A stretch of DNA of 64,000 nt, taken from IMG/VR virus record IMGVR_UViG_3300045988_162656, one strand, 5' to 3'. Within the stretch, counting starts at the first letter, position 1. Each line of letters starts with the position of its first letter. The notes beneath the pieces are model-generated. The model ran no database searches and was not told the DNA's origin. It was given only the letters and a program-made list of their open reading frames with translations. Source of the DNA: a virus. Its lineage: Duplodnaviria > Heunggongvirae > Uroviricota > Caudoviricetes. The position numbers were made by a program, and so were the translations under genes. Positions 1 through 64,000 of the stretch are shown piece by piece.

Positions 1-15
1 GTTAAAGTTGCCATA

Positions 16-537
16 TCACTCTCCTTTGATGCGAATGCCTGTTGCAATGCTGTTTATGATGCTGTCAGTGCATGGAGTAGAAAGCTGGGCATCTCCAGCA
101 ATTTTCATGACCTCAACATCCGCATATCGAATACCGAGGTGTATCAGACCGGCTATACCTGACTTAAGTCGAACATTTTCCATAAACAGATCTTTTTCCC
201 GCTGTTTAGCGGCTTCCAACTCCATCGACAATTTTTCCAACTGCTCTTTATGCTTCTTGTATTCCTGATACGCGTGCCAAGACTGACCTTTGCGCACACT
301 ATCAGTGATATCAGCAACCTGCTCCGGTGTTAGCGTGGTCAGTGGCTGTGCTGGAAAAATCATCACTTTCCCGGCATCCCAATCAAAACCCGCCTGAATT
401 GACTGAACCTCAACTGATGGTGTTGAACCGATGCGACCAGGCGAATGAACAACGATCGTTACATCCATATCGCGACGATGGCTGTGGTTGTTGGACAAAA
501 TACGATTCACCAACTCAGAAAATTTGGAAAATTTCAT
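16..537 (-). CDS. hypothetical protein; C-terminus ends GIRIKGE, the same tail as the gene at 859..1389
   Basis: ORF track 16..666 trimmed to ATG (cat 535-537) overlapping the upstream stop; last 24 nt identical to 858-881; no recognisable domain. Confidence 0.45.
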
Positions 538-857
538 GCTGATCCCTCTTTCTCTCCCCGGATAATTCTGTTGCACACATCCACACACTCGTCGCAGATG
601 AAAACGGCGTCCCCAGCAATTAACTTTTTGACGGCGTACTGGGATTTGTTGCAGAAGCTGCAACAAAGTGTTCGCCTGACTGATAAGGATGGAGCGCCAG
701 ATGTCAGCCGCTCCATATCGTTCTTGCGACGCAATATCACACGGCTGAACTCAACCAGTTTCTCCGGGGATATCTCCTCCTCCGTAGCAAGCGCCTCTAA
801 TCGTTCGAGTATGTGGAAGGCTTTTTTCTGGGTAATTGCAGAATGCGATGTGGTCAT
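534..857 (-). CDS. small zinc-ribbon protein resembling the ClpX N-terminal zinc-binding domain
   Basis: Motif CCSFCNKSQ...[17 protein letters not shown] matches the ClpX C4 zinc-binding domain pattern as I recall it; start ATG (cat 855-857) preceded by AAAGGAGAG; ORF track 534..899 trimmed. Confidence 0.5.
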
Positions 858-858
858 C

Positions 859-1389
859 TCACTCTCCTTTGATGCGAATGCCAGCGGCGCGGGAATCATT
901 CCATCGCTTTACTTCTTCACGAATTACGTCAATGCATTCTTTCGAATCCATTAGGTAATCTTCATCAAAAAGACGTTCCTGTTCGTTTTCTATCGCAACA
1001 ATGATTGCTTCAACTAACTTTTGTGCCTGAGAATCACTTTCTAACTCTGCTATGCGCTTACTTCCATCCGAGATAACGCCCTCGTAATACTCACGCTGCT
1101 CGTTGAGTTTTGATTTTGCCAACTCCAGTTGTTTTGTTAGTTCCGCAATACGGCAAACATCGTTGATACGCGTTTCCTCTAATGCGTTGATCTCATCCAG
1201 TAGTGCCAGCACGGTTTCTGGTCCGGCCAGAAATTTGAAGGCGTTGAGGGCATCAATATCAACACCGCTATCTTTAAGTTCCTGTTCACTTAACAAGTCA
1301 TCATCAGCTGGCAACATTAACAGGCGTTCCATTGCTGGAATTGCACGTTCCGCCACCTCACGCAGTGCCTGGTAATTAATTTCGCTCAC
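859..1389 (-). CDS. hypothetical coiled-coil protein
   Basis: ORF track; GTG start overlapping the upstream stop (GTGA), SD AAGGAGG 6 nt upstream; ends GIRIKGE. Confidence 0.5.
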
Positions 1390-1928
1390 TGGTTGCCTCC
1401 TTTGCGAAGCTGGGCAGCAAAGTCAACTAACCACTCAGTCATTTCAACCTTCCCTACCAGGTCTGAACCAGGGTGCATACAGCAATCACTCTGCGCCGCT
1501 TTGAAATCCTTATACTCATATTCTTGGGCCACCAGATTTTTTGCAGCTTCTATAGCAGCATCCACCCCCTGCGCACGTACTTCAGCCAGAAAAGCATCGG
1601 TGGCTGGAGTCTCCGTTAATTCGCTAACCCAATTATCTCCGTGTTCCTCGGCACACATCGCATCGAATGCTCGCTCAGATTCTTTCAGGGCTGCATTCTC
1701 CGCCGCTAATGCGTCTCTCTGCGCCCGCAACTTCTCAATTTCGGCAGCCATGTAGTAACCAACCATAGCGAAGACGGCAAAAGAGTTGTCTGCCTCATCA
1801 GGCGACACTGAGGCCATTAGCAGACCATCGTAATAATCGTGACTCCCATTGGTGATCGCCACCGCATAGGAGTCGTGGTTCTCACGCTTGTGAATGAGAA
1901 CTACGGGGTTTTCGATTTTGTTACTCAT
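1386..1928 (-). CDS. hypothetical protein
   Basis: ORF track; ATG preceded by the conserved initiation region GAAAAACACATG. Confidence 0.5.
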   Translation of the reverse strand: MSNKIENPVVLIHKRENHDSYAVAITNGSHDYYDGLLMASVSPDEADNSFAVFAMVGYYMAAEIEKLRAQRDALAAENAALKESERAFDAMCAEEHGDNWVSELTETPATDAFLAEVRAQGVDAAIEAAKNLVAQEYEYKDFKAAQSDCCMHPGSDLVGKVEMTEWLVDFAAQLRKGGNQ

Positions 1929-2066
1929 GTGTTTTTCTCTTCTTTGCTGTTACATAAGCACTACCAAGTGCTGGTTTATTTTCACAAATAAGAAAATGTA
2001 GAAAACAATTTATTTAAGGCCACAACTTATGGCCTTTATTTATTCATGCCGAAGGATTTGTAGCGT

Positions 2067-2447
2067 CTAATTGCCGTATAAAATGGGGTGAGGTGCTTGC
2101 CAGTAGGCTCCACCGGTCCATGTGAACCCCATGCGAATAAGAGTGTTTATTGCGGCTTTGGTAGACTCCGATTCGACACTGGCTTTACGAAACTCTTGAA
2201 CCTCTTTCGCCAACCTGTATGTAATTGTGCAGGGGACGATTGCAGCCCAGCCTTTCTCATGACTGTTAATGACCATCTGGATGTGACCATCCAGAATAGG
2301 TTGATTAGACATGTTATTGAAAATGTCTGCCTGTTTTTGAATGTGAAGAAAAAGCCTTGCCAGCTCCATTTGCTCACTACGAGACAAGGGATTATCAAGA
2401 GGGCTTTTTGCAAAAGCGGCTATACGCTGTGCGTCAATGCCAAACAT
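2067..2447 (-). CDS. hypothetical protein
   Basis: ORF track; start abuts the stop of the upstream gene. Confidence 0.45.
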   Translation of the reverse strand: MFGIDAQRIAAFAKSPLDNPLSRSEQMELARLFLHIQKQADIFNNMSNQPILDGHIQMVINSHEKGWAAIVPCTITYRLAKEVQEFRKASVESESTKAAINTLIRMGFTWTGGAYWQAPHPILYGN

Positions 2448-3151
2448 CAGCGCACCTCACCATCTTTATGGCTGGAGTTAACTTCCGCCATTAAATGTCT
2501 GACGTAATCGACAAGAGAGCCACCTGGTGGAATCTGGCATTCCTCAACTAACTGGAAGTAGATATCCGCAGCATTACGTGTATTGCTACCCGCGCATATT
2601 CTTTCTTCCCGAAGTGCATGAAGCTCGTTGATCAAACGGTCACACTCTCCGTTACGCTGATCCACAACAGCCTCAAGTTCTGCGACGCGTTCACCTGGCG
2701 TCTTACCTTCTTCGCGTTGGATGGTAACGACGAAATCGCCAATTGCAGGGACGTTGTAATCCAGCTCAAGGTAGTTTTTGGCACCGCTGCGGACGAACTC
2801 ACCCGCGAACATGGTGGCGAACATCTCAGAGGCCATTGTGCTGTTGAAAAGTGACTCCAGATCTAACGGAGTCCCGGCAGCCAGAGCCTCTTTTGCTGTA
2901 TCCATTGTATCCATGAACCGATCAAACTCATTAGCGCGCTTTTCCAGGTCTTTCCATTGCTCGCTCCAACGTTTGGCAATGAAGTCTATGAATGTTTTCG
3001 CGGATTCATCAAAATCCCCCTCAAACTTAACGATGCCTTTATCAATAATGATCTGGCCTACCGCATCCTCTGCATAACCTTTCAATGTAAACTTGAAAGG
3101 AAAATCAGAATGGCCTGTGACGTTAAAATGCTCTAACTGGAGGTTGTTCAT
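2447..3151 (-). CDS. hypothetical protein
   Basis: ORF track; ATG preceded by AAGAGAAAAACAT. Confidence 0.5.
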   Translation of the reverse strand: MNNLQLEHFNVTGHSDFPFKFTLKGYAEDAVGQIIIDKGIVKFEGDFDESAKTFIDFIAKRWSEQWKDLEKRANEFDRFMDTMDTAKEALAAGTPLDLESLFNSTMASEMFATMFAGEFVRSGAKNYLELDYNVPAIGDFVVTIQREEGKTPGERVAELEAVVDQRNGECDRLINELHALREERICAGSNTRNAADIYFQLVEECQIPPGGSLVDYVRHLMAEVNSSHKDGEVR

Positions 3152-3212
3152 ATGTTTTTCTCTTATCGTTTAGTTATTACATTCTTACACAAATTAAGTA
3201 AGTATTTACCTA

Positions 3213-4898
3213 TCATTTAACGCGTTTGAAAACGTATACGCTGACTGTGATCCCTGTGTCTTCAAACTCGTTGGTAAACGACTTCCCTCTGGCATAAACG
3301 TAATTATCCATCGTCATCCAGTCCAGTATTGGCGCAGTGCCCGGCAATACTGCTACAAGACGCCCGCCGACTTTCAGATGCCCCAGCGCAGCCAGCGTGT
3401 GCTCTCTATGACGACCAAGCGAGTACGGCGGGTTCATAACGATTTTGTCGAACTGATAACCTGCGTTGTCCTCAGACCACTTTATGAAGTCGCAGCAAAT
3501 CGTGTTCGTATACCCTTTTCCACGCAGGATATCAGCGAAGAGAGGTGCGATTTCTATGCAGGTAACATCTTCCAGATCGGCGTTAATATAGGCCAGAAGA
3601 TCCCCACGTCCGGCTTGAGGCTCCAACAGCTTCTCACCAGGCTTCAATTCAGTGGCTCTGGCAACGTACTCAGCAATCAAGCGTGGGGTAGGGTAGAACT
3701 GGTGTGATTTTGTATCCGGTATTAAACCGGTAGCCACAATCGTATTTAGCGTATGGCCGATCTCATACGGGAACTGCCAGTGCTTTTTCTCCTGCACGCC
3801 GCCAATGAAGCTCAGTGTGCGCTCAAGCTCTTCCACCTGCGACTTCTGGAGAGCTGAATCAGAGAAGTACCATACGCCTTTGTCTTTGCTCAATCGCCCG
3901 TCACGAAGCGCAGTGCGAACCGGCACGGAGATCGTCTTCTGGATTAACCCGAACTGCTTTGGTGCCCGTGTTTTTGGCGCAGTTCGGCATGGCGCGGGGA
4001 TTGCAGCAGGCATACTGTAAGCCAGCACCTCATTCAACTTCCAGGCCACGTCAGGATGTATTTCAAAGTGAACGTTGCCGTTCTTGAACATCTTCACGCG
4101 CATCAGATTTCCATCGACGTTCATCCAGTCACCGGTCTGGCAGTCGTTTGCCCGATACGCAGCTGATAGCACCTCAGCAGTGCGGTTGATGGTAATAAAT
4201 TCTTTGTGCGCGAAGAAATGAAGCAAGACACGCAGATCGTCGATGTAGTCCTCTTTGCGATAGTTCACGCTAACGCTGTCACGCCAGAAATCAGAAATGC
4301 AGTCAGCGATTATCAGACGCTCGCTGAAACCGTTTGTCTTATTTGTCTTGTGCGCAGGACTCAGCGCCTTAAACAAGCCATACACGCGCTCAGAGAGATA
4401 TTTGTGCCTGTCATTCAGCAAATTAAGCATCGTTGGTATGACCGTTTCTGCTTTGAACTCCGGTACACCAACGAACTCTTTAACCTTCATCTGATAGCCG
4501 GTTCTGTCAGTTTTGATGACTTCCTGCTTGCCCTCGATAAATAGCTCACGCCACTCGTCGCGACGGGAAGCTGGCATGATCAGCAGAACGTTAGTCATAT
4601 CCGTAACCTTCCTCCAGTACTCGGCCCAAATATTCTGTTTCACCCATTCCAGATCGACGTTATCCAGCCAGACTCGATTCAAACGTGAGCGATCTTCATC
4701 TGGTCGGTGGTTTAGTCGAAGCAGGCGATTAATCATGTTGTGGCGTTCATCGCCATAAACGAAGTCGTGTACCTGATACATGAAGGAGATCTCTTTCTCG
4801 CACTCGGCCACAATTTCGTGGATGACGTTCATTTCCTGTCGATAGTCGATAGCAGTGTTTGAGCTGGCATCGCCCATGATGGAAAGGGCTGTATTCAT
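3213..4898 (-). CDS. putative N6-adenine DNA methyltransferase with large N-terminal domain of unknown function
   Basis: C-terminal third carries LEPQAGRGDL (motif I-like) followed by NPPY (motif IV), the order seen in N6-adenine MTases; N-terminal ~350 aa unrecognised. Confidence 0.6.
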   Translation of the reverse strand: MNTALSIMGDASSNTAIDYRQEMNVIHEIVAECEKEISFMYQVHDFVYGDERHNMINRLLRLNHRPDEDRSRLNRVWLDNVDLEWVKQNIWAEYWRKVTDMTNVLLIMPASRRDEWRELFIEGKQEVIKTDRTGYQMKVKEFVGVPEFKAETVIPTMLNLLNDRHKYLSERVYGLFKALSPAHKTNKTNGFSERLIIADCISDFWRDSVSVNYRKEDYIDDLRVLLHFFAHKEFITINRTAEVLSAAYRANDCQTGDWMNVDGNLMRVKMFKNGNVHFEIHPDVAWKLNEVLAYSMPAAIPAPCRTAPKTRAPKQFGLIQKTISVPVRTALRDGRLSKDKGVWYFSDSALQKSQVEELERTLSFIGGVQEKKHWQFPYEIGHTLNTIVATGLIPDTKSHQFYPTPRLIAEYVARATELKPGEKLLEPQAGRGDLLAYINADLEDVTCIEIAPLFADILRGKGYTNTICCDFIKWSEDNAGYQFDKIVMNPPYSLGRHREHTLAALGHLKVGGRLVAVLPGTAPILDWMTMDNYVYARGKSFTNEFEDTGITVSVYVFKRVK

Positions 4899-5001
4899 AA
4901 TTGCACCATTAAGAAATGATTTGTTTAATGATGCAATTATTTCAAAAATAAAAAGGTGCTAAATAGAAATTAACAGGCAATACTTAAAATAAAGGCATTG
5001 A

Positions 5002-5676
5002 CTAATCATACTTGGATGTATTTATAACCAGGACTTTATTTGTATATAGTTTTTTTACATTCCATGTAACATTACTTGAATACCATTCACCATTATATAT
5101 TTGGTTTCCCGTTGCGCCTGTCATTGTTACGTATACAGGTCTGTCGTAAGGTGTTCGTCTATAGTTATATACTCCAACCATTGCAGGCATTATCGCACAC
5201 GGGTATCCCATATTTATGGTAAATTGAGGATTTGTAATAGTGATAATCTCTGCATCAAGGGGCATCATCTCACCGTGATATACCATTTTACCTGCGCTAT
5301 TATACATGGCAATACCATATCCTGAATGTGGTAACACCATATCAGAAAAAGCATAAACTGTTATCGTTCCGGGGTTTCCTCCAACCTGATTCAGTCTGAG
5401 AACATTATACCCATCTCTAAATTCATGAACGAACATCATATTCGCCTTATTACTGCTTTTTATAAAGAAAAAACATGATTTGTTCGACGGTATTGAAGTC
5501 TTAAAAACAGAACCTTTAGACGTGGACATTGTCCCCCTATTAATCAAATTTTGCGGTGTAAATTCTGGACTCATCCACACATTACCATTTGACTGAGTAA
5601 TTGACATCCCGAACATTATTGTTATCCCCAATATGTATATATATAAGATCCAAGTCCCTTGTATAAATTTGACCAA
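5002..5676 (-). CDS. hypothetical protein in AT-rich island (hydrophobic N-terminal segment)
   Basis: ORF track; region 4900-5950 is visibly AT-richer than its flanks; overlaps ORF 5622..5903 in another frame at a TA-repeat tract. Confidence 0.35.
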   Translation of the reverse strand: MVKFIQGTWILYIYILGITIMFGMSITQSNGNVWMSPEFTPQNLINRGTMSTSKGSVFKTSIPSNKSCFFFIKSSNKANMMFVHEFRDGYNVLRLNQVGGNPGTITVYAFSDMVLPHSGYGIAMYNSAGKMVYHGEMMPLDAEIITITNPQFTINMGYPCAIMPAMVGVYNYRRTPYDRPVYVTMTGATGNQIYNGEWYSSNVTWNVKKLYTNKVLVINTSKYD

Positions 5677-5903
5677 CTTACTGTATTGCCGTTAATAGTG
5701 ATAGTTGGTGTAGGTATATTTACATGGTTATCGTTATTTAAAGGCATCAATGAGCACACAGCATGTAATGATTTGCCAGGTGGTGGATTTGGGTAAGTCT
5801 TAGAGCCTGACGTGGTTGTAAATCGATCAAGAAAAAAAATAGGAGTAAGGAAGCCGGTAACGTTAACTCCCTTATTATTGTAGATCCCTGTACCGTATGC
5901 CAT
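5622..5903 (-). CDS. hypothetical protein in AT-rich island (possibly the N-terminal part of a frameshifted gene)
   Basis: ORF track; overlaps 5002..5676 by ~55 nt at a short TA repeat. Confidence 0.3.
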   Translation of the reverse strand: MAYGTGIYNNKGVNVTGFLTPIFFLDRFTTTSGSKTYPNPPPGKSLHAVCSLMPLNNDNHVNIPTPTITINGNTVSWSNLYKGLGSYIYTYWG

Positions 5904-5957
5904 TTTTCATCCTTGTTTTTATCAACATAATATGGCCGATCATGCGGCCATATCAGA

Positions 5958-6527
5958 TCAATTAGAGCTTTGAAAGGCTTTGTGTGGCTGTGTTGCGAGG
6001 TTATGTCGATGGCTTAACTCACGCATCATGTCTTCAAGGCGACTCTTTGTGTCGTCGAGTTGGTCAGCCATTGCTCCTAAAAGCTGACGAACTACCATCG
6101 GATCGTCGCTGTTTAGTGATGGCATTTTATAACCCGCCTGAGAAGACATCAGATTGAATGCTGACATCAACATCGTTAGAGAGGATTTAAGCCCGGCAAT
6201 TTCACGATCTTTGCTGGCAATAATCGTCTCACTTTTGTTACTGTCATGAGTTCCTTGAGTCTCGATCACCATATCCAAAGTCTCTTGCAACTTATCAGCT
6301 CTCTGTTTTTCAGCAAGATAATGAACACCGAAATGATGTGCTAAAGCTACAACCTGAGTTGGCTCTTCAAAGGTGGACTCAAAATTAAGTGCTGTAACCA
6401 CTCTCTCAAAAATGGAAACGTCTTCTATTCCTCGAAGAATGGCTAACATTTTGACAAGTTCATTAGCATCCATTTCTTCGAATAGGGCGTTTTGTTCATC
6501 AGCTATTGCTTTGCATTTCTCGCACAT
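5958..6527 (-). CDS. hypothetical protein
   Basis: ORF track; SD AAGGAAAACAT upstream, preceded by AAACAAGTTGTTTTC palindrome. Confidence 0.5.
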   Translation of the reverse strand: MCEKCKAIADEQNALFEEMDANELVKMLAILRGIEDVSIFERVVTALNFESTFEEPTQVVALAHHFGVHYLAEKQRADKLQETLDMVIETQGTHDSNKSETIIASKDREIAGLKSSLTMLMSAFNLMSSQAGYKMPSLNSDDPMVVRQLLGAMADQLDDTKSRLEDMMRELSHRHNLATQPHKAFQSSN

Positions 6528-6666
6528 ATGTTTTCCTTAATGCTTAAACAAGTTGTTTTCTTATTGGCTTTATTGTGATGTGGCATAAAAGGGGAGCAAG
6601 CTAAACGTAAAGGTGCAAACTCTCTATTTCGGTCAACGAAACACAATGGCCATTTGACCCTTGTCA

Positions 6667-6825
6667 TTAACACGTTGCTTTACGGACTAGCGGATAAGCG
6701 AAGTAGATCGCCAGACCAATGAGGACGCCATCAGAAATGACAGACATCATCTTTCCCGTAAAATCCACCAACACCGCCATCACCAGAAGAGCAATGACGG
6801 TCACAAGCCGGAATCTCTCAAGCAT
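6667..6825 (-). CDS. small hydrophobic protein (~52 aa), translationally coupled to the TerB-like gene
   Basis: Hand-translated (MLERFRLVTVIALLVMAVLVDFTG...); ATG overlaps upstream stop as TAATG; not in ORF track. Confidence 0.3.
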   Translation of the reverse strand: MLERFRLVTVIALLVMAVLVDFTGKMMSVISDGVLIGLAIYFAYPLVRKATC

Positions 6826-7250
6826 TAGAGATAAACATCCAGTGACAACTGAAGCGCCTGGGCGATCTTTTTCAGCGCCTGCTCTTCTGGTTCATCAATG
6901 CCGTCTTGGTCGGCAATATCAAGGCACAGACAAAGTACATCTACTGCATCATCAGTCCCGGCCACATCCGCCAGCTCACGTAAAGCCTGGGCATTAGCAC
7001 GGCGCGGTGAGGCTTCGTATTGAGCGCGGATATTGGCGCTCATCTGGGCAATCTCACCAGCAAAAGGAGAAAATGCAGGCAGAGCTGCAATTGTTTTCTC
7101 AAGAATGGAAATTTCTTTTGCATCGCATGTACCGTTGGCATAGGAGATCATGTACCCACCCCACACGGTGGCTTCAACCGCATCACGGTTCTCCATTTTT
7201 TTGACTTCGATAACTGCTTTACGAGTTTTCTTTTTGAAGAAACCTAACAT
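6825..7250 (-). CDS. TerB-like domain protein
   Basis: Overall resemblance to TerB-family proteins (helical, acidic C-terminal region DQDGIDEPEEQALKKIAQAL); conserved initiation region upstream. Confidence 0.5.
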   Translation of the reverse strand: MLGFFKKKTRKAVIEVKKMENRDAVEATVWGGYMISYANGTCDAKEISILEKTIAALPAFSPFAGEIAQMSANIRAQYEASPRRANAQALRELADVAGTDDAVDVLCLCLDIADQDGIDEPEEQALKKIAQALQLSLDVYL

Positions 7251-7293
7251 GTGTTTTCCTTTTGTTATTGGTCAAAACAAGTTGTTTTCTAGT

Positions 7294-7323
7294 TAAATAA
7301 ATTGCTTACGCAAAGACGGTCAA
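7294..7323 (-). promoter_or_regulatory. candidate sigma70 promoter for the TerB-like operon
   Basis: TTGACC, 17-18 bp spacer, TTATTT/TATTTA on minus strand, followed by AAACAACTTGTTTT palindrome near predicted +1. Confidence 0.35.
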
Positions 7324-7343
7324 TGCATATGCACTAACAACCG

Positions 7344-7532
7344 TCAGAAATAACCAAGTACCGAACCGACTGGAAAAATAAAAATCCCAACTACACGAGC
7401 CAAGGTCATGCCAGCCTGAAACTGGAGATCGCCAGAGCAAACAAGTTTTATAATGTTCGATACCCAACCGGCGGCCATGAGGGCAAGAATTGCCAGCCAA
7501 ATTTTTCCAAAGTGATTTGAAAACCAGTTCAT
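7344..7532 (-). CDS. small membrane protein
   Basis: 62 aa, two hydrophobic segments; SD AAGGCGG upstream. Confidence 0.45.
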   Translation of the reverse strand: MNWFSNHFGKIWLAILALMAAGWVSNIIKLVCSGDLQFQAGMTLARVVGIFIFPVGSVLGYF

Positions 7533-7747
7533 ACAACCGCCTTAGTCACAGCATGATCCTGAGTAACTGGATGAACTTGAGGTATCGCATCCACCGTCAT
7601 CCCATCCAGAGTGACAGGTCGCTCTACTGGAGTGGTGGTAATTGTCGTCGACGGAGGTGTGGTGATGGATGAATCCGGCATCAAAAGGCTCTGACCGGCT
7701 GGAACGGCTACCGTCGCCAGTGAAACTATAATGAGAACGTAGGCCAT
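7529..7747 (-). CDS. small secreted Thr/Pro-rich protein
   Basis: Signal-peptide-like N-terminus MAYVLIIVSLATVAVPAG; SD AAGAGG 9 nt upstream; conflicts with ORF 7542..8057 in another frame. Confidence 0.4.
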   Translation of the reverse strand: MAYVLIIVSLATVAVPAGQSLLMPDSSITTPPSTTITTTPVERPVTLDGMTVDAIPQVHPVTQDHAVTKAVV

Positions 7748-8034
7748 TGGTTTCAGCCTCTTTCTTTGAAAATTTTCCATTCGAACTGTCCTTGTTGTTT
7801 TTCTCCTTCACTAAAGGCCGTGCATTTTTCGCTTCGCGTGAAGAACCAGAGGCAACAATCGCCCACACGTTCGCAACAACTGACGCTTGATTATCTAAAC
7901 GTTCATTCAGCAACCGAACGGTAGTCTCTAGTTCATCAAGGCGTGACATAACACGACCGCTAAATAATTCGGCCAAAATTTGACGTAAAGAACGAGGACG
8001 TTTAGTTACAGAAGTGAAATAGGTTTGACGTGCC
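7542..8034 (-). CDS. hypothetical protein (uncertain; C-terminal part overlaps 7529..7747 and looks like wrong-frame translation)
   Basis: ORF track 7542..8057; N-terminal ~85 aa look protein-like (coiled coil), C-terminal region is low complexity. Confidence 0.25.
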
Positions 8035-8181
8035 ATGTGGACTCCATCCAGTGTCATAAAGAGTTGCGGCTGGCAATCGCCAGCCGCCTTTCTCGTTCCA
8101 TCCTGGAACTGTGTCTTACCGACACATTGTCATCCTGACGCCGATAAGATACATGATTTATAATGATAGGTAAACACTTAC

Positions 8182-8775
8182 TTACTGTTTGTTATAAACA
8201 AAACCAATATCTTTCTTGTGAGGCATATCTGCTGCTGAAAAAGCTGCGATCTTCGCGAGTCGATCACATATTTCATTTTCACGATGCCCGGCGTGACCTT
8301 TAACCCACTTCCAGCGAACATTATGTCGACTTGCGGCCTCATCCAGACGCTTCCACAGATCAACATTCTTTACCGGTTTTTTGTCAGAAGTCATCCATCC
8401 ATTGCGTTTCCACCATTTCATCCACTGTGTCATGCCGTTTTTCAGATACTGGCTATCAGAGTGCAAAATAACGTTGCATGGATATTTCAAACGCTCCAGC
8501 CCGATAAGTGCCCCCATCATCTCCATGCGGTTATTGGTGGTGCTATGAAAACCATCTGAGAACTCGCGTTCCTCGCCACGATACTGGAGAACGATACCGT
8601 AACCGCCCGGGCCACCCGGATTTTTAAGGCAAGAGCCATCACTAAAGATTTTCACGGTTTTAAGCTGGGGATTGAACTCTACGACAGGCGTTGTGGGATT
8701 GGTGCGGGGAGAATTTTTGTTTTTGTCTTTTTTGCGAGTTTTTGCTTGCGGTCGGGCTGGTGTCTTCGTTGTCAT
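8182..8775 (-). CDS. rnhA: ribonuclease H
   Basis: RNase HI-like blocks (IFSDGSC...[40 protein letters not shown]); start set at MTTKT with SD GGAG; ORF track 8182..8859 trimmed. Confidence 0.85.
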
Positions 8776-9356
8776 ATAAACTCCTGAATCAAGCGCCGCG
8801 CCGATTTTTCCTCGCGCGTGCGCACACGCGTGCGTGTTAATAATTATTAAAATAAACAAATTACTTCCCAGAACAGGTTTTTATAAACCTGAACTGAACG
8901 AACGAAGTGAGTGAAGTTCACCTCGAACGAAGTGAGAGGTTGTCTTTTCAGGTAATACTCTCCCAGGGAGGTGAGTATAAAATTCCTCACCAACCTGGTC
9001 GTTTCATAACCTGAAAAGCTATGGTCTAAGTCTACTGCCAGCTTAGACTTGGGAAGTTATGGATGACAGCACCCCAGAACCGAGATCTTCCCACACTTTA
9101 TGAAGGGGAGTACTGGATTCAACCTCTCGAAACACCCCAGACTCGACAATCATAAAGTGACCCTTGTCTCCGCTCACTTTGGTTCCCCCTTCCCCGACAC
9201 CTAAACGGCACCGGTTCTACGCTGGTAGTGAGCTTTTTTAAACCTGACGCCAGTGACGCTTACCCCCACCCATCAGGTCGAGTCTCCAGTCTACGACTGG
9301 AAACTATCAGATCTTAGCACTTACAATTCATCTTATGAATAGTTTGTACTTATCTA

Positions 9357-9587
9357 TCATTTCGATTGATTATTTTCTCGACCATGTAGTTGAACATTCA
9401 AGGCAAACACCTCGTTGATCAACTCACCTAAAAGCTGTTCAACAAGTTCGCGATGCTCCCCAAGATGCAAGCACTTAATTGCCCACTCGTACAAGTTGAA
9501 AGCCTGCTCACGATCTTTCATCATTTCACGAGCCTGGGCCAGAAAATCGCTGTCTACGAGCGCAACGACATTAGTCGGGTATGACAT
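9357..9587 (-). CDS. hypothetical protein
   Basis: ORF track 9357..9611 trimmed to ATG preceded by TAAGGAAACCAAC. Confidence 0.45.
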   Translation of the reverse strand: MSYPTNVVALVDSDFLAQAREMMKDREQAFNLYEWAIKCLHLGEHRELVEQLLGELINEVFALNVQLHGRENNQSK

Positions 9588-9774
9588 GTTGGTTTCCTTA
9601 AAGTGGTTCATAAAATCGATTTTAAAGCGTCTGGGAAGGGGGTCTAGTGGATTCTGTAGTGATGTTCAGGTCTGGAGTCTCTGATACAAAACAGCCTGCT
9701 TCCGTATATTAATAATTAATATGTAGTTATTTATATATATACAGAAGCAGGCTAATTACAGACGCCAGAACAAA

Positions 9775-10368
9775 CTAAGCAGCCTTCTTTGATGGTCTTT
9801 TTTTCCTGATCACATTCGCAGGATCATACCCTCCCAGACTTTTCATGACGTCCAAAGGGATCTTGCTTATAGAGTGCCCAGCGTCCTGACAGAATCCTCG
9901 AAAAACAACGAGCATACTGCCACCGGGGTTGATGTTTACTTCTACCTGACCCAAATTGACGTCAGGCTCGACAAACGCTACGCGGCCACCAGACAGAATA
10001 ATCGTCTCATTCGCATACTCTGTTGCACGCTCATACCACTTTGTATCGAGGGATTGAGGAATTAGCATCACTGTAGTAACTCCGCGAGCCTGCTCACGTA
10101 TAGCAGCATCAATCCAGGGGGAGATTTTGGAGTAGGGTGGATTGAGGAAGGCAATTGTACCTGGCTGTCCCCATTCAGATTTCAAAGCATCACGCTCAAT
10201 GCCTATGAAATTAGGCAGCTTTGCGTTGTCCTTGTTGCAGGCAACGTCAACATCAAATGTCACTCCAAGATAACGTTGAATGGCAGAAAACAGCCAATCA
10301 GGTGTTCTCCAGAGGTCACGAAGAGAGTTGTCGCGCTTTCGCTGTTTGATTTTTTCGGCTGCAATCAT
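9775..10368 (-). CDS. phage-type DNA N6-adenine methyltransferase (Dam-like)
   Basis: WRTPDWLF motif and FLNPPYS catalytic motif. Confidence 0.75.
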   Translation of the reverse strand: MIAAEKIKQRKRDNSLRDLWRTPDWLFSAIQRYLGVTFDVDVACNKDNAKLPNFIGIERDALKSEWGQPGTIAFLNPPYSKISPWIDAAIREQARGVTTVMLIPQSLDTKWYERATEYANETIILSGGRVAFVEPDVNLGQVEVNINPGGSMLVVFRGFCQDAGHSISKIPLDVMKSLGGYDPANVIRKKRPSKKAA

Positions 10369-10550
10369 CTTCTTTCTCGATAGGTAAGCAAATACCTATT
10401 TTTGCATTTGATTTTATGTATGGCAATCAAATAAAACGCGCCAGAAATGCGAACAAGAAGCTCTCTGGCGCGTTTTTTTGGTGCTGGGTATGGGTTATCT
10501 TACCCAGCACTATAAAGCTCTCTATGGGCTTTATTTTCAGTAGGGGAACG

Positions 10551-11360
10551 TCATCCAATAGTGTACTCCGCGACAAACTTCTTAACGATCGGTGATTCTT
10601 CGTTCAATGTTAGATTTCCACCGTCTCTAACGGCAATTCCTGTAGCTGGAAATACAGCCATCATTTGCCCAGCCTGAGTTGACGCAGTGTTAAGCGGATA
10701 CGGTTTTTCTGGATTGCTCATTAAAGCAATCTTAATACTATTACTTGTAGCCTTCTTTTCTGTAAGAAGGTGTCTCATGGAAATTACCGTGTAAACACTA
10801 ATATCTGGACCTCCGCTAAACCAATTAAGAAGGTTTAATATCTTATCCTTCGCTTTGACAGGCGCGTTTTCGTAAGCGTCTAAGAAAATATCTTTTTCTA
10901 AGCCTGCTTTATTGAAAAACGAATCATCTTTATCACTTAAAGTAAAACTAGGACCTCTTGCAGCACGAGTTTTTTTATTTGTATTGCTATCATTTGACTG
11001 TTGAACTTTTAATTCATCATTAACCTCAACACAATCTTCAACCTCAATGATCCCCAACTGTTCTGGCTCATTTTCGGCAGCTTCACCACTTTCAGCGTTA
11101 ATTACGTTTATAGGCTCATGCGCTAACTCCAACTCATTTAAAGCAGAGCTGAAATCACCTGCTTTTTCTTCATTGAACAGTTCTTCGGCAACATCATCAG
11201 AACTCATGGCTACGCCAGCATCGAGGCCGAGAAGCAGATCGTCAATATCATCAGTATTTTCAACCTGTGCAGCTTTTTTTACTGGTTCATCAAGTGATTG
11301 CAACATGGCTGTCAGCTCATCCAGATCATCATTTGTCATTACATTTTCAACCGAACTCAT
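10551..11360 (-). CDS. hypothetical protein with strongly acidic N-terminal half
   Basis: ORF track; N-terminal ~110 aa very rich in D/E; SD GAAGGAGA upstream. Confidence 0.55.
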   Translation of the reverse strand: MSSVENVMTNDDLDELTAMLQSLDEPVKKAAQVENTDDIDDLLLGLDAGVAMSSDDVAEELFNEEKAGDFSSALNELELAHEPINVINAESGEAAENEPEQLGIIEVEDCVEVNDELKVQQSNDSNTNKKTRAARGPSFTLSDKDDSFFNKAGLEKDIFLDAYENAPVKAKDKILNLLNWFSGGPDISVYTVISMRHLLTEKKATSNSIKIALMSNPEKPYPLNTASTQAGQMMAVFPATGIAVRDGGNLTLNEESPIVKKFVAEYTIG

Positions 11361-11471
11361 GTAAGTCTCCTTCTGTTTAGTTGCATTTGCGTTTCGATGG
11401 CTACATTTTGACTAAACCTATCAGGCGGAAAAGTATTAAATACAGGCAGGAAATGATTGAAAGGCGACTGT

Positions 11472-11516
11472 TCTTTAAAAGAAAGCCTGCTTCAAACTCT
11501 CTTTAAAGCAGGCTTT
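11472..11516 (-). terminator. rho-independent terminator after exonuclease gene
   Basis: 10-bp stem AAGCCTGCTT/AAGCAGGCTT followed on minus strand by TCTTTT. Confidence 0.6.
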
Positions 11517-11520
11517 TGTT

Positions 11521-12078
11521 TTACACAGTTTCAGAGGGTAATTTAAAAAATCCGTATTTATTACGTGCCTTAAAGAAGCATTGCATCATTAAGTTTGTGT
11601 CATATAAGGCACTATGTGCTTTGGCATGATCGTATATAAAGCCAAGAGAGAAGGCCAATTCTTCAAGGCGAGGACGTTTACCGTCTTCTGTGGCCCACAA
11701 TCCCGATAACATAGTATCTATAACGGGAACGTCTGGCAGTCTTACTCCATACCCTGAAAACTCGTGTCTAATAAATGGTATATCAAACGCTTCGCCGTTA
11801 TGAGCAACCCACGCACTACATGCCTCCATATAAGCGCCAATTTCGCTAGCATGATTTGACAACAAAGGTTCAGCTGCGAGCTGTTCTAATGAAATGCCAT
11901 GAACGGCTTGAGCTTTCGGATCTATGTTTCTGCGAGGGTTAAAACGCATCTCCAGACTATCAATATGTCTCTGTGTCTCCAGTTCATAGCGGGTAATTGC
12001 GATTTCAATAATTTTATGACCAGCAAGGAAATCCAGTCCCGTAGACTCGATATCGATGCCTGCAACAATCGTTGTCAT
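11521..12078 (-). CDS. DnaQ-like 3'-5' exonuclease (DEDDh family)
   Basis: Exo I motif GIDIESTGLD, C-terminal HSALYD motif; SD TAAGGAG. Confidence 0.7.
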   Translation of the reverse strand: MTTIVAGIDIESTGLDFLAGHKIIEIAITRYELETQRHIDSLEMRFNPRRNIDPKAQAVHGISLEQLAAEPLLSNHASEIGAYMEACSAWVAHNGEAFDIPFIRHEFSGYGVRLPDVPVIDTMLSGLWATEDGKRPRLEELAFSLGFIYDHAKAHSALYDTNLMMQCFFKARNKYGFFKLPSETV

Positions 12079-12087
12079 CAGAACTCC

Positions 12088-12507
12088 TTACAACTTCTTA
12101 GCGCCCTTAAGTAGTGCGCTACGTACAAATTGAGCCGCTTTTTTCAAAGTTTCTTCACTGGTTTCACAGACAATCGGATCTTTCCACTTACCTGACGCAG
12201 TGTTGAGAATATTGATTTGGTTGCTATCCAGACAAACAGAGATATAAAGCACCGTGCCACCAGCCAGCATCAAATGCATAGGAAACAGAGGCTTTTTACT
12301 GTCCTCACTGAACTGAGACATGGCGATGTTAATGGCTTCACCTACTTGTGCGCCAACAAGCCCCTGCGCAGTTTCGAATATGGCACGAATAGCCAGACGA
12401 GCCTCTCGATCGCTCATAAGCGACCGGGAATGTTCGTCCGCTACACGAATCAAAGCCTCTGTTGTTTTCCGATCCAGTTCATCTTCAAGCAACATTTCAC
12501 TAAACAT
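12088..12507 (-). CDS. hypothetical protein
   Basis: ORF track; SD TTAAGGATAAAAA upstream. Confidence 0.5.
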   Translation of the reverse strand: MFSEMLLEDELDRKTTEALIRVADEHSRSLMSDREARLAIRAIFETAQGLVGAQVGEAINIAMSQFSEDSKKPLFPMHLMLAGGTVLYISVCLDSNQINILNTASGKWKDPIVCETSEETLKKAAQFVRSALLKGAKKL

Positions 12508-12568
12508 TTTTTATCCTTAACCCATTTTGAGAGTTTTATTGTCGCAATGTCGAAGAGGCGAACAATTT

Positions 12569-13213
12569 CTAATGAACGGTCACTCGACCACAGAACCGGT
12601 TTTCTATCTTTTCTACAGCGTTATCTAGCATTCTCATCACTGATCTGGCTCTTGCTTCAACCGTGCGATATCGGTTGGAAACGACGAAGGTTTGCAGATC
12701 CCCCCTTTGCGGATGCAGGTGAATTTTTGTCAGTTCCCCGCACATCAACGCATCAATACGAGCGACATACAGACGGTCTAATGATGCTCGTTGTGATCGC
12801 AAGTAATCTCGCTCTGAGAGAGCGACTCCCGGGCGTAGGCCAGCAATGGCGTTAAAGTTTGAAATAGCAGTTTTGTGGCAAAACTTTTCGATATCGAGGG
12901 CTAACTCAATACATCGATCTTCATTGGTATGGCCGACCAAATCCAACGTGTAGGCCATAACATCAGCAGGTGTGCGATCGATAACAAAGCCTTCAACACC
13001 ACGCGTAAGTAGCTCTATATGCTTTGCGATTTCCATTTGAATCTGAAGCCGCTCATATAGAGGCATAGACTCACCTACTCGAACACCGAGTCGGCTCATC
13101 AAACTTCCGACACCAGCATCCACGTAAGGGATTCCGTAATGTTTGTCGATATATTTTGCCAGGGTTGTTTTCCCACTGCCCTGAGCACCAGTGATCCCAA
13201 TCCGGTAATCCAT
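12569..13213 (-). CDS. P-loop nucleotide kinase (possible dNMP kinase)
   Basis: Walker A GITGAQGSGKTTLAKY at N-terminus; sits in nucleotide-metabolism cluster. Confidence 0.6.
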   Translation of the reverse strand: MDYRIGITGAQGSGKTTLAKYIDKHYGIPYVDAGVGSLMSRLGVRVGESMPLYERLQIQMEIAKHIELLTRGVEGFVIDRTPADVMAYTLDLVGHTNEDRCIELALDIEKFCHKTAISNFNAIAGLRPGVALSERDYLRSQRASLDRLYVARIDALMCGELTKIHLHPQRGDLQTFVVSNRYRTVEARARSVMRMLDNAVEKIENRFCGRVTVH

Positions 13214-13689
13214 TACGACCTTCTGTATACGATCTGCGAAAAGCCAGGCTCTTCCTCGCTGGCTCGTTGGGTAAAAACTGTTTCAACAGGCACAAAGCCT
13301 AAATTACGCATCATGCTTGCCGGGAAGAATGCATCGGCGTTTGGCACATCAACGCCGATGTGGGAGAGCCAAATCTCTTCAACATGCGGCATGAATAGCG
13401 AGTAAATTTGTTCCCCGCCAATCACCCACACAAGCTCTGGTAATCGCAACACATCATCCACACCAGCAGGGTAGAATCCATTTGGTACAAAGCCATGAGA
13501 GCGCGTCAAAACGAGGTTATGACGCTCTGGAAGAGGGCGTTTGAGACTTTCCATCGTTTTACGCCCCATAACGACAGTGGCGTTTTTGGTGAGTCTCTTA
13601 AATAGCTTCAGATCGGTAGAACAACGCCAGGGCAGTTCGTTCGCTATGCCGATCTCATAGTTACGGCCAACAGCAGCTATCATCTTCAT
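13213..13689 (-). CDS. folA: dihydrofolate reductase
   Basis: 158 aa; MIAAVGRNYEIG...LPW...VVMGRKT pattern typical of DHFR; overlaps neighbours (ATGA / TAATG). Confidence 0.8.
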   Translation of the reverse strand: MKMIAAVGRNYEIGIANELPWRCSTDLKLFKRLTKNATVVMGRKTMESLKRPLPERHNLVLTRSHGFVPNGFYPAGVDDVLRLPELVWVIGGEQIYSLFMPHVEEIWLSHIGVDVPNADAFFPASMMRNLGFVPVETVFTQRASEEEPGFSQIVYRRS

Positions 13690-14087
13690 TTGCTCACCTC
13701 ATAGATGACCGGTCTATGATGAGAGTCAGCTAAAGCGGCACGGAGTCGAGGATCGTGCACCAGCGCAGCGATAAGCAGATCGCCTTTATGCTCCGCTAAT
13801 GTGCGCTTAATATGCTTCTCATAACTGGTGCCATTCGGTACGAGATGAAGCCAGTCGTAATCAACGCCAAAATCTTTCAGCCATCGTTTAGTGGGCGCTT
13901 CAAGAGTTTCAGAGCGGCTACTGATAAGCACCACTTCAGCCCCTGAGCGAGCAAAACCACGCAACATACGGCTGGTGGGGAAAATGAGTTCATCACCGGC
14001 AATGAGCTGGCCTGCATCCGTGTCAGGTACAGATTTACGATGGCTGGTATTTGCCAGCACACCTTCAATTTCGCATAAGACATACAT
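13686..14087 (-). CDS. hypothetical protein, possibly HAD-like phosphatase
   Basis: N-terminus MYVLCEIEGVL resembles HAD motif I but lacks the canonical DxD; start chosen for SD AAGAGG; alternative start at 14099. Confidence 0.35.
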   Translation of the reverse strand: MYVLCEIEGVLANTSHRKSVPDTDAGQLIAGDELIFPTSRMLRGFARSGAEVVLISSRSETLEAPTKRWLKDFGVDYDWLHLVPNGTSYEKHIKRTLAEHKGDLLIAALVHDPRLRAALADSHHRPVIYEVSK

Positions 14088-14100
14088 ACCTCTTGCCATA

Positions 14101-15204
14101 TCACACCGCCACTGGAACCTTGATCCACGGTAGAGGGTCATAGCCAAGAATCAGAATATCGTCCCATTTGAAATCATCCAGCTCAGACCATTCATGAGGG
14201 AAAATAACGACCGGATCTGAATGCTCTGGAGCCTGTCGTTTCATTAGCTCACACACACCTTCCATGTGGTTGTTGTACAAATGCACGTCAAAGCCAAAAT
14301 GCACAAATGCACCGGCCATGTGACCCGTAATCTTCGCGAGAAAATGAGTGAGAATGCCATAGCCAGCAATATTGAATGGCATACCAACAAAAGTGTCTAC
14401 GCTACGCTGTACGAGGCAGGAGTTGAGGATGCGTTTGGGGATTCCAAGTTCATCCAGTTCAGTTTCAGTAACACTGCCGTCCATCTCCAGATCGTATAGC
14501 ATCTTGGTGTAGATAGACTCATAACCGAAGCGACTGTGTTGAAGACCAATGTCAGTTGCCATCGTTAAACGGGTTTCAAAATCAAGCTCACGACTCCACA
14601 AAGAGAAGACAAAGTGGCAAGGTGGCAGTTTCATATCCTCAAGCTCGCCTACGTTCCATGCGTTAAGCATGATGCGACGATCGGTAGGGTTCGTGCGCAG
14701 TGTGTCGACAATACGCTGTAGCTGATCGATTTCACGGGACAGCACTACGCGATCTTCACTGATACCCAGGTATCCCTCGACTTTGTACCCGCGTTCACGG
14801 AAAGTAGCGATCTTGCTCAGATATTCACTATGGCTCACGATGCGGGTATCTTCCCATCGACGCCACTGCTTACCGTAAACCGGCCCCAAATCGCCATTCT
14901 CATCGGCCCATGCATCCCAAATCTTAACGCCGTTATCCTTAAGAAATTGGATGTTGCCCGTGCCTTTCAGATACCACTCAAGTTCGACAAGCAGTGGCTT
15001 AAGATTTACCGCCTTTCCAGAAATAAGCGGCACAGTCCCACCAGTAAGCATGTAGTAAGAGGGAACGTAGCAGGTGCTTAAAGTACCAGTGCCTGTGCGA
15101 TCATCAGTCTGCACGCCGCTTTTAAGCACCGTCTCAATAACTTTTGCATACGATGCGTTTGTTACCTGACCGTTCGTATGCTCACGATTCAAAAGGAGTG
15201 ACAT
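14101..15204 (-). CDS. thyA: thymidylate synthase (ThyA family, with two insertions)
   Basis: DRTGTGT, WDAWADENGDLGPVYGKQWR, active-site PCH, GMPFNIAGY blocks; 367 aa versus ~264 aa for E. coli ThyA. Confidence 0.85.
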   Translation of the reverse strand: MSLLLNREHTNGQVTNASYAKVIETVLKSGVQTDDRTGTGTLSTCYVPSYYMLTGGTVPLISGKAVNLKPLLVELEWYLKGTGNIQFLKDNGVKIWDAWADENGDLGPVYGKQWRRWEDTRIVSHSEYLSKIATFRERGYKVEGYLGISEDRVVLSREIDQLQRIVDTLRTNPTDRRIMLNAWNVGELEDMKLPPCHFVFSLWSRELDFETRLTMATDIGLQHSRFGYESIYTKMLYDLEMDGSVTETELDELGIPKRILNSCLVQRSVDTFVGMPFNIAGYGILTHFLAKITGHMAGAFVHFGFDVHLYNNHMEGVCELMKRQAPEHSDPVVIFPHEWSELDDFKWDDILILGYDPLPWIKVPVAV

Positions 15205-15275
15205 AAAACCTCACGAAGATAAGTAATCAATTATTTATCACGTGAGTTTACATTCATTGATAAAACAAGACCAGA

Positions 15276-15306
15276 TAGATAAAAAATGGTGGCCATAGGC
15301 CACCAA
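15276..15306 (-). terminator. rho-independent terminator (possibly bidirectional)
   Basis: Stem TGGTGGCC/GGCCACCA flanked by A/T runs on both sides. Confidence 0.6.
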
Positions 15307-15371
15307 AAAGAATAGTCGTTCCAGAGTTTTATACGCAAATCAAATATACATTAGTAGATAATCACCTACAA

Positions 15372-16241
15372 TTATTTTTTGATCATTCCGTACATTGCTG
15401 AGGCTTTAGCTTGCTCAACAAAGGAGGATAAATCGACATCACTATAGGTTGGAGACTTCAGAATCTTTCCATCGGAAATTCGAAAACCGATCATCTTATC
15501 GGTGCCATCAGCATGGCGAAATCCCAGGTCTGAAGAGTCGTATTTGCAGTTGGCCACAGCCTGGCGACGTTCCTCTACATCAGCAGGCCATAATTTTGTC
15601 ATGTTAGACCGATGAATTTCGCCAACCAGCTCGACTACATTGATACCGAGGAAATCAGCCAGTCGATAGGTCATCATGCACGCCACATAGATTTTGTTCA
15701 TGACACGGCGCAGTTCCTGAATCAGCTCAGAATCCTTAACAGTCTTGTTCTCAAGTTTATCTGCCAGCTCTTCGAGCATACATGACGCCTCACGAGCTTC
15801 CTGAAATGGCATTGCCATATCATCGAAAACAGTGTTACCGGGCACAAAAATTGTCTGCATAAAGCGATCAATGCTCTGTTCCTGCGTGTAATAGGTCATG
15901 CCGGTAGAAATACCACCTTTGATGGCGACCATCGTACCAACACCAACGTATAAAAAGTCGGCCATTGCATCCAGCAGTTGCTCAATATCCCCATTCATTG
16001 CAGCTGGAATACCTTCCACTACAGCTTCTTCATGAATCAGGCTTGCACGGAGACGAAGCAGCTCTGGTGTCGGCATAACGCGTCTCGGATGCTGGAAGAG
16101 TTCATGAAACTGATCGACCATCTTGTAAATACTTTCAGTAGCTACACCATGACCTTCATGCAACTCATATGGTTCTGGCTTAAATCCAATGAGACGATCG
16201 GTGGCAAGTTTCAGGTGGTCAGTCAGTTTGGTAAAGTTCAT
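15372..16241 (-). CDS. putative MazG-like nucleotide pyrophosphohydrolase
   Basis: Two helical EE..E/..D..F-type blocks (LIHEEAVVEG...DAMADFLYV; ELRRVMNKIYVACMMTYRLADFLG); start set at MNFTKL; ORF track 15372..16439 trimmed because it overlaps nrdB. Confidence 0.45.
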   Translation of the reverse strand: MNFTKLTDHLKLATDRLIGFKPEPYELHEGHGVATESIYKMVDQFHELFQHPRRVMPTPELLRLRASLIHEEAVVEGIPAAMNGDIEQLLDAMADFLYVGVGTMVAIKGGISTGMTYYTQEQSIDRFMQTIFVPGNTVFDDMAMPFQEAREASCMLEELADKLENKTVKDSELIQELRRVMNKIYVACMMTYRLADFLGINVVELVGEIHRSNMTKLWPADVEERRQAVANCKYDSSDLGFRHADGTDKMIGFRISDGKILKSPTYSDVDLSSFVEQAKASAMYGMIKK

Positions 16242-16318
16242 GCTAGTTTTGTTCCTTCTTAATTCTTGTGATCCATTGTGGCCCAGCGTTGCCAGGTCAC
16301 ATAATGCTTTGTATCGGT

Positions 16319-17461
16319 TCACAGGTCTGCAAACTGGCTTAGAGAAGCCTTGTCCACGGTAGAATCGATCTGACCTACCAGATATGTGCTTTGCTCTGCC
16401 TCTTGTGGTGCAATTTGCAGTGTGTCGGTTAACAACCACTTGTTCATCCAGACCAGCGGATCGGTGGTAACCTCTGGAAATAAAGCCTTCAGGCCAAGAC
16501 GATTCATAGCCAGATTGGTGCGGTATTTTACATAGGTCTTCAAAATATCCGCGTTTAAACCAATCATCGAACCGTCTTTGAAGAGATACTCGGCCCAGTT
16601 CATTTCTTGTTCGGCGACTGATTTCATGGTGTCGTAAATGACGTTTTCTTCATCAGCAGCAATCTCTTTCCACAATAAACCTTCGCGACCGGTACGCATG
16701 AAGCGGATCATGCGTTCAGTTCCTTCGCAATGCAGAGCTTCATCACGGGCAATAAAGCGCATAATTTTGGTGTTACCCTCAAGCAACTTCCGTTCGCCAA
16801 AGGCAAACGTACATGCAAAACTTACATAGAAACGGATCGCCTCAAGCGCATTAATGGACACCAACGTGCGGAAAAGCTGACGGTGCAAAGGATATGGCTC
16901 CCAGCCATATTCATTTACGTACAGACGCTCAAATTCCTTCTCGCCTAACGACTGGCGCTCGCAGGTCATCCCATAAAGCCTGTCATATTCAGCAGAGATA
17001 CTGATCGCTCGGTTGATGATTTCTTCATCCGTAACAATACCGTCAAAAACAATGCTCGGATCGTCCACCATGCCACGAATAATGTGGGTGTAGCTGCGGC
17101 TATGGATAGTCTCAGAGAAAGACCATGTTTCAACCCACGTTTCCAGTTCAGGAATAGAGATAAGCGGCAGCAGCGTTGCATTTGGGCTACGTCCCTGAAC
17201 TGAATCGAGTAACGTTTGATAACGGAGATTGCTCAGAAAAATGTGACGTTCGTGGTCCCGCAGCTTCGTGTTGAAGTCGATACGATCGCTCGAAATATCA
17301 ACTTCTTCCGGCCGCCAGAAGAAAGACAATTGACGTTCAATCAACTTTTCAAAATCACGGTATTTTTGCTGATCGTAACGTGCCACGTTGACAGATTGTC
17401 CGAGGAACATAGGCTCTTTGGTTGCATCATTAGCACCCAAACGGAACGTTGAATATGACAT
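16319..17461 (-). CDS. nrdB: ribonucleotide reductase class Ia beta subunit
   Basis: Colinear near-identity blocks to E. coli NrdB as recalled ([57 protein letters not shown]); start MSYSTF with conserved initiation region. Confidence 0.9.
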
Positions 17462-17527
17462 GTGTTTTTCCTTTTGCTTTTTGATGTGTTTAAACAAGTT
17501 GTTATCCTATTTGTTTAAACAAGGCTT

Positions 17528-17561
17528 ACAAATCAAAGAGAAGGTGGGGATACACCCCACC
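17528..17561 (-). terminator. terminator between nrdA and nrdB
   Basis: Stem GGTGGGG/CCCCACC followed on minus strand by TTCTCTTTGATTTG. Confidence 0.55.
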
Positions 17562-17566
17562 ATATG

Positions 17567-19882
17567 TCAGATTTTGCAGGCTCCGTCGCACTCATCTTCT
17601 GGCTCGACGGCTACAGCTTGCGTCAGTGGATTCTGCGGTTCGTCGTCATCACGCTTTCCTGCCCCATCTCTGGTGTTGTGGTAGTAAAGCGTTTTAACTC
17701 CCATCTTGTAGGCGAGAAGCAAATCTGACAGTAGCGTCATCATTGGGACTTTATCGCCTTCAAAGCGAGAAGGGTCATAGTTGGTATTGGCCGAAATAGC
17801 CTGGTCAAAGAACTTCTGGATGATCGCCACCTTTGTCAGATAGCCGCGGTTGTCCGGCATATCCCACAGGTATTCATACTGTTCCTTCAGTTTTTCAATC
17901 TCAGGCACGACCATCTTAACGATGCCGTCCTTAGAAGATTTCACCGACACCGGTCCACGAGGCGGTTCGATGCCGTTTGTGGAATTAGTGATCTGGCTGG
18001 AAGTCTCGCATGGCATTTGTGCCGTCAGTGTGGAGTTGCGAAGACCGTATTTTGCAATACGTTCACGCAGTTCTTCCCACGGCATCTTTAACTCAAAGTT
18101 GGTTTCGCCACTTTCGTCTAATGAAGAACGGTAATGGTCGATCGGCAACTGACCAATTGCGTACTTGGTCTGCTCAAACCAGTCACACTCACCTTTTGCT
18201 TCAGCAAGTTGGCAGCTGGCATCAAGAAGGTAATACTGGATAGCTTCGAACGTTTCATGCACCAGTTTATTACCAGCGGTATCAGAATAACGAATGCCAT
18301 TCTTTGCCAGGTAATAAGCAAAGTTGGTTACACCGATCCCCAGGCTACGACGAGCTTTGGCAGGCACTTCGGCTGCCTCCATCGGATAGTCTTGATAATC
18401 CAGTAACGAATCCAGTGCAGCAACGGCATAGAACGCCACCTCTTTAAGAGACTCCAGTGAACGGATGGCTCCGAGGTTAAAAGCGGATAAAGTGCATAGC
18501 GCGATCTCACCGTTCGGGTCGTCGGTAAATGCCAGTGGACGGGTAGGTAGGGTGATCTCCATACACAGGTTTGACTGGCGGACAGGTGCAAGAGCAGGAA
18601 TGAAAGCGCCATGCTCATTAATATGATCGACGTTCGCAATATAAATTCGGCCCGTGGACGCTCGTTCCTGCATCAGAGATGAGAACAGCTCAATGGCAGG
18701 TACTGACTTCTTGCGAATTGAATCATCGGCTTCGTATTTATGGTACAGCTTTTCAAACAGCTCCTGGTCTGTGAAGAAGGCTTCGTACATATCAGGCACA
18801 TCATGCGGGCTGAACAGAGTGATGTTCTCGCTTCTGACGAGTCGACGGTACATTAGACGGTTACTCATGACGCCGTAATCAAGATGGCGAACGCGGTTTT
18901 CATCAATACCACGGTTATTTTTCACCACCAGCAGACTTTCAACTTCAAGATGCCAGATCGGGTAAAACGCTGTTGCTGCGCCACCACGAACACCACCTTG
19001 CGAACAAGATTTAACAGCCGTCTGGAAATGCTTCAGGAATGGAATAACTCCGGTATGGGTGGCTTCACCATTGCGGATCTCGCTGCCCAGCGCACGGATA
19101 CGGCCAAAACCAATACCAATTCCAGCACGACGTGAAACGTAGTCGATAATTGCGGCTGAAGCTGCACTAATCCCTTTCAGACTATCGCCAGACTCAATCA
19201 GCACACAACTGGAGAACTGACGGGTTGGAGTACGGACGCCGGCCATGATTGGTGTGGGCAGAGACAGTTTGAACGTACTTGTAACGTCATAGAAACCTTT
19301 GACCATCTCCATACGTGTTTTGCCAGCGCAGTCGTCTTCCCAATTCTGGAACAGACACATGCCTACCAGCATATAGATATGTTGCGGCCCCTCATGAATC
19401 TCACCAGTAACACGGTTTTGAACGAGGTATTTGCTTTGCAACTGCACCGTAGCTGCATAGCCAAAAAGATCGTCACGTTTCGGCTTAATGTAATTACCGA
19501 GTTCTTCGATCTCTTCAAACGAATAATGTGTCAGCAAATCCTTGTCATAAACGCCCTTGTTAACGTTCTTGACAATGTGTTGGTAGAAGTTCGGATAGTC
19601 GTAACGACCGAAGGCATCTTTGCGGATTTTAAAAATGTTCAGGCGGGCAGCCACCTGTGAGTAATTTGGTGCTTCTGGTGAGATCAAATCAGCGGCAGAT
19701 TTAACCAAAGCCTCATGCAACTGGCTGGTGGTCATCCCATCAAAAATGCTGGCCGCAGCTCCCATTGCTACAGCGGATGCGCTTACACCACGAATGCCTT
19801 CTACGCCATACATTACGACGCGGTTGTATTTTTCTTCGGATAACGGCTCTGTTTGGCCGTTACGTTTTACGATGCTTATCAT
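17567..19882 (-). CDS. nrdA: ribonucleotide reductase class Ia alpha subunit
   Basis: 771 aa, colinear with E. coli NrdA across the whole length (PTPIMAGVRTPTRQFSSCVLIE, SCSQGGVRGGAAT, NLCMEITLPT, C-terminal CDGACKI). Confidence 0.95.
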   Translation of the reverse strand: MISIVKRNGQTEPLSEEKYNRVVMYGVEGIRGVSASAVAMGAAASIFDGMTTSQLHEALVKSAADLISPEAPNYSQVAARLNIFKIRKDAFGRYDYPNFYQHIVKNVNKGVYDKDLLTHYSFEEIEELGNYIKPKRDDLFGYAATVQLQSKYLVQNRVTGEIHEGPQHIYMLVGMCLFQNWEDDCAGKTRMEMVKGFYDVTSTFKLSLPTPIMAGVRTPTRQFSSCVLIESGDSLKGISAASAAIIDYVSRRAGIGIGFGRIRALGSEIRNGEATHTGVIPFLKHFQTAVKSCSQGGVRGGAATAFYPIWHLEVESLLVVKNNRGIDENRVRHLDYGVMSNRLMYRRLVRSENITLFSPHDVPDMYEAFFTDQELFEKLYHKYEADDSIRKKSVPAIELFSSLMQERASTGRIYIANVDHINEHGAFIPALAPVRQSNLCMEITLPTRPLAFTDDPNGEIALCTLSAFNLGAIRSLESLKEVAFYAVAALDSLLDYQDYPMEAAEVPAKARRSLGIGVTNFAYYLAKNGIRYSDTAGNKLVHETFEAIQYYLLDASCQLAEAKGECDWFEQTKYAIGQLPIDHYRSSLDESGETNFELKMPWEELRERIAKYGLRNSTLTAQMPCETSSQITNSTNGIEPPRGPVSVKSSKDGIVKMVVPEIEKLKEQYEYLWDMPDNRGYLTKVAIIQKFFDQAISANTNYDPSRFEGDKVPMMTLLSDLLLAYKMGVKTLYYHNTRDGAGKRDDDEPQNPLTQAVAVEPEDECDGACKI

Positions 19883-19887
19883 GTATC

Positions 19888-19921
19888 ACCAAATAAAGAG
19901 GGCCACTAAATATAGTGGCCC
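19888..19921 (-). terminator. hairpin with T-tract immediately upstream of nrdA start
   Basis: Stem GGGCCACTA/TAGTGGCCC then TCTTTATTT on minus strand; could be attenuator rather than terminator. Confidence 0.5.
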
Positions 19922-19955
19922 ATGTTAATAGATAAGCACTTACCTATCAATGAAA

Positions 19956-20525
19956 TCAAATGAGAGACTTAAGAACATCGCGCACCTGGCGGAACTGATC
20001 TGTTTGCATACCGGTATGGATGGCAGCCACCGCATCAGCCAAATGTTCGTTTTTGTTCACGAGAACATCCTGTCCAGATTGCTTACGACGCAGCCACGGT
20101 GCTTTAGAGTGTTTTTTCGTAGCCCACTGGATAATCTCTTCTTTCGATGTAGTAAGTTTATTGCCGACAAAATGCTTGATTTCGTTTGGAGTAACCTGGA
20201 TCAATGGCTTATCCACACACGCAAGTACACCGATACAAATACCGTAAGACGTCTGCGAACGAGAGTTTTGGCTCCCAACCGGTAGCTCACAAAAAACCAT
20301 ATTTGCCTTATCAATGATTGGCTTCGCAACACGCCATATTTCACTGGCTCGGCGCAGATCGTCACTGTTCACACGAACGGTCTTTTTGTTACTCCCCGCT
20401 TTAGTCTCAACAAGAGTAAGGTCGTGAATCTCAAGTTCGTCCGTTTCAAGGTCTAAAGTGCCCACAGCAAGCCCAAAGTTGCTCATTGAGGGATCAACAC
20501 CAACTACGCTGATTTTTTTACTCAT
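19956..20525 (-). CDS. putative RuvC-like Holliday junction resolvase
   Basis: N-terminal VVGVDPSMSNFGLAV and C-terminal HLADAVAAIHTG resemble RuvC-fold catalytic motifs; SD AAGGAGA. Confidence 0.55.
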   Translation of the reverse strand: MSKKISVVGVDPSMSNFGLAVGTLDLETDELEIHDLTLVETKAGSNKKTVRVNSDDLRRASEIWRVAKPIIDKANMVFCELPVGSQNSRSQTSYGICIGVLACVDKPLIQVTPNEIKHFVGNKLTTSKEEIIQWATKKHSKAPWLRRKQSGQDVLVNKNEHLADAVAAIHTGMQTDQFRQVRDVLKSLI

Positions 20526-20534
20526 ATAGTCTCC

Positions 20535-21278
20535 TTACCATGTTCCCCATATAGGGTTTTCCAATAATCTCGCCTCCAACGAATTGGTTACTATTGCCGT
20601 TTGCAACGTTGGTTGGGGAGAGTTTGCAAAGTCTGAATACTCATTTTCCTGCGTGACACGTTTATCTACGGCATGTTTAACGCCACTTGCTATGAAATGA
20701 CGCATGATGCCCAACAGCCTCCGACTGTCTGCACTATCGTTTGCTAAAACATGCGGGAGCTGAAGTTCGATTTCTACCATTTCTCCATACTTACCAACAA
20801 ACTGTAGTTTGTCCGCACTGTACTTTTTATCCCTCCTTTGGATAAGGAAACCAGTAAAAGCATCACCTGGCGATGCCAAACTATCCACCCGCTTATTGGC
20901 AAGTCGAATAAGGTTGGTGAAAGCCATACAGTGATGCGCACCCATTCCCCCAAAGAACCCTTCGCTATTAATGTTAAGATCTTCATTTTCATGGGATGCA
21001 ATAAACCCAGGCCCGACGTTGGGAAGATATCCCCCCTCAACAAAAGGATTAATCAGGATCGGCGCAATACATCCAGGTGGTAGTGATTTCAAACTTTGCA
21101 TCAATGGCGTCTCGGATATTAGACCAAGCAACGCGGCAAATTGTACTCCGTCAATATTGTTGCTGCCCCACAGAATACGTGGAGCCGCACCATTGGAAGT
21201 ATGCCCATTGATCAGTTTTATCGACTGCATCACTGCAAATACCTGCAAAAACTGCGAGCGGCTTAATTTAAACGACAT
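20535..21278 (-). CDS. hypothetical protein
   Basis: ORF track; SD AAAGAGGGG; overlaps the SbcC-like stop. Confidence 0.5.
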   Translation of the reverse strand: MSFKLSRSQFLQVFAVMQSIKLINGHTSNGAAPRILWGSNNIDGVQFAALLGLISETPLMQSLKSLPPGCIAPILINPFVEGGYLPNVGPGFIASHENEDLNINSEGFFGGMGAHHCMAFTNLIRLANKRVDSLASPGDAFTGFLIQRRDKKYSADKLQFVGKYGEMVEIELQLPHVLANDSADSRRLLGIMRHFIASGVKHAVDKRVTQENEYSDFANSPQPTLQTAIVTNSLEARLLENPIWGTW

Positions 21279-23184
21279 AGCTGCGCCCCTCTTTAACTTC
21301 CAGCGTAATAGTTTCCCGGAACCATGACTTCATCTCTTTATGGGAGATAATCAGCACAGTACCTCGCTCGCGAGCTTTGGACTCCAGAATACCCATGAGG
21401 CGTTCAAGACCGGCTGTATCGAGTGCATCGTCAATTTCGTCGCCGATAAACAAATCGATGTTTTTACTCGCCCGGTTACTAACCAGATCCTGCAATGCCA
21501 AAGAACACGCAATGCGAACCTTCCGCTTCTCACCACCAGAGAGGGTCTGGAACGACTTACTTGAACCTTTCTTCTGCACACTAATGTTGAATTTGTCGCG
21601 ATACTCACCTTTTTTGGTGACATCCATCGTCGACCACTCAGCAGTAATATTCCCGTCAGACAACGTATTGAGATACTCGGCAGTGCGTGTATTCAGGAAA
21701 GGCGTAACAGACGTCAAAATATGAGAACGCACCCCGGCAGGAGAGTAGACCTGACGAGCTTTTTCCAATAGCAACGTTTGTTCCTGAATAGCCTTCAACT
21801 CATCTTTTAAGGACTTGAAGGTAGACTTACTGGATACCAGGTTATCTTCGTGTCTGGCGATAAGAGCAATAAACGGATTAATCTCTTTTGATATACGATC
21901 GACCTCAGTACGAGCACGAGTCACAAGAGACTCAATAGCAACAATCTCCTTCTCACGATGACGCAAAGATGAGAGTTGTTTCGTAAGCTCTTCAATCCGG
22001 GCAATGATAGCCGTTACATCAGGTGTCGTTTTAACAAGGGCAGACTCAATGCTTAACGCTTTCTCAAGATTCGTTTTGTGTTTAGCCATTGCCTCTGCAA
22101 GTGTCTTCGCCTGACCAATTTCCTGACGTGCTTGTTCAATGAAATTCTCCTTCACCGTTGATAGATCTTCTTCGCAGTAGGCTTTGCCACAAGTAGGGCA
22201 TGGTGATCCCACTTTAGTACCAACCTCTTCTGCTTTGGTCTTAAAATTACGCGCGCGGTTCATTGCATCAGCCTGACTATTTTCTGTAGCTTTGATGCTT
22301 GCCCGAATATCAGTTATCGCACCACGAACTTTGAGCAACTTGGCGTCATGTTCTTCTTTTGAGGCTAACTTTTTGCGCTCACTTTCGATTGCCTTCTCGG
22401 TATCACGGATCTGTTCGGGAAGAGTGCGGATCTCAAGTTCAACTTCCGTTAACTCAACTTCGGCACTTGCCAGCCCAGCCAGGGCATCGTCATAACGTTT
22501 AGAACGCTCTTGTTCCCATGATTCAGAGGAGGCTTTCGCGGACTCAATTTCTGACTGTGTTGCCTCAATGGTCGAGATTGTCGACTCCAATTTGGTTTTA
22601 ACCACATCCATACGTGCGGCAGCTGCATTAGCTCGCTCACGAGCAATAGCGTAGGCGCGTGTCAGTCTGTCAACGCCAGCGGCTTCTTCTACGATGGTTT
22701 TGAGGTTTTTGTCGGACATTCCAGGTAAATCTGGCATAGCTTCTTGGCTCGCATAGATGGAAGCCATGAAAACCTCTTTAGATGCACCGATCAGACGCTC
22801 GACGAACTCTTGCGTCAGCGCATCTTTGCCTTTCGTCATATCGCCGTCTTCACCACGAACGATAAGCCGATTTTTGAACTCTTTGTGTTTACGGTGACGA
22901 ATGATCGCATATCTCTTGCCTTCATCCTCGATGGTTACTGCAACACGACAGTTCTTTTCATGGTCGGTAGACAACACATCGTCACCCTTCACACCATGAG
23001 CTGTTTCGCCATAAAGACACCACATCAGGCTATTCATTAGCGTTGACTTTCCAGAGCCATTACTTGATGCGGAACTATCATCACTATTAACACCCTGAAT
23101 GAGCACTAAACCACGCTGATCTAACTCGACCTCCGCGCTGGCGATAGCCATAAAATTCTCAACCTGGAGCTTTAAAAACTTCAT
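21268..23184 (-). CDS. SbcC/Rad50-like SMC ATPase
   Basis: N-terminal Walker A GSGKST, long coiled-coil middle, C-terminal LSGGEKRKV signature and LFIGDEIDDALD Walker B. Confidence 0.7.
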   Translation of the reverse strand: MKFLKLQVENFMAIASAEVELDQRGLVLIQGVNSDDSSASSNGSGKSTLMNSLMWCLYGETAHGVKGDDVLSTDHEKNCRVAVTIEDEGKRYAIIRHRKHKEFKNRLIVRGEDGDMTKGKDALTQEFVERLIGASKEVFMASIYASQEAMPDLPGMSDKNLKTIVEEAAGVDRLTRAYAIARERANAAAARMDVVKTKLESTISTIEATQSEIESAKASSESWEQERSKRYDDALAGLASAEVELTEVELEIRTLPEQIRDTEKAIESERKKLASKEEHDAKLLKVRGAITDIRASIKATENSQADAMNRARNFKTKAEEVGTKVGSPCPTCGKAYCEEDLSTVKENFIEQARQEIGQAKTLAEAMAKHKTNLEKALSIESALVKTTPDVTAIIARIEELTKQLSSLRHREKEIVAIESLVTRARTEVDRISKEINPFIALIARHEDNLVSSKSTFKSLKDELKAIQEQTLLLEKARQVYSPAGVRSHILTSVTPFLNTRTAEYLNTLSDGNITAEWSTMDVTKKGEYRDKFNISVQKKGSSKSFQTLSGGEKRKVRIACSLALQDLVSNRASKNIDLFIGDEIDDALDTAGLERLMGILESKARERGTVLIISHKEMKSWFRETITLEVKEGRSYVV

Positions 23185-23413
23185 ATAACACCTTTGATAC
23201 CGTGTGTTAGCTTTTGACCTTCTTTCAATCAGAACTCCGTATGCGCCGGGAAGGATCTGCGCCTCAATACGCCTTTTCTGGTTAACCTTCCAAGATAAAA
23301 CGCTACGGGATTTCCTTGTGGCGGGTAGGGCTTGTGAAACATCACCGTCTGGCCTCGTTCAAGTCTTTTCATCGTGATGGCAAAGTCTCGAAAGCTCCCA
23401 TAACGACTTTGTC

Positions 23414-24499
23414 TCACACAGCCTCCGAACTCTCCGCTTCGGTGAGGATTTCCTGACACAAAATATCCAACTTGCTCAGATCAAATCCGCCGTCAGTATC
23501 GTGGACAATCTTGCAATAAGCAGATACCGACTCTCCCAGGCTATCGATTTTGCTGGTTTCAGTTGTGCTGGCTGTCCCTTCCATCATTGATGACTTACGG
23601 ATGAAGTTGCACACGACACCTTTTGCGCCCATTGTTTTGAGGATGTTCTGGTACTTAATGCCTTCTTCATCGTTCTCAATTACGGCGCGGAAACGCACGT
23701 AGTTGCCGCGAATTTGGTCATCAGCAACATCATCTTCCAGGTTAATGAATTTAGGCGCACTGGTTTCGTAGTGACTGAAACTGCCGTCCGGGTTTACGAT
23801 CATGTAACCAGCCAGAGATCCAACATCTCCCCAATTTTGATGGGTCAGTGCACCGACACTGATAACTCCAGGAATGACCTCTTTGTGGTTGTGGTAATGC
23901 CCACTAAGCACGAGACGAAAGCCGATATCCTTTAACTCCTGCGCATCGATACCGACGTCAGGCATTGTTGGAATGGCTTTGTTAATGGATGTATGGATAA
24001 CAACGTCATGATTATCACCTTCTACGCTCTTACGTAATGCTTTCAGATCGCTGATAAGCTCCGCATGATTGTTACGCCAGCTAATCAGGTGGACAGTCAC
24101 ATCACCAATTTTTATTGAGTGTGGGCGTTTGCCACATACGATTACCACGCCGATAGAACTCAGCGATGCTGCTGCGTTGGCGCTATATACTGAATCGTTG
24201 GTTTCAAGATCGTGATTACCGGCCAGCATTACTACTGTCAGATCAAGCTCGTTGATAATCCACTTGTACGTTTCAGTTACGTAATGCAAAACAGAAGGGG
24301 ACACAGTTCCTCGGACGTGAAATGTATCACCGGCAACCAACATGTACTTACAACCGGCCTTCTTCATGGCGATGGCTGCTTCTTTCGTTGCTTCCAACTG
24401 TATTTCAAGTCTGGAGTTAAGCCCCTCTGCGTTCGTCGTGGAGAACGCATCCCATTTGTGGTAGTGGCAGTCAGAAATGACGCCGTATGGCAAAGTCAT
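23414..24499 (-). CDS. SbcD/Mre11-like nuclease (calcineurin-like phosphoesterase)
   Basis: Motifs DCHYH, AGDTFH, LAGNHD, GHYH; immediately downstream of SbcC-like gene; conserved initiation region. Confidence 0.75.
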   Translation of the reverse strand: MTLPYGVISDCHYHKWDAFSTTNAEGLNSRLEIQLEATKEAAIAMKKAGCKYMLVAGDTFHVRGTVSPSVLHYVTETYKWIINELDLTVVMLAGNHDLETNDSVYSANAAASLSSIGVVIVCGKRPHSIKIGDVTVHLISWRNNHAELISDLKALRKSVEGDNHDVVIHTSINKAIPTMPDVGIDAQELKDIGFRLVLSGHYHNHKEVIPGVISVGALTHQNWGDVGSLAGYMIVNPDGSFSHYETSAPKFINLEDDVADDQIRGNYVRFRAVIENDEEGIKYQNILKTMGAKGVVCNFIRKSSMMEGTASTTETSKIDSLGESVSAYCKIVHDTDGGFDLSKLDILCQEILTEAESSEAV

Positions 24500-24753
24500 G
24501 TGTTTTTCCTTTGTGGTTATTTTGATACAAATTTTAAGAGCAATGAGAAGGTAAACAACTATGCATAACGGTATGTTAGGAATGAAACGAGCGTCTTAAT
24601 ATACAAAATTTATAAGTAAGTATATACCTATTTATTGTGGCGCAACTTTGCTTGTCTGTATGACTAAAAATAAGACAGGATCACTGTAGAACGCTATGAG
24701 AGCTATTTTGAGGAGGCGTAGATTCTATCTACGCCAATATACGATCTGGAGGG

Positions 24754-25398
24754 TTACAGCGCGTCAGTGGGCTTTTTACGCGCTGCGTTTATGCTTATGA
24801 CGCCAGCTTTTGGACGTGGGTCAACAAGGTTAAGCTCTTCTTCGCTGTGGTATTCGAGGTCGAACTCACGTTTTACATGTCTGATGTAGATTGCGGTGAG
24901 CAGGCTATCTTTGGTCAGAAAGTGTCCGTAGGATTTGCGGATCACTTCTTCTACCTTCTCGATTTTCTCACCACCCATACAGAGATGATTAAACCGGCTG
25001 TGTTTCCGCAACATTTCGTCTACTGGGCCTGAGTAAACCTTGTCTACTTTCCCAAAACGGATGATTTTTCCTGTGTCTGCGGATACGAGGCAAATCAGCT
25101 TGTCTGGTGATAAACGATCTCGCCACGTCACACCTGAACGGAGTGTGTTGAAGTAGGGGGCATCCAATCCGATGATCGGTTTACGAAATGCGAGTAATGG
25201 AACGTACCTGATGCAACTGTTTAAATGAAAATTCACACCAGCCTTATCAAGTTTAATTCTGGTTTCGTAGATCTGGCACTTCGCCGCTATACCGCAGATG
25301 TCACAAAGCAACTTCTGCTTATTCAGGTTGGAATTTGATTCGATAGTGTAGGAGCCGTCTTCAAGACGACGAACCCAGCGCGTGCGTTTTAGATCCAT
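24754..25398 (-). CDS. hypothetical protein (divergent from repA)
   Basis: ORF track; no recognised domain. Confidence 0.45.
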   Translation of the reverse strand: MDLKRTRWVRRLEDGSYTIESNSNLNKQKLLCDICGIAAKCQIYETRIKLDKAGVNFHLNSCIRYVPLLAFRKPIIGLDAPYFNTLRSGVTWRDRLSPDKLICLVSADTGKIIRFGKVDKVYSGPVDEMLRKHSRFNHLCMGGEKIEKVEEVIRKSYGHFLTKDSLLTAIYIRHVKREFDLEYHSEEELNLVDPRPKAGVISINAARKKPTDAL

Positions 25399-25439
25399 AT
25401 GTCATTTTTCTGTGATTGTTAGCCGAGGCAACGATAACC

Positions 25440-25705
25440 CACCAGGTGCGCCGAAGGTAGTAAATGCCTGTTTTAATTATTCACATATCCACAGGATAGA
25501 TCCTAATAAAGAGATCCATAGATAGATCCTTATATAGATCAAATAAGATCCCCGATCGCTGTAAGCCGCGCCACGACTGGTCTGAAGTCATGTTCATGTA
25601 TGCTGTCAGCGGTAATTGATAGTCTGTCAGCGGTTCACCGTATGCTGCCAACTGTTTTTGGTATTCTGTCAGCGGCAAATCAAGTATGCTGTCAGCGGTT
25701 GAATG
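25440..25705. promoter_or_regulatory. plasmid-type replication origin: DnaA-box-like site, GATC cluster and upstream iterons
   Basis: ATATCCACA (one mismatch to TTATCCACA) near 25485; five or six GATC within ~70 bp (25490-25560); about 5 copies/partials of TATGCTGTCAGCGGT at 25598-25700. Confidence 0.6.
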
Positions 25706-25719
25706 ACAAAGGTGTCCAC

Positions 25720-26814
25720 ATGTCCACAAAAAATAAAAAAGGTAAAAATAACAAAGAAGTAGAAGATAACATCGACAACTTTGAAGAAGGTTCCCTTGAA
25801 TTGTACACAGGGGAACTTGTCCCTAATAGCAACAATACAGTCCAACCAATTGCGTTGATGCGACTGGGGTTGTTCGTCCCCACGCTTAAGGGAACAAAAT
25901 ACAGTAAACGTAACAAGCCAAATGAGATCGATGCTTCAAAGGAGCTTGTCCAGCTCGAAGTAGCCCGTTCTGAAGGCTATTCCGATATCAAGATAACCGG
26001 TCCTCGTCTCGACATGGATCATGATTTCAAAACGTGGGTGGGCGTTGTGCGTTCGCTGGCAGAATACGGCGAACCTAACGGTCGTGTCGAGTTAAGCATC
26101 ACGAAATTTGCTAAGTTTTGTGGCTATCCATCGTCACAGATCCGCAAAACACTCCGCGACCGGCTTACAAACAGTCTTTTGAAGATCATGCGTACAACTC
26201 TGTCTTTCCAGAGAACGTATGAAGAAAAGAACGTCGACGGCTCTAACAAGATCTCGCTTCTGATGGTGCACCTCATCAATAGCGTGGACTACAACGAGCA
26301 GAAAGATACGGTGGTGTTCTATGCAGAACCGAAGCTGGCCGAACTATATCGCTTTGACCATAAGGTTCTTTTGCAGTTAAAGGTTATCAATAAGCTACCA
26401 CGCAAAGAAACAGCACAGGCTCTGTACACCTTCATCGAAAGTCTTCCAACCAAGCCTGCGCCGGTATCGCTTGCTCGATTGCGTGCGCGACTCAATTTGA
26501 GTAGCAGGAATGTCAGCTCGCAGAATCAGACTATACGTAACGGCTTAAAAGCTCTCCAAGATTTGGGCTATCTCGAATACAGCGAGATTAAGCGTGGGCG
26601 GTCGATCTATATCCAGATTCACAGCCGCAATCCAAAACTCAAAGTCGCACCGCCAAAACCTGAAGACATCGAACCCAAAAAACCAGATGAGAAAGCTGGG
26701 GAAATTGATGCCAAACAGAACATTATCAACAAGATAACCGAACTTTCGCAGAATTTGACGCCTGAAAATATCAAGATGATTGAGATCCTTTCCAATAGTC
26801 TCAAACTGCTTTGA
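25720..26814 (+). CDS. repA: iteron-binding plasmid replication initiator (RepA-like)
   Basis: Flanked by iteron arrays; ORF track start 25600 lies inside an iteron, so start set at ATG 25720 (MSTKNKK) with SD AAAGGTG. Confidence 0.7.
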   Translation: MSTKNKKGKNNKEVEDNIDNFEEGSLELYTGELVPNSNNTVQPIALMRLGLFVPTLKGTKYSKRNKPNEIDASKELVQLEVARSEGYSDIKITGPRLDMDHDFKTWVGVVRSLAEYGEPNGRVELSITKFAKFCGYPSSQIRKTLRDRLTNSLLKIMRTTLSFQRTYEEKNVDGSNKISLLMVHLINSVDYNEQKDTVVFYAEPKLAELYRFDHKVLLQLKVINKLPRKETAQALYTFIESLPTKPAPVSLARLRARLNLSSRNVSSQNQTIRNGLKALQDLGYLEYSEIKRGRSIYIQIHSRNPKLKVAPPKPEDIEPKKPDEKAGEIDAKQNIINKITELSQNLTPENIKMIEILSNSLKLL

Positions 26815-26931
26815 TATGCTGTCAGCGGTGAAATGTATGCTATCAGCGGCTATTTTTCTGAAAAGTATGCTGTGAACGGTTAAAGATATGCTACCAGCGG
26901 TATAGTGAGATGAACGTATGCTGTGAGCGGT
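26814..26931. repeat. iteron array (5 copies) downstream of repA
   Basis: (G/A)TATGCT(G/A)(T/C)(C/G)A(G/A)CGG(T/C) at ~26814, 26835, 26865, 26886, 26916; spacing alternates 21/30 bp. Confidence 0.8.
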
Positions 26932-27090
26932 AAATCATCTATCACCACTCAATGCTCTGTCATACCTCCCCAGTGGTTACTAACCTCGAAGAGTGCATTC
27001 CATATAGGTTTGCGCTCACTAACATTCTATTGCTATTGCGCTGATTGCTTGTAGTGAAAGGCATTTATTGCCTGCTACTCCCTGATAGAA

Positions 27091-27346
27091 CGTATGCTGT
27101 CAGCGGTGTTTTATTGAGGAATTTTTGTTTGGATATGCTATCAGCGGTAATTAATGGCATATGTCAGACATTCGTATGCTGCCAGCGGTAATTTTGTTCT
27201 GGTTATACCCATACCGGTACACATTATTCATGCAATGTCTTAAGTATGCTGTCAGCGGTAAAAAATCGAGTAAAGTATGCTGTGAGCGGTGAGATAGACT
27301 CTCGATATGCTATCAGCGGTAGTTGATTGTGTATGCTGTCAGCGGT
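27091..27346. repeat. second iteron array (about 7 copies), incA-like
   Basis: Same 16-bp repeat at ~27091, 27132, 27174, 27244, 27275, 27305, 27331. Confidence 0.8.
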
Positions 27347-27393
27347 GACGACTATGAAATATGACTGCGGAACGTGCCGCAGTCAGTTTGCAT

Positions 27394-27606
27394 TTAGTGT
27401 ATTTTCTTTAACAGACCCCAAAGTGTTCCGGCTTTTGTAGTCAGTTTTCCTGTTTCTGGATCGTACATACGCCATTCACGCCGCTGGTGGACGATATACC
27501 CATCTTCACGTTCCAGACGCTCAAGAATGCCAGGCTGCTTGAAACCCTTAGCACGCCAGTAGCCGCTTGTTTTCTCGATTTCCAGACCTGCCAGTGTTAA
27601 TGCCAT
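27394..27606 (-). CDS. hypothetical protein
   Basis: ORF track; start overlaps upstream stop. Confidence 0.4.
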   Translation of the reverse strand: MALTLAGLEIEKTSGYWRAKGFKQPGILERLEREDGYIVHQRREWRMYDPETGKLTTKAGTLWGLLKKIH

Positions 27607-27941
27607 TACCCAACCTCCTTGCAGTCATCGAAAAGGTAGCTTTGCTGAGAAGCGTGAACGCCATAGAAGCCCTTGTATTTGTTGTATACGAAGTGGTCTT
27701 CTCCGACGCCGGTTAATTTGCCATTACGATTTGTGAGATATGGGGATGACAACACTCGATCGTCACGCACAACATAGAACTGGTCGCCGCTGTCTACGAC
27801 CATCGCTCCATATGGTGCTTTTATGACGTCGGTAAGAGCGCCATTCTTAACGTCGGCTACAGACATTTCACACTGATAAACAGTGGTGTCGGCCACAACG
27901 ATCGAAGAAAGAAACAACAGCGCGAATGGGATGGTCTTCAT
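27606..27941 (-). CDS. small secreted protein
   Basis: Signal-peptide-like MKTIPFALLFLSSIVVA; SD AAAGAGGTGG. Confidence 0.5.
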   Translation of the reverse strand: MKTIPFALLFLSSIVVADTTVYQCEMSVADVKNGALTDVIKAPYGAMVVDSGDQFYVVRDDRVLSSPYLTNRNGKLTGVGEDHFVYNKYKGFYGVHASQQSYLFDDCKEVG

Positions 27942-28156
27942 GCTGCCACCTCTTTGATTACATCAAATGCTGAATTAAATACGAGCACGATAGCCAAAGC
28001 GTTTATGACTACGTCGTGCACCGGGGAAAAGACTTTACGAATGACACCAGTGAAAATGCAGTCGATGACAAAAGCTATTGAAACGATGAGTAACAAGTAT
28101 TCAATAAAAATCTTCATGATAGGTAGATACTAACTTATATAAACTTTACTGTAAAC

Positions 28157-28432
28157 TCACTCAAAAGTGCTGATGCTTAAAATACGCTCAAGATGTTCAG
28201 CATCTTCATTACTGATTTGTTGAGTCTCTTCTACGTACCAACAGTTGCCGTTATGCCAACAAACACCATCATCATCAACCATCACTGAATCAGCGTCATG
28301 ACCTGTATATTCAACAAGAGTACGCTGGATCAGCGCGTCAGTTTCTTCATCGTTAAGGCCATCGACTTTGACCATAAAAAGCGGAAACACGTCATAGACA
28401 GTGCTGGTAACGATTCGAACTAAAACTCTCAT
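28157..28432 (-). CDS. hypothetical protein
   Basis: ORF track; conserved initiation region AAAGGAAAAACACATG. Confidence 0.5.
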   Translation of the reverse strand: MRVLVRIVTSTVYDVFPLFMVKVDGLNDEETDALIQRTLVEYTGHDADSVMVDDDGVCWHNGNCWYVEETQQISNEDAEHLERILSISTFE

Positions 28433-28487
28433 GTGTTTTTCCTTTTGTGGTTAGTGTTTACTTATTTTGTTAGTTATGAATAGGCGA

Positions 28488-28913
28488 TCAATCTTCTTGG
28501 TTAGGGAAAAACTGTTCAATAACTCTGTCAACGGCTGTGTCTATATGGAGTAGATGCCACACAACCATATCTTTGCTTCCCATGCCTTGTGTGAATATCA
28601 CGTCATACTTACGCCATGCGCAGTGGAACCAATATGCTGAGTCATCAATTGGTAAATCCTCTCCCGCCTCTTTGAAGTATTTCAGCAGCATTGCCTGCTC
28701 TGCCGTTGGCGTTGGACCTATTTCCTGAGCGTACATACGGATGAATCGCTGCCAGTCTGTCTCGTCGGGGGTTGGATCTGGTGGGGTCATTTCTGCGATA
28801 GCGTTTCGTAGCTGATGCGCCCAATCAGGTTCAGGAAAGCCTTTTGCTACTTCATCATCAATAACATCCAGAGCCACGTTTGCGGCATCGTAGAGTTTCT
28901 TAATTGCTGCCAT
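28488..28913 (-). CDS. hypothetical protein
   Basis: ORF track; SD AAGGAGAAG. Confidence 0.5.
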   Translation of the reverse strand: MAAIKKLYDAANVALDVIDDEVAKGFPEPDWAHQLRNAIAEMTPPDPTPDETDWQRFIRMYAQEIGPTPTAEQAMLLKYFKEAGEDLPIDDSAYWFHCAWRKYDVIFTQGMGSKDMVVWHLLHIDTAVDRVIEQFFPNQED

Positions 28914-28974
28914 GTTTACTTCTCCTTATAAATAGGAAAATAATCACCTTTGAAAAAATAAAGCAAAGATATAT

Positions 28975-29364
28975 TCACTCCGATACAAGACGTTTATATG
29001 CTTCGATGTCTCGACGTGCTTCACCGAGTTTTCTTCTTAGGTCCATATTTTCTGATTCAAGTTTTTCAATGTTTTTTTGGTATCGGCCACGATGTTCTTC
29101 CCAGGCATCCTGATATGCCTTCATATATGTCGTATTAGCCTTTCTTTTTGCCTGACGAACCGCGTGGTGATTTTCTACAAACCAGTCAGGGTCGTTAAAT
29201 GCTGCTCTTGCGCATTTATACCAATAATCGGTTGACTCTCTGTTTAACCAATGAATGGTGATAAATGGTAATCGAATAGACAGAATTTTTCGTTTGGAAT
29301 CTCGCTCACCAAACATATGCCCTTTTTTTATCTTTAAACCGAACCCAGGTTGAATTAAAAGCAT
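28975..29364 (-). CDS. hypothetical protein
   Basis: ORF track; SD TGAGGTA. Confidence 0.45.
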   Translation of the reverse strand: MLLIQPGFGLKIKKGHMFGERDSKRKILSIRLPFITIHWLNRESTDYWYKCARAAFNDPDWFVENHHAVRQAKRKANTTYMKAYQDAWEEHRGRYQKNIEKLESENMDLRRKLGEARRDIEAYKRLVSE

Positions 29365-29384
29365 TGTCAGTACCTCAGATGCAT

Positions 29385-30125
29385 TTATGGCAGTAATTCT
29401 TTACCGCTTTCCATTTTGGTGATAGAGACAGTAGGATCATCGTTAATGCATGATTCTGTGCCTAATGCTGCTAACCCTTTACGCATAACCGTGCCCGCAA
29501 CATACGCCTCAATCTCCGCCTTTCCAGATGAGACAATTTCATCCATTTGTTCCTGCATTAATTCGGTAGCAAAGCACAGATTTTCAGGAAGGTTAGCTAC
29601 AGCAGATGCTAGTTTTCTATATAGTTCTTCAAGGTCACGTTTTCCAGCTCTTCCTTTTTTCACAAGTTCACCTAGCTCTGAAACTTGCTGATTAAGTCGA
29701 TCAATCTCACTATTCGTAGCGGCCTTTATTTGATCGTTGAATTTTTGCCGAATACTTTTTTGCTCGGCAATATCATGAACTCTAATTGAGTCTCCAATGG
29801 TTTTATATGAAATAGTGCATGGCACACCTTCGCCCACTCCAAAACTGCTAACCATAGCAGCCCATTGTGCCTGGCTAAGTCTAATTTCAACTAAAGGCCG
29901 TCTATTGCAACTTCTTTGTGGGCGGGTTCGTTCATTGTCTAAGGACAGTTCCGCCTCGTAAACGCCTATTTCAATATAGTCTCTATGTTCCAGTTCTGAA
30001 TCAAATAGGCGAATGCCAGTTGTGCTAACACGGCTTGTTTTCACAAGACCGAACGCTGGATGTGTTTGAATTTTTTCCCCATGTTTATTAAGGGTCGTTT
30101 TTGGTTCTTCAATTTTTCTTTTCAT
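29385..30125 (-). CDS. hypothetical protein
   Basis: ORF track; SD AGAGGT. Confidence 0.5.
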   Translation of the reverse strand: MKRKIEEPKTTLNKHGEKIQTHPAFGLVKTSRVSTTGIRLFDSELEHRDYIEIGVYEAELSLDNERTRPQRSCNRRPLVEIRLSQAQWAAMVSSFGVGEGVPCTISYKTIGDSIRVHDIAEQKSIRQKFNDQIKAATNSEIDRLNQQVSELGELVKKGRAGKRDLEELYRKLASAVANLPENLCFATELMQEQMDEIVSSGKAEIEAYVAGTVMRKGLAALGTESCINDDPTVSITKMESGKELLP

Positions 30126-30172
30126 CTTATTAACCTCTATGCTTCATGCGTAAAGCTAAATGACAATTTTTT

Positions 30173-30997
30173 TTAATATCCGGCGTATTCGTATTCTTCA
30201 TTTAGACCGTATTCTTGTGGAGTGATACCAGGACAACATAACTCAAAGGCGAACTTGCGCCATTTGATTTTTTCTTCTGACGATTGTTTGTTATTCGCCG
30301 GTGCAATGTAGTCATATTCCCATTTGCCGTTGCGAAGTAAAATGAATCCGCAGTTATTGCCGAAGTCTTCGTCTGCATAACGTATTACAAACTCAAGGTG
30401 CGGGAACTTTCTAGCCATCGCTTGATAAATTGGTTTTGGCATAGACCAGGCTGTTTCAAAGCGAATCACCAACTCACCACCAGTTGCGGCATGTCTTGCA
30501 AGACGTTTTTTATAGATTCGTTTTGCATATGCTCGAACGTGTGTATGGCGGAAATTATGGCCGTACTTAATACGTGTAGGGATACGTTTTACGGGCATTT
30601 CGATGTTGTAGGCATTCCATTTTGTTCCCCAATTAGCTCGCGACCAGTCAAACCATGAGTAATAGCCATAGCGACGATAATTCTCAAGCCGCATAAGAGC
30701 CTGCTCTTTGATTTTGCGAATTTCCTTGCGTGTCATTCCTGATTCACGCATAGCTAATTCGACCTGTTCTGGAGTCTTTAATTCACCGAACATGTGGTCG
30801 TAAACTGTTTCGCCCGCCATTGCAGAGGCCATGCGCCTGATATGATTGTTTTCTTCCATTTCTATACTTTTCGGACGTCTGCAAATGGTATTAAAGTCAA
30901 TTAGACCTTTTTTGTTAGTTATGGCACGTATGAAATCTAAGCGTTGTTTATTTGTACCACCTATGACTCGGATTTCGTTTGTAATGTGGTTGGGCAT
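30173..30997 (-). CDS. hypothetical protein
   Basis: ORF track; AAACAATTTGTT palindrome plus SD upstream; contains WFDWSRANWGTKWN block that I cannot place. Confidence 0.5.
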   Translation of the reverse strand: MPNHITNEIRVIGGTNKQRLDFIRAITNKKGLIDFNTICRRPKSIEMEENNHIRRMASAMAGETVYDHMFGELKTPEQVELAMRESGMTRKEIRKIKEQALMRLENYRRYGYYSWFDWSRANWGTKWNAYNIEMPVKRIPTRIKYGHNFRHTHVRAYAKRIYKKRLARHAATGGELVIRFETAWSMPKPIYQAMARKFPHLEFVIRYADEDFGNNCGFILLRNGKWEYDYIAPANNKQSSEEKIKWRKFAFELCCPGITPQEYGLNEEYEYAGY

Positions 30998-31044
30998 AAT
31001 TAACTTAACCTTTTAACAAATTGTTTTCTTGTGTGTGATAATAA

Positions 31045-31074
31045 CGAGAATAAAACGGCGTCCAACTGGACGCC
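31045..31074 (-). terminator. rho-independent terminator after SPFH gene
   Basis: Stem GGCGTCC/GGACGCC then GTTTTATT on minus strand. Confidence 0.65.
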
Positions 31075-31092
31075 TGATCTTCTTAATGAGAG

Positions 31093-31923
31093 TTATTTCA
31101 CTGTAATGAAAGGAGTGTTAGCCCCTTGAGTCATGTACTGCGGTAACTGGCCATTCCATTTATTGATGGCTTCCAGTTCCATAACGTTCGGGTTTTGACG
31201 CAGAGCTTCACCGCGCAGACGAATGGCGTCTGCTTCTGCTTGCGCACGAGCACGGATAGCATCAGCTTCACCATTAGCCTGTTCACGTAGCATATTCGCC
31301 TCAGCTTTACGTTGTTCAACTTCCTGCTGACGTTGCAGAGTACGCTGGTTAGCCGTTACTTTGGCGTTGATAGATTCAATGACGGTTTTTGGGTAATCAG
31401 GCTTTCCAACCCATGACAGGCTCAGTACCTCAATACCAACCGGAGACATCTCTTTCTGAATATCTTTCAGTGCGTTGTCCAGCAATTGCGCCTTACCACC
31501 GTCGATAAATGAGTCAGTGGTCATACGGCTGGCCAAACGGTTTAGAGAGTCGGCAATTTTCTGACGCAGATCTGATTCGGTGATATCGTCTACGCCTTTG
31601 CGATAGGTCTGGAACACCGTCGTTACCTTGTCACGATTAACCAGATACGCAACGCCAATTTTGTGACCAATAGCAGTACCGTCACTCATCTGGAATGTGA
31701 ACGGTTCGTCGTAGGTCTTCATTTGTTTGAAGGTCGGGAATACGTAAAGTTCGGTGTTAAGACCTGTCCATTGGCGACCAACGCCAACCACTTCACCGAT
31801 CCCTTTGTCTTCACCTAATTTGTTTACTTTGATGCCAACGTATCCAGGCTCCACGCGATCACAGCCAGTAAGACCCATTGTGCAAATAGCCGCCAGAGCA
31901 ACTGCAAGTAAACCTTTCTTCAT
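31093..31923 (-). CDS. SPFH/band-7 domain lipoprotein
   Basis: Lipobox MGLTGC after signal peptide; SPFH-like core; C-terminal A/E/R-rich coiled coil. Confidence 0.7.
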   Translation of the reverse strand: MKKGLLAVALAAICTMGLTGCDRVEPGYVGIKVNKLGEDKGIGEVVGVGRQWTGLNTELYVFPTFKQMKTYDEPFTFQMSDGTAIGHKIGVAYLVNRDKVTTVFQTYRKGVDDITESDLRQKIADSLNRLASRMTTDSFIDGGKAQLLDNALKDIQKEMSPVGIEVLSLSWVGKPDYPKTVIESINAKVTANQRTLQRQQEVEQRKAEANMLREQANGEADAIRARAQAEADAIRLRGEALRQNPNVMELEAINKWNGQLPQYMTQGANTPFITVK

Positions 31924-31926
31924 TAC

Positions 31927-32127
31927 TTATTTCCCCTTTGCTTTGATTAATGAGTTGATAAACTTACGACCAGCAATAAGACCGATTACAGGAGCACCAA
32001 AACCAACGATAACTCCAAACATGACGGCTAAATCACTCTTGGTAGAAATCAGCGACGGAACCAGTAAACTGTAGATGAGAGCCACTGAAACGCCTGTGGC
32101 TACTGCCAATAGATAGATTTTGATCAT
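31927..32127 (-). CDS. small membrane protein (partner of SPFH protein)
   Basis: 66 aa, two hydrophobic helices; conserved initiation region. Confidence 0.5.
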   Translation of the reverse strand: MIKIYLLAVATGVSVALIYSLLVPSLISTKSDLAVMFGVIVGFGAPVIGLIAGRKFINSLIKAKGK

Positions 32128-32129
32128 GT

Positions 32130-32185
32130 GTTTTCCTATGTGGTTGTTATGCGAAAATAATAAGTAAGTACTTATATATTTTCAA
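32130..32185 (-). promoter_or_regulatory. candidate sigma70 promoter overlapping a dyad motif
   Basis: Minus strand TTGAAA - 17 bp (ATATATAAGTACTTACT) - TATTAT, then conserved initiation region. Confidence 0.4.
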
Positions 32186-32215
32186 GAGATAAAAAAGGCG
32201 TCCTGTGGACGCCTT
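32186..32215 (-). terminator. rho-independent terminator after RecA-like gene
   Basis: Stem AAGGCGTCC/GGACGCCTT then TTTTTTAT on minus strand. Confidence 0.75.
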
Positions 32216-32219
32216 GTGT

Positions 32220-33293
32220 TTACTCTTCTACTGACTCGGTGGGGTTGTCTTTTGCTCTTCGGTCGTCGATTGCCTGCAAAGCCGCAATGATTTCAGCCAG
32301 TGGCTTCTCCCGATACATCTCGACGATCTGCGATTTGGTGTATTTCTTGTCACCAATTTCAACTCGCCCGCTGGCGTTCTTTGGCAGGTATCCTTCTTCC
32401 AGCATGTACTCGACGAGCGATTCGATAACGTCGAGGCCACGAGTAGGATCGAAGTAGAATTTCCAGGTGCATTTGCCATACGGTGGTGCAACTTTGTTTT
32501 TGATGCATTCTGCGCCTACGTCCTGGCCGATCTTCTCTTTACCATCCTTCATCACCGATGCACCAAGACGGATACGTACAGAAGCGTAGAACTTCGGTGA
32601 ATCTCCACCTGGAGACGTAGTAGGGTCGCCAAACATTACACCGATTTTTGTGCGAACCTGATTCAAGAAGATGATGCAGGCGTTGTATTTGCGTGCCCAC
32701 AAAGCCAGAGTAGGGAAGTTCGCACTTGTCGCACGAGCCAGTGCCGTATTGTCGTTCATGTTTAGCTGATCTTTGTCTTTGGCAGTGCCTTCAGCCATCT
32801 TTTCGAACTTCTCGGCTTTGGAGTTCGGAACCATAGACGCAAGTGAGTCAGCCACGATACAGATAGGTGCTGATTCAGGAATAAGCTCTTCATCACGTAC
32901 CAATTTAAGAATTGTGCCGATCAACTCTACAGAGTCTTCGAAGGTATCAGGCTGCTTGTATACCCACTGACCGTCATCCTCATCTGCATTCAAACCATTG
33001 GCTACAGCCAGGCCAACGTCAAAACTGTTCTCATGATCGAGGAATACCGCCAGACCATCTTGTTTCTGTGCGGAGATCATTGCTGCCGTTGCCAAAAAGG
33101 TTTTCCCCGCGCTTGGTGGCCCGAATACTTCTACGATACGACCACATGGGAAACCGCCATCGTAACGACCGGAAATCGCTTTGTTTAACGGAGGAAAGCC
33201 TGTGTCAATCCAATGAGTTACTTTCTGAATTTCGTCGTTGCTACCGATTTTCTTTTTCAGAGCAAGTGCCAGTGCGGATTTTCCTTTTGCCAT
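32220..33293 (-). CDS. RecA-family recombinase
   Basis: Walker A GPPSAGKT; block FLNQVRTKIGVMFGDPTTSPGG parallels RecA [22 protein letters not shown]. Confidence 0.8.
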   Translation of the reverse strand: MAKGKSALALALKKKIGSNDEIQKVTHWIDTGFPPLNKAISGRYDGGFPCGRIVEVFGPPSAGKTFLATAAMISAQKQDGLAVFLDHENSFDVGLAVANGLNADEDDGQWVYKQPDTFEDSVELIGTILKLVRDEELIPESAPICIVADSLASMVPNSKAEKFEKMAEGTAKDKDQLNMNDNTALARATSANFPTLALWARKYNACIIFLNQVRTKIGVMFGDPTTSPGGDSPKFYASVRIRLGASVMKDGKEKIGQDVGAECIKNKVAPPYGKCTWKFYFDPTRGLDVIESLVEYMLEEGYLPKNASGRVEIGDKKYTKSQIVEMYREKPLAEIIAALQAIDDRRAKDNPTESVEE

Positions 33294-33295
33294 GA

Positions 33296-33568
33296 TCAGG
33301 CTCCTTTTGTTTCGTTGATTCGTTTTAAAGCGGCGGATTCGTCGAATACAATCGCATCGTGGTTAAGGAGTCTGGATACACGAGCGAGGATTTTTACGAC
33401 CTGCTCGCTGACTAATCCAAACTCGCGATCTGTCGCTTTCATTCCGGCAGCGCCTAGAATTGACGGCAGTGCGATGACAGCGTACTCACCGTGATAAAAG
33501 ACAATCTCTTTTGCCAGTTGGGTAGGGGTGGTTGTAGCGCCATTAATAATCGATTTAAGCATTAGCAA
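33296..33568 (-). CDS. hypothetical protein
   Basis: ORF track; overlaps flap endonuclease stop. Confidence 0.4.
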   Translation of the reverse strand: MLMLKSIINGATTTPTQLAKEIVFYHGEYAVIALPSILGAAGMKATDREFGLVSEQVVKILARVSRLLNHDAIVFDESAALKRINETKGA

Positions 33569-34506
33569 TACCTTTCGAATGGAAGAACAAACACTTCAAG
33601 GTCTTCAAGGAACGAACGGAAATTCAGCTCGTAGCACAGTTGCTCGAATGCTTTCACGTCACGATTGCCTTTGATTGTTTCGATTTCGGTAGGCGGAAAC
33701 TTCGTCTCAATCAGGTTCATTAGCGTGATGTTTCTCTTGAACGCTTCGAGCATTCGACAGCCTGTTTTCTCGTTGAAGGCATTCTTCGCTAGTTTGTTGA
33801 AGGCGGTCTTATGGCGTCCTTTGTCAACCACGATTGAGCCGTCGTTGATGCCGCGTACCATCGTTGCGACACTTCCCCATTCATGCAGCAGCTCTTTCGC
33901 ACCGCCAGCACCAATGCCACCAACACCGCTAATGTTGTCCGATTTATCGCCTTGTAATGCTTTTGCTTCCAAAAATGCGCGAGGAGTAGCGAATCCTGTC
34001 AGCTCCGCAAATTGCTCAAAATTAACCTGCTTGTTTTTGGCGTCTTCGCGCAGGCTTACCCAGCTTACGTTTTCGCGAACTAACTGAAGCCAGTCGCTAT
34101 CGCCTGTTAACAGATAGATGTGTTCAACAATTGGCTGCGGTGCAATGCTGGCTACCAGCAGCCCGGCCAGATCATCCGCTTCTGCATCTTTTGCAATGAG
34201 TTGGGTAACTCCAAGCGCGGTCATCATTTTGAGGATGTATGGCTTCTGGATAGCAAAGCCTTCCTTCATCTTTTTCATATCAGGATCGTCGTCGCGATTT
34301 GCTTTGTAGTCCGGGTAAAAGTCGCGACGCTTGTCACTAAATCCATCCCAAAGAATCATAGGTCGGGCATGGAGGATGGAGGCATAACGACGGACGTTCT
34401 TAACAAAGCCGAAAGCAGCCTGTACTTCCATTTCGCCGTTGTGCAATTTGTCAGATTGTTGGTGGTAATAACCCAGGCTATTGCCATCTACGAAGAGATA
34501 ATTCAC
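33562..34506 (-). CDS. flap endonuclease / 5'-3' exonuclease
   Basis: N-terminal LFVDGNSLGYY, acidic clusters and H3TH region; ORF track start (34557) lies inside a terminator hairpin, so start reset to GTG 34506 with SD GGAAGGAA. Confidence 0.75.
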   Translation of the reverse strand: MNYLFVDGNSLGYYHQQSDKLHNGEMEVQAAFGFVKNVRRYASILHARPMILWDGFSDKRRDFYPDYKANRDDDPDMKKMKEGFAIQKPYILKMMTALGVTQLIAKDAEADDLAGLLVASIAPQPIVEHIYLLTGDSDWLQLVRENVSWVSLREDAKNKQVNFEQFAELTGFATPRAFLEAKALQGDKSDNISGVGGIGAGGAKELLHEWGSVATMVRGINDGSIVVDKGRHKTAFNKLAKNAFNEKTGCRMLEAFKRNITLMNLIETKFPPTEIETIKGNRDVKAFEQLCYELNFRSFLEDLEVFVLPFERYC

Positions 34507-34518
34507 CGGTACATTCCT

Positions 34519-34550
34519 TCCAAAAAGTAAGGCGTCCGTAGACGCCTTAC
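34519..34550 (-). terminator. rho-independent terminator after SSB-like gene
   Basis: Stem GTAAGGCGTC/GACGCCTTAC then TTTTTG on minus strand. Confidence 0.65.
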
Positions 34551-34566
34551 TGGTCACGTAATGGGA

Positions 34567-35595
34567 TTACAGAGAGTCCAGCTCTCTCAGTAGGTCATCC
34601 AGACCTTCATCTTCCGTCGCAGATGCGGCTGCTACAGATGTCGCTGCGACTGCTTCAGACTCTTTGACTGATACTGCAACGGCAGCGGAACTTGCTTCTG
34701 GTTTAAATTCAGTTTCAACGGCACGGAGGATTTCTTCATCAACCAGACTGGTTGGTTCAGAAGCTGGGGTGTGAGCGGTAGCTACAGCAGTCGCACCCTC
34801 CGTATGACCAGTGACAGAGCCAAATCCAGGCAGTGCCGCGGCCGATGTTTTCGCGGTAGAGGAAATTGCTGGTGCCGATGCAGAGGCAGTTGGTGCTGCG
34901 ATGCCAATCAGACGACCCATAGTGCGAACTGTCGAGAGAAGACGAGTTTCATCAGCCTGATTTGCGTATGCGATCAGATCATGCTGGGTATTCCAGAATT
35001 TATCTTCGATATCGCCTTTGTAGACTTTACGCTTAGGCGAGACGTCATATTTGGTATCGCGACCAGAGCCAGTACGTTTAATCAGGAATGCGTAGCCTTC
35101 CTCTTTGCTCAGTGGATTGCCGATATCATCAGCGATGTCTTCGGTGATTGCTTTGCAGATATCATCGAATACAGTAGACGGCAGCTCGATTAACTGGCAT
35201 TTCTCAGCATCTGCGAAATCCTCACGAGCAGAAAGAATGCCGTTGACCAGATAGCGAGGAGTGGCACGCATTTGACCGATGCGTTCTTCCATTGCTTTGT
35301 TACCCTTGTGACGAGCGCGACCTTCCATCACCATTTCGCATAGCTGACAAGCGCGACCGTGAGTATGTTGCTCACAAATATAAGCGTTGGTTGCTTCTTT
35401 ACCTTCCTCGTTCTGATACTTAACGTAGTGCATACCGAAAGTCTGGAAGAACTTACCGTTTGGGTCGTCTTTATTCGGGAAGATGCGGATATAGTTGACG
35501 CCGTCTTTTAAGCGAGTCAGATCAACGTTGTTACCACGTTTGGCGGCAATGTCTTCACGAGTTTTGTTAAGCAAATCAAGTAATGTCTTAGACAT
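34567..35595 (-). CDS. putative single-stranded DNA-binding protein (gp32-like)
   Basis: Cys/His cluster CEQHTHGRACQLCEM and acidic C-terminal tail DEGLDDLLRELDSL; position beside replication genes. Confidence 0.5.
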   Translation of the reverse strand: MSKTLLDLLNKTREDIAAKRGNNVDLTRLKDGVNYIRIFPNKDDPNGKFFQTFGMHYVKYQNEEGKEATNAYICEQHTHGRACQLCEMVMEGRARHKGNKAMEERIGQMRATPRYLVNGILSAREDFADAEKCQLIELPSTVFDDICKAITEDIADDIGNPLSKEEGYAFLIKRTGSGRDTKYDVSPKRKVYKGDIEDKFWNTQHDLIAYANQADETRLLSTVRTMGRLIGIAAPTASASAPAISSTAKTSAAALPGFGSVTGHTEGATAVATAHTPASEPTSLVDEEILRAVETEFKPEASSAAVAVSVKESEAVAATSVAAASATEDEGLDDLLRELDSL

Positions 35596-35712
35596 GTGTT
35601 TCTCCTTGTTGTGATTTGGCCGATGGCGCTATGCGCGTTGGGCTTTCGTTCATTCGTGGCTCTTTCGAGCTGTTAAATGATAGATCAGTACTTACTTATT
35701 ATCTATCAAAAA

Positions 35713-36144
35713 TCAACGGGGAGTAATAAAGCGTTCAGAGCCTAATCGCTCTAATTCAACGATGGCCATCTTTGACGCCTGAACGATCATGTCTCGGCGA
35801 TGCGAAAAGGCGGCGACAGCATGTTTGTATATGTCTGCGATGTGCCGTGCTTCATCCAACTTCTGCCGTTTAGACAGATACTGTGGGTTTGTTTTAACCT
35901 TAGCGTCCAGTACAGACTCGTTGAACTTAATGCCGTTCATACTCAAGTTCTTACGCTCTGTGTCGTATAGCTTTGCTTCAACAGCTTCAAGGTTAAGTTT
36001 TGCCTCTGCGACACTTCTTTCTGCATGAGCGAGTTTTGAGCCATACTCCATTAAAAGGCGGGGTTGTCTACGCCAGACTTCCTCCAGATTGTCTCGGTCA
36101 AACTCGAGATCAGACATTATTTTCTCGTAAATATCGGTGATCAT
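35713..36144 (-). CDS. hypothetical protein
   Basis: ORF track; conserved initiation region. Confidence 0.5.
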   Translation of the reverse strand: MITDIYEKIMSDLEFDRDNLEEVWRRQPRLLMEYGSKLAHAERSVAEAKLNLEAVEAKLYDTERKNLSMNGIKFNESVLDAKVKTNPQYLSKRQKLDEARHIADIYKHAVAAFSHRRDMIVQASKMAIVELERLGSERFITPR

Positions 36145-36227
36145 GTGCTTTCCTTTTTACTTATCATTTTATATTGATTATATCATTGTGATGATAAGGC
36201 AAGGAGTTCGAGGATAGGGGATATGAG

Positions 36228-36263
36228 GGGATAAGGGAAAACATGGCCATAGAGGCCATGTTT
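36228..36263 (-). terminator. rho-independent terminator after dnaE
   Basis: Stem AACATGGCC/GGCCATGTT then TTTTCCC on minus strand. Confidence 0.6.
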
Positions 36264-36269
36264 ATGGGA

Positions 36270-39200
36270 TCACGTCTTAATGGTTTCTGCTACGTCGGCT
36301 AATATCGCTTCTAGTCGTTCTCCCTCTTCAGGTCTGAAGTAAAGAATGTTGGGGTTAAACCCGTAAAAGACAGTAACGTCAAGGTCTGGAAGGTACTCCT
36401 TCCTGCCGACCAAATCGGATGGCTTGTTTTTGTTGTTAAACAATGCCGTTGCCCGGCTGCCACACGTCAGCACATAGGTCGGACGCACCAGATTGATCTC
36501 TTCACGTATAAAGTCGGTGAACTGGCCGATCTCGTCTTTGGTGTAGTCTTTTTCTTTGTCTTTAACCTTCTTGCAAACGCCTGTGACATAGAGATCGCCC
36601 ATGCGTAAATCTCCAGCCGTCAATAGCTTGGCCTTAAAGTCGTCGTATCCGTTCTCCATAAAGTAACCGGTTCGAGCATCATTGCCGTTCGCATTGTCCA
36701 GAATGATCATGATTTTCGGCTTAATGCCAATGCTAGGGCGGATTAGTTCATCACCTAATCCCATTTCAGCCGCCATCCGTGTCATGAGCACGTTAATCTC
36801 AGCCGAACGTTTGGGGTTCATCTCAAACGGACGTGAGGCTTTAACTGCGTCTATGACAAGGTTTCCCATCAATTCAGCCTGGTCGCGGAGACGCTCTGGA
36901 TCAGTTGCTGGCAGACTACCTGGCTCGATGGATGCAAACGCACCTACTTTTTGCAGTGATTCGCGCACTCGACTATTACAGGCACGTTTCTCGACAGCTT
37001 CTTCGAATTGCGCCAGTGACTCGAATTTGCCGCCAACTTTTTCTCGCGCTCTCATGATGGCTTGGCAGCCATTCTCAGAACACCCTTTCACAGCAGAGAA
37101 GGGCGCATACAGCACCTGGCTGCCATCTTCAAGCGTGCGGATCTCGATTCGGTTAGATGACACGTTAACGTCTGGTGGCAATACGCGAATACCATAGGTC
37201 AGCGCATCTTTAACCAGCCCCTGGTGTTTATCTTCGCCAAGAATAGTGAGAGCAGCAGCGAAGAACTCCGCGGGATAATGAGTTTTCAACCACATAGATT
37301 GATAACTGATTAAGGAGTAAGCAACAGAGTGTGATTTGTTGAACTGGTAGGCACCATTCTTTTCGAATGCGGTCCAGATCTCCTTCGCTTTCATCTCTGA
37401 TAGCCCTGGATGTGACGCTGTAACGCGTACTGCGTTTATAGGTAGTTTTGCGCCGTACTCAAGTGCCTCTTCGACAGTTTTCAGAGTTCCGTCTTCGCAT
37501 TTAAAATGTTCCGCACGGTGAATGCGCTGTGTAGTGCCATCTTCCAGCTCAACGTCTATCCAGCCAGCTTGAGCCTGAACGATGAACTTCTCGCCCATGC
37601 TCTTCATTTTTTCCATGTCTTTTTTGCCGATCGCTTTACGAACGCCGTCAGCTTCAGCCATTGTGAAGCCAGCAAGCAATCGAGTCGCGTTCATCGTCTG
37701 TTCCTGATAGAGAATCACGCCATTTGTTTCTGCGGTAAGTTCATCAAGAACGGGGTGTAATGATTCCGGCGTCATAAAGCCTTTGGCTACAGAAACATAG
37801 TCATCCAACATGCCTGACTGAATTGGCCCCGGCCGGAAGAGCGCAGTCGTAGCAACAACCGTTTTAAAGCTCATTGGCTCAATTCCACCACCTAAATCTT
37901 TAAGCAGCTTGCGCATTGGGCCTGATTCAAGCTGGAAAACACCTTGAGTGTACCCAGCAGCAAAACCATCCAGCACCTTGCGATCTTCAAGAGAAATGGC
38001 ATCAAGATTGATATCTTCACCTGTGTTCTCTTTTATGTAGCGTTTTGCACTATCGAGCAAATCGAGAGTTGCCAGACCAAGTACGTCCAGCTTAATTAGG
38101 CCCATAGCCTCGCAGTAACGCTTGTCAAATGCGATACAACGCGCGTCACCACGGCGTTCAACCGGTGTACGTTCTGTCAGAGGAACACCTGCTACGATCA
38201 TCCCTGCCGCATGTCTACCAAAGCCACGCATAAGACTTTGTAACTTGCAGGCAGCATTGAATGCATCAGGGTATTTTGTCGCGTATTTGTCGAGACTTGC
38301 CAGTTGTTCGCGCAGCTCCTCCAATGGAAGGCTATCATCCTCGACGTTCTTCAGCTCTTTTGATACCGCCATATCTGCGGACTCCACACCATAAATACGA
38401 GCGGTATCACGTAGTGCTGAGGCTGCGCCCAGGTAGGTGAAGTTCGGAATGCCTGCAACGTAATCTTCGCCGTAGCGTTCATTCAGATACTCGATCACCT
38501 CATGGCGACGTGCCTGGCTGAAGTCCAAGTCCGCATCCGGCAAGTCGAGACGCTCAGGGTTGATGAAACGCTCAAACAGAAGACCGTGACGGATTGGGTC
38601 GACGTTGGTTATGCCTATGCACCACGCCACCAGAGAACCGGCAGAGGAACCACGACCAGGCCCGACAGGAATGCCAGTTTCACGGCTGTGATTCATCAGA
38701 TCGCGTACCATCAGGAAGTAACCACAAAATCCCAGGCGAGTCAGCGTGTCCATTTCGTACTTTAGCCGCTCAACATAAACCCTGTTCTCAGAAGCAGGTG
38801 GTGTGTAGCCAAACTCTTTTGTGGTAAGACGTTTACGCAGCCCTGCAACAGCCAGTTTCATAAGCGTTGCAGGCTCGTCGTCTGCCATCTTTGGCAGTGC
38901 TGGTGGCAATTCATGCCAGCGCCATGTGCAGGCATCGATAATGGTATCCTGCGTTGTTGAGGCCATTGCAGCTGTTACCGGCACATCCATGCGAACGGAG
39001 AAGGTTTTCAGCGCCTCAAGGAGATGGCGGCGACCATTGACGGCGTTATCTCGCTGGTGGGGGATACGCAGACGATGCGGCTGGTCGATTTTGATGTTGT
39101 TCGTAACCATGTGCGCAATGTCTTTAATGTCTGCATCGTCGATCGATTCGTAATAAGCGGGATAGAACGCCACTGGCTCTATTTTCAATGCGCTGGCGAC

Positions 39201-39788
39201 TTTCATCGCCCGGACGTTAATCTGGTCGTAGAATGGGGTAGGGTGCGGATAAACCACACTATAGAAGTTGTCTTTTCCACCCGCTGTAATCAGTGTGCTT
39301 ATGATTTTTGCAAAATCGTTGCGTTGGAACACGCTACCGATGTCGGAAGTGAGCAGGATGATGTTGCCTTTGGCATATGTAGAAACCAACTGTTCGAGCG
39401 AGAGACGCGGTACAAAGTAGAACTGTTCTCGTGTGTTGGCCACCGTCATTAGTTCGCAGATGTCGCGATATCCTTGCTCATTTTTAATTAGAGCGGTAAA
39501 CGAGTAGTTACGTCCTCGCTCTAATGATTCCATACATCCCTTAGACTCTTTAGCAATTTTAGCCCGGTACTCGTATGTGGGATCATCAACAATGTTTAGT
39601 TTCACACCACAAATAACCGCCATGTCGTCACCAGCGGCACGTTGTAGTGGAATAACACTCGCAATATTCATGCTATCTGCCGAAATTACAGCGGTGTAGC
39701 CAGCTTCTCTGGCAATCTTCACCGCGTTTTCTGCTTTTAGAGCCGACTCCCCAAGAGAGAAGTCAGTTCGAACCATCAGAGCCTTCAT
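36270..39788 (-). CDS. dnaE: DnaE-type DNA polymerase III alpha-like replicative polymerase
   Basis: 1172 aa; block GFCGYFLMVRDLMNHSRETGIPVGPGRGSSAGSLVAWCIGITNVDP typical of DnaE family. Confidence 0.9.
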   Translation of the reverse strand: MKALMVRTDFSLGESALKAENAVKIAREAGYTAVISADSMNIASVIPLQRAAGDDMAVICGVKLNIVDDPTYEYRAKIAKESKGCMESLERGRNYSFTALIKNEQGYRDICELMTVANTREQFYFVPRLSLEQLVSTYAKGNIILLTSDIGSVFQRNDFAKIISTLITAGGKDNFYSVVYPHPTPFYDQINVRAMKVASALKIEPVAFYPAYYESIDDADIKDIAHMVTNNIKIDQPHRLRIPHQRDNAVNGRRHLLEALKTFSVRMDVPVTAAMASTTQDTIIDACTWRWHELPPALPKMADDEPATLMKLAVAGLRKRLTTKEFGYTPPASENRVYVERLKYEMDTLTRLGFCGYFLMVRDLMNHSRETGIPVGPGRGSSAGSLVAWCIGITNVDPIRHGLLFERFINPERLDLPDADLDFSQARRHEVIEYLNERYGEDYVAGIPNFTYLGAASALRDTARIYGVESADMAVSKELKNVEDDSLPLEELREQLASLDKYATKYPDAFNAACKLQSLMRGFGRHAAGMIVAGVPLTERTPVERRGDARCIAFDKRYCEAMGLIKLDVLGLATLDLLDSAKRYIKENTGEDINLDAISLEDRKVLDGFAAGYTQGVFQLESGPMRKLLKDLGGGIEPMSFKTVVATTALFRPGPIQSGMLDDYVSVAKGFMTPESLHPVLDELTAETNGVILYQEQTMNATRLLAGFTMAEADGVRKAIGKKDMEKMKSMGEKFIVQAQAGWIDVELEDGTTQRIHRAEHFKCEDGTLKTVEEALEYGAKLPINAVRVTASHPGLSEMKAKEIWTAFEKNGAYQFNKSHSVAYSLISYQSMWLKTHYPAEFFAAALTILGEDKHQGLVKDALTYGIRVLPPDVNVSSNRIEIRTLEDGSQVLYAPFSAVKGCSENGCQAIMRAREKVGGKFESLAQFEEAVEKRACNSRVRESLQKVGAFASIEPGSLPATDPERLRDQAELMGNLVIDAVKASRPFEMNPKRSAEINVLMTRMAAEMGLGDELIRPSIGIKPKIMIILDNANGNDARTGYFMENGYDDFKAKLLTAGDLRMGDLYVTGVCKKVKDKEKDYTKDEIGQFTDFIREEINLVRPTYVLTCGSRATALFNNKNKPSDLVGRKEYLPDLDVTVFYGFNPNILYFRPEEGERLEAILADVAETIKT

Positions 39789-39968
39789 GTGTTTTTACCT
39801 TTCTGGTTTTTTTGATTTTGTCATTGGGGAAGCCTACGAACTTCCCATACATCGAAATCGCAACTTCTTTTGCTGATTGGTGACAATCGGGCTTGTCTGG
39901 ACACACCAGGCAAGCCTTGCCAGTTTCAGAAGCAGCGATAAGAGAGCCGAAACATCCTTTACGCACGA

Positions 39969-41204
39969 TTAACCAAATATTTTTTGAACAACTTCACGTG
40001 CCGCTTGCGCAGAAGCTGAAGGGAGTTTGTTAATGAAAGAACGCTCAATACCTGTCACAAAGTCGCCTCGCATCATTCCAATCTTGGCCGACAACAAAAG
40101 TTCACGAGGGCCAATCGGCTGACTGATCAGGTGTTCTTCGTATCCATCGCGAACGATACCGGCAAACTTAACCATCTTTTCAGCGTATTCATCCACGATG
40201 CCAGCATTTATCAACATGCTGATCTCTGCCTCTTTGCTCATGTATTTCACATTCGAAACGATGCCAAAACGCGAAAAGTTAGCGGCGTTCTGGATGTTTG
40301 TACCCTGGTACAAGCCGGTTTCATCACCAGATCCGTTCGTGTTGCCAGTGCCAATGAAAGCAAACCGTTCATGCGGAGTAATGCGACGCCATTCTGGAGT
40401 CGCCTCTTTGATGACCAACGCTTCACCTTCCAGCACTGGCTGATACACGCCAAGAATCTGTGGAAACGCAAAGTCGTATTCATCCGCGAGGTAAACCCAG
40501 CCATGCTTCATTGCGAGCGCAAGCAAGCCAGGCTCGAAATACGTAGAGCCATCACGCGCCAGAATTTGTCCCGTAACATGAGCCTCTTCCATTGATGCTG
40601 TATGTTGGGCACGGATTAACGGACGATTGAGCAAAGCACATAGTTGTGTAGGCAATGAAGATTTGCCTGTTCCTGCATGACCCCACAAATAGCCTGGTAT
40701 GCCAAGTTCAAGCATCATGAAAATGTCTTTGATCAGTTCGAAGTCGCCATATACGTATCCCTTCTTCACTTCTGGAACGAACTCTGGAAACGGCGTATTG
40801 ACGTTGACGCTAACCATGAGCGGCGTCCCACGTTTTGTTCCGAGTTCTTCCACCGTTACGTTTAGCAGTTCGTGAGCTGCGACCAGATCTGTCTTGTACT
40901 CAACTGTGCCTGTGTAGCCAGGGCTACTGGTCAAGCCAGAAGATTTGGCCATTTCGCTTTTTTGCTCGGCACGTTTAGCTTGAATTGCATCAAGTGCCTT
41001 TTTCGATAGCGTTGGTTCATCTGGAAACTGCGTTGTGTACATTTTCAGTACGGTGTCAGGATCGGCATCTTTTACTGACTCAGGAATGCCCTCGCAATTA
41101 CCATTGGCTACATGGGACTTAAAATAGTGAAATGATTTGCCGCACCACTTGCAAACAAGGTAATCAGAAGGATTTTTTTCATTTTGCAGTGCAGTAGTCG
41201 TCAT
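39969..41204 (-). CDS. CobS/MoxR-like AAA+ ATPase
   Basis: Walker A GHAGTGKSS; size and layout like phage CobS-like proteins. Confidence 0.7.
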   Translation of the reverse strand: MTTTALQNEKNPSDYLVCKWCGKSFHYFKSHVANGNCEGIPESVKDADPDTVLKMYTTQFPDEPTLSKKALDAIQAKRAEQKSEMAKSSGLTSSPGYTGTVEYKTDLVAAHELLNVTVEELGTKRGTPLMVSVNVNTPFPEFVPEVKKGYVYGDFELIKDIFMMLELGIPGYLWGHAGTGKSSLPTQLCALLNRPLIRAQHTASMEEAHVTGQILARDGSTYFEPGLLALAMKHGWVYLADEYDFAFPQILGVYQPVLEGEALVIKEATPEWRRITPHERFAFIGTGNTNGSGDETGLYQGTNIQNAANFSRFGIVSNVKYMSKEAEISMLINAGIVDEYAEKMVKFAGIVRDGYEEHLISQPIGPRELLLSAKIGMMRGDFVTGIERSFINKLPSASAQAAREVVQKIFG

Positions 41205-41299
41205 GCGTTTTTCCTTTGTTCTCTAATGAGCGTTCAACTTCTTATATAAATATACCATTAACTATCGTAAGTGGTTACTTATCATTAAGGCTGTTTTAT

Positions 41300-43408
41300 T
41301 CACTTCAAAATGATACGAGATAGTTCAGTAACTACAGATGAACCAAGACTATCAACGCTCGTTACCAGGGCATGATTTGAGTAAAATCTCTCCGGTGCGT
41401 CAGTCATGATGCCAATTGCCATCAAATCAATGTCAGTCTGCGTTTCAATTTGCTTCGCAACCGAACGCAAATGAGCGTCAAAATCTCTCCCAACAGCCCA
41501 CGGCGCGCCATCGCTCAGAACAAGCATGATCTTCCTGTCCTCCAAGCGACCGGAAAATAACGATGCAAGGCTGGCTATGCTTTCACCATCCACGTTATTA
41601 AGAAGTGGGAATGTGTAGCCTACGCACCCCATACGTGAGCGAACTTCGCGAGAATTTACCTTTTCATTCCAATTTTTGATGATAGGTAGCATTAAAGATT
41701 CAAAGCGAGAGAACTCATACTTGACAGCCTTAAGTTCTCCTGCCGCCATATGACTACCAAATGTAGTGAAGCCGGTGATAATGTTGGGAACATTTATTCG
41801 ATCAAGAGCATCGGCGATGGTATATGCACTTGCAAGAGCCAATTGTATCGTTATACCACTCATTGAACCTGATAAATCAATAACTTGTTGAACACAGGCG
41901 TTAACGGCTTTAGATTCTTCTTTTTTACGAAACACGCGATCATCATTCATTGCTAATCTGTAGATACTAGAACCATGAATGCGCCCCCGACGCTGGCCCG
42001 GTATAAACTGAACTCTGTTTCTGCTTGCTATTGCTCGCTCCAGGTCTTTTGCCAGCGTCGACGAAACACCTGACGAAAGATGCTTTTCAATATATTTGTC
42101 GAAGAGCTGGTTGCCTTCAGGAACGATGCGATAGCGGCTGATTGGATATCCTCCTAAATCAATATCGGAGAATGTTTTAATAAGCCGTTTGATATGGGCT
42201 TCTGCCTGATCAATCGAGCCGATGAAGTCGTATGAGCGATTGTATGGCCTGTATTCGCTTTTCGAGCTTTCTGTTAACTCGCTTTTAATCGTTTCGGATA
42301 GAGCATCTTCTGTCATGCCTCCGACTTCATCTTCTATGCTATCCAGCTCCTCTAAAGCCTCTTCCAGACTTATTTTTGACGGAGTTGGAATATCTGAAGA
42401 GCCGTCTTCTGTCGTTTTTCTTTTTTCGTGGTCAGCGGTTAATGATTCTGACGCCGCGTTATCAGAAGCATCAGAATCTGATACCTCTTTATCATTTTCT
42501 GTATCATCGAATATTGTTTCTGATGATTCAGAATTATCTGAATCATCACTGTCGTTAATATCATGTTTGTGCTTACTGTGTGATTCAGATTTGATAGATT
42601 TGTGGCTATCTAACGCTTCGGGTGTCTCATGATCTCCGTTGTCTTCATTGTTTTCTCCAGAGGCATCCGTCTGGTCAGCGTCTGAAGGATCGGGTGTTTT
42701 TCCCGGAGCTGACTCCTTACCTTTGCTTTCACTTTCAGTGTCTTTGAGGATCTTAGCTATGGTCGCAGCCACCTTTACACAATCCTCGGTGCAGGACATG
42801 TTACGCACGGCCACATCGATACCATGTTCTTTTAATAATGAAATTGGTTTCTCAATGACAGGCCAGTATTCATCCATGAAATCTACGAACGGTGCTTGGC
42901 CATCCCAGGCTCTTACAACCGGACAGAGAAAGAAGTTTAGAAAAAGCGCGCGCTGATCTTTGCCACAATAAGCAATAGCCTCTGAAGCCTTTGGTTTAAA
43001 GACTTTTTCGATTATAAGGCGCTGAGTTGCCATCAGATTACGTCTCGTTCCGTTAAAGACCTGCCCCATTTTTCGCTCGATGAACACGTCTTCTAATGCA
43101 TTCCATAGTGACCGGGAAGGAACGCGTCCTTTTTCTCTCATTTTGTTGGACACACGAATATCGGTAAACAAAATGTGAGCAACCTCATGATCGAGAAATC
43201 CGCGCACAGCATTCATCAATGCCGGTGTTGCGTTATCCGGAATTGATGGGATGTTTACGAGAATTGGCTCTCCATCATCGTTATAGCGTACATAAGCGTC
43301 GTCTCCTCGTTCTGCAACAGGGATGTTTTTACCTGAAAGGAGAGCGACTACTCGTTTTACACTGTCACGGAAGTCCTGAACCTCTTTGATGGAACGTTTT
43401 TTAGACAT
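41300..43408 (-). CDS. von Willebrand factor A domain protein (CobT-like) with acidic Ser/Asp-rich central region
   Basis: MIDAS motif DLSGSMSG in C-terminal region; adjacent to AAA+ ATPase. Confidence 0.65.
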   Translation of the reverse strand: MSKKRSIKEVQDFRDSVKRVVALLSGKNIPVAERGDDAYVRYNDDGEPILVNIPSIPDNATPALMNAVRGFLDHEVAHILFTDIRVSNKMREKGRVPSRSLWNALEDVFIERKMGQVFNGTRRNLMATQRLIIEKVFKPKASEAIAYCGKDQRALFLNFFLCPVVRAWDGQAPFVDFMDEYWPVIEKPISLLKEHGIDVAVRNMSCTEDCVKVAATIAKILKDTESESKGKESAPGKTPDPSDADQTDASGENNEDNGDHETPEALDSHKSIKSESHSKHKHDINDSDDSDNSESSETIFDDTENDKEVSDSDASDNAASESLTADHEKRKTTEDGSSDIPTPSKISLEEALEELDSIEDEVGGMTEDALSETIKSELTESSKSEYRPYNRSYDFIGSIDQAEAHIKRLIKTFSDIDLGGYPISRYRIVPEGNQLFDKYIEKHLSSGVSSTLAKDLERAIASRNRVQFIPGQRRGRIHGSSIYRLAMNDDRVFRKKEESKAVNACVQQVIDLSGSMSGITIQLALASAYTIADALDRINVPNIITGFTTFGSHMAAGELKAVKYEFSRFESLMLPIIKNWNEKVNSREVRSRMGCVGYTFPLLNNVDGESIASLASLFSGRLEDRKIMLVLSDGAPWAVGRDFDAHLRSVAKQIETQTDIDLMAIGIMTDAPERFYSNHALVTSVDSLGSSVVTELSRIILK

Positions 43409-43508
43409 GGCTAATCCTTTGTTATGAAAACAAATTATTTACTAGTGTGTTTAATGTAGCACTGCGCGAACAGGGAACTAAGCCATTCGCGCAGGTAGCA
43501 GAGAGGGG

Positions 43509-43721
43509 TTAACAGGTTCTGACGGCTAAAGAGCCAGAGCCGGTATTGATAAGCGTGAAGCGTTTGTTATTAAGTAGGAATATAAAGGCTGTTGCGTCAT
43601 GCATACCAACCTGAATCTGCTCATTTGGTAATTCGGTGAGAATGTCAGCTACACATTCATCAGCTAATTTTTCAACGTGTCCGATCTCAAGAGTGATTAG
43701 GCTGGAAATAGTTGTTTTCAT
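43509..43721 (-). CDS. hypothetical protein
   Basis: ORF track; weak SD. Confidence 0.35.
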   Translation of the reverse strand: MKTTISSLITLEIGHVEKLADECVADILTELPNEQIQVGMHDATAFIFLLNNKRFTLINTGSGSLAVRTC

Positions 43722-43968
43722 TCAATCAATCCATTCTAACTTAAAGTATGGTAGGGAGTACTATTAAATCTTATATCATAATTGAACTTATCTATATCAT
43801 ATCTGAGTTAGTTTTGTTACATGTTATTAGTCGTTTTTCTCCATTAATGAATGCTGATTGGTTAATATTTGTGCCTGTAGAAAAAATGATTATATCTTTA
43901 CAACCCTAACCTTTGATGTAATATCGGTAAGCACTTACCAGAGAGTTTAACGCGCAAAGGTCGCAATA

Positions 43969-44355
43969 ATGTCTGACAAAAACATTGAATTTATAGAAAG
44001 TCGCTATGCTGCTTTTATCGCAGGGCTGATTGAATCCTCACCTATGAGTCAGGCCCAAATAGCCAGACTTATTGGTTATAAAAATGCCAACAACCTTTCT
44101 TTAATTAAAAGTGGTAAAATTCCTTTGCCTATCGATAAGGTTCGTCCGCTGGCGTTGGCGCTGGGTATTGAGCCAAGTCGTCTTATGATGATGGTGCTGG
44201 AAGAACGCCAACCTGAACTCGCAGCATTTTTATACAAAGAAGGCACCGCTCCTCTTAACGAGGACGAAAAACAGGTTCTTGCTGCATATAACGAGCGATT
44301 CGGTAAAGAGAAAGGCGCATCACAAAAGGTTGTTGAGGCCATAAAGTCTCTATGA
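43969..44355 (+). CDS. helix-turn-helix DNA-binding protein
   Basis: HTH-like segment SQAQIARLIGYKNANNLSLIKSGK; perfect palindrome GGTAAGCACTTACC ~30 bp upstream of the start. Confidence 0.6.
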   Translation: MSDKNIEFIESRYAAFIAGLIESSPMSQAQIARLIGYKNANNLSLIKSGKIPLPIDKVRPLALALGIEPSRLMMMVLEERQPELAAFLYKEGTAPLNEDEKQVLAAYNERFGKEKGASQKVVEAIKSL

Positions 44356-45453
44356 AAAATTTAGACGAATAAGCTCTGTTGATAGACGATCTCCCTTGAA
44401 TTTGTGGTCAATTTCGTCTAAATCCGGTTGCTCTACGATTGATGCGATGTACGTTGAGAAACTTTCTAAGGCGTCTCGCATCTCGTCCATATAATCGTGC
44501 CGGTCGTAGACCCGATCTATCCCCTCAAGACTGTGGTTCATTATTTTGCGTGATACCTCCTGGCTTATACCTAATGCTGGGAAGTAACTACGCGCAGTAC
44601 GACGCAAATCTCGAGGTGTAAATGGCGCAAGCTCCATCAGTTCTGGTCGTTCCAGAATACGACGTAATGCCTGGGCTATTGCCACTTTAGACATAGGAAG
44701 GTCTTTCCCGATTTTTTTATTCGAAGGCACGAGCCACTGGCTGTCTTTACCGTATTCGAACAACTCTTCAATGCATGTGCGCATTAATGTGCTTAAAGGC
44801 AGCGAATGCTCACGTGCTGACTTGTTTCTCTTGCCTTGATTCCAAACTCCACGCTTAAGATTGAACTCACTTTTTTTAGCCCTCAGTACTTCGTCAGGTC
44901 GTCTTGCTGATACAAGACACAGCCTGGCCGCCCATTTTGTACCAGCGCACACATTGAAGTAGTCCCATATATTCCAGAACACCCATACCTCTGCGTCGGT
45001 CAGCTTCCGCTCGCGAGGTGTGGGCTTTGCGCCACCGGCAACTTTGTTTAGTGACATATCGTTTAACGGTGACACGTCTATCATCCCCTGGAAGGCGCAC
45101 CAGCTAAGGAACTGCTTCATCAGAGAGAAAACGCGGCGGCCCATAACAATTTTGCCATCCAATATTAGAGGGTTGACCAGTTGGTTAACCATGAACCTAT
45201 TAATGTCACTTACTTTTACATCAGCAATGTGCGGCAAAACATGTATCAAAATACAATGAACAGCGATCTCTGGCCGACGTCTGGTTATCAGCAGAGATAA
45301 GCGAGTGAATAACATGAATGCGTCCGAGAATATCATGTTATTGTTGATCTGTGAGATCATAATGGCCTGCATTTGAGATGCTCTTTCGAGATACTCAATT
45401 GCCTCTTTTGAGGTGTTTTCTGCTGCGCGTGCTCTGTCAAAGCTATTTTTCAT
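44350..45453 (-). CDS. int: tyrosine recombinase / integrase
   Basis: Catalytic-region motifs ARRPDEVLRAK, FTPRDLRRTARSY, MNHS...IDRVYDRHDY (C-terminal tyrosine). Confidence 0.75.
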   Translation of the reverse strand: MKNSFDRARAAENTSKEAIEYLERASQMQAIMISQINNNMIFSDAFMLFTRLSLLITRRRPEIAVHCILIHVLPHIADVKVSDINRFMVNQLVNPLILDGKIVMGRRVFSLMKQFLSWCAFQGMIDVSPLNDMSLNKVAGGAKPTPRERKLTDAEVWVFWNIWDYFNVCAGTKWAARLCLVSARRPDEVLRAKKSEFNLKRGVWNQGKRNKSAREHSLPLSTLMRTCIEELFEYGKDSQWLVPSNKKIGKDLPMSKVAIAQALRRILERPELMELAPFTPRDLRRTARSYFPALGISQEVSRKIMNHSLEGIDRVYDRHDYMDEMRDALESFSTYIASIVEQPDLDEIDHKFKGDRLSTELIRLNFS

Positions 45454-45549
45454 TTATTGGCATTCACCTAGTTACGCTGATCACCTGTATAAGTAACCAG
45501 TATATTAGGCATTGATTCTTTTGGAATCAAGCTAAAATCTTTCATGCGG

Positions 45550-45586
45550 AAAATGATTCCATACCTAAAGAGTATGGAATCATTTT
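45550..45586. terminator. long hairpin, possible bidirectional terminator after esterase gene
   Basis: 14-bp stem AAAATGATTCCATA/TATGGAATCATTTT with T-run on plus side. Confidence 0.5.
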
Positions 45587-45660
45587 TTTCTGTAGAGCTA
45601 GTTTTAAATATTTGATTCGATATGAAGCCAGGCAATTTCATGCCTGGCTGTTACTTTGTG

Positions 45661-47574
45661 TTAGGTTGGGTTGTTGATGCTAATGGTAAGTGTTTCGATA
45701 GCAAGATCATGAGTTTGGTTGTTTGTTATATCTGTTAAAACAAAAGCCTCATCACCAAGAGCAATATTGTCTTTAACCAGCTTGAATTTACTCCCCGCCT
45801 TGCCATCGAGAACGGGAATTACAGTTCCTGTGCCTTTCTCATATTGCAACTCAAGAGTGTGCCAATTGTTGTCGTAGTCACCATATGAGTCTATCTGAAC
45901 ATTTCGATTATTGCCTGTCCTGTGCATCATAATGTTCAACTTGCCTCCAATTGTTTGAAGGAAGAAGTTAGCCAGAAACAGGCTCCCAGTACCGTCGAAT
46001 GATATATCGTCAGCAACAGGTTTACTGGTTTTGTAATATATACCAAAGCCAAACTTAGCTTTTTTTGGATCAGGGTTTCCAGATAATTTAAACTTACAAA
46101 GTAATTTACCTCCATTCTCAAGAAGAGTCTGTGCTATGTCAGTAGCTTTACTGATCGTCCAAGTTTCGTTGGAAACCGCTTTAGTTAAAGCAATTGCTTT
46201 TCCGTTTTCAACTGACTGAATATTTGCACCAGTTACAGTCCATCCTTGTTCAGTAGCGACATCACCACCAGCTCCAGTTAAGGAAATAACCGTTCGCGGG
46301 GTTGGAGTTGTGACAATGTTGTCATTTTTAGGTTGAGTAGGTTGTTCTTGTTTAATAATCTCACCTGTAACGCCATTCACAAAAGCAGATGATTTCGCTG
46401 AATGTGCAAGCAGCGCAGTTGCGAGACGATCAGATATTATTCCGCGTCGCTGCCATGAACCAAAATGACTCTCTCTACTCTCGGAAGTCCATGTTTTATT
46501 ATCCTTGCGATGACCGGAACCATAATAGCCAATAGATGTGATGTCTGGATCATCTGTAGGGCTATTGGTTAATACGTTATTATCATTCTCATCTTTCATG
46601 AATGGAACGAAATAAATTGCTTGTGAGGTTTTTCCCTTATAACCACCATAAACAATTTCGTACTGTTTTGGATATTTGTTTTTCCACCAGTGGGTCGTAT
46701 CGCCACAAATCCAGGGTACATTTGCAGCACTTCCGAAAACACATTGTGCGTCGTATTGAGATAGCTCTTTTCTGAAACCTTCGACCATCTTGAGGAACAG
46801 TTCGTTATGCTGCGAGTACTTGCCAGTTGCCAAATCAGCTTCGCCTTGCATCCAGACAACACCAAGAAATACATTCTTTTTGTTTTTACTTAAGGCCGCT
46901 TTTGTTCTGGCTACAATATCCTTATACAAAGGAGTATTTAATCCCCATTTTAAAGATGATTCGATTGCACCTGACTCTTCATAATATTGGCCTTCAGAGC
47001 CTGTAACAGTGAAACCAGAACCACCTCTTCCGCAAGGAACGAGCAAAATACCTGCGTTTGCTGGAATGAATGGTAATAGTTTTTTGCCAATGTGTAGTCC
47101 CTGACCAACACATCCATATTCAGAGTCGTTTGCTTTTGGATGCTTGAATTTAGTCATGTCTTGTACATCATGAAGACAGTGATCAGCGGGAATTATTTCA
47201 TTGTACTTACAGGCAAAACCACCAGGTTTAATATTGCTGCGTCGAGCTAACTGTTTTACGCGAGGATGTGGCCGATCAAAAGTTTTTGGCATAGGCAGTC
47301 CTTCGCCGTATGACATTGAGTTGGATTGACCTGCGATAGTAACTACATAATAATAGTCAGGCTCTTCATCTTCATTTGATACCGGTGTGGGCAATTGTGA
47401 TAAATCACCAGATCGCACAATTGCTTGATTGTACGCATTTGGTCCGCCCTTACTTGGTTCAACAATGTTTGGTGACTCGAAAGGTTGCCAACCCTCTGCG
47501 ATTTTCTTCGCAAGTTTTTCTCTAAGCTCTTTGCTTGATGATGCTGACAAAATATCATAGTCAATGAATGACAT
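45661..47574 (-). CDS. SGNH-type carbohydrate esterase (sialate O-acetylesterase-like) with C-terminal beta-rich domain
   Basis: Motif YYVVTIAGQSNSMSYG resembles the GQSN block of SGNH/O-acetylesterases; SD AAAGGAG. Confidence 0.6.
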   Translation of the reverse strand: MSFIDYDILSASSSKELREKLAKKIAEGWQPFESPNIVEPSKGGPNAYNQAIVRSGDLSQLPTPVSNEDEEPDYYYVVTIAGQSNSMSYGEGLPMPKTFDRPHPRVKQLARRSNIKPGGFACKYNEIIPADHCLHDVQDMTKFKHPKANDSEYGCVGQGLHIGKKLLPFIPANAGILLVPCGRGGSGFTVTGSEGQYYEESGAIESSLKWGLNTPLYKDIVARTKAALSKNKKNVFLGVVWMQGEADLATGKYSQHNELFLKMVEGFRKELSQYDAQCVFGSAANVPWICGDTTHWWKNKYPKQYEIVYGGYKGKTSQAIYFVPFMKDENDNNVLTNSPTDDPDITSIGYYGSGHRKDNKTWTSESRESHFGSWQRRGIISDRLATALLAHSAKSSAFVNGVTGEIIKQEQPTQPKNDNIVTTPTPRTVISLTGAGGDVATEQGWTVTGANIQSVENGKAIALTKAVSNETWTISKATDIAQTLLENGGKLLCKFKLSGNPDPKKAKFGFGIYYKTSKPVADDISFDGTGSLFLANFFLQTIGGKLNIMMHRTGNNRNVQIDSYGDYDNNWHTLELQYEKGTGTVIPVLDGKAGSKFKLVKDNIALGDEAFVLTDITNNQTHDLAIETLTISINNPT

Positions 47575-47799
47575 AATCGTTACTCCTTTAACGATAAACT
47601 TTAGCTAAAATCGATACGATTTTAGCAGTTAAAAAACGACAATAAAATATAAGAGTAATGTATGAAAGAACAATAAAAATTGCGTAAATGGATATGTGTA
47701 AAATATGTGGAATTTCACACACAGCGTTGAGCGGTCTGGTTTATGTTAGCGGAGTCTTAATCGAGTTGATTAAAAGGCCAAACCGCTCAACGCTGTGTC

Positions 47800-47886
47800 T
47801 GGCGGAGAGTAATGGAATCGAACCATCATCGCTTGCGCAATGGGACGGTTTTCAAGACCGCTTGAGCACCATGCTCCCTACTCTCC
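47800..47886 (-). tRNA. tRNA-Ser (anticodon UGA), type II
   Basis: Hand-folded: acceptor GGAGAGT/ACTCTCC, anticodon arm GCGGT-CTTGAAA-ACCGT, long variable arm, T-loop TTCGATT, encoded CCA; D-arm atypical. Confidence 0.7.
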
Positions 47887-48110
47887 GGCCGTTGTGGTGG
47901 CCGGTACTGAATCTCCGGCATACGGTGCAGCCAATTAGGACTACGGACGATCACCGCTCGCGAAAGGGAAGATTTGCGGCCGCATTTCCCTAACATCCAA
48001 GAAAGCTATCGCATTAGTCTGCGAATCCACCACAACGGTAAGATCACTACCTTTCGACCAGTCATTGTGCACATGAACGACGATTAACCGTAATGATCTT
48101 ATCGTTGTAT

Positions 48111-48186
48111 TGGTGCCGGTTAGCGGACTCGAACCGCTGACATCCTGCTTACAAGGCAGGCGCTCTACCAACTGAGCTAAACCGGC
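48111..48186 (-). tRNA. tRNA-Thr (anticodon UGU)
   Basis: Hand-folded cloverleaf: acceptor GCCGGTT/AACCGGC, D-arm GCTC-AGTTGGTA-GAGC, anticodon loop CTTGTAA, T-loop TTCGAGT, CCA. Confidence 0.85.
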
Positions 48187-48190
48187 AATT

Positions 48191-48277
48191 TGGTGGGGAG
48201 TGATGGAGTCGAACCACCCGAGTTGCAATGACAGTAGATTTACAGTCTACCCAGCTGCCCCTACGGACTAACTCCCC
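48191..48277 (-). tRNA. tRNA-Tyr (anticodon GUA), type II
   Basis: Acceptor GGGGAGT/ACTCCCC, anticodon arm GTAGA-CTGTAAA-TCTAC, long variable arm, T-loop TTCGACT, CCA. Confidence 0.8.
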
Positions 48278-48282
48278 TAAAT

Positions 48283-48357
48283 TGGCGATGGTGGGTGGAT
48301 TCGAACCACCGACCAGTTGGTTAACAGCCAACTGCTCTACCGCTGAGCTACACCATC
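48283..48357 (-). tRNA. tRNA-Asn (anticodon GUU)
   Basis: Acceptor GATGGTG/CACCATC, D-arm GCTC-AGCGGTA-GAGC, anticodon arm GTTGG-CTGTTAA-CCAAC, T-loop TTCGAAT, CCA. Confidence 0.85.
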
Positions 48358-49117
48358 AATTCAGCACTGCCAGTATTTATTACTCAACAGTGCCAATCGC
48401 GGCGGTGTTAGTTTCTGCCAGGAAACGCACCGCTACTTGCACTTTTTCGTTAGTGTCAGACGCTTTCGACTTCTCTCAATAGAAGGCAAAATCTTTAAGT
48501 AGATGATGTTTCTGAGGACAGCACCTACTTTGTAATTTATACAATGTGATGTATGGAATCATTTGTTGTGGAAAAGTGGTTAAACCTACACAACAATCCT
48601 GTCTTCACAACGTTGAGGCCACTACTCCGATTGAATGTTTGCCCAACATGTTACATATCAACGCTCGCCGGTATCTCTGTGAATAGAACCTTAGAATTGA
48701 TAAAAATGTAATGGCCTCAACGTTGTGTGCTGGCTAACCATACCAGCCGGGCTACGTCGCCGCTTTTTAACCCAGTATAAACGACATAATTGAACAAAAT
48801 GACGTAACAGAATGGGCGGTCAGTGGCTAAGAATCCGGGAGTCATATGGAGTTGAAAATATACCGACCGCCCATTCTGTTACTTCATCGGAGGGAACATG
48901 AGTGTTCCCTCCTGCGTTCTGCAATCACACTCGCTCAGTGTGTCCCATTTCGGTAACGAGGCTGGAAACTGACCTCGCTGGTGTTTGGCTTATTAGGCTA
49001 CTGCCAGATAGACTTCTTCGTTTGCACTTGTATTTAAGTTCAAACAGTCGCATCTCAACGAAAACAAAGTCATCTTATACACAAAGGATAAGTAAGTAAA
49101 TACTTATCGATATGTTT

Positions 49118-49408
49118 TTATTCGGTTGTGACTTTTTTGATCAAGGCCACTCTACGACTAGGTGTTCTTGTGATGGTGGCAGTGAATCGTTTCGCTTGGA
49201 TAGTAATGGTTTCGTTCTCCTTAAGTTGCCCGTAGCGAGTTTCCACCAGGGTGCCAAGACGCCACAGACCATCATCGATACGTTTATGACTAGCAAATTT
49301 AATCAGCAACAGTTTTACGACTAACTGACCTACGTAAAAGGCGAATGCGACTCCGACCGCTAAGAAATAGGTGGCCAACCACCAGTCCCAAGAAGTTAAA
49401 TTGCTCAT
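49118..49408 (-). CDS. membrane protein
   Basis: N-terminal hydrophobic helix WWLATYFLAVGVAFAFYV; SD AAAGG. Confidence 0.5.
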   Translation of the reverse strand: MSNLTSWDWWLATYFLAVGVAFAFYVGQLVVKLLLIKFASHKRIDDGLWRLGTLVETRYGQLKENETITIQAKRFTATITRTPSRRVALIKKVTTE

Positions 49409-49553
49409 TTTCTAACCTTTGTTTCATGAACTACCCGATACACACGCTTTCCGATGCACAGTGTTTTGGTTTTAAGTTCCTGCTTAATTAAATCACGACA
49501 GATGCCGAAGCCGATAAGGAAGCCACCAATAAAAGCTAATGAGATGTATGGAA
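49405..49553 (-). CDS. small membrane protein (~49 aa)
   Basis: Hand-translated MIPYISLAFIGGFLIGFGIC...; SD AGGAG 8 nt upstream; stop overlaps next start; not in ORF track. Confidence 0.35.
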
Positions 49554-49769
49554 TCATTTTAACACTCCTGATTCTACTAATTGCTGTAGCAATACTTTCC
49601 CTTTATCAGTTAACTGGTAGTTGGCTGAGCACCACGTTTCCGAAATGTTTGCAACCAACCCTAAACGCTCTAAATTAGCTCGCGTTTTAGGCTTCCAGTA
49701 CTGAGGGAACTCCGGCCACTTACTTATTTCATGAAGCGTTTCTTTCTCCCGTTTACTTAATACGATCAT
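49554..49769 (-). CDS. hypothetical protein
   Basis: ORF track; start overlaps ligase stop. Confidence 0.45.
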   Translation of the reverse strand: MIVLSKREKETLHEISKWPEFPQYWKPKTRANLERLGLVANISETWCSANYQLTDKGKVLLQQLVESGVLK

Positions 49770-51088
49770 TCTTTATCTCCGATTCGATCTTCGGTATCGC
49801 GTAAGCAACGCGGCCATTTCAGTCGTGGGTGGCGTAAGCTGCCATCAGGTGTTTTCTCGTGACAATGAACCTCGACAATACGACCACGGTACTTCTCTTT
49901 GTTGTTCCAGATCTCGTCCAGATATTTATGCTTAATGCCGCTCGCACGAACGATGACGCCGTTTTCAAGACGAATAACTATTTTTCCAAGCGTGTTGGCA
50001 AAACCAGAGTCCGGGTCGCCCGGCTCAAAATCGATAATTTCACCATCTTCTGAATCTTCGTCTTTTAACTTCCACCAGCTGCGGGTACGTTTAAACTCGT
50101 AAACAGAGTTCGGATCTTTGCCCATCTCCCCTTCTTCGTTATCGTCCAGGCGTTTCATGAAGCGTTCGATGAAGTCTTCGTGGCTATGGATGATATAGAA
50201 CGGATGCAGGTGAATGTCTTGTGTGTAGCCTTCACTGCGATCGTTTTTAAACAACGCCACCAGCATAGCCAGGCGCTCTTTCAGCTTCATACCTGTCTTT
50301 GCATACTCTTTGGATTTAGCCTGTGCTCGCCATTCCGGTAGGAAGAAGTCGAAAACATGATAAATAGCGCCAATTGCCTGCACGTTCTTTTTGCGCAATG
50401 CAGATACGGACTGGTTAAATGAACCGGCAGTTCCTTCACCATCGAAGAAGATGTGTTTGTGGCCTGAAAGTTTGCCTAATTCTAGCATTGCTGGCTTTAG
50501 GTGATCGAGAGACGTGATTGGATTACCAGTACGAGAAAGGAAGTTAACCTCTTCCTCGTCAACAATAACCTCGCAAATTACTCGCAAACCATCGAGCTTA
50601 AGACTGCCAATCATCGGCCATTTTGCTTTAGGATTTGGCTTGAAGGGGTATTTGTCGCCTTTTTCTTTATACGGTGACGCCAGCTGCACCTCGAATTTCG
50701 GAATGGGATTTTCAAAAACCTTGTTGCATAGGCTAATCCCAACACCTGCTTTCGGGTCTTTTAAGAGGAAACGACGGAACACGTCCTGCCCATCGGCGCA
50801 CATTGACGCCACGATAGACTCAACAGCTGCTATTGCTGCGTTCCCCGTTAGCTCGCGAGAGGCCAGCTTATTCAGTACATCAATGGCTTTTTCGTCACTT
50901 GGGATGGACTCACTAAGCGGCTCTGCCACTTTGTATTTCTTTACCCCAAAACGGATGAAAGGGTTGAGCATCAATGAAACCATGCTTTGCTCGAAGTCAT
51001 CCATGTTGGCCAATGCCTCTTTTTTTGCATTGGTTCCCATAGCTTTCATTTCGTCCAGCTTATGCTTAAGTGCGATCAACTTTTTCAT
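49766..51088 (-). CDS. ATP-dependent DNA ligase
   Basis: Adenylation motif I KLDG (SLKLDGLRV) and overall size; SD GGAGG. Confidence 0.75.
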   Translation of the reverse strand: MKKLIALKHKLDEMKAMGTNAKKEALANMDDFEQSMVSLMLNPFIRFGVKKYKVAEPLSESIPSDEKAIDVLNKLASRELTGNAAIAAVESIVASMCADGQDVFRRFLLKDPKAGVGISLCNKVFENPIPKFEVQLASPYKEKGDKYPFKPNPKAKWPMIGSLKLDGLRVICEVIVDEEEVNFLSRTGNPITSLDHLKPAMLELGKLSGHKHIFFDGEGTAGSFNQSVSALRKKNVQAIGAIYHVFDFFLPEWRAQAKSKEYAKTGMKLKERLAMLVALFKNDRSEGYTQDIHLHPFYIIHSHEDFIERFMKRLDDNEEGEMGKDPNSVYEFKRTRSWWKLKDEDSEDGEIIDFEPGDPDSGFANTLGKIVIRLENGVIVRASGIKHKYLDEIWNNKEKYRGRIVEVHCHEKTPDGSLRHPRLKWPRCLRDTEDRIGDKE

Positions 51089-51567
51089 TGTTGTTTTACC
51101 TCCATATGTTGATCGATTTGCTCATGTGTTTCTTTTGTTGTTTCTTCAAGCAACGCCGCATACACGTCAGTGATCGCTGTTTGTGATGTGGTGCTCTTCT
51201 TAACCATGCTATTAATCGTTACACTGTCACGTTTTCGTTTTAAAGTTCTGGCTTGTTTATTCCGTTCTTCAACCTCCTTAATGAGCGCGGTCATATCTTC
51301 GAAATACAGAGATTCTCCTTTACGAATCTCTTCAACCATCATTTTTAACGCCTTGCATTTGCCTGCTTTGATAGCGGTTGCGCACGACTGGAATGAAGTT
51401 CGAGGAAGACGGTTTTCTTTGAAGGCAAGAATGGTGTGCTGGCAAACGGAGTAGCTGCAATATGCCGACTCACCGTTTATCTTTACTTCCTCACAACGAA
51501 GTGAATAACCATTATTTCCTGAAATAGAGGGGATTTTTGACAAATCAGCTTTCACAACTACCGCCAT
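51085..51567 (-). CDS. hypothetical Cys-rich protein (possible zinc-binding)
   Basis: Cys cluster C..C...C......C; start uncertain (no SD). Confidence 0.45.
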   Translation of the reverse strand: MAVVVKADLSKIPSISGNNGYSLRCEEVKINGESAYCSYSVCQHTILAFKENRLPRTSFQSCATAIKAGKCKALKMMVEEIRKGESLYFEDMTALIKEVEERNKQARTLKRKRDSVTINSMVKKSTTSQTAITDVYAALLEETTKETHEQIDQHMEVKQQ

Positions 51568-51622
51568 AAATAATCTTGTACTTACCTATCGTTATTTGCG
51601 TAAAAAACGACGCGCGGAGAGA

Positions 51623-52399
51623 TTACCAACTTCCCCAGCTAATCATCTTGCGCTGATTGCTTTCTAAGCGATAGGGGGCAAGAAGCTCTGTGACATGATT
51701 GGTGGCGTATGATTTAGCCTCTTGCTCTATCATCGGTAATTCGTTAGCAATCCTGACCACCTTCCAAGCAAATTCCGCCATTACGCCATCACATGCCTTC
51801 CCAGCATCAATAACGATATGCACCAGATCCAACTGGCTTTTGCACATGTCGCAAAGAGACGCATACTCACTCTCTCTGATTACATTTACGGCATCATTAG
51901 CCCCTTTATTAAGCAAGACTTCCAACAGATTTTTCGGGGTAACGAAATCTGCTTTCAGAGATAATGTCTTTTCACCACTTATCGAACGCAAGTACTCTTC
52001 GTAGTTATTCTTCATCAAACCGCTGCTGCGCATTGCTAGAACTGCTTCTTGAATGGCCGCTTCAATAGTTTCGTCGTTTGAAAGACAAAAAACGGTATTT
52101 GTGTAGATCACTCTGCCATCAAGCCATGCTCCAACCTGCACTTTAAGACTGAGCGGGTTTTCTTTGCTAATAAAAACAACTAATGCAGAACGTCGTGCAC
52201 AAGAAGGTTCACCCCATACGTGTAACTTAACCTTCAGATAAGGTAGCCCCGGTAGCGGGATCTCGACCAAACGAGTGGCGATATGATCCATTGCTGTTTT
52301 TACCGCTTTTTCAATGATGTCTAGTCGATTGCTCTCGCTGATTTCTAAACCAGTTTTATCAATGATGTCGCAGGCTAATTTCTGAATTTCGTCTTTCAT
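51623..52399 (-). CDS. hypothetical protein
   Basis: ORF track; SD AGGAG. Confidence 0.5.
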   Translation of the reverse strand: MKDEIQKLACDIIDKTGLEISESNRLDIIEKAVKTAMDHIATRLVEIPLPGLPYLKVKLHVWGEPSCARRSALVVFISKENPLSLKVQVGAWLDGRVIYTNTVFCLSNDETIEAAIQEAVLAMRSSGLMKNNYEEYLRSISGEKTLSLKADFVTPKNLLEVLLNKGANDAVNVIRESEYASLCDMCKSQLDLVHIVIDAGKACDGVMAEFAWKVVRIANELPMIEQEAKSYATNHVTELLAPYRLESNQRKMISWGSW

Positions 52400-52474
52400 A
52401 CCAACTCCTAGCTAACAGATGAAAGTATTCTCACAGAAAGATAAGTAATCATCTACTTATTTTAAAGGTGATTG

Positions 52475-53656
52475 TTATGATAGAGCCTTAATGCCCAAAA
52501 CCTTGCTTTGCAACTCCAACTGTTTGGTATACGGTTTTGCCCGATAATAGGCTTTGATAATTTGTTCTGGCGTTGCACCGCCCGGGTCGAGTCCTTCCTC
52601 ACCCAAACACGCAACTTTGACATTAAGACCGATACTGGTCAGTCGCCTGGCTGCGGCCATCGTGTTGCGTATAGCTTGCTTTTCACTATCCCACATCATG
52701 ATCACATTACGTAATCCACGCGCCTTGAGCGTCAGGAACGCGCCCAACTGATCTTCTGCATCCTGAGTGGTGTTGCCAGATAGATGCATCCCGAACGTTC
52801 CTATTGGCTCCACGTAATCACGTAATGTTTCTTCGTCGAAAATAGCTCGTTTGACCCCCATAACATCGAACGCACCCTCACAGACAACTACAGTCTGTTT
52901 GCCGACTGCATTATGGCCGTTGTAGAGAAATTTACCTGAAGCTGGAAGCTGCATAGGAAAGAGGTAGCGGCGTTCTGCTGTACCGGTAATGTCTCGTCCC
53001 TGAAATGTCTTCATTACCCCATCCAGATCGTAAACCGGTATCAGTATTCGCATATCGAATATCTGCCCTTTTACCTGATCTGTATACGGATCTACATAAG
53101 CGTGCTTGCCTTCGACGCAGTATCGTAGGTCAAAATACTTTGCCATTTCAGGTGATATGTTTCGTTCAACCAGATAATCTGGAAGACGGCCATCTATAGG
53201 AAGCTCGTAATGACGAGGGAGTGCAACTGGCCCCTCTAACTCGACTGTGCTTGCAAGCACTAGCTCTTCTTTCTTTGGTGCCCACCCCTGGGAAAGAAGA
53301 GCGTTCTGCACATATTCCTCGAACTGTCGTCGTGATTTACCGCTGTAGTGCTTGAGGAAGACCAGCTTATTGAACTGAATCTCTTCGGGATGATCACCAG
53401 CGAAGCATTTGCCGACGCCACTGGTCAGATTGAAATATACCTTCCAGTTGGAGCTGCCGCATACCGGACACTCCTTGATATTCACTTCACGACCGCGAGT
53501 ACTCACGCCTCCACGTCGATAAACGATACCTTCAGTATCCAACCATTGTTCAAAATCTAATTCGGCAATTAGCTCTTTCAGCTCGCTCACGATAATTCCA
53601 CTTTTAACAGGCAATATTGTGACCAATCTAAATGTTGATATAACATAAAGGCTCAT
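52475..53656 (-). CDS. DNA primase (zinc-ribbon + TOPRIM)
   Basis: Zinc ribbon CPVCGSS...KCFAGDH and TOPRIM-like VVVCEGAFDVMGV; start set at MSLYV with conserved initiation region; ORF track 52475..53728 trimmed. Confidence 0.8.
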   Translation of the reverse strand: MSLYVISTFRLVTILPVKSGIIVSELKELIAELDFEQWLDTEGIVYRRGGVSTRGREVNIKECPVCGSSNWKVYFNLTSGVGKCFAGDHPEEIQFNKLVFLKHYSGKSRRQFEEYVQNALLSQGWAPKKEELVLASTVELEGPVALPRHYELPIDGRLPDYLVERNISPEMAKYFDLRYCVEGKHAYVDPYTDQVKGQIFDMRILIPVYDLDGVMKTFQGRDITGTAERRYLFPMQLPASGKFLYNGHNAVGKQTVVVCEGAFDVMGVKRAIFDEETLRDYVEPIGTFGMHLSGNTTQDAEDQLGAFLTLKARGLRNVIMMWDSEKQAIRNTMAAARRLTSIGLNVKVACLGEEGLDPGGATPEQIIKAYYRAKPYTKQLELQSKVLGIKALS

Positions 53657-53737
53657 GTGTTTTTCTTTTGTGGTTTGGCAAAAGAAAAGTTGTTTCACCA
53701 ATGAATCAAGCGTGGAGGTGTTCTCCACGCTTATTTT

Positions 53738-55078
53738 TTAGGTAACGTCTAAGATTCGCTCAATGAAGCGCATTTGTTCGAGGTTTTGTTTAACGCGAAT
53801 GCTGATCCCTCCCTGCTGGTTACGTGAACCAGCAAAGTAGAGACGAGCCTCTCCTTTCGCTTCTTCTTCTTCGGTTTTGTTGATCGTTATTACCAGGTCA
53901 GCAATACGTACTTTTTCGATGTTGTCGGCAGCGTGCATCATTGTGGCAACTTCTGACGCGCCACCTTCACGGTTTGTCTGCGATGCCGTGATCCCAGCAA
54001 CGTTATGCTTGTCATAAAGAGCACGTAAATCGGTGTAGATACTACGAATGTTGGCGCGATCATCACGAAGGTCATAACTGGCACGCATCAAATCTGCGTA
54101 GTCGACAACAACCATGTCAGGCACCATGCCGTTGGCTTTCATGCTGTTAAGCATACGGTCCAGATCTGCCGGTGACATACTTCCTGACGGACGCTCAACC
54201 ACCCACAAACTACCAATCCCCTTCGTGGCTCCCAACTCTGCCAACTTACGATGAACCTCATCGCGCCGTTCCACCAGCTTGGACATTTCTGTCTCCGACA
54301 ATCTTGCATCAAAACGGTCGGATAAAATGGTGGTGTGAACCTCCAGCGAGAGATACAGAACATTGTAGCCAGCAAGCGTTGCGTTTATGGAAAACTCACC
54401 CATTGCGGTCGATTTACCGGATTTAGCGAACCCCATGAAGAGCACCATTTCACGCTTCGCCCAGCCTTTTTGGTACAGCAACCTATCGAGCAGAGGGAGT
54501 CCAGTTGTAATGCTGTTTGGCACATACTCCTCTGAAGCCTCATATTCACGCGCTTTCAATCGCTCACTTGCGGAGGTGTAGTAGTCATAGATTCCGGTCG
54601 CTTCGTTCGATCCAATCTGCTGAACCTTAGCCATGATTGCCATCGCTCCCTGAAAGTCGCCTTTCTCTTTCAGTTCAGCAGCCTTAATCAGAGCATCATC
54701 AAACGCTACACTTTTTGCGAAGGTTGATACCTGGTCAACCATGTACGAGGTATCGGACAATTTTTCTGCAAGAATGCGCTTAAACGCAGCAACAACATCG
54801 GCGAATAGTTCCTCACGGATAGTCTTATCGCGTTTCGCACGCTTAAGCATATCCAGAATTGCAGATGAAGAGGGCGCGCTCTTGTACATACGGTAATAGC
54901 CCGAAACCATATTAACCAATATGGCATTGGCCGCATTGGCAAATTGGCTAGGCACAACCAGATCTCCCGCACGAGTAAGAAACTCGTGATCACGACAAAA
55001 ATATGCCGTCAGTCTGTTCTGGAAATCTTCATCAAACTCTTCGGACAGCCCGCGTCCTGTATGGCAAAGTTCTGTCAT
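53738..55078 (-). CDS. DnaB-like replicative helicase
   Basis: Walker A GFAKSGKST and downstream RecA-fold blocks; conserved initiation region. Confidence 0.8.
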   Translation of the reverse strand: MTELCHTGRGLSEEFDEDFQNRLTAYFCRDHEFLTRAGDLVVPSQFANAANAILVNMVSGYYRMYKSAPSSSAILDMLKRAKRDKTIREELFADVVAAFKRILAEKLSDTSYMVDQVSTFAKSVAFDDALIKAAELKEKGDFQGAMAIMAKVQQIGSNEATGIYDYYTSASERLKAREYEASEEYVPNSITTGLPLLDRLLYQKGWAKREMVLFMGFAKSGKSTAMGEFSINATLAGYNVLYLSLEVHTTILSDRFDARLSETEMSKLVERRDEVHRKLAELGATKGIGSLWVVERPSGSMSPADLDRMLNSMKANGMVPDMVVVDYADLMRASYDLRDDRANIRSIYTDLRALYDKHNVAGITASQTNREGGASEVATMMHAADNIEKVRIADLVITINKTEEEEAKGEARLYFAGSRNQQGGISIRVKQNLEQMRFIERILDVT

Positions 55079-55121
55079 GTGCTTTCCTTTGTTTTTTAAA
55101 CAAATTGTTTTCTAGTATTAG

Positions 55122-55862
55122 TTAATTAGATAGGGGATCAATAAACCGCCGTGCTTCTTCCAGTTCTTCTGGAAAGTGGGCGGAAATAAGGCGCTCTGGA
55201 ACGATTTCCATTAGCCAGATAGCGGAGAAAATTGCGCGTATGCGCTTGCTGCGAGGGATGGTGCGCAAACACTCCAGAATCCACTCAAAATAGCTTTCCT
55301 GAATCGGGTTGAACTGCATGTCTCCCATATGCTTAAAGCTAACAAGAGAGTCATCCAGACGGGTTGTTGCGCGTCTGGCTAATTTCTCTTCGAATATCTC
55401 AACCAGCTCTGGCTGCCACAAATGCTGTGGGCGCGGCAGCTTGTCCCACAGCCGTCGTGCAGCTGCGGAAAGAACGGTGGAGATAAAGTAGTCGTATGAG
55501 CAGCAATAGCGGTCAGCAAACTGGCGTGCTTTCCATAGAGACGTTTTATTGGCAGTCGACAACTCCTGATAAGGCAGGCGTTTTAACCCGGTGGTGAACG
55601 GAGCTGTTTCAAAGTGTTCGCGACCGTGCGTCAGCATGATATTTGAGTACTGACGTTTGTATGCCTCCGTAAACAGACAGGTGGCCATAAGAGGATGCAT
55701 GTCTCGGTAATCAAACCACTTCGTCTCGAAGAGTTCAGCCTCGTCTTTACAGCGCGACAAACCAATGTTTTCAGCGACCCACTTGTCCATAACAGCGGTA
55801 TTCCACTCTGTCATGAAGTCGTACTGGTCGTTGTCGATGGTATCGAAAAAGATTTGGCTCAT
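55122..55862 (-). CDS. hypothetical protein (possible helicase-associated replication factor)
   Basis: ORF track; GTG at 55871 rejected in favour of ATG 55862 with SD AGGTGA. Confidence 0.5.
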   Translation of the reverse strand: MSQIFFDTIDNDQYDFMTEWNTAVMDKWVAENIGLSRCKDEAELFETKWFDYRDMHPLMATCLFTEAYKRQYSNIMLTHGREHFETAPFTTGLKRLPYQELSTANKTSLWKARQFADRYCCSYDYFISTVLSAAARRLWDKLPRPQHLWQPELVEIFEEKLARRATTRLDDSLVSFKHMGDMQFNPIQESYFEWILECLRTIPRSKRIRAIFSAIWLMEIVPERLISAHFPEELEEARRFIDPLSN

Positions 55863-56136
55863 GTGGCTCACCTGGTAGGTAGTTACTTACTTATCACAAT
55901 GGACGGATGATAGCGACTGGTGTCAGTTTTTGGAAGTGAAAACGGAAGGGAGTTGTTCTGGTGGTGTCTTTTAAAAGACCTGCTTCCGTATATATTTAAT
56001 AAGTTACTTATTATTTATATACAGAAACAGGCTCCTAATGGATACCAAGAACAACATAATTTGACTCCAACTCCAGATGCTATGTCATTGACAGATTTAT
56101 CAAGGGAGATCATGTTAGAATTAGTGTTTTAGCCTC

Positions 56137-57210
56137 GTGGATATTGTCACCATGCGCATGAATAGACTTCCAGGATATGGCCTTCCCGAACTGGCTTTTT
56201 GGCCTCAGCCTAAATATGAACGGAATAAATGGTCGATGTTCTGTCTGAAACTCCGTAATGATGGAACCCTTGCTTGGTATCGGCGATATGTTGATCGTGG
56301 TATGCCAAACCACGCTGTTGATGACGACTACGATAACTATCCTGAAGCAAGAAAAGCGGCATTAGAGCTGAATAAAAACGTGAGCTTTGACATTGAAAAA
56401 CTTCCTCTATCTATGTTTCAAAAGAAGTCATTGCGTTTGAAAGTTGACAAAGCACTCAAAGCCAAATCACGTCTCATGGATGAAGAGTATATAATGCTCA
56501 ACGAAGCAATTAAGGCACACGCCAACGATCCGCGAGTGACATTAAATGAGTTAATAATTAACCCAGATTACGAAACTTTGCGTCAACCCCTTTTTGACGT
56601 GCTAAGCGAGATGCCTTACTTACATTTTGTTTTTCTTCCCAAATTCCAAGTTTCACTTCAACTCGTTGCTCCTAACACTTGGGAATGTTCATATAACAAC
56701 AAAGCTAAGACAGCGAAGATCTGCTACCAAGAACGCATAGCCAGAGGTTTTGGTTTATCAGGTGCTGCACATTGGGGAAAAACAAAAGCGACTATTCGCT
56801 CAATGCTTCTGCCGCGTGCTAACCGGTTACTGCAACTCGCCAGCGTAAAAAGAATGCTGGATGAAGCTCTCAGGAATGGGCAAAAGGTACTGGTTGTTGG
56901 CAACTTTGTTTTCTGGTTTGAGGACAAAAATCAGGTAGGTTGGAGTGTTAAAGTTGCTAGCGAAAGCGAAACCACCTCAAGAGGCAATACGCTCTGGAAA
57001 GAAGGAACTATCATTTCAAAAAATCACGGTCGAATTGTCGTGCTGCCGTATACAAAAGAAAACGGTAAACATGTAAAAGGTTATACCAAGAATGCCCCTA
57101 ACGACGGCAATGCAATTCCGAGACATAAGGATGAGTATGTTGAGTTGCCCTTTGAAATTTTGGATGGTGACTTGATGTTCAGTCTGTTCGGTGAGCTTAA
57201 CTACGAATAG
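56137..57210 (+). CDS. hypothetical protein (plus-strand, opposite to surrounding operons)
   Basis: ORF track; start ambiguous (GTG 56137 or ATG 56152/56158); preceded by a 6-codon ORF with strong SD. Confidence 0.45.
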   Translation: MDIVTMRMNRLPGYGLPELAFWPQPKYERNKWSMFCLKLRNDGTLAWYRRYVDRGMPNHAVDDDYDNYPEARKAALELNKNVSFDIEKLPLSMFQKKSLRLKVDKALKAKSRLMDEEYIMLNEAIKAHANDPRVTLNELIINPDYETLRQPLFDVLSEMPYLHFVFLPKFQVSLQLVAPNTWECSYNNKAKTAKICYQERIARGFGLSGAAHWGKTKATIRSMLLPRANRLLQLASVKRMLDEALRNGQKVLVVGNFVFWFEDKNQVGWSVKVASESETTSRGNTLWKEGTIISKNHGRIVVLPYTKENGKHVKGYTKNAPNDGNAIPRHKDEYVELPFEILDGDLMFSLFGELNYE

Positions 57211-57270
57211 CTTTCATAGAACGAAATATTTCTAAGGCTGTCCAATGCAGACCAGCCTTAGAGATTTATA

Positions 57271-57630
57271 TCAACCTTTCTTCATTAACTCGCGTTTAAT
57301 TTCATCGGTACGCATCGTGACATCGGCAGCAGTGATCGCCTCGTTAAGCTTCACGATGTCCTCGATTTCCTGCGGTGACTTCTCTGCCAGATGGAAAATA
57401 GCAGCACGAATCACATCAGAGCGGGTGAATTTCTCGAAGCGAGGGATGAACTTCATCATCTCCAGCAGTTCGAAGTATTCGTCCTCCAGTGACATTGTGC
57501 GGCTTTTAATTTTCTCTTTGCCACGAGTCGGGCGTCCCTGTGGTCTGACTGGTTGGCGCAAAGGAGTTGTGTTCTTAGCCGGTGCATCAGACTCTTTGCG
57601 CTTTGCTAGGTCACCCATTTTCATGGACAT
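57271..57630 (-). CDS. ribbon-helix-helix partition protein (ParG/ParB-like)
   Basis: C-terminal RHH-like segment FTRSDVIRAAIFHL; immediately downstream of parA, TAATG overlap. Confidence 0.5.
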   Translation of the reverse strand: MSMKMGDLAKRKESDAPAKNTTPLRQPVRPQGRPTRGKEKIKSRTMSLEDEYFELLEMMKFIPRFEKFTRSDVIRAAIFHLAEKSPQEIEDIVKLNEAITAADVTMRTDEIKRELMKKG

Positions 57631-58298
57631 TATTCTTCTTCCTCCAGACTCAACAGATAATCTACAAATTCTTCAAACTCGGCTTCCGCCTTTTTGTCGC
57701 GCTCGCTACCGGTCATTTCAAAGATAGAACGACCAGACTCTTCCGCATCATCATAGACGTTGCGGTTATATAGATTGACTGGCGCAGACTCGATGCCAAA
57801 CGTCTCAACAATCTCTTTAGCCGCCAGAATGCGAGACACTTGTGATGGCAAAGCCGGGCACTGGTTCATGACCGCGCGGACCTTCACTTTATCGTTTACA
57901 TTGCGAACATTGTCGATAATAGGATCGATGTCACGTAAAGATTTCAAATCACGACGCTTAGGACGCAGCGGGATAATGATAACGTCAGCCATCAGCATCG
58001 CTTGTCGCTGAATTTCGGAGTCGAAGCCACCAGCATCTACCACTACAAACTCAGCTCTACCCTGAAGCGATTTTAGGTGCTTAATGATGTCATCCTGAAC
58101 GTATGCAAAAGGAATCAGCTCAAGGTCTTCGTTCTGTCGACGGTCTTCACACCAGCTCGTTGTCGTGCGCTGAATATCTATATCGGTAATATAAACCTTC
58201 TTCTTCTTTTTGACTTTCAGGCAAACGGCAATTTGCTGGGCAACGGTGGATTTGCCAGGCCCGCCCTTTGTGCCGCCAACCACAAAGATCTTGGTCAT
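57630..58298 (-). CDS. parA: ParA-family partition ATPase (small, type Ib)
   Basis: Deviant Walker A GGTKGGPGKST; 222 aa. Confidence 0.8.
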   Translation of the reverse strand: MTKIFVVGGTKGGPGKSTVAQQIAVCLKVKKKKKVYITDIDIQRTTTSWCEDRRQNEDLELIPFAYVQDDIIKHLKSLQGRAEFVVVDAGGFDSEIQRQAMLMADVIIIPLRPKRRDLKSLRDIDPIIDNVRNVNDKVKVRAVMNQCPALPSQVSRILAAKEIVETFGIESAPVNLYNRNVYDDAEESGRSIFEMTGSERDKKAEAEFEEFVDYLLSLEEEE

Positions 58299-58424
58299 TG
58301 GAGAGTTTCCTTTGCGTCTATTATTATTGTCTGAAACAACTTGTTTTCTTATATGTGATATAGCCTAAATGCCTACGGCTGCTGTGTAAAGGTTTAATGA
58401 TAGGTACATAGATTTGGTAAGGAC

Positions 58425-58456
58425 TTAATAACAAAAAACCCGCCGTAGCGGGTTTA
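58425..58456 (-). terminator. rho-independent terminator upstream of the par operon
   Basis: Stem AAACCCGC/GCGGGTTT then TTTGTTATT on minus strand. Confidence 0.75.
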
Positions 58457-58460
58457 GGAA

Positions 58461-59237
58461 TTAGTGGTTGGTAGACCTGGCATCAAATGTTGTAACGCCC
58501 ACTTCAATGTGGCGGTCTTCTTTGGAGATGATGGTGAGAATCTGACTAGATGGGTCTATGCTGACAGCCATAGGGTTCCAGTGACGTAACTGAGCCTCGC
58601 TGTTCAATAGCAGCGCATCCCACGGTTTGACGCCATTCTGCCCAATACCACCTTCAACAAGGACATCTATAAATTCTTTATTTAAATTGTCATAGATTTG
58701 GACACGACCGACCAAAAGCATACCTACAGCCCAAATTCTGGCACCGTAAACCGTCTGATGGTCATCACATACTACATGGTCATGCCAATTGAGAAGAAAA
58801 TTGTAAACTCTTCTAGCAAGTCCCTTTTGTTCCTTTGAAGGGGTTACAAATGCCCCTTTAATCTGGACCCCAAGGTGAGAGCCTTTTTGTGAGCGAAACT
58901 GGAATCGTTTGTAGACGAACCTGGCGATCTGAATGCCGTCATCATCTTCTTGCTCATCACCAACTAATTCACGAACACTATGAACTATCTCTTCTTCTGA
59001 ATGCCCCTGCTCGTCAAGATCCATTGCATGTTCTTGAAGCCAATCTGCATCAGGGTCGCCTACAAATGACACTGTCAAACAGTAATCATAATTAGACCCG
59101 ATCAAGGACCACTCTGTGAGCCGTAAAACAGAAAAATCAGAGTTAACCATGTAGCCAACTCTGATTTTCTCTCTTGCTTCACATTCAGGGAAATCAGACA
59201 GTACTTTTGAATACTCTGCTATGAATGATGGTGACAT
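58461..59237 (-). CDS. hypothetical protein
   Basis: ORF track; followed by a strong terminator. Confidence 0.5.
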   Translation of the reverse strand: MSPSFIAEYSKVLSDFPECEAREKIRVGYMVNSDFSVLRLTEWSLIGSNYDYCLTVSFVGDPDADWLQEHAMDLDEQGHSEEEIVHSVRELVGDEQEDDDGIQIARFVYKRFQFRSQKGSHLGVQIKGAFVTPSKEQKGLARRVYNFLLNWHDHVVCDDHQTVYGARIWAVGMLLVGRVQIYDNLNKEFIDVLVEGGIGQNGVKPWDALLLNSEAQLRHWNPMAVSIDPSSQILTIISKEDRHIEVGVTTFDARSTNH

Positions 59238-59636
59238 TTAGTTAGCAAGCCGCATATCCGTAGATGAATCCAGTTTCGCTATTTTAACATCTACGCGGTA
59301 TTTATCTTTGATAAATTTAGCTATTTTGCTTTCAATCTCATAGAAAGCATCCTGTTCACAACGCACAACATCGGGAAACTGTTTTTCTGGCTTAACAAGA
59401 AAACGTAACCGATTGTTGAGCACCATCATTTCTGCAAACAATTTGATGGTAAACTTGCCTTCTTCAACGTCACTTTTAAGGTTAACGATGAAACGCTGAT
59501 CCTTAAGCATACCCGGTTTGTTCATTTCACGAATTTGGAGCGAGTCATTCCAATGCCGCAACGGAACCGATGCGATCATCTTGGTACAGTCTCTTATCGT
59601 CTGAATAGAACGAGATGCGTTAAGCGCAGTATGCAT
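59238..59636 (-). CDS. hypothetical protein
   Basis: ORF track; SD AAGGTGGAAAC. Confidence 0.5.
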   Translation of the reverse strand: MHTALNASRSIQTIRDCTKMIASVPLRHWNDSLQIREMNKPGMLKDQRFIVNLKSDVEEGKFTIKLFAEMMVLNNRLRFLVKPEKQFPDVVRCEQDAFYEIESKIAKFIKDKYRVDVKIAKLDSSTDMRLAN

Positions 59637-59810
59637 GTTTCCACCTTAGCCGGTAATAACTTTATGTCATAGCGGCGACCTTGTCGGTTTAGAGGCTACG
59701 AGTATGCGTCGATTTATTAAAACAAGGTATGATTTACTTGACATCCATGCTTCAAATCTACCTTGTGCTCTAATAATATGCAAATTTTATGTTAGAAAAT
59801 TCCGCTTTTA

Positions 59811-60041
59811 TTATGGCACTTTTCTGCCCCATCCACACAATCGCTCCCCTATCATATTGTGAAAAAGTACTTCCCTTTCAGTCTCTTCGGTCATGAGATC
59901 ATCACGGCTGATGTATAGCGGTGTAGCCGCATCGCAGAAAAGCACACCAGAGGATTGAGGCTTAATCACGCAACCACTTATTGTGCAACTCATGATGAAC
60001 AGTAGAAGCATCTTTGCGCCGTAACTCATCAAGTGTTTCAT
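59811..60041 (-). CDS. Rz1-like outer-membrane spanin lipoprotein
   Basis: Signal peptide plus lipobox LLLFIMSCTISGC in a frame overlapping the 3' end of the Rz-like gene; exact start uncertain. Confidence 0.45.
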   Translation of the reverse strand: MKHLMSYGAKMLLLFIMSCTISGCVIKPQSSGVLFCDAATPLYISRDDLMTEETEREVLFHNMIGERLCGWGRKVP

Positions 60042-60213
60042 TTTTGACATCCACTGTGCTTTGAAGTCGTTTCCTGTCTTCCTGTTTTGCCTTCTCTTCC
60101 ATTGCTCGTCGCGCCGCATTTCCGCCCATCGTGTAAGCGCCGACAAGAACGAAAAGTACGGCAGCCAGCGTAATCAAAGCAACTTTTAGCTTTGTCATCA
60201 GGCTGCCTAGCAT
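59962..60213 (-). CDS. Rz-like inner-membrane spanin
   Basis: N-terminal TM helix then charged coiled coil; SD AAAGGGATGG; overlapped by Rz1-like frame. Confidence 0.55.
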   Translation of the reverse strand: MLGSLMTKLKVALITLAAVLFVLVGAYTMGGNAARRAMEEKAKQEDRKRLQSTVDVKNETLDELRRKDASTVHHELHNKWLRD

Positions 60214-60214
60214 A

Positions 60215-60907
60215 TTAGACCATCCCTTTCTGGTGTTTTCTTACCTGCGACCAGGCAATGAATCCTGCCACAACAATAGTGGCAATACCGAAGATGATGC
60301 GTACTGTATCCCCACTAGAGATATGACCTTGTGCTTTATCCATAGCAGCGGAAACCTGCGGCATAACATCGGCCAGCTGCGCCAGACCAATACCTGCTGT
60401 AACAGTTGCGCCTGCTGTTTCTTTAGTTACAGGAACAGCCTTCACGGTTTTCACCGGCTTAACGACGCCAGCTCGACGCAGACCTTCCTCAATAACTTCT
60501 GCCGCATACCAGGTGTTCAGCGTTTTTAGCGGACCTCGCCCATTCTCATGGCGAATGATTGCCTCAACCAAAGGTCGAAGAATGTCGTAATCATGCAGAT
60601 CGATAATCATGTCTGCGGTCACACCAACGGCTTTAGACACCTCATTAATGTAGGCGTCAGTGTTGTTTTCATTCGGCGGTGCCCAACGTTCAATAACTTC
60701 ACGAATGGTATCGATACTTGAGCCGTCTTTTGCGCGACGTTTGTCGTGGTAGGTAATTAGAGTCACCGCCAGCGCACGAATCCCCCAAACAGGGTCTTTA
60801 AACGTACAAAAGCGCGGTTCGTCTGGATTCGCAACCAGACCTTGCCACGGTGATCCTTTATCAAGATTACCGGGGTTATTATTACGAATGCCTCTCGGAG
60901 TCTTCAT
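60215..60907 (-). CDS. putative cell-wall hydrolase (endolysin candidate) with C-terminal membrane anchor
   Basis: Sits directly upstream of the Rz/Rz1 pair; N-terminal GIRNNNPGNL block; C-terminal hydrophobic helix IIFGIATIVVAGFIAW; function inferred from context only. Confidence 0.4.
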   Translation of the reverse strand: MKTPRGIRNNNPGNLDKGSPWQGLVANPDEPRFCTFKDPVWGIRALAVTLITYHDKRRAKDGSSIDTIREVIERWAPPNENNTDAYINEVSKAVGVTADMIIDLHDYDILRPLVEAIIRHENGRGPLKTLNTWYAAEVIEEGLRRAGVVKPVKTVKAVPVTKETAGATVTAGIGLAQLADVMPQVSAAMDKAQGHISSGDTVRIIFGIATIVVAGFIAWSQVRKHQKGMV

Positions 60908-60920
60908 CCTCAATCTCCTG

Positions 60921-61244
60921 TTATTGCAGTCCATTTTTTACGCCATACGCGGCTAACCCCAAAAGCAGTGCGGTAATAATGAACGACGTTATTTTAGAAA
61001 CAATGCCGCCAAAGAACCCACTGGAGATGGAATCTAACCGGTTAAGGAGTTTGTCAAGGTTGGAGTGTTGAATACTATGTTGCGCCGGGGTCATATCACC
61101 AAAGTAGGTTTTCAGCTGATCATTGACCTCCTGGCCAATTTCTTCACGTATCTCTTTACCTAATTTGCCAACAACCTCCCTAGCAACGATCGCGGCAATA
61201 CGCTCAACATGCTCTGTTGTAACGCCCGCCATCTCGTTCGACAT
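60921..61244 (-). CDS. small membrane protein (holin or lysis-regulator candidate)
   Basis: C-terminal TM helix; SD GGAGGAAAC; start set at MSNEM; ORF track 60921..61265 trimmed. Confidence 0.4.
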   Translation of the reverse strand: MSNEMAGVTTEHVERIAAIVAREVVGKLGKEIREEIGQEVNDQLKTYFGDMTPAQHSIQHSNLDKLLNRLDSISSGFFGGIVSKITSFIITALLLGLAAYGVKNGLQ

Positions 61245-61376
61245 GTTTCCTCCGTGAAAAGTCAAATCGGGATGGCGTGTTTATATCATATTTTAACCAT
61301 TTGTAGTAGGTGTGTACCTACCTAGCATATATCTTGCAAACTAATCGTTGTTAATAATGCAGATATAATCTGCCCC

Positions 61377-61958
61377 TTACTCTGCTGGTATTGTTGGCCA
61401 CTCAATATCAGGTGCAGTTGATGTATCAACACGGTTCAGCAACACCCGATACTTTTTCCAGGCTTCCAGCAATGAGGTTTCTTCCTCCGTTGCAATTTCC
61501 AGATCTGCAGCATCCTGAAGCGGCGCAATATGCTCACTGGCTACCTGCATCAGGTTGTTTTTTGTTTCTTCCGCCTCCCGGATCCGGAACAGTTTTTCTG
61601 CTTCCGTATCCTTCACCCAGGCTGTGCCGTTCCACTTCTGAAACTCCCCTTCCGGCGATAACCAGGTAACATTTTCCGGTAACGGACCGAGTTCAGAAAT
61701 AAATAACTCGTCCCCTGACGCTACGTCATAAACCGTTTTACCCCGATGGTCTTCAACGAGATGCCACGATGCCTCATCACTGTTGAAAACAGCCACAAAG
61801 CCAGCCGGAATATCTGGCGGTGCAATATCGGTACTGTTTGCTGGCAGACCTGTATGAGGCGGAATATATGCGTCACCTTCACCAATAAATTCATTAGTTC
61901 CGGCCAGCAGATTATAAATTTTTATGGTCCGTGGTTGTTCACTCATTCTGAATGCCAT
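61377..61958 (-). CDS. tfa: tail fibre assembly protein (lambda Tfa-like)
   Basis: N-terminus [20 protein letters not shown] and C-terminal [21 protein letters not shown] match my recollection of lambda-family Tfa proteins. Confidence 0.85.
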
Positions 61959-64000
61959 TATGCAAGCCTCACAATATAGTTAAATGCGATGTTTTTGACG
62001 GTGTTTTCCGCGTTACCAGCAGCGTTAACGGTGATGGTGTGTCCGTGTGAGCCAATCGCAACGGAGTGCGTATGAGCACCAATACCGACAGTATGTGCAT
62101 GTGCGCCTGCGCTTGCAGCAGTGCCGGACAGCGAGTGGGTATGAGCACCATCTGATGATGTCTTCCCTGCATTACGAGTCTGGCCACTACCGCTTGTTGT
62201 GCTCATAATCCCCGCGCTTAGATTTGAAATCGCGGTATAACCATTAGGGAAAATGCTCGTGTTCGTGCCACCAAATGCACCGGAACTCTTGTGTTGGTGC
62301 GCACCGGCACTATTTGCAGTCCCGCTAATACTATGGGTATGCGCCCCGGTGTTATTCGTGGATTTGGTTCCGTAATCAAACGACGATGTGTTTTTCGTCC
62401 CCAAATCCGTACTGGATGCGCTGGCGCTGTGGGTGTGCGATTTAATGCCGTCCTGTTCCTGAGACAATACGGCACGACCACTGGCGGGTTTGCCCTTAAT
62501 CGTCCAGCCACGCATATCAGGGATCACGCCTGACGGATAAGCCGCTGCAAGTTTCGGGTATGCAGATTTGTCAAAAGTCTGCCCCTGCATCAGGGCATAA
62601 CCAGACGGAACGGTATCTGATGGCCACGGGATTGGTGCACCGACTGGGTAGCTTTCTGGTGGAAGATTTTTCGAGGTATAAACTTCTGCCCAGTCTTCCT
62701 CAAAACCATAACCGTCTCTTGAAGAACGGTAGAACAGACCACCATTTCTGTAATGCGCCTTCATCTGCAGGGTCCGGCAACTTCCGACTCCGGTATAGAA
62801 GTTAACCAGAATATAGCTGTCGCCAGAGCGGGTGACTTTGTAAGCGCCTGATTCGGCATTCCAGGGAACGGCTCCATCCGAATCCGCATAAGCCCCCGTC
62901 GAACGTCGGGCAAATGCACCAATATTTTCCGGCGTGAGGTTAATATCCGCCGAGCCATCAAACTTAACACCGTTAATTTTTGGGGCTGCCGCAAGTTTCG
63001 TCGCGGTATCGGCGTTCCCCTTCAGTGCCCCGGTGATCCCATCAGTAACAGACAACGGACCTGAAATAGTCCCTCCAGTCGTTGGCAGCGCTCCAATATC
63101 TGATGGTGTAGGTTTCTGATGTGAGCTATACATCGTATAAACAACACCATAGGTAACGCTGGAAGGCTTACTCGCTGAATATGTTGGCGAGGTATAAACA
63201 GAAACTGACGCATTTGCAGTACAATCCCAATGGATATTTACACTCGTCGCATAATTGCCAATCTCAACGTAAATATCATATGTATCGCCGGATGTGTTGA
63301 TCCAGGCGAAATTCGTTAATCCGACGGCTGTACGCTTCCACAAAGCCCCGGTAATTCCTTTGGGGTTTCCATTGCCTGCTCGTAGAACCAGTTCTGAAAT
63401 GCCTGCCTGATGTGGGGAACCGACGTTGTAACCAGCGCCACCAATCAATGCGATGTAAACGATGGAACTCGCTTGTGGCATGGTAACCGTAGCCAGTTTG
63501 AACCACCCAGCCCCGCCAGAGAAAGACATCGTTACTGAATTTAAAGTACCAATATCTTTCGGCGTTAATGTTATATCCGCAGTCAATGCTTTTCCGTTAA
63601 CTTTTCGGTTAGATGGCACCCTGCTATTCGCATTGTCATTGGCTGCTTTAACTGCTTTTGGCGTTGCGGCCAGCGATTCACTGGTGCTATCAACAGCACT
63701 GCTAAGTTTCACAACACCTTTAGTTGTAAGGCTTGCGTCTTCCATCGCAACTGCACCGGCAATCTCTTCAGCACGATCAGCAGCAGCTTCCGCACGGGTC
63801 GCAGCGGATTCAGCAGTAGTTTTGCTCTGAGATGCTGCCGTCGCACTGCCTGCCGCCTCTGTTGCCTTCGTGGATGCTGTCGTGGCGCTGCCCTTCGCTG
63901 CGGACGCTTGTCTGGTCGCCTCATCTTTTGAAGCTGACGCCGATGATGCCGATGACGCCGCCGAACTGGCGGACGATGCGGCAGGCGGTTCCGCAGCCAG
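61958..64000 (-). CDS. stf: side tail fibre protein (lambda Stf-like), 5' end outside window
   Basis: Frame stays open to the window edge (ORF track starts at an internal Met, 63745); conserved [31 protein letters not shown] block; Gly/Ser/Thr-rich repeats with SAGAH..H motifs. Confidence 0.85.

Follow-up and report, generated by a model that had tools for sequence, protein, structure and literature searches.

Sequence and genomic location of the palindrome

The window analysed here, by which we mean the whole stretch of 64,000 nt, belongs, judging by its sequence, to an SSU5-type phage-plasmid and is about 98% identical to Escherichia phages PhiR41_1 and Cyrano. A 13-base palindrome, AAACAAnTTGTTT, was found in four exact copies where 0.12 are expected, and none of 100 shuffled sequences reached four. 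Eight sites were obtained when up to one mismatch was allowed, against 0.57 expected and a shuffle maximum of three. All eight are located in gaps between long minus-strand ORFs, and seven of them lie 16-35 nt upstream of an SD-preceded ATG. On the minus strand, which is the sense strand of the genes, the element lengthens asymmetrically to (A/T)AGA-AAACAAnTTGTTT-A. When all 6+6 inverted repeats of the complete PhiR41_1 genome were counted de novo, nine exact occurrences of AAACAA-N1-TTGTTT were obtained, compared with three at most for any other dyad.

One exact copy (AAACAAGTTGTTT, 58334-58346, minus strand as are all the copies below) is located in the leader of the parA operon, 35 nt before the ATG (58298) of parA (57630-58298, minus strand), the first gene behind it, which encodes a small Walker-type ParA/MipZ-like ATPase of 222 residues. 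This dyad lies 15 nt after a candidate -10 box, TAGGCT, within a candidate promoter TTTACA-N17-TAGGCT (58362-58390), and it was observed to be conserved at the orthologous promoters of SSU5, pJN2-26, L014/15 (one mismatch), L016 and L036 (one mismatch). Directly after parA, a gene for a 119-residue protein (57271-57630, minus strand) encodes an N-terminus that is disordered and basic and, after it, IKSRTMSLEDEY...FTRSDVIRAAI; the product is probably a ribbon-helix-helix protein, a ParG/omega-like partner of a type Ib ParA.

The exact copy AAACAATTTGTTT (55098-55110) is found 19 nt before the ATG (55078) of a DnaB-like helicase gene, after which comes a primase gene (52475-53728). Its arms are kept and its flanks have diverged in SSU5, pJN2-26, L014, L016 and L036, and in PhiR41_1 a perfect TATAAT is located 14 nt upstream of it. 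The cobT/cobS-like/dnaE operon (36270-43408) is preceded by a one-mismatch copy (AAATAATTTGTTT, 43428-43440) placed 19 nt before the ATG (43408) of its first gene, which is cobT-like; the promoter has an extended -10, TGCTACATT, at 43453-43461, and SSU5, pJN2-26 and pMT1 have an exact dyad at the orthologous site. Another one-mismatch copy (TAACAACTTGTTT, 17492-17504) precedes the nrdB ATG (17461) by 30 nt and comes after the terminator hairpin of nrdA (17543-17561); its T-for-A variant is also present in SSU5.

The one-mismatch copy AAACAATTTGTTA (31014-31026) lies 16 nt before the ATG at 30997 of a gene at 30173-30997. It begins 11 nt past the -10 of the promoter TTGGAC-N16-TATTAT, whose -35 is within a terminator hairpin (31057-31074). 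Two exact copies share the sequence AAACAACTTGTTT. The first (7275-7287) is located 24 nt before the ATG (7250) of a TerB/TciA-like gene (6825-7250), has a candidate promoter TTGACC-N18-TATTTA at 7288-7323 and is matched by an exact orthologous site in pJN2-26. The second (6546-6558) is located 18 nt before the ATG (6527) of a gene of unknown function encoding 189 residues (5958-6527), with CACAAT as the candidate -10 box 13 nt upstream. The last of the eight (AAATAAATTGTTT, 2003-2015, one mismatch) comes immediately after a hairpin (2016-2036). The promoter of gene 1386-1928 has its extended -10, TGTGAAAAT (1978-1986), 19 nt further on, and the dyad therefore covers the -35 region of this promoter. 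In addition, a decayed copy with two mismatches (AAACAAATCATTT, 4914-4926) is found before a DUF4942 gene (3213-4898), at whose promoter SSU5 and pJN2-26 carry exact dyads.

The original prediction of a recurrent palindrome held in substance, since six of its seven places were right within 1-3 nt, although the copies at 2003 and 43428 had been missed. Its second copy before nrdB, placed at 17511, was not confirmed: the sequence at 17511-17522 (minus strand), TTGTTTAAACAA, has the inverse arm order and does not persist as a dyad in SSU5 or pJN2-26, and we rejected it as a member of the set. The palindrome is distinct from the GATAGGTA dyad, as had been stated.

Register of the dyad relative to the promoter

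We surveyed the register of the dyad at 54 sites in three genomes, where the promoter positions are hexamers that we read ourselves. A -10 box was observed 11-16 nt upstream of the dyad in 25 of these sites (13-14 nt in 18 of the 25) and downstream of it in 11, where the distance was exactly 19 nt in nine. The flank facing the promoter core was AGA in 21 of the 25 sites with an upstream -10 and TCT in eight of the 11 with a downstream -10, the two triplets being mutually reverse-complementary. Two registers were observed, one just past the predicted start site (about +7 to +19), which is that of seven of the eight window copies, and one across the -35 region (about -44 to -32), of which the copy at 2003 is the example in the window. 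Some promoters of the relatives have both registers, 51 bp apart. The distance from the dyad to the start codon varies between 16 and 35 nt while its distance to the -10 is fixed. The placement between promoter and SD that was first proposed is correct for seven of the eight window sites, but it does not describe the second class, which overlaps the -35 region.

Before many small genes of the variable region the dyad belongs to a repeated cassette, in which a stem-loop is followed by GCCTTTT, a weak -35, an extended -10 (TGnGATAAT) and a leader beginning with AAGAAAACAA. Dyads are also found at the parA, dnaB and cobT promoters, which are not of the cassette type. A convincing -10/-35 pair was absent at four of the eight window sites, and a scan for consensus promoters called none on the minus strand at parA or dnaB.

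Conservation in related elements

Whole relatives were found to carry 17-20 dyads each, and these are located at orthologous promoters with the two arms fixed and the flanks drifting. At the orthologous parA, dnaB, cobT and nrdB promoters of elements from E. coli, Salmonella and Klebsiella the arms are invariant, and only the central base and the flanks were observed to vary. Seventeen of the 18 dyads of PhiR41_1 are intergenic by the annotation of that genome. This conservation at orthologous promoters supports the earlier claim of a genuine cis-element tied to promoters. The proposed regulon of nucleotide metabolism, replication and partition genes proved too narrow, as the 17-20 sites in complete relatives mostly precede small early genes without a known function or the terminase operon, which has a tandem pair of dyads in front.

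Two divergent Klebsiella lineages (L034 and L037) have the full dyad mainly in the -35 register, with only the half AAGAAAACAA left at +1, an arrangement that fits occlusion of DNA and not an element of the RNA leader. pMT1 has kept six dyads, and parA and its ribbon-helix-helix partner are absent from it. A syntenic Moellerella phage-plasmid has no intergenic dyad apart from a relic with two mismatches at parA; it keeps promoters of the ATAAGAAAACAA type minus the right arm, which means that the dyad is separable from the promoter. The dyad-bearing elements all come from Enterobacteriaceae or Yersiniaceae and the dyad-less one comes from Morganellaceae.

A structured RNA element or riboswitch was considered and rejected. 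The dyad as an RNA hairpin reaches only -0.7 kcal/mol, the leaders fold no better than shuffled sequences, and no match was found in Rfam at the dyad sites. No compensatory pairs of arm changes were noticed among the variants of the window and its relatives, where single-arm variants were seen in either arm.

Expression of the downstream genes in lysogens

The expression values are taken from the RNA-seq data of Cyrano lysogens (PMC9928086, S1 table; median 9.8), a phage that is about 98% identical over the 70% it covers of query positions 53000-59000, and they refer to Cyrano and not to the window sequence itself. Most of the genes behind dyads are at background in this lysogen (helicase 21, primase 10.6, nrdB 12.9, cobT 7.8, CYRAN_85 and CYRAN_87 about 7). 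The parA operon is above the median, with values of 50-89 (5-9 times the median). Promoters that require an absent activator would explain the silence in the lysogen equally well.

A proposed operator for an element-encoded repressor

On balance we favour a reading in which AAACAAnTTGTTT is a double-stranded-DNA operator within a repeated early-promoter cassette, serving an element-encoded repressor of a genome-wide early regulon. The sites exist in excess over chance, they are placed and conserved with respect to promoters, and the genes behind them are silent in one lysogen; repression, action at the level of DNA and the identity of the binder are what we infer. The dyad looks as the operator of a two-fold symmetric binder should, in line with the dimeric regulator of the original prediction: both arms are conserved as sequence, no compensatory changes occur and the register to the -10 is fixed. 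A repressor with two-fold symmetry, encoded by the element, would occupy the dyad and block the binding or the escape of RNA polymerase. In the plasmid (lysogenic) state it would keep the parA operon low and some twenty early transcription units at background, among them those for nucleotide metabolism, DnaB/primase and cobT-dnaE as well as many small early genes and the operon of the terminase. Upon infection or induction their promoters would fire by means of the host sigma-70 RNA polymerase. If this is true, one repressor silences the early genes while the phage persists as a plasmid, in a widespread family of phage-plasmids.

Our preferred candidate for the binder, put forward tentatively, is a protein of the FljA family (PF03614; CYRAN_114 / SSU5_121) that is encoded outside the window. 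Membership of the phage-plasmid protein in this family was obtained at 1.3e-68. The protein has a tandem Sm/Hfq-like fold, and each of its two tandem Sm-like barrels could read one arm. The gene was found in every examined dyad-bearing lineage, down to 35% and 25% identity, whereas the Moellerella phage-plasmid, although syntenic and still in possession of parA and the ribbon-helix-helix gene, lacks it. No other regulator-like gene shares the distribution of the dyad, a contrast that comes from a single dyad-less genome known to lack the gene. The FljA-family gene is located in an operon opposed to the lytic genes, and lysogens express it. No dyad adjoins the FljA-like gene itself, and the drift of the protein to 25% identity while the dyad is invariant counts against it as the binder.

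The protein encoded at 57271-57630 is the second candidate and a rather doubtful one, and another factor takes the remaining probability. That this ribbon-helix-helix protein binds the dyad, as autoregulator of parA and global repressor and perhaps with the dyads as a dispersed centromere, is unlikely as a reading of the whole system. Partners of type Ib ParA proteins such as ParG and omega normally bind operators in the parA promoter, and the dyad is the sole conserved dyad there. Among homologues as low as 48% identity no change is seen in the putative DNA-reading strand, IKSRTMS, distant members of the family reach Pfam RHH_8/RHH_1 at threshold, the gene is present in 797 plasmids and its orthologue is expressed at about nine times background in Cyrano lysogens. 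The distribution of the dyad argues against this assignment. The Moellerella element has parA and the protein (KSRTVSMEDEY) but no dyads save the relic at parA, and L035 (IRSRTFSL) has no dyad before parA where L036 (IRSRTISL) has one, so that the putative DNA-reading strand does not track the dyad. pMT1, with its dyads and neither gene, points the same way, but weakly since its divergence is recent. The protein of the window itself has no match in Pfam or in the PDB and the model of its fold is of low confidence. Furthermore, the region upstream of parA has a single dyad and no array of short repeats of the kind usual in type Ib centromeres.

A membership in the FljA family also raises the possibility of action on RNA, in which the protein would bind AGAAAACAAnUUGUUUA in the 5' leader of the mRNA (at about +7) and block translation or destabilise the transcript. 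FljA of Salmonella is described as a post-transcriptional repressor and is reported to act on fliC mRNA (PMC2652032), and the Sm/Hfq-like fold is compatible with RNA binding. The leaders contain seven of the eight window copies, and several have AACAA(A)GG at the SD, which is able to pair with the right arm. The fliC leader of Salmonella/Citrobacter, the known target region of FljA, contains CAAGTTGT within CCAATAA...TAAGGAAAA, as in the dyad leaders, a resemblance that also speaks for the FljA-family protein as the binder in our main reading; we estimate the chance of CAAnTTGT in a 62-nt leader at roughly 0.004, and the geometry of the dyad in fliC differs. We nevertheless consider an RNA-level operator improbable. 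Dyads of the upstream class, whose spacing to the -10 is fixed at 19 nt, are outside the transcript of that promoter, and most L034 and L037 promoters retain the full dyad upstream only. The arms are equally conserved and are exact reverse complements, which is needless for a reader of single strands, and neither a stable structure nor covariation was observed. It is also the distance to the -10 that is fixed, and not that to the start codon.

It is quite improbable that the dyad has no dedicated binder and is the best-conserved part of a duplicated, recombinogenic promoter-terminator cassette that spreads promoters and shuffles genes. The whole cassette is indeed repeated before many small genes in the variable region, and PeSLs have been described as strong sigma-70 promoters with stem-loops that mediate such shuffling (PMC2839356). 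However, across elements whose proteins are down to about 25-60% identical, the arms are better conserved than the -10/-35 boxes and the remainder of the cassette, dyads are located at the non-cassette promoters and in tandem before the terminase operon, and the Moellerella promoters without the right arm show that the two are separable. Equally remote is a host Enterobacteriaceae transcription factor, or an activator near -38 at promoters without a -35 box. The range of hosts and an upstream class centred near -38, close to class II activator positions, fit it, but no E. coli factor is known to have this consensus (the nearest, KdgR, AAACAnTGTTT, differs in arm spacing), most copies are at +7 to +19 where activation is unexpected, and extended -10 promoters should work unaided.

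Comparison with known systems

The cassettes resemble the PeSLs of T4-type phages, which combine a stem-loop with a strong sigma-70 early promoter (PMC2839356, PMC4122927). Both appear as repeats of a stem-loop and a sigma-70-type early promoter before small genes of the variable region, as suggested in the window by the predicted hairpins at 2016-2036 and 31057-31074. PeSLs have not been described with an operator dyad, whereas here no part is better conserved than a dyad, which is found at unique core-gene promoters as well.

Omega of pSM19035 binds the centromere and also acts as global repressor on operons for copy number, partition and toxin-antitoxin systems; omega and ParG (TP228) recognise arrays of 7-bp or 4-bp repeats located upstream of parA. 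The gene order suggests a likeness, with a small ribbon-helix-helix-like protein apparently encoded after a small ParA, but here there is one dyad and it does not co-distribute with the protein (Moellerella, L035, pMT1). The KorB operators of IncP plasmids (OB, TTTAGCSGCTAAA) are 13-bp palindromes with 6-bp arms, in about a dozen copies over replication, partition and other operons. KorB is a ParB-family HTH protein, and one class of OB is located at about -39/-40, over the -35 region. The dyad described here is alike in its 13 bp, its free central base and a class over the -35 region but differs in sequence from TTTAGCSGCTAAA, and the two ParB_N genes of the phage-plasmids are silent in lysogens and are present in the dyad-less Moellerella element as well.

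The FljA/fliC system has in common with the proposed repressor a candidate regulator of the same Pfam family, encoded by the same replicon in the relatives, and, for seven of the eight window sites, a target between promoter and SD. It differs in that FljA has one known target, on mRNA, while about 20 sites are found here, some of them outside the transcript, with the upstream (-35) class dominant in L034 and L037; the fliC element also reads ATCAA-N7-TTGAT, which is another dyad.

In phage P1 the single repressor C1 acts at many operators spread over a plasmid prophage of roughly 100 kb, and these overlap early and accessory promoters including that of a dnaB analogue. The C1 operator is an asymmetric 17-mer, ATTGCTCTAATAAATTT, unlike the perfect 13-bp dyad AAACAAnTTGTTT, and no C1-like annotation was found in four annotated relatives. 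The two systems are alike in the many copies of one motif that overlap early promoters (here eight in the window and 17-20 per complete relative, in a fixed register to -10 boxes), and in target genes that are off in the lysogen, here that of Cyrano.

Distribution of the dyad in the window

The 13-bp dyad AAACAAnTTGTTT, in which the arms AAACAA and TTGTTT flank a free centre base, was found as four exact copies in the window (starting at 6546, 7275, 55098 and 58334) where 0.12 are expected. Copies with one mismatch at 2003, 17492, 31014 and 43428 bring the total to eight, against 0.57 expected and a maximum of three in shuffled sequence. All eight sites are intergenic, lying between long minus-strand ORFs, and seven of them are located 16-35 nt 5' of an ATG with a strong Shine-Dalgarno (SD) sequence. 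When read in the gene sense, the motif is longer, (A/T)AGA-AAACAAnTTGTTT-A, and the 19-bp duplex containing the dyad is AGAAAACAAnTTGTTTTCT. A decayed dyad was observed at 4914, where the orthologous copies in Salmonella phage SSU5 and the Klebsiella phage-plasmid pJN2-26 are exact. The list of sites in the original prediction had overlooked the copies at 43428 (cobT-like/dnaE operon) and 2003, and the second copy that it placed before nrdB is spurious: positions 17511-17522 read TTGTTTAAACAA, where the order of the arms is wrong, and relatives do not conserve this stretch as a dyad.

A different motif, GATAGGTA, occurs eight times in the window (3207, 8165, 10379, 19941, 28118, 41681, 51583 and 58399) against 0.9 expected. 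In Escherichia phage PhiR41_1 it forms ATAGGTA-N6-TACCTAT, the second most frequent dyad, and its TAGGTA/TAAGTA-N6 variants persist in the Moellerella phage-plasmid, unlike the AAACAA dyad.

Conservation in related phage-plasmids

A megablast search with positions 53000-59000 of the window recovered the Escherichia phages PhiR41_1 and Cyrano (~98% identity), Salmonella phage SSU5 (82%) and Klebsiella phage-plasmids (~78%). Judged from the annotations of these relatives, the element is a siphovirus-type plasmid prophage with nrdAB, thyX, a DnaB-like helicase, primase, dnaE, a cobT/cobS-like pair, parA and tail and lysis genes, and nearly all genes of the window are carried on the minus strand. 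The window corresponds to the reverse complement of PhiR41_1 from ~23.2 kb through the record origin to ~67.4 kb, and therefore the region with most of the small early genes and several regulators is missing from it.

Dyads with at most one mismatch number 19-20 in SSU5, 18 in PhiR41_1 and 17 in pJN2-26, and 17 of the 18 in PhiR41_1 are intergenic by its own annotation. In a blind count of 6+6 inverted repeats in PhiR41_1 the dyad ranks first, with nine exact copies against three or fewer for any other. At the orthologous promoters of parA, dnaB, cobT, nrdB and the CYRAN_87-like gene, both arms form the conserved block and the centre base and surroundings vary. The arms were observed to be likewise conserved in more distant elements, where the parA partner (the gene that follows parA) is 48-64% identical or the FljA-like protein is 59% identical. 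Arm variants (TAACAA, AAATAA, TTATTT, TTGGTT and TTGTTA) are single-sided and affect both arms. When IMG/VR was scanned for the exact pattern, chance matches were mixed with contigs of ~100-112 kb among the matches listed.

The original prediction had named related genomes as the place where its idea could fail, and the dyad is present at orthologous promoters of SSU5, PhiR41_1, pJN2-26 and the more distant elements. Its proposal of an operator was reasonable, but the regulon that it drew, of nucleotide metabolism, replication and partition genes, was too narrow, as about 20 promoters of a genome-wide early set are involved. From these comparisons, the dyad is a real, conserved and operator-like element.

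Two further arrangements were noticed in the relatives. Directly 5' of the terminase small-subunit gene, the order is two dyads with a spacing of 25 bp, then a GC-rich hairpin and a T run (PhiR41_1 45676-45760, SSU5 56-120 and pMT1 19735-19800). This resembles a late-operon leader with a terminator and is possibly under antitermination control. An isolated dyad follows a conserved GCTCCCGTTGCGTTA in a long stretch with few genes and no obvious promoter cassette (PhiR41_1 30906, SSU5 90740, pJN2-26 25869 and, in the related element L012, 18928).

Promoter cassette and two registers

Where the early genes of the relatives are densely packed, the dyad forms part of a repeated cassette which runs in the order stem-loop, weak -35, GCCTTTT, extended -10 (TGnGATAAT or TGnGAAAAT), ~13 nt, AAGA-AAACAAnTTGTTT-A and SD. 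Fifty-four sites were classified solely by the position of a -10-like hexamer. In the first class (25 of 54) the hexamer lies 11-16 nt upstream, with 18 of the 25 at 13-14 nt, placing the dyad at about +7 to +19. In the second class (11 of 54) it lies downstream, at exactly 19 nt in nine of the 11, and the dyad is located over the -35 region at about -44 to -32. The flank facing the core is AGA at 21 of 25 first-class sites and TCT at 8 of 11 second-class sites, and therefore the full unit is AGAAAACAA, which is used in either orientation. Both dyads are found at one promoter, 51 bp apart, in PhiR41_1 (30177/30228) and SSU5 (88319/88370). The divergent Klebsiella lineages L034 and L037 carry 12 and 11 dyads in about 20 and 13 kb, respectively; the -35 register holds almost all of them, and the leader retains no more than the half-dyad AAGAAAACAA, or nothing.

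In the window, three sites are a good fit to the first class: 31014 (TTGGAC-N16-TATTAT, with the dyad 11 nt past the -10), 43428 (TGCTACATT, with the dyad 12 nt past the -10) and 6546. Site 2003 fits the second class cleanly, the order being a hairpin at 2016-2036, the dyad and TGTGAAAAT at 1978-1986. At 58334, 55098, 7275 and 17492 the promoter hexamers are harder to discern, and the dyad likely lies at or just past the transcript start. A consensus promoter scanner applied to the interval 54900-58600 gave no minus-strand calls at parA and dnaB.

Just 5' of the cobT promoter, a hairpin CTGCGCGAA-N15-TTCGCGCAG was observed at 43462-43494 on the minus strand. Its counterpart in SSU5 and pMT1 is CTGTACGAA...TTCGTACAG, and because this is a compensatory double change, it points to a structure under conservation or to another dyad.

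Level of action and expression in the lysogen

The dyad alone folds as RNA at -0.7 kcal/mol, complete leaders are no more stably folded than shuffles and Rfam has no match at the dyad sites, so an RNA hairpin or a known RNA family was rejected. Elsewhere in the window Rfam matched only IS009 (225 bits; 61417-61615, minus strand) and two tRNA genes (48114-48186 and 48286-48357, both minus strand). No compensatory arm pairs were seen among the dyad variants, and what is conserved is the sequence of the dyad rather than its pairing. The distance from dyad to -10 is fixed and that from dyad to ATG ranges over 16-35 nt. All of these observations point to DNA. The register, too, points to a role at the DNA level, because the -35-register dyads of L034 and L037 fall outside the transcript of the promoter to which they are locked.

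At their SD, the leaders at 7251-7274, 43409-43427 and 55079-55097 contain AACAA(A)GG, a complement of the right arm UUGUUU. In the dnaB leader, for example, the two segments are predicted to pair at -2.3 kcal/mol. Pairing of this kind is weak and could be due to chance.

In the RNA-seq table of the LF82(Cyrano) lysogen (PMC9928086), where the median is 9.8, the values of dyad-linked genes are 21 for helicase, 10.6 for primase, 12.9 for nrdB, 7.8 for cobT, 7.0 for CYRAN_85, 7.1 for CYRAN_87 and 5.7 for CYRAN_58, and the parA operon is at 50-89. An absent activator could account for the low expression of dyad genes in the lysogen. The dyad promoters have extended -10 boxes and should be active unaided, and a bound repressor is therefore the simplest reading.

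Candidate binding proteins

The FljA-family protein (CYRAN_114 in Cyrano, SSU5_121 in SSU5 and 37192-37710 in PhiR41_1; PF03614, 1.3e-68) is encoded outside the window in an operon opposed to the lytic genes, and its gene is active in lysogens, with log2 values of 7-8 under most conditions (PMC9928086). Homologues were found almost exclusively on contigs of 100-115 kb and on 835 plasmids, Yersinia pMT1 included; members of this family, named 'repressor of phase-1 flagellin', are thus nearly confined to SSU5-type phage-plasmids. The gene is present in every examined dyad-bearing lineage, even where identity falls to 35% and 25% (hhalign probability 97%). In Moellerella, tblastn finds no FljA-family gene, and an unrelated protein occupies the corresponding gene slot. 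Among the annotated genes compared, it is the only regulator-like gene that is common to PhiR41_1, SSU5 and pJN2-26 and missing in Moellerella. Moellerella retains ATAAGAAAACAA-type promoters that lack the right arm, and therefore the dyad would be an addition that travels with the FljA-family gene.

The AlphaFold model of this protein has two tandem Sm/Hfq-like barrels (pLDDT 81), and a sequence search found no solved structure for the family. The predicted fold fits an action on fliC mRNA, reported for Salmonella FljA (PMC2652032), and is not one by which proteins classically read duplex DNA. In Salmonella and Citrobacter, the fliC leader (...CCCAATAACATCAAGTTGTAATTGATAAGGAAAAGATCATG) resembles leaders of this element, for example GCCAATAAGAAAACAACTTGTTTAAGCATTAAGGAAAACATATG. 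No dyad lies near the FljA-like gene, and autoregulation was rejected on this ground. A covariation test revealed no specificity switch, as the dyad is identical in the relatives at 59%, 35% and 25% identity. pMT1 has the FljA-like gene, keeps the dyads and lacks parA and its partner; being a very recent derivative, it offers a weak test. We consider it quite possible, if tentatively, that the FljA-family protein binds the dyad. A wider proposal is somewhat doubtful: the protein would be the master repressor of SSU5-type phage-plasmids, silencing about twenty early promoters via AAACAAnTTGTTT, possibly as DNA and leader RNA, with Salmonella FljA a domesticated copy and the fliC leader a mimic of the operator.

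The parA partner (57271-57630, minus strand, 119 aa) combines a basic tail with the pattern IKSRTMSLEDEY...FTRSDVIRAAI, from which a ribbon-helix-helix protein is probable. Pfam gave no match for the protein itself; a full HMM search showed its family to be narrow (18 clusters), with distant members reaching Pfam RHH_8 and RHH_1 at threshold. Its AF2 monomer is a weak model (pLDDT 65), and Foldseek and PDB profile searches were empty. ParA partners of the ribbon-helix-helix type normally autoregulate parA, and the AAACAA/TTGTTT dyad is the sole conserved dyad at the parA promoter. In the syntenic Moellerella wisconsensis phage-plasmid the partner is kept with the same putative DNA-reading strand, and there is no intergenic dyad and only a two-mismatch relic at parA. 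The related element L035 also keeps the partner with the same strand and has no dyad before parA. A covariation test was set aside, the strand being nearly invariant in lineages with and without dyads. We regard the parA partner as a rather unlikely binder.

Upstream of parA in Moellerella (L017 ~11105-11170), an AGAAAAC/GTTTTCT inverted pair ~33 nt apart and a direct repeat of AAATAACAAGGC near the SD were observed; with the dyad gone, the parA partner may bind at these instead. In L035 (~9010-9040) a near-perfect SOS box, TACTGTAATTATATACAGTA, is located between a divergent S24-peptidase gene and parA.

What probability remains beyond these two proteins falls to something else. A host factor was considered, and to our knowledge no host consensus sequence matches the dyad. 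The HTH gene at 43969-44355 (CYRAN_45), which is expressed in lysogens and is a weak HTH by Pfam and PHROGs, is an unlikely binder since it has its own ATGATATA repeats and forms a module with the integrase that is absent from the dyad-keeping SSU5. These repeats (ATGATATAGATAAGTTCAATTATGATATA) are found at 43772-43800, where the HTH gene and a 70-aa gene adjoining the integrase diverge, and the region looks like a separate CI/Cro-like switch.

Significance and relation to known systems

Clinical E. coli, Klebsiella, Enterobacter, Salmonella and Yersinia commonly carry phage-plasmids of the SSU5/pHCM2/pMT1 type, and ~800 PLSDB records carry SSU5-type marker genes. In the searchable literature we found no description of the dyad motif, of an SSU5-type repressor or of how these elements hold their lytic programme off, and the dyad is previously undescribed as far as could be checked. 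It defines a genome-wide early regulon of this clinically common family, on which the action of a regulator is putative, and it offers a concrete handle on the lytic switch, with about 20 promoters and two candidate regulators. If the FljA-family protein binds, this would give a home function to a family otherwise recognised only in flagellar phase variation, and an Sm-like protein would, unusually, serve as a prophage repressor.

The dyad is not a member of the P1 C1, IncP KorB or T4 PeSL systems, from which it differs in sequence and, as far as visible, in its binder. The cassette recalls the PeSLs found in T4-type phages. As with the dispersed C1 operators of P1 and the KorB operators of IncP plasmids, one motif placed at many promoters would coordinate replication, partition and accessory operons.

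Follow-up and report, generated by a model that had tools for sequence, protein, structure and literature searches.

A probable gene for a large structured non-coding RNA, upstream of RNase HI in SSU5-type phage-plasmids

The 64,000 nucleotides of viral DNA analysed here (the window) contain, directly upstream of an RNase HI gene, what is very probably the gene for an expressed and structured non-coding RNA of about 455 nt (9304-8849, minus strand), carried by SSU5-type phage-plasmids. A first-pass annotation had described this segment as a structured gap and a candidate non-coding RNA or cis-acting site. The proposal of a non-coding RNA is supported by conservation, by compensatory and wobble changes and by a published RNA-seq peak in the lysogen. 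It can also be refined, and the refinement holds: the RNA is on the minus strand, at about 9304-8849, with a conserved core at 9282-8861 and a promoter of its own.

The 641 bp around the gap are 100% identical to plasmid p09EL50 of E. coli O104:H4 (NC_018651) and to Shigella sonnei plasmids, and 88-98% identical to phages SSU5, Cyrano, PhiR41_1 and the Klebsiella SSU5-like phages. Because of this identity and similarity, the window is, as judged from its sequence, an SSU5-type phage-plasmid. The minus strand carries every gene surrounding the gap:

10368-9775, minus strand: Dam-like methylase (PF05869, E 5e-38)
9587-9357, minus strand: 76-aa ORF with no assigned function (phrog_5343), between the gap and the methylase
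9356-8860: gap without a credible gene, between the 76-aa ORF and RNase HI
8775-8182, minus strand: RNase HI (PF00075, E 1e-44)

The first-pass annotation had named the RNase H and the Dam-like methylase as flanks, correctly, with the 76-aa ORF lying before the methylase as well. The RNase HI has a basic N-terminal extension of 40 aa. In SSU5, an ant gene is found four genes downstream of the RNA locus, while the E. coli version of the element has no ant gene. For its replication the element is already provided with a RepA replicon and a Pol III alpha-type replicase; a search for the plasmid repA places it outside the 64-kb window. The Cyrano element is low-copy, with 5.5 copies per chromosome (PMC9928086).

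Conservation provides the first line of evidence. We collected 71 SSU5-type loci from IMG/VR by means of the RNase H protein, and aligned 58 distinct versions over 10400-8150 of the minus strand, calculating majority identity per 50 nt. Between 9250 and 8901, identity was 0.93-0.999 per 50 nt and 32-48 of each 50 columns were invariant, compared with 0.72-0.90 and 5-35 invariant columns per 50 in the flanking coding DNA. The RNA is the best-conserved segment within the compared 2.25-kb stretch. Its edges are abrupt, as the sequence is highly variable upstream of 9283 and downstream of 8861, and BLAST matches from other clades begin or end at 9282 and at 8860/8861. The following limits were taken:

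8861-9282, minus strand: conserved core, from the identity profile, the BLAST limits and the 128-pair consensus structure

A segment that is non-coding, better conserved than the adjacent genes and sharp-edged is under direct selection at the nucleotide level.

The description of the gap as ORF-free stands, since its longest ORF has no more than 48 aa and the single annotated one is broken in several homologues:

9043-9177, minus strand: 44-aa ORF with a GTG start, CYRAN_81 in phage Cyrano, spurious; coordinates mapped from Cyrano

A frameshift or a stop codon breaks this ORF in 6 of 19 distinct variants; L085, L114, L152, the Klebsiella clade as a whole and the L148/L150 clade are affected. 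Counted by codon position, the variable sites number 11/8/9 within the ORF and 31/35/30 over the entire core, with no codon periodicity and no third-position bias. A protein-coding reading of the ORF was rejected on these two grounds. What speaks for a small protein gene, this one or another short ORF, is that the Cyrano annotation has CYRAN_81 as a CDS and that it counts among the expressed "morons" of PMC9928086. CYRAN_40, a second "moron" of that list, is an ORF that overlies three tRNA genes, an artefact of the same kind. Together with the broken frame and the GTG start, this makes a protein product barely credible. The "hypothetical protein" or "moron" called at the RNA locus in some records is, for annotators, an artefact.

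The same mistaken ORF reports the expression of the region. Misson et al. 2023 (PMC9928086) found CYRAN_81 12-fold above the prophage background in E. coli LF82 lysogens, where the phage repressor was 10-fold above it. The RNA-seq values (PMC9928086, Table 1 and S1 Table) are log2(FPKM+5) in duplicate, given per ORF, as follows:

LB overnight: CYRAN_81 6.82/6.92; upstream ORF 3.36/3.13; RNase H 2.59/3.44
1 h culture: CYRAN_81 9.34/9.02; upstream ORF 4.62/4.2; RNase H 3.87/3.83
6 h culture: CYRAN_81 6.94/6.89; upstream ORF 4.1/4.07; RNase H 4.42/4.27
Macrophage 1 h: CYRAN_81 8.97/8.23; upstream ORF 5.81/5.14; RNase H 4.7/4.01
Macrophage 6 h: CYRAN_81 10.35/10.30; upstream ORF 5.22/5.01; RNase H 5.02/4.78

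From these published values, CYRAN_81 is about 11-40 times as abundant as both neighbours in all five conditions, with a drop of 12-40 fold from CYRAN_81 to RNase H, and its expression peaks inside macrophages. A discrete peak of this kind, far above both neighbours, agrees with a transcription unit that starts and ends independently of them and is active in the plasmid prophage.

The predicted transcript has a minimum free energy of -170.5 kcal/mol and folds with a z-score of -5.3 against shuffled sequence; the region itself scored -5.5 on the minus strand and -4.6 on the plus strand. RNAalifold, run on 50 distinct homologues (minus strand, 9310-8840), gave a consensus of 128 base pairs in 17 helices, in which 99.6% of 6,396 alignment cells are paired. 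Two-sided changes were observed in 8 pairs and 67 cells, while column shuffles gave 17.6 +/- 3.3 cells and 0 of 500 reached the observed value; with only 6-8 clades, they represent about 10 independent compensatory events. An all-against-all covariation scan yielded many spurious covarying column pairs from clade-defining changes. For this reason the meaningful control is the one in which partners are slid by 1-3 columns and the phylogeny is preserved, and there two-sided changes appeared in 1-3 pairs and 1-5 cells. A search for pseudoknots by the all-against-all scan was uninformative and was abandoned, since clade-defining substitutions make column pairs "covary". Twenty further pairs vary on one side, always via G-U. 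As an additional sample, 20 extra distinct copies from gut metagenomes contain nine new substitutions, of which five fall in unpaired columns, three are C>U opposite G and one breaks a pair.

The main elements of the consensus are:

9241-9279, minus strand: helix 2, a long hairpin of 15 bp including GGGUGGGGG, with two-sided changes in three pairs (AU>GC, CG>UA, AU>GC)
9172-9233, minus strand: helix 3 domain, enclosing hairpin 4 (9214-9194) and the invariant G-rich loop GGGGAAGGGGGAACCAAAG
8934-9170, minus strand: central multi-helix junction, helices 6-15, closed by 9170-9160 / 8940-8934
8899-8936, minus strand: two direct repeats CUCACUUCGUUCG (plus strand CGAACGAAGTGAG, 8899-8911 and 8924-8936), all columns invariant
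8867-8898, minus strand: hairpin 17, the last helix before the conserved UCUGGGAAGUAA, with pair 431-440 changed UA>GC in 8 sequences

In the helix 3 domain, pair 83-141 is UA in 29 sequences, UG in 7 and CG in 14, and helix 4 varies by wobble-compatible changes only. The central junction has four arms (9159-9094, 9093-9050, 9048-9024 and 9018-8944), with compensatory changes in arms 8 and 13. The direct repeats overlap hairpin 16 (8929-8918 / 8910-8899). The three stem-loops of the first-pass annotation are all present, as helices 15, 13 and 11 of the conserved consensus: GGTGAG/CTCACC at 8971-8976 / 8987-8992, CTAAGTCT/AGACTTGG at 9026-9033 / 9045-9052 and GGGAAG/CTTCCC at 9051-9056 / 9087-9092. 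Both copies of the direct repeat that it had listed were also found. The structures it saw are conserved in related genomes, where the core surpasses its coding neighbours and the helices are kept by compensatory and wobble changes.

The wobble pairs also indicate the strand. G-U occurs in 742 cells (about 12%) and in some sequence for 32 of the 128 pairs; when the same pairs are read on the plus strand, G-U becomes A-C and paired cells drop to 88%. The folded molecule is therefore very probably the minus-strand transcript, in the sense of the neighbouring genes. This bears on the alternative of a DNA-level cis site (an operator cluster, a packaging or replication site, or ssDNA hairpins) to which RNA structure would be incidental. 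The direct repeats, the dyads and the adjacent AT-rich segment agree with such a site, and the extreme invariance could reflect protein-binding DNA. However, the 742 G-U cells would be A-C mismatches on the other strand, the helices are preserved by compensatory changes, a discrete transcript peak covers the region, a conserved promoter points into it, and the repeats are just two copies inside a hairpin. We thus regard a DNA site as very improbable. The features expected in general of a structured non-coding RNA are all found here, in few independent lineages: the helices are retained through compensatory and wobble changes, the two strands differ in their pairing, and the region is transcribed.

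The ends of the non-coding RNA were placed from promoter geometry and from the U-rich tract at its 3' side:

8849-9304, minus strand: predicted non-coding RNA transcript, about 455 nt
9334-9339, minus strand: -35-like hexamer TTCATA, 17 nt upstream of the -10, assigned from the consensus
9311-9319, minus strand: extended -10 element TGcTAAGAT, kept in an otherwise variable stretch
9285-9301, minus strand: 5' hairpin UCCAGUC GUA GACUGGA, its stem kept and its sequence differing by clade
8849-8860, minus strand: U-rich tract UUUGUUUAUUUU, after the conserved 3' end; likely termination region
8813-8837: perfect alternating pyrimidine-purine tract of 25 nt, outside the RNA and before the RNase H start (8775); includes the dyad

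The extended -10 was present in 41 of 41 distinct upstream sequences, as TGnTA(A/T/C/G)(A/G)AT or TAGAAT, 26-29 nt before the core (variants include TGnTAAGAT, TGATAAAAT and TAGAAT). At the -35-like position, other clades have TTTAAA, TTCAAA, TTTACG or TTTACT at equal spacing, so that the hexamer reads TTnAnn overall. According to this geometry, transcription is therefore predicted to start near 9305-9304. The putative promoter is the only evident one facing the RNase H early-gene block.

Next to the predicted start, the 5' hairpin occurs in 18 distinct versions. Their stems comprise at least 7 sequences unrelated to one another and are mostly of 5-9 bp and at a common position; the exceptions are two shifted stems and two weak ones. 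Variable by clade yet kept, the predicted hairpin is strong covariation in its own right. Hairpins of this kind are typical of 5' ends shielded from RNase E. At the other side, the core ends in the invariant UCUGGGAAGUAA. A U-rich run follows in 6 of 7 clades and is weak in the Klebsiella clade, and a simple terminator scan called no canonical intrinsic terminator at the RNA 3' end. From the U-tract to the RNase H start codon there are about 75 nt. In the alternating tract at 8813-8837, the alternation is kept in all clades, with sequence and length varying. The first-pass annotation had mentioned a dyad motif at the upstream edge of the gap. The dyad does exist, GC-rich and at 8813-8830, but it sits downstream of the RNA and outside it.

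This layout could also be that of an R-loop origin, with a pre-primer similar to ColE1 RNA II or to a T4 ori: a G-rich RNA would remain hybridised to its template and be cut by the adjacent RNase H, and its 3' end would prime synthesis in the AT-rich, alternating pyrimidine-purine region. The order of a promoter, a G-rich RNA of about 450 nt, an AT-rich spacer, a supercoil-sensitive alternating tract and an RNase HI gene is consistent with it, as is the composition (124 G against 92 C, ten G runs of at least 3). As repA is outside the window, the site would be a second, possibly lytic, origin. However, constitutive expression in the lysogen would fire a lytic origin, since the host has its own RNase HI. 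No plus-strand promoter/terminator pair was found inside 9180-9305, there is no RNAI/RNAII-like Rfam match, and the element is already equipped with the replicon and the replicase mentioned above. The near-invariant loops and the four junction arms exceed what an R-loop needs. The RNA also has no G4 motif; a G-quadruplex reading was rejected for that reason. A primer function is improbable on balance.

The RNA gene is widespread within one family of elements. In PLSDB it is present in 687 of 72,556 plasmids (Klebsiella 310, Escherichia 195, Enterobacter 88, Salmonella 49, Citrobacter 24, Cronobacter 10, Shigella 7), and 12 phage records contain it. Among complete E. coli genomes it occurs in 232 of 5,426 (about 4%), with 232 of the 234 matching places on plasmids, and none of the 30 genome matches listed has a PGAP annotation at the RNA. 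Each SSU5-type locus of IMG/VR for which upstream sequence is available has the RNA immediately upstream of RNase H. It is absent from phages with a related RNase H on another backbone (L145/146, L154-162), and a search of genome contigs with the RNase H protein returned chromosomal rnhA genes only, none with the RNA. Distant blastn searches of GenBank phages, PLSDB plasmids and complete E. coli genomes gave almost nothing below about 89% identity; two of the 687 PLSDB records are in the 60-80% band and are known by that band only. A two-anchor pattern scan of JGI metagenomes produced 41 true matches, all close relatives, plus chance matches. More distant homologues were found neither in IMG/VR nor in the GenBank phages, the complete E. 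coli genomes or the JGI metagenomes.

The Rfam covariance search proposed in the first-pass annotation was run with the 4,227 models of Rfam 15 and matched no known family. At the gathering threshold, the whole window gave IS009 and two tRNAs only, all elsewhere. At E <= 10, the segment 8700-9800 gave weak miRNA-like chance matches far below thresholds, just two of them within the RNA. C4 (RF01695), RNAI and ROOL/GOLLD/OLE/HEARO/raiA gave no match at either setting. A full-text literature search found no description of the RNA. We call it a member of no known family and new at the level of RNA class.

What does the RNA do? Our best explanation, to which we give an even chance, is that the product of the gene is a regulatory RNA of the leader or immunity type and gates the early genes downstream of it. 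P1 c4, P4 CI and the N15 antirepressor-operon RNA are lysogen-expressed leader RNAs of lytic or antirepressor operons in phage-plasmids. From the evidence above, the gene has a predicted sigma-70 promoter with an extended -10, and its transcript begins with a stabilising 5' hairpin, followed by the long hairpin, the G-rich domain, the four-arm central junction and the two 3' hairpins; it is made in the plasmid prophage, where the surrounding early-lytic genes are silent. The particular gating of the RNase H early-gene block that we outline here is more tentative. The promoter would drive constitutive transcription toward the block. In the lysogen, transcription would halt at the RNA 3' end, before RNase H, so that the stable folded RNA would accumulate and the downstream genes would stay off. 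As candidate switch, the invariant ACUUCCCA (9057-9050) could pair either with the internal UGGGAAG (9093-9087) or with the 3'-terminal GGGAAGU (8869-8863). A phage or host factor shifting the choice of partner of ACUUCCCA would then open or close read-through into RNase H and beyond.

The observation behind this proposal is that the transcript's minimum free energy and centroid structures disagree on one point, namely which segment ACUUCCC(A) at 9057-9050 binds. This element pairs with 9093-9087 in the centroid and in the RNAalifold consensus, and with 8869-8863 in the minimum free energy structure, where the 3'-terminal GGGAAGU immediately precedes the U-tract. Alternative partners beside the U-tract suggest that the fold decides between termination and read-through into RNase H. 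Further alternative pairings are possible, as the RNA has three CUCAC and three GUGAG/GUGAA elements, including the direct repeats. All of these short intramolecular alternatives (the CUCAC/GUGAG and CUUCCC/GGGAAG repeats) are invariant, so covariation cannot test the switch, and this counts against the gating model. So do the size of the RNA, the fact that no target boxes were found in the window, and the missing ant gene of the E. coli lineage. No antisense complementarity of at least 12 nt above chance was found in the 64-kb window by blastn-short. A stretch of 21 nt that could pair with the leader upstream of the 76-aa ORF (9642-9622) was dropped, as other clades do not conserve it.

Alternatively, the RNA might be a free-standing, trans-acting molecule unrelated to its neighbours and a core factor of the plasmid-prophage state: an RNP scaffold, a protein or RNA sponge, a ribozyme, or a self-assembling ornate RNA such as ROOL, GOLLD or OLE. 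The size of the RNA, its fold with several junctions and the near invariance of its loops are typical of RNP and ribozyme RNAs and not of antisense regulators. It has its own promoter and a lysogen expression peak that is highest inside macrophages, no antisense target was found for it in the window, and it belongs to the core of every SSU5-type element examined. Nevertheless, it comes with no identified partner protein and matches none of the large-RNA families of Rfam, and one would have to ascribe its strict synteny with RNase H to coincidence. Nor is it CsrB-like: a sponge of that kind was rejected on the count and placement of its GGA motifs, given below. A free-standing role, the main alternative, appears possible but doubtful, about as probable as the gating model.

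The RNA may represent a new class of large structured RNAs of which it would be the first member, a lysogeny-expressed core component of the SSU5 family whose mode of action is unlike that of known phage RNAs, a view to which we give somewhat less than an even chance. If it is true, the mode could be, for example, an RNA-only switch between plasmid and lytic states, a ribozyme or the scaffold of a new RNP. To our knowledge, large RNAs of complex fold are rare and new classes in Enterobacteriaceae rarer still; earlier large RNAs (RNase P, tmRNA, 6S, CsrB, OLE, ROOL) each proved mechanistically unusual. Phage-plasmids of the SSU5 type occur commonly in clinical E. coli, Klebsiella, Enterobacter, Salmonella (pHCM2 of S. 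Typhi) and Shigella, in some cases with resistance genes on board. As far as we know, their choice between plasmid maintenance and lytic growth is largely unexplained. A best-conserved RNA of 450 nt that is expressed in the lysogen and rises in macrophages is an obvious candidate regulator.

Among known systems, CsrB/RsmZ and 6S RNA are similar in being abundant, structured non-coding RNAs expressed outside lytic growth. However, CsrB has 10-20 or more GGA motifs in loops, whereas the SSU5-type RNA has 8 GGA in 456 nt, mostly in stems and internal loops and one at the edge of a hairpin loop. It differs from 6S RNA in not being a single long hairpin with a central bubble, and it has no Rfam match to any of them. 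ColE1 RNA II shares with it a length of about 500 nt, a structured and G-rich transcript and an end beside an AT-rich region. A functional link to RNase H is a further likeness, suggested for the SSU5-type RNA by gene adjacency alone. Unlike the ColE1 system (RNA I, RF00106), the SSU5-type locus has neither an antisense RNA I-like gene nor homology to it, it is not at the RepA replicon, and its RNA is constitutive in a low-copy element. ROOL, GOLLD, OLE, HEARO and raiA resemble it in exceeding 400 nt, in their many helices and junctions and in their very high conservation; like it, ornate RNAs are borne by temperate phages and their function cannot be deduced from the neighbouring genes. The SSU5-type RNA differs from them in its hosts, which are Enterobacteriaceae and not Firmicutes and the other usual ones. 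It is not beside tRNA genes, cmscan gives no match even at E <= 10, and its range is narrow, a single phage-plasmid family.

The closest parallel to the leader-type reading is provided by the C4-type RNAs (P1/P7 c4, P4 CI, N15; RF01695). These have 70-80 nt, whereas the SSU5-type RNA is six times longer and multi-junction. It has no match to C4 in sequence or structure and shows no evidence of RNase P processing, no complementary target box of more than 12 nt above chance was found in the 64-kb window, and ant is missing in the E. coli lineage. The likenesses concern the genetic setting. Both are encoded by phage-plasmids, and both are transcribed in the lysogen from a constitutive-looking promoter heading a lytic or antirepressor block. 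The SSU5-type RNA is, like a leader of such an operon, expressed in the lysogen from a position upstream of the RNase H block and on the same strand. In both cases the RNA accumulates while the downstream genes are silent. SSU5 itself has ant four genes downstream.

Sequence signals surround the structured minus-strand RNA on both sides, the 76-aa ORF and the Dam-like methylase gene lying upstream of it and the RNase HI gene downstream. In the order of minus-strand transcription, they are:

9693-9753, minus strand: AT-rich inverted repeat with 27-nt arms, directly 3' of the methylase stop codon
9615-9680, minus strand: CCAGA(C/A) in three copies spaced by about 20 nt, with a TAGAAT/TAAAAT -10, 5' of the 76-aa ORF
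9339-9357: palindrome directly next to the RNA promoter's -35, overlapping the 76-aa ORF's stop codon
8813-8837: perfectly alternating pyrimidine-purine tract of 25 nt, 3' of the RNA and 5' of the ribosome-binding site of RNase H (CGCGCGTGCGCACACGCGTGCGTGT)

The inverted repeat is followed on the minus strand by a conserved GCAGGCU-UUUU and looks like an intrinsic terminator for the upstream operon. Since the CCAGA(C/A) repeats and their -10 are conserved between the SSU5-type clades, they suggest a regulated promoter carrying operator repeats upstream of the 76-aa ORF. The palindrome, which is perfect in the version of the SSU5 clade (GGTAAGTACTTACC), may serve as an operator or else as a weak terminator. 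The unrelated phage locus L145 has a sequence resembling it, GATAGGTAAGTGCTTATC. As for the alternating tract, comparison of the clades revealed that pyrimidine-purine alternation is retained in every one of them while length and sequence vary; the tract may be prone to form Z-DNA or act as a site for a protein.

The phage RNase HI (8182-8775) carries an N-terminal extension of about 40 aa, rich in lysine, arginine and proline, which is absent from the host RnhA, and its Pfam match is confined to residues 40-178. Two IMG/VR loci of a different phage backbone, L145 and L146, encode an RNase H that shares 89% identity with residues 24-184 of the enzyme described here, and neither the N-terminal extension nor the RNA is present in them.

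An Rfam match and two tRNA genes lie elsewhere in the window:

61417-61615, minus strand: full-length Rfam match to IS009 (RF02111; 225 bits, E 4e-55)
48114-48186 and 48286-48357, both minus strand: one tRNA gene each

The record of Cyrano, the SSU5-like phage lysogenic in E. coli LF82, has three tRNAs at the equivalent place, as against two here. Its 'moron' ORF CYRAN_40, which is spurious, overlaps these three tRNAs. The highest expression of the element by far in LF82 lysogens, 723-fold over prophage background, has been described for another Cyrano gene (PMC9928086):

4269-4823 of the Cyrano record (L285): CYRAN_43, 184-aa protein, adjoining the integrase and repressor

Pfam returned no match for the CYRAN_43 protein. 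Its equivalent in the window should lie near 46-47.5 kb.

Follow-up and report, generated by a model that had tools for sequence, protein, structure and literature searches.

The question raised by this locus is whether the repeats and the initiator-type gene at positions 25440 to 27390 make up a replicon by which a phage genome is kept as a plasmid, and, if so, how such a replicon would limit its own copy number. The window, that is, the whole stretch of 64,000 nucleotides analyzed here, encodes a tail fibre, a tail-fibre assembly protein, an endolysin-family protein, a DnaB-like helicase, a primase, and a Pol III alpha-like protein. Since tail fibre, endolysin-family, and replisome genes lie in the same window, the label "phage-plasmid" applied in the earlier note is correct, and the SSU5 supergroup is characterized by this combination, on one element, of RepA and ParA with phage genes for structure, lysis, and replication. 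The best explanation of the region, which we hold with high confidence, is that an SSU5-supergroup phage-plasmid is maintained as a plasmid by this replicon, which is an iteron replicon of the P1/RepFIB type. Its parts follow one another as in the curated P1 record: DnaA site, GATC/Dam sites, iterons, repA, and control iterons.

Comparison with deposited sequences showed that the region from 25400 to 27400 is 100% identical to that of p09EL50 of Escherichia coli O104:H4 (2009EL-2050) and near-identical to those of about 120 E. coli and Shigella plasmids of roughly 110 kb and of the deposited phage PhiR41_1. The RepA of pECOH89 was reported to be identical to that of p09EL50 (PMC3999498), and plasmids of ~110 kb highly similar to pECOH89 have been typed as IncFIB(H89-PhagePlasmid) (PMC12838234). 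The full match to p09EL50, the RepA identity, and this typing together place the element, as a known member, in the SSU5 phage-plasmid supergroup, and its well-formed P1/RepFIB-type replicon is already catalogued for E. coli and Shigella phage-plasmids (SSU5-like, e.g., p09EL50 and pECOH89; MOB-suite rep_cluster_488). No difference from these two was found inside the replicon; outside it, p09EL50 departs from the window by small indels and by swapped accessory genes around the par operon. Among complete E. coli genomes, the replicon was found in 120 of 5426, on a plasmid every time and never on the chromosome, and this exclusively plasmid location is, like the sequence anatomy and the homologies, a direct observation. 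The same origin and repA are also carried by a 34.7-kb non-phage plasmid, which, being typed as multi-replicon, is no proof that the module suffices alone. The genes next to the replicon, a 214-aa and a 70-aa open reading frame, are conserved as in SSU5, with synteny around repA.

The left edge of the origin is formed by two abutting DnaA boxes, TTATTCACA and ATATCCACA (25477 to 25493, + strand), which match TTWTNCACA with 0 and 1 mismatches, respectively, and hold the position of the annotated tandem DnaA site of P1 oriR. Adjoining them is an A+T-rich GATC cluster (25494 to 25558) with six Dam sites, mostly in (A/T)AGATCC repeats; it is the probable unwinding and methylation-sensing region, and in the alignment the five Dam sites of P1 oriR fall opposite it. 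Its six GATC sites, lying within 59 bp (25499 to 25557), are the densest such cluster of the window (background, 0.27 per 64 bp), and the A+T content of the stretch is 64.6%, versus 54% for the window. Both the DnaA-box-like site and the GATC cluster had been pointed out in the earlier note and are confirmed by these matches. A G+C-rich spacer (GCCGCGCCACG.CTGG; 25559 to 25598), conserved in the alignment with P1 oriR and with the Klebsiella relative pJN2-26, leads from the GATC cluster to five origin iterons (25599 to 25699, + strand; consensus R-TATGCTGTCAGCGGT), the equivalent of P1 incC, which start at 25599, 25620, 25641, 25662, and 25685 upstream of repA, with a spacing of 21/21/21/23. 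Over 129 aligned columns, the origin core made up of the DnaA boxes, the GATC cluster, and the G+C-rich spacer has 68% DNA identity to P1 oriR. Two further 9-mers, GTGTCCACA and ATGTCCACA (25711 to 25728, + strand), which overlap the repA start codon, are candidates only for weak DnaA boxes; they were read from the sequence, match at 7/9 positions each, and thus fall below the one-mismatch threshold of the DnaA-box scan. The equivalent place in pJN2-26 reads GTATCCACA. A consensus promoter scan from 25400 to 27450 found nothing on the + strand that would make a convincing sigma-70 promoter of repA, and a promoter overlapping the iterons, as the route of autorepression, is something that we infer; by our own reading of the sequence, the hexamers of P1 PrepA have no conserved counterparts at the equivalent position and spacers.

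The predicted iteron-binding initiator of 364 aa is encoded by repA (25720 to 26814, + strand) and was assigned from Pfam Rep3_N, PHROGs, and its homology to P1 RepA. The ATG at 25720 is the likely start; the RefSeq model of 404 aa (RepB) begins at an ATG within iteron 1. RepA is a plasmid initiator of the Rep_3/WH1 class (Pfam Rep3_N, 37.5 bits against a cut-off of 22.4 bits) and matches phrog_775 (5e-133). By BLASTP it is 46% identical to P1 RepA (E 3e-86, covering P1 residues 20 to 284 of 286), and the identity is 48% to SSU5 RepA, ~50% to IncFIB RepA (>5000 plasmid records), and 85% to a Klebsiella phage-plasmid RepA. This similarity to plasmid initiators, along with the oriR-like origin core and the phage genes around it, bears out the earlier note's reading of a P1-type iteron replicon inside a phage-plasmid. 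A sequence search against PDB chains, RepE included, returned no match at E values up to 1, which leaves RepA without a direct structural anchor. The idea that the C-terminal tail of RepA is specific to phage-plasmids was dropped, because a comparable tail ends the IncFIB RepA from a conjugative plasmid; the tail is thus a RepFIB trait absent from P1 RepA.

With up to 3 mismatches allowed, the 15-mer TATGCTGTCAGCGGT occurs in 17 copies from 25599 to 27346, every one of them on the + strand, while 1.46 matches would be expected in the whole 64-kb window and the observed count was reached in 0 of 100 shuffles. The counts in the earlier note, five iterons upstream and 12 downstream in two arrays, proved exact (5; 5 + 7). 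Control array 1 (26815 to 26931, + strand), equivalent to the start of P1 incA, consists of five iterons starting at 26815, 26836, 26866, 26887, and 26917, the first of them one base past the repA stop codon, and its 21/30/21/30 rhythm recurs in pJN2-26. After a step of 176 bp, control array 2 (27093 to 27346, + strand) follows with seven iterons, starting at 27093, 27134, 27175, 27245, 27276, 27306, and 27332. Since these are spaced by 41/41/70/31/30/26, the alternating 21/30 spacing that had been ascribed to both arrays holds for array 1 and does not extend to array 2. All 12 downstream iterons are direct repeats, and 14 of the 15 iteron spacings come close to a whole or near-whole number of helical turns; only the last (26 bp) departs from this, being half a turn out of phase. 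In their presence and in their position from the repA stop codon onward, the 12 iterons have the makeup of a copy-control set, a function that they would exercise by analogy with related systems.

Among seven close relatives, 3 of 180 columns varied in the iteron cores compared with 20 of 352 in the spacers (Fisher p = 0.04), and most of the substitutions fell in the iteron-free spacer between the two arrays (26932 to 27092), which gave no Rfam match and differs in length in pJN2-26. The sequence of the iteron tracks the RepA lineage: it is shared with the Klebsiella relative whose RepA is 85% identical, whereas SSU5 and P1 have other iterons. Klebsiella replicons of the pKpn type, which have this iteron too, are accordingly predicted to be incompatible with the present one. 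The 70-bp gap of array 2 holds a one-mismatch DnaA-box match, TTATACCCA, at 27203. Possible relics of SSU5-type iterons or DnaA boxes in the gaps 26932 to 27092 and 27190 to 27244 were rejected as chance: a weight matrix derived from 21 SSU5 iterons gave its highest gap score, 8.8 bits, at 26964, whereas genuine sites score 18.9 bits or more, and five positions elsewhere in the window score higher than 26964. The right edge of the replicon is marked by a nine-pair G+C-rich hairpin, an inverted repeat that is terminator-like on both strands (27362 to 27385). At a permissive threshold, Rfam returned no RNA family between 25300 and 27500, and there is therefore no sign of antisense-RNA control over that interval.

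Among the related known systems, the oriR/incC-repA-incA region of P1, whose layout is mirrored here, has in common with the present replicon the tandem DnaA boxes, the GATC cluster, the five 21-bp origin iterons, and control iterons from the repA stop onward. In the curated P1 record there are 5 Dam sites, the five incC iterons are spaced at 21/21/21/22, and the incA spacing is 30/31/40/41 bp. The P1 iteron is GATGTGTGCTGGAGGGAAA, as opposed to TATGCTGTCAGCGGT here, and incA has nine iterons in one array, 3 direct and 6 inverted, whereas 12 direct ones in two arrays are present here; since SSU5, too, has mixed orientations, the pairing geometry may differ from that of either. RepA has additional N-terminal residues and a 55-residue C-terminal tail relative to its P1 counterpart, and P1 parABS directly follows incA, while here a small ParA is encoded 30 kb away. 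The pMT1 replicon is said to have been described early on as P1/RepFIB-like. RepFIB of IncF plasmids (P307, F, pO157), whose RepA is ~50% identical and ends in a tail of similar design, likewise has a DnaA site and a rep gene between upstream origin iterons and downstream control iterons. Its host element is a conjugative plasmid rather than a phage, and its iteron sequence is different, so the incompatibility specificity presumably differs as well. In experiments on FIB, the downstream iterons by themselves sufficed to displace the plasmid, acting as an inhibitory element, and the upstream ones had no such effect (PMC11983097). SSU5, pHCM2, and Cyrano (pLF82) have the same genomic position, neighbors, and architecture, with a RepA of 48% identity that also has the tail, but their iteron is TATCCACTGTAGTGAG, their downstream iterons lie in both orientations, and upstream of the SSU5 repA the origin core is apparently duplicated, unlike here. 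For the related phage-plasmid Cyrano, ~5.5 copies per chromosome were reported (PMC9928086). The ori2-repE-incC region of mini-F is a distant relative, similar at the family level only, that follows the same logic: its initiator belongs to Rep_3, and its origin iterons are complemented by a control array downstream, which acts through handcuffing (cited in PMC11983097).

The only ParA found, of 222 aa, is encoded at 57630 to 58298 (- strand), ~30 kb from the replicon, and was assigned to the partition ATPases by Pfam (MipZ/AAA_31/CbiA) and phrog_164 (ParA-like); its match to NCBIfam ParA_partition has an E value of 1.9e-33, yet lies below the family cut-off. The ParA/MinD-type domain spans the full protein and no N-terminal DNA-binding domain is present, as in type Ib. 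The ParA stop codon overlaps by one base the start of a 119-aa partner (57271 to 57630, - strand; phrog_5111, function unknown), presumed to be the centromere-binding protein, and the overlap is consistent with one operon. The partner had no Pfam match at E values up to 10, no PDB relative, and in NCBIfam a weak, sub-threshold match to the aCcr1 family over residues 54 to 79. A single-sequence AlphaFold2 model of low confidence (pLDDT 66.6) places helices at residues 48 to 59, 70 to 84, and 86 to 118, and the modeled helix-helix core is compatible with a ribbon-helix-helix (RHH) protein, the strand of which would form only in the dimer. Thus, of the ParA/RHH pair proposed earlier at 57.3 to 58.3 kb, the ATPase and its partner stand, and the RHH fold is a candidate only. 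A search for centromere repeats from 57000 to 58700 gave no convincing family, just short two-copy matches. A large P1-type ParA with ParB and parS is absent after the control arrays, where small convergent open reading frames are found instead; the partition system is a small, type Ib-like ParA system and not a P1-type parABS. The window also encodes a Dam-family N6-adenine methyltransferase (9775 to 10368, - strand; Pfam PF05869 Dam, E 5.4e-38), by which the element may itself methylate the GATC cluster of its origin.

Protein binding, origin opening, autorepression, and handcuffing at this replicon we infer by homology with P1 oriR/incA and with FIA and FIB of the F plasmid. RepA monomers would bind the five phased origin iterons and host DnaA the tandem boxes on the left flank, and the two proteins together would open the adjacent A+T-rich GATC repeats for loading of the host helicase and replisome. 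The six GATC sites would make initiation sensitive to Dam methylation, and once the origin had fired, the hemimethylated DNA would be sequestered. When it occupies the origin iterons, RepA probably represses its own gene as well. The 12 downstream iterons would not fire; they would hold RepA, titrating the initiator, and pair with the origin iterons, whether in cis or across two sister copies. This handcuffing-type control, already suggested in the earlier note and extended here from P1, F, and FIB, would together with titration stop replication at a low copy number and make related replicons incompatible. The small ParA and its partner, 30 kb off, would segregate the copies, and lytic replication is presumably the task of the replisome genes that the phage itself carries.

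A different role for the downstream arrays, which we consider rather unlikely, is that they mainly titrate RepA as a sink, with little origin pairing, or that array 2 (27093 to 27346) is a little-contributing vestige of a duplicated origin. The 12 downstream sites against five at the origin would suit a sink, and duplications do happen in this replicon family, as the apparent tandem duplication of the SSU5 origin core shows; the box at 27203 could be a remnant of such an event, although neither a GATC cluster nor a G+C-rich spacer adjoins array 2. Not every downstream iteron can be essential, since natural variants occur in which 3 or 4 of them are missing, but the length of the 12-iteron layout is constant in 120 of 124 records. 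Handcuffing is, moreover, the accepted model for P1, F-FIA, and FIB, and the FIB downstream iterons displace the plasmid in trans (PMC11983097).

That the region instead comprises a lytic-cycle origin and its initiator is highly improbable. It does lie amid phage DNA-metabolism genes, and PHROGs places RepA in a phage family labeled "replication helicase"; yet RepA is homologous to the initiators of the plasmid mode of P1 (oriR, not oriL/repL) and of IncFIB, and a non-phage plasmid carries the same module. For lytic growth, the element encodes a helicase, a primase, and a polymerase of its own, and control iteron arrays, which limit copy number, would oppose runaway lytic replication. We give practically no credence to the reading that the repeats serve in recombination, as att sites or as end arrays of a transposon or integron, instead of binding the initiator. 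Two equivalent repeats are named attL and attR in the GenBank entry for Klebsiella phage pJN2-26, labels that resemble an automated direct-repeat call, and a tyrosine recombinase is encoded in the window at 44350 to 45453, with no recombinase adjoining the repeats. Integrated copies numbered 0 in 5426 E. coli genomes, and the repeats are 17 phased direct copies that flank an initiator gene and lie beside DnaA boxes and a GATC cluster with homology to P1 oriR.

The replicon for plasmid maintenance, as preferred here, leaves current understanding unchanged, and the new additions are small: the conservation of iteron cores above that of spacers, and rare natural variants with 8, 9, or 13 downstream iterons, formed by iteron-bounded indels, of which array 2 is the site of those of +26 bp and -87 bp. 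The variants in question are p204A1-109K, PhiR41_1, and p4_0.2. A tentative suggestion, more doubtful than probable, is that the number of control-array iterons is a natural, reversible copy-number dial, with the seven iterons of array 2 as its adjustable part; the observed versions with 8, 9, 12, and 13 iterons would arise by inter-iteron recombination or slippage. A 2026 preprint reportedly describes phage-plasmid-mediated heteroresistance and discusses copy-number increases, which may bear on such a dial.

The map corrects annotations, namely, the 404-aa RepB model that starts inside an iteron and the iterons labeled attL and attR, and its base-level detail of origin and control iterons helps in the design of curing cassettes made of downstream iterons only, as done for FIB. 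The replicon is also a marker for typing tools that detect these phage-plasmids. It decides whether phage-plasmids can coexist in one cell and how many copies are kept, and, because it sets the copy number, it also sets the dosage of cargo such as the CTX-M-15 beta-lactamase on pECOH89-like elements. If the iteron-number dial is true, the variants would differ in copy number and hence in blaCTX-M-15 dosage, lysogen stability, and strength of incompatibility.

A 15-mer search of the 64-kb window for TATGCTGTCAGCGGT, with three mismatches allowed and shuffled sequence as a control, gave 20 matches, a number that the shuffles (mean, 1.46) never reached. Seventeen of these lie at 25599-27346, all on the + strand, and only three further, weak matches were found outside; the consensus becomes 16 bp once the preceding purine is included. 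Five copies precede the repA ORF (spacings of 21, 21, 21, and 23 bp), five form a first downstream array starting one base past the repA stop codon (21, 30, 21, and 30 bp), and seven form a second one after a 176-bp step (41, 41, 70, 31, 30, and 26 bp). An earlier note on this DNA had counted these 5 upstream and 12 downstream iterons in two arrays exactly, while the alternating 21/30 spacing it described holds in the first downstream array but not in the second. Apart from the final 26 bp, all spacings are near two, three, four, or other near-whole helical turns. The DnaA-box-like site and GATC cluster that it had also reported turned out to be two abutting DnaA-box matches (25477-25493), left of the upstream iterons, and six GATC sites in 59 bp to the right of the boxes, the densest such cluster in the window, in a stretch with 65% A+T versus 54% across the window. 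No Rfam family matched the replicon region, which argues against RNA-based control.

We then compared the origin with those of P1, the Klebsiella phage-plasmid pJN2-26, and SSU5. The 130-bp core, comprising the DnaA boxes, the GATC repeats, and a G+C-rich spacer (GCCGCGCCACG.CTGG), was 68% identical in DNA alignment to P1 oriR, 79% to the Klebsiella relative, and 70% to SSU5; on sequence grounds, the origin is homologous to P1 oriR, beyond mere analogy. The curated P1 record shows the same order of parts, namely, a tandem DnaA site, five Dam sites, the incC iterons (five, at 21-22 bp), repA, and incA, the first of whose nine iterons lies exactly at the repA stop codon and whose spacing is 30/31/40/41 bp. 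In contrast, the P1 iterons differ in sequence from those of the window, and the nine in incA form one array (three direct, six inverted), whereas the 12 control iterons here form two and are all direct; those of SSU5 are of mixed orientation. The Klebsiella element, with an 85%-identical RepA, shares with the window both the 15-mer and the 21/21/21/23 spacing at the origin, while SSU5, with a 48%-identical RepA, has a different repeat, TATCCACTGTAGTGAG. Across these elements the iteron sequence tracks the RepA lineage. SSU5 itself has two apparent tandem origin cores upstream of repA (1256-1500 and 1640-1900 of its record), each with a DnaA-box region, GATC repeats, and iterons, the second being 67.5% identical to the first and having decayed GATC sites. 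The genes flanking the replicon are a conserved pair found in SSU5, pJN2-26, and the window: one for a 214-aa protein (phrog_2105; 24754-25398, - strand), diverging from the origin, and one for a 70-aa protein (phrog_804; 27394-27606, - strand), called "Cre-associated" in some records.

Comparison with P1, SSU5, and the deposited phage PhiR41_1 indicates that the best start of repA is ATG 25720, giving a 364-aa product. An AAAGG Shine-Dalgarno sequence lies seven bases upstream, the homology to P1 RepA starts at residue 32 of this short form, and this form is also the one annotated in PhiR41_1 and SSU5. The 404-aa RefSeq "RepB family" model takes as its start an ATG within iteron 1 and extends across all five origin iterons (25600-25719), a frame that stays open only because the iterons have no stop codons in it. 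In Pfam, RepA scores above the curated threshold for Rep3_N, the WH1 domain of iteron-plasmid initiators. Its comparison with plasmid initiators, a check named in the earlier note, revealed 46% identity to P1 RepA (P1 residues 20-284 of 286; E 3e-86), 48% to SSU5 RepA, about 85% to Klebsiella phage-plasmid RepA (e.g., that of pJN2-26), and about 50% to RepFIB initiators in >5000 plasmid records, mostly of conjugative IncF plasmids. P1 RepA lacks the 55-residue C-terminal tail found here (residues 310-364; 26647-26811), a Pro/acidic linker followed by an amphipathic helix (...LTPENIKMIEILSNSLKLL), while SSU5 RepA and conjugative IncFIB RepA have tails of similar design. Since the conjugative IncFIB protein has one, the tail is by this comparison a trait of the family rather than of phage-plasmids alone.

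The phage-genome setting proposed earlier was borne out by genes for a tail fibre (61958-63745), its assembly protein (61377-61958), an endolysin-family protein (60215-60934) with small membrane proteins on either side, and a replisome-type set (DnaB-like helicase, primase, and Pol III alpha-like polymerase), along with ribonucleotide reductase, thymidylate synthase, an SbcCD-like nuclease, and ligase. A strong Rfam IS009 match (225 bits; 61417-61615, - strand) lies inside the tail-fibre assembly gene, and the family model therefore probably mirrors conserved tfa coding sequence. A tRNA cluster (47800-48357, - strand) comprises Thr(tgt) and Asn(gtt), detected by Rfam and ARAGORN, and Ser(tga) and Tyr(gta), detected by ARAGORN only. 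The element's own Dam-family adenine methyltransferase (9775-10368, - strand; PF05869) could maintain methylation of the GATC cluster at the origin without relying on the host; P1 also has its own methylase. By analogy with Cre/lox, which resolves plasmid dimers in P1, the tyrosine recombinase (44350-45453, - strand) may resolve dimers rather than integrate the element, integrated copies of which were found in 0 of 5426 E. coli genomes.

The ParA/RHH pair of the earlier note was confirmed as to ParA (57630-58298), a small Walker-type partition ATPase, while the RHH nature of its 119-aa partner is unproven: searches gave no family assignment, and the evidence consists of a weak aCcr1-family match, a low-confidence helix-helix model, and an RHH-compatible pattern around residues 44-84. 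No centromere repeats were found at the par operon. Judged by its genes, the system is not P1-like, since in P1 incA is immediately followed by a large ParA, ParB, and parS. On either side of the par operon, the accessory genes of the window (56137-57210, + strand; 58461-59636, - strand) encode a 357-aa ORF and 258- and 132-aa ORFs without assigned function, whereas those of p09EL50, an E. coli phage-plasmid, encode a P-loop NTPase and a DUF1778/GNAT toxin-antitoxin pair; this difference suggests a cargo-exchange hot spot.

By homology with P1, F-FIA, and FIB, RepA monomers would fill the five origin iterons, DnaA would bind the tandem boxes, and the A+T-rich GATC repeats would open; Dam methylation, whether by a host enzyme or by the one that the element encodes, and sequestration of hemimethylated DNA would space out initiations. 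With RepA bound, the 12 downstream iterons would pair with those of the origin, on the same copy or on another, and would also take up initiator, both leading to low copy number and incompatibility. Autorepression of repA is assumed only, since a consensus scan of the replicon region located no repA promoter. We consider this mechanism likely, everything past anatomy and homology being inferred for the window element. In experiments on FIB replicons, the downstream block of iterons is enough by itself to displace a resident plasmid, an effect that the upstream block lacks (PMC11983097). Cyrano, an SSU5-type phage-plasmid, has a copy number of about 5.5 per chromosome and yields virions on induction (PMC9928086).

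Instead of the handcuffing suggested earlier, the downstream iterons may act by pure titration. That the replicon is a lytic origin is unlikely, as its RepA is homologous to plasmid-mode initiators, copy-limiting arrays are present, and the element has a separate replisome. The repeats could also be taken for attachment sites, two equivalent RepA iterons in the GenBank record of pJN2-26 (1878-1897 and 3148-3167) being labelled attR and attL; these labels are, however, almost certainly a mis-annotation arising from an automated direct-repeat call.

Natural variation of the control iterons was seen at 27245-27346 of the window, with 12 downstream iterons as the reference layout. The exact downstream length is kept in 120 of 124 plasmid records, and in the three length variants examined, p4_0.2 (+26 bp, 13 downstream iterons), PhiR41_1 (-87 bp, 9 iterons; 4061 of its record), and p204A1-109K (-257 bp, 8 iterons), every indel is flanked by an iteron at both ends. 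Among seven close relatives, variable columns numbered 3/180 in iteron cores versus 20/352 in spacers (Fisher p = 0.04).

At 100% identity, the 2-kb region matches p09EL50 (E. coli O104:H4) and several plasmids of E. coli and Shigella sonnei, typed by MOB-suite as rep_cluster_488; its identity to PhiR41_1 is 99.3%. According to its announcement, pECOH89 has the same RepA as p09EL50, with 48% identity to the pLF82 protein (PMC3999498), and ~110-kb plasmids highly similar to pECOH89 are typed by PlasmidFinder as IncFIB(H89-PhagePlasmid) (PMC12838234). Recognised in 2014 as Rep_3/RepFIB "phage-like plasmids analogous to P1" (PMC4270462), these elements are now assigned to the SSU5 phage-plasmid supergroup (PMC7969092; bioRxiv 10.1101/2025.09.12.675607). 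The phage-plasmid reading of the earlier note is supported by the P1/RepFIB-type initiator, the oriR homology, and the phage genes, with minor corrections, and the replicon is that of a known family, the finding being already known; no published iteron map was found in the literature searched, and the map follows directly from the replicon family.

The replicon was present in 120 of 5426 complete E. coli genomes, plasmid-borne every time and never chromosomal. The 34.7-kb mobilizable plasmid pCFSAN004177P_01 has perfect tandem DnaA boxes and a GATC cluster, with ParAB, CcdAB, and a resolvase alongside its replicon. It is without phage genes, and at 5690-7220 it has the origin core and iterons of the window together with a repA 86% identical to the one here. 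The module is therefore common to phage-plasmids and ordinary plasmids and moves between them.
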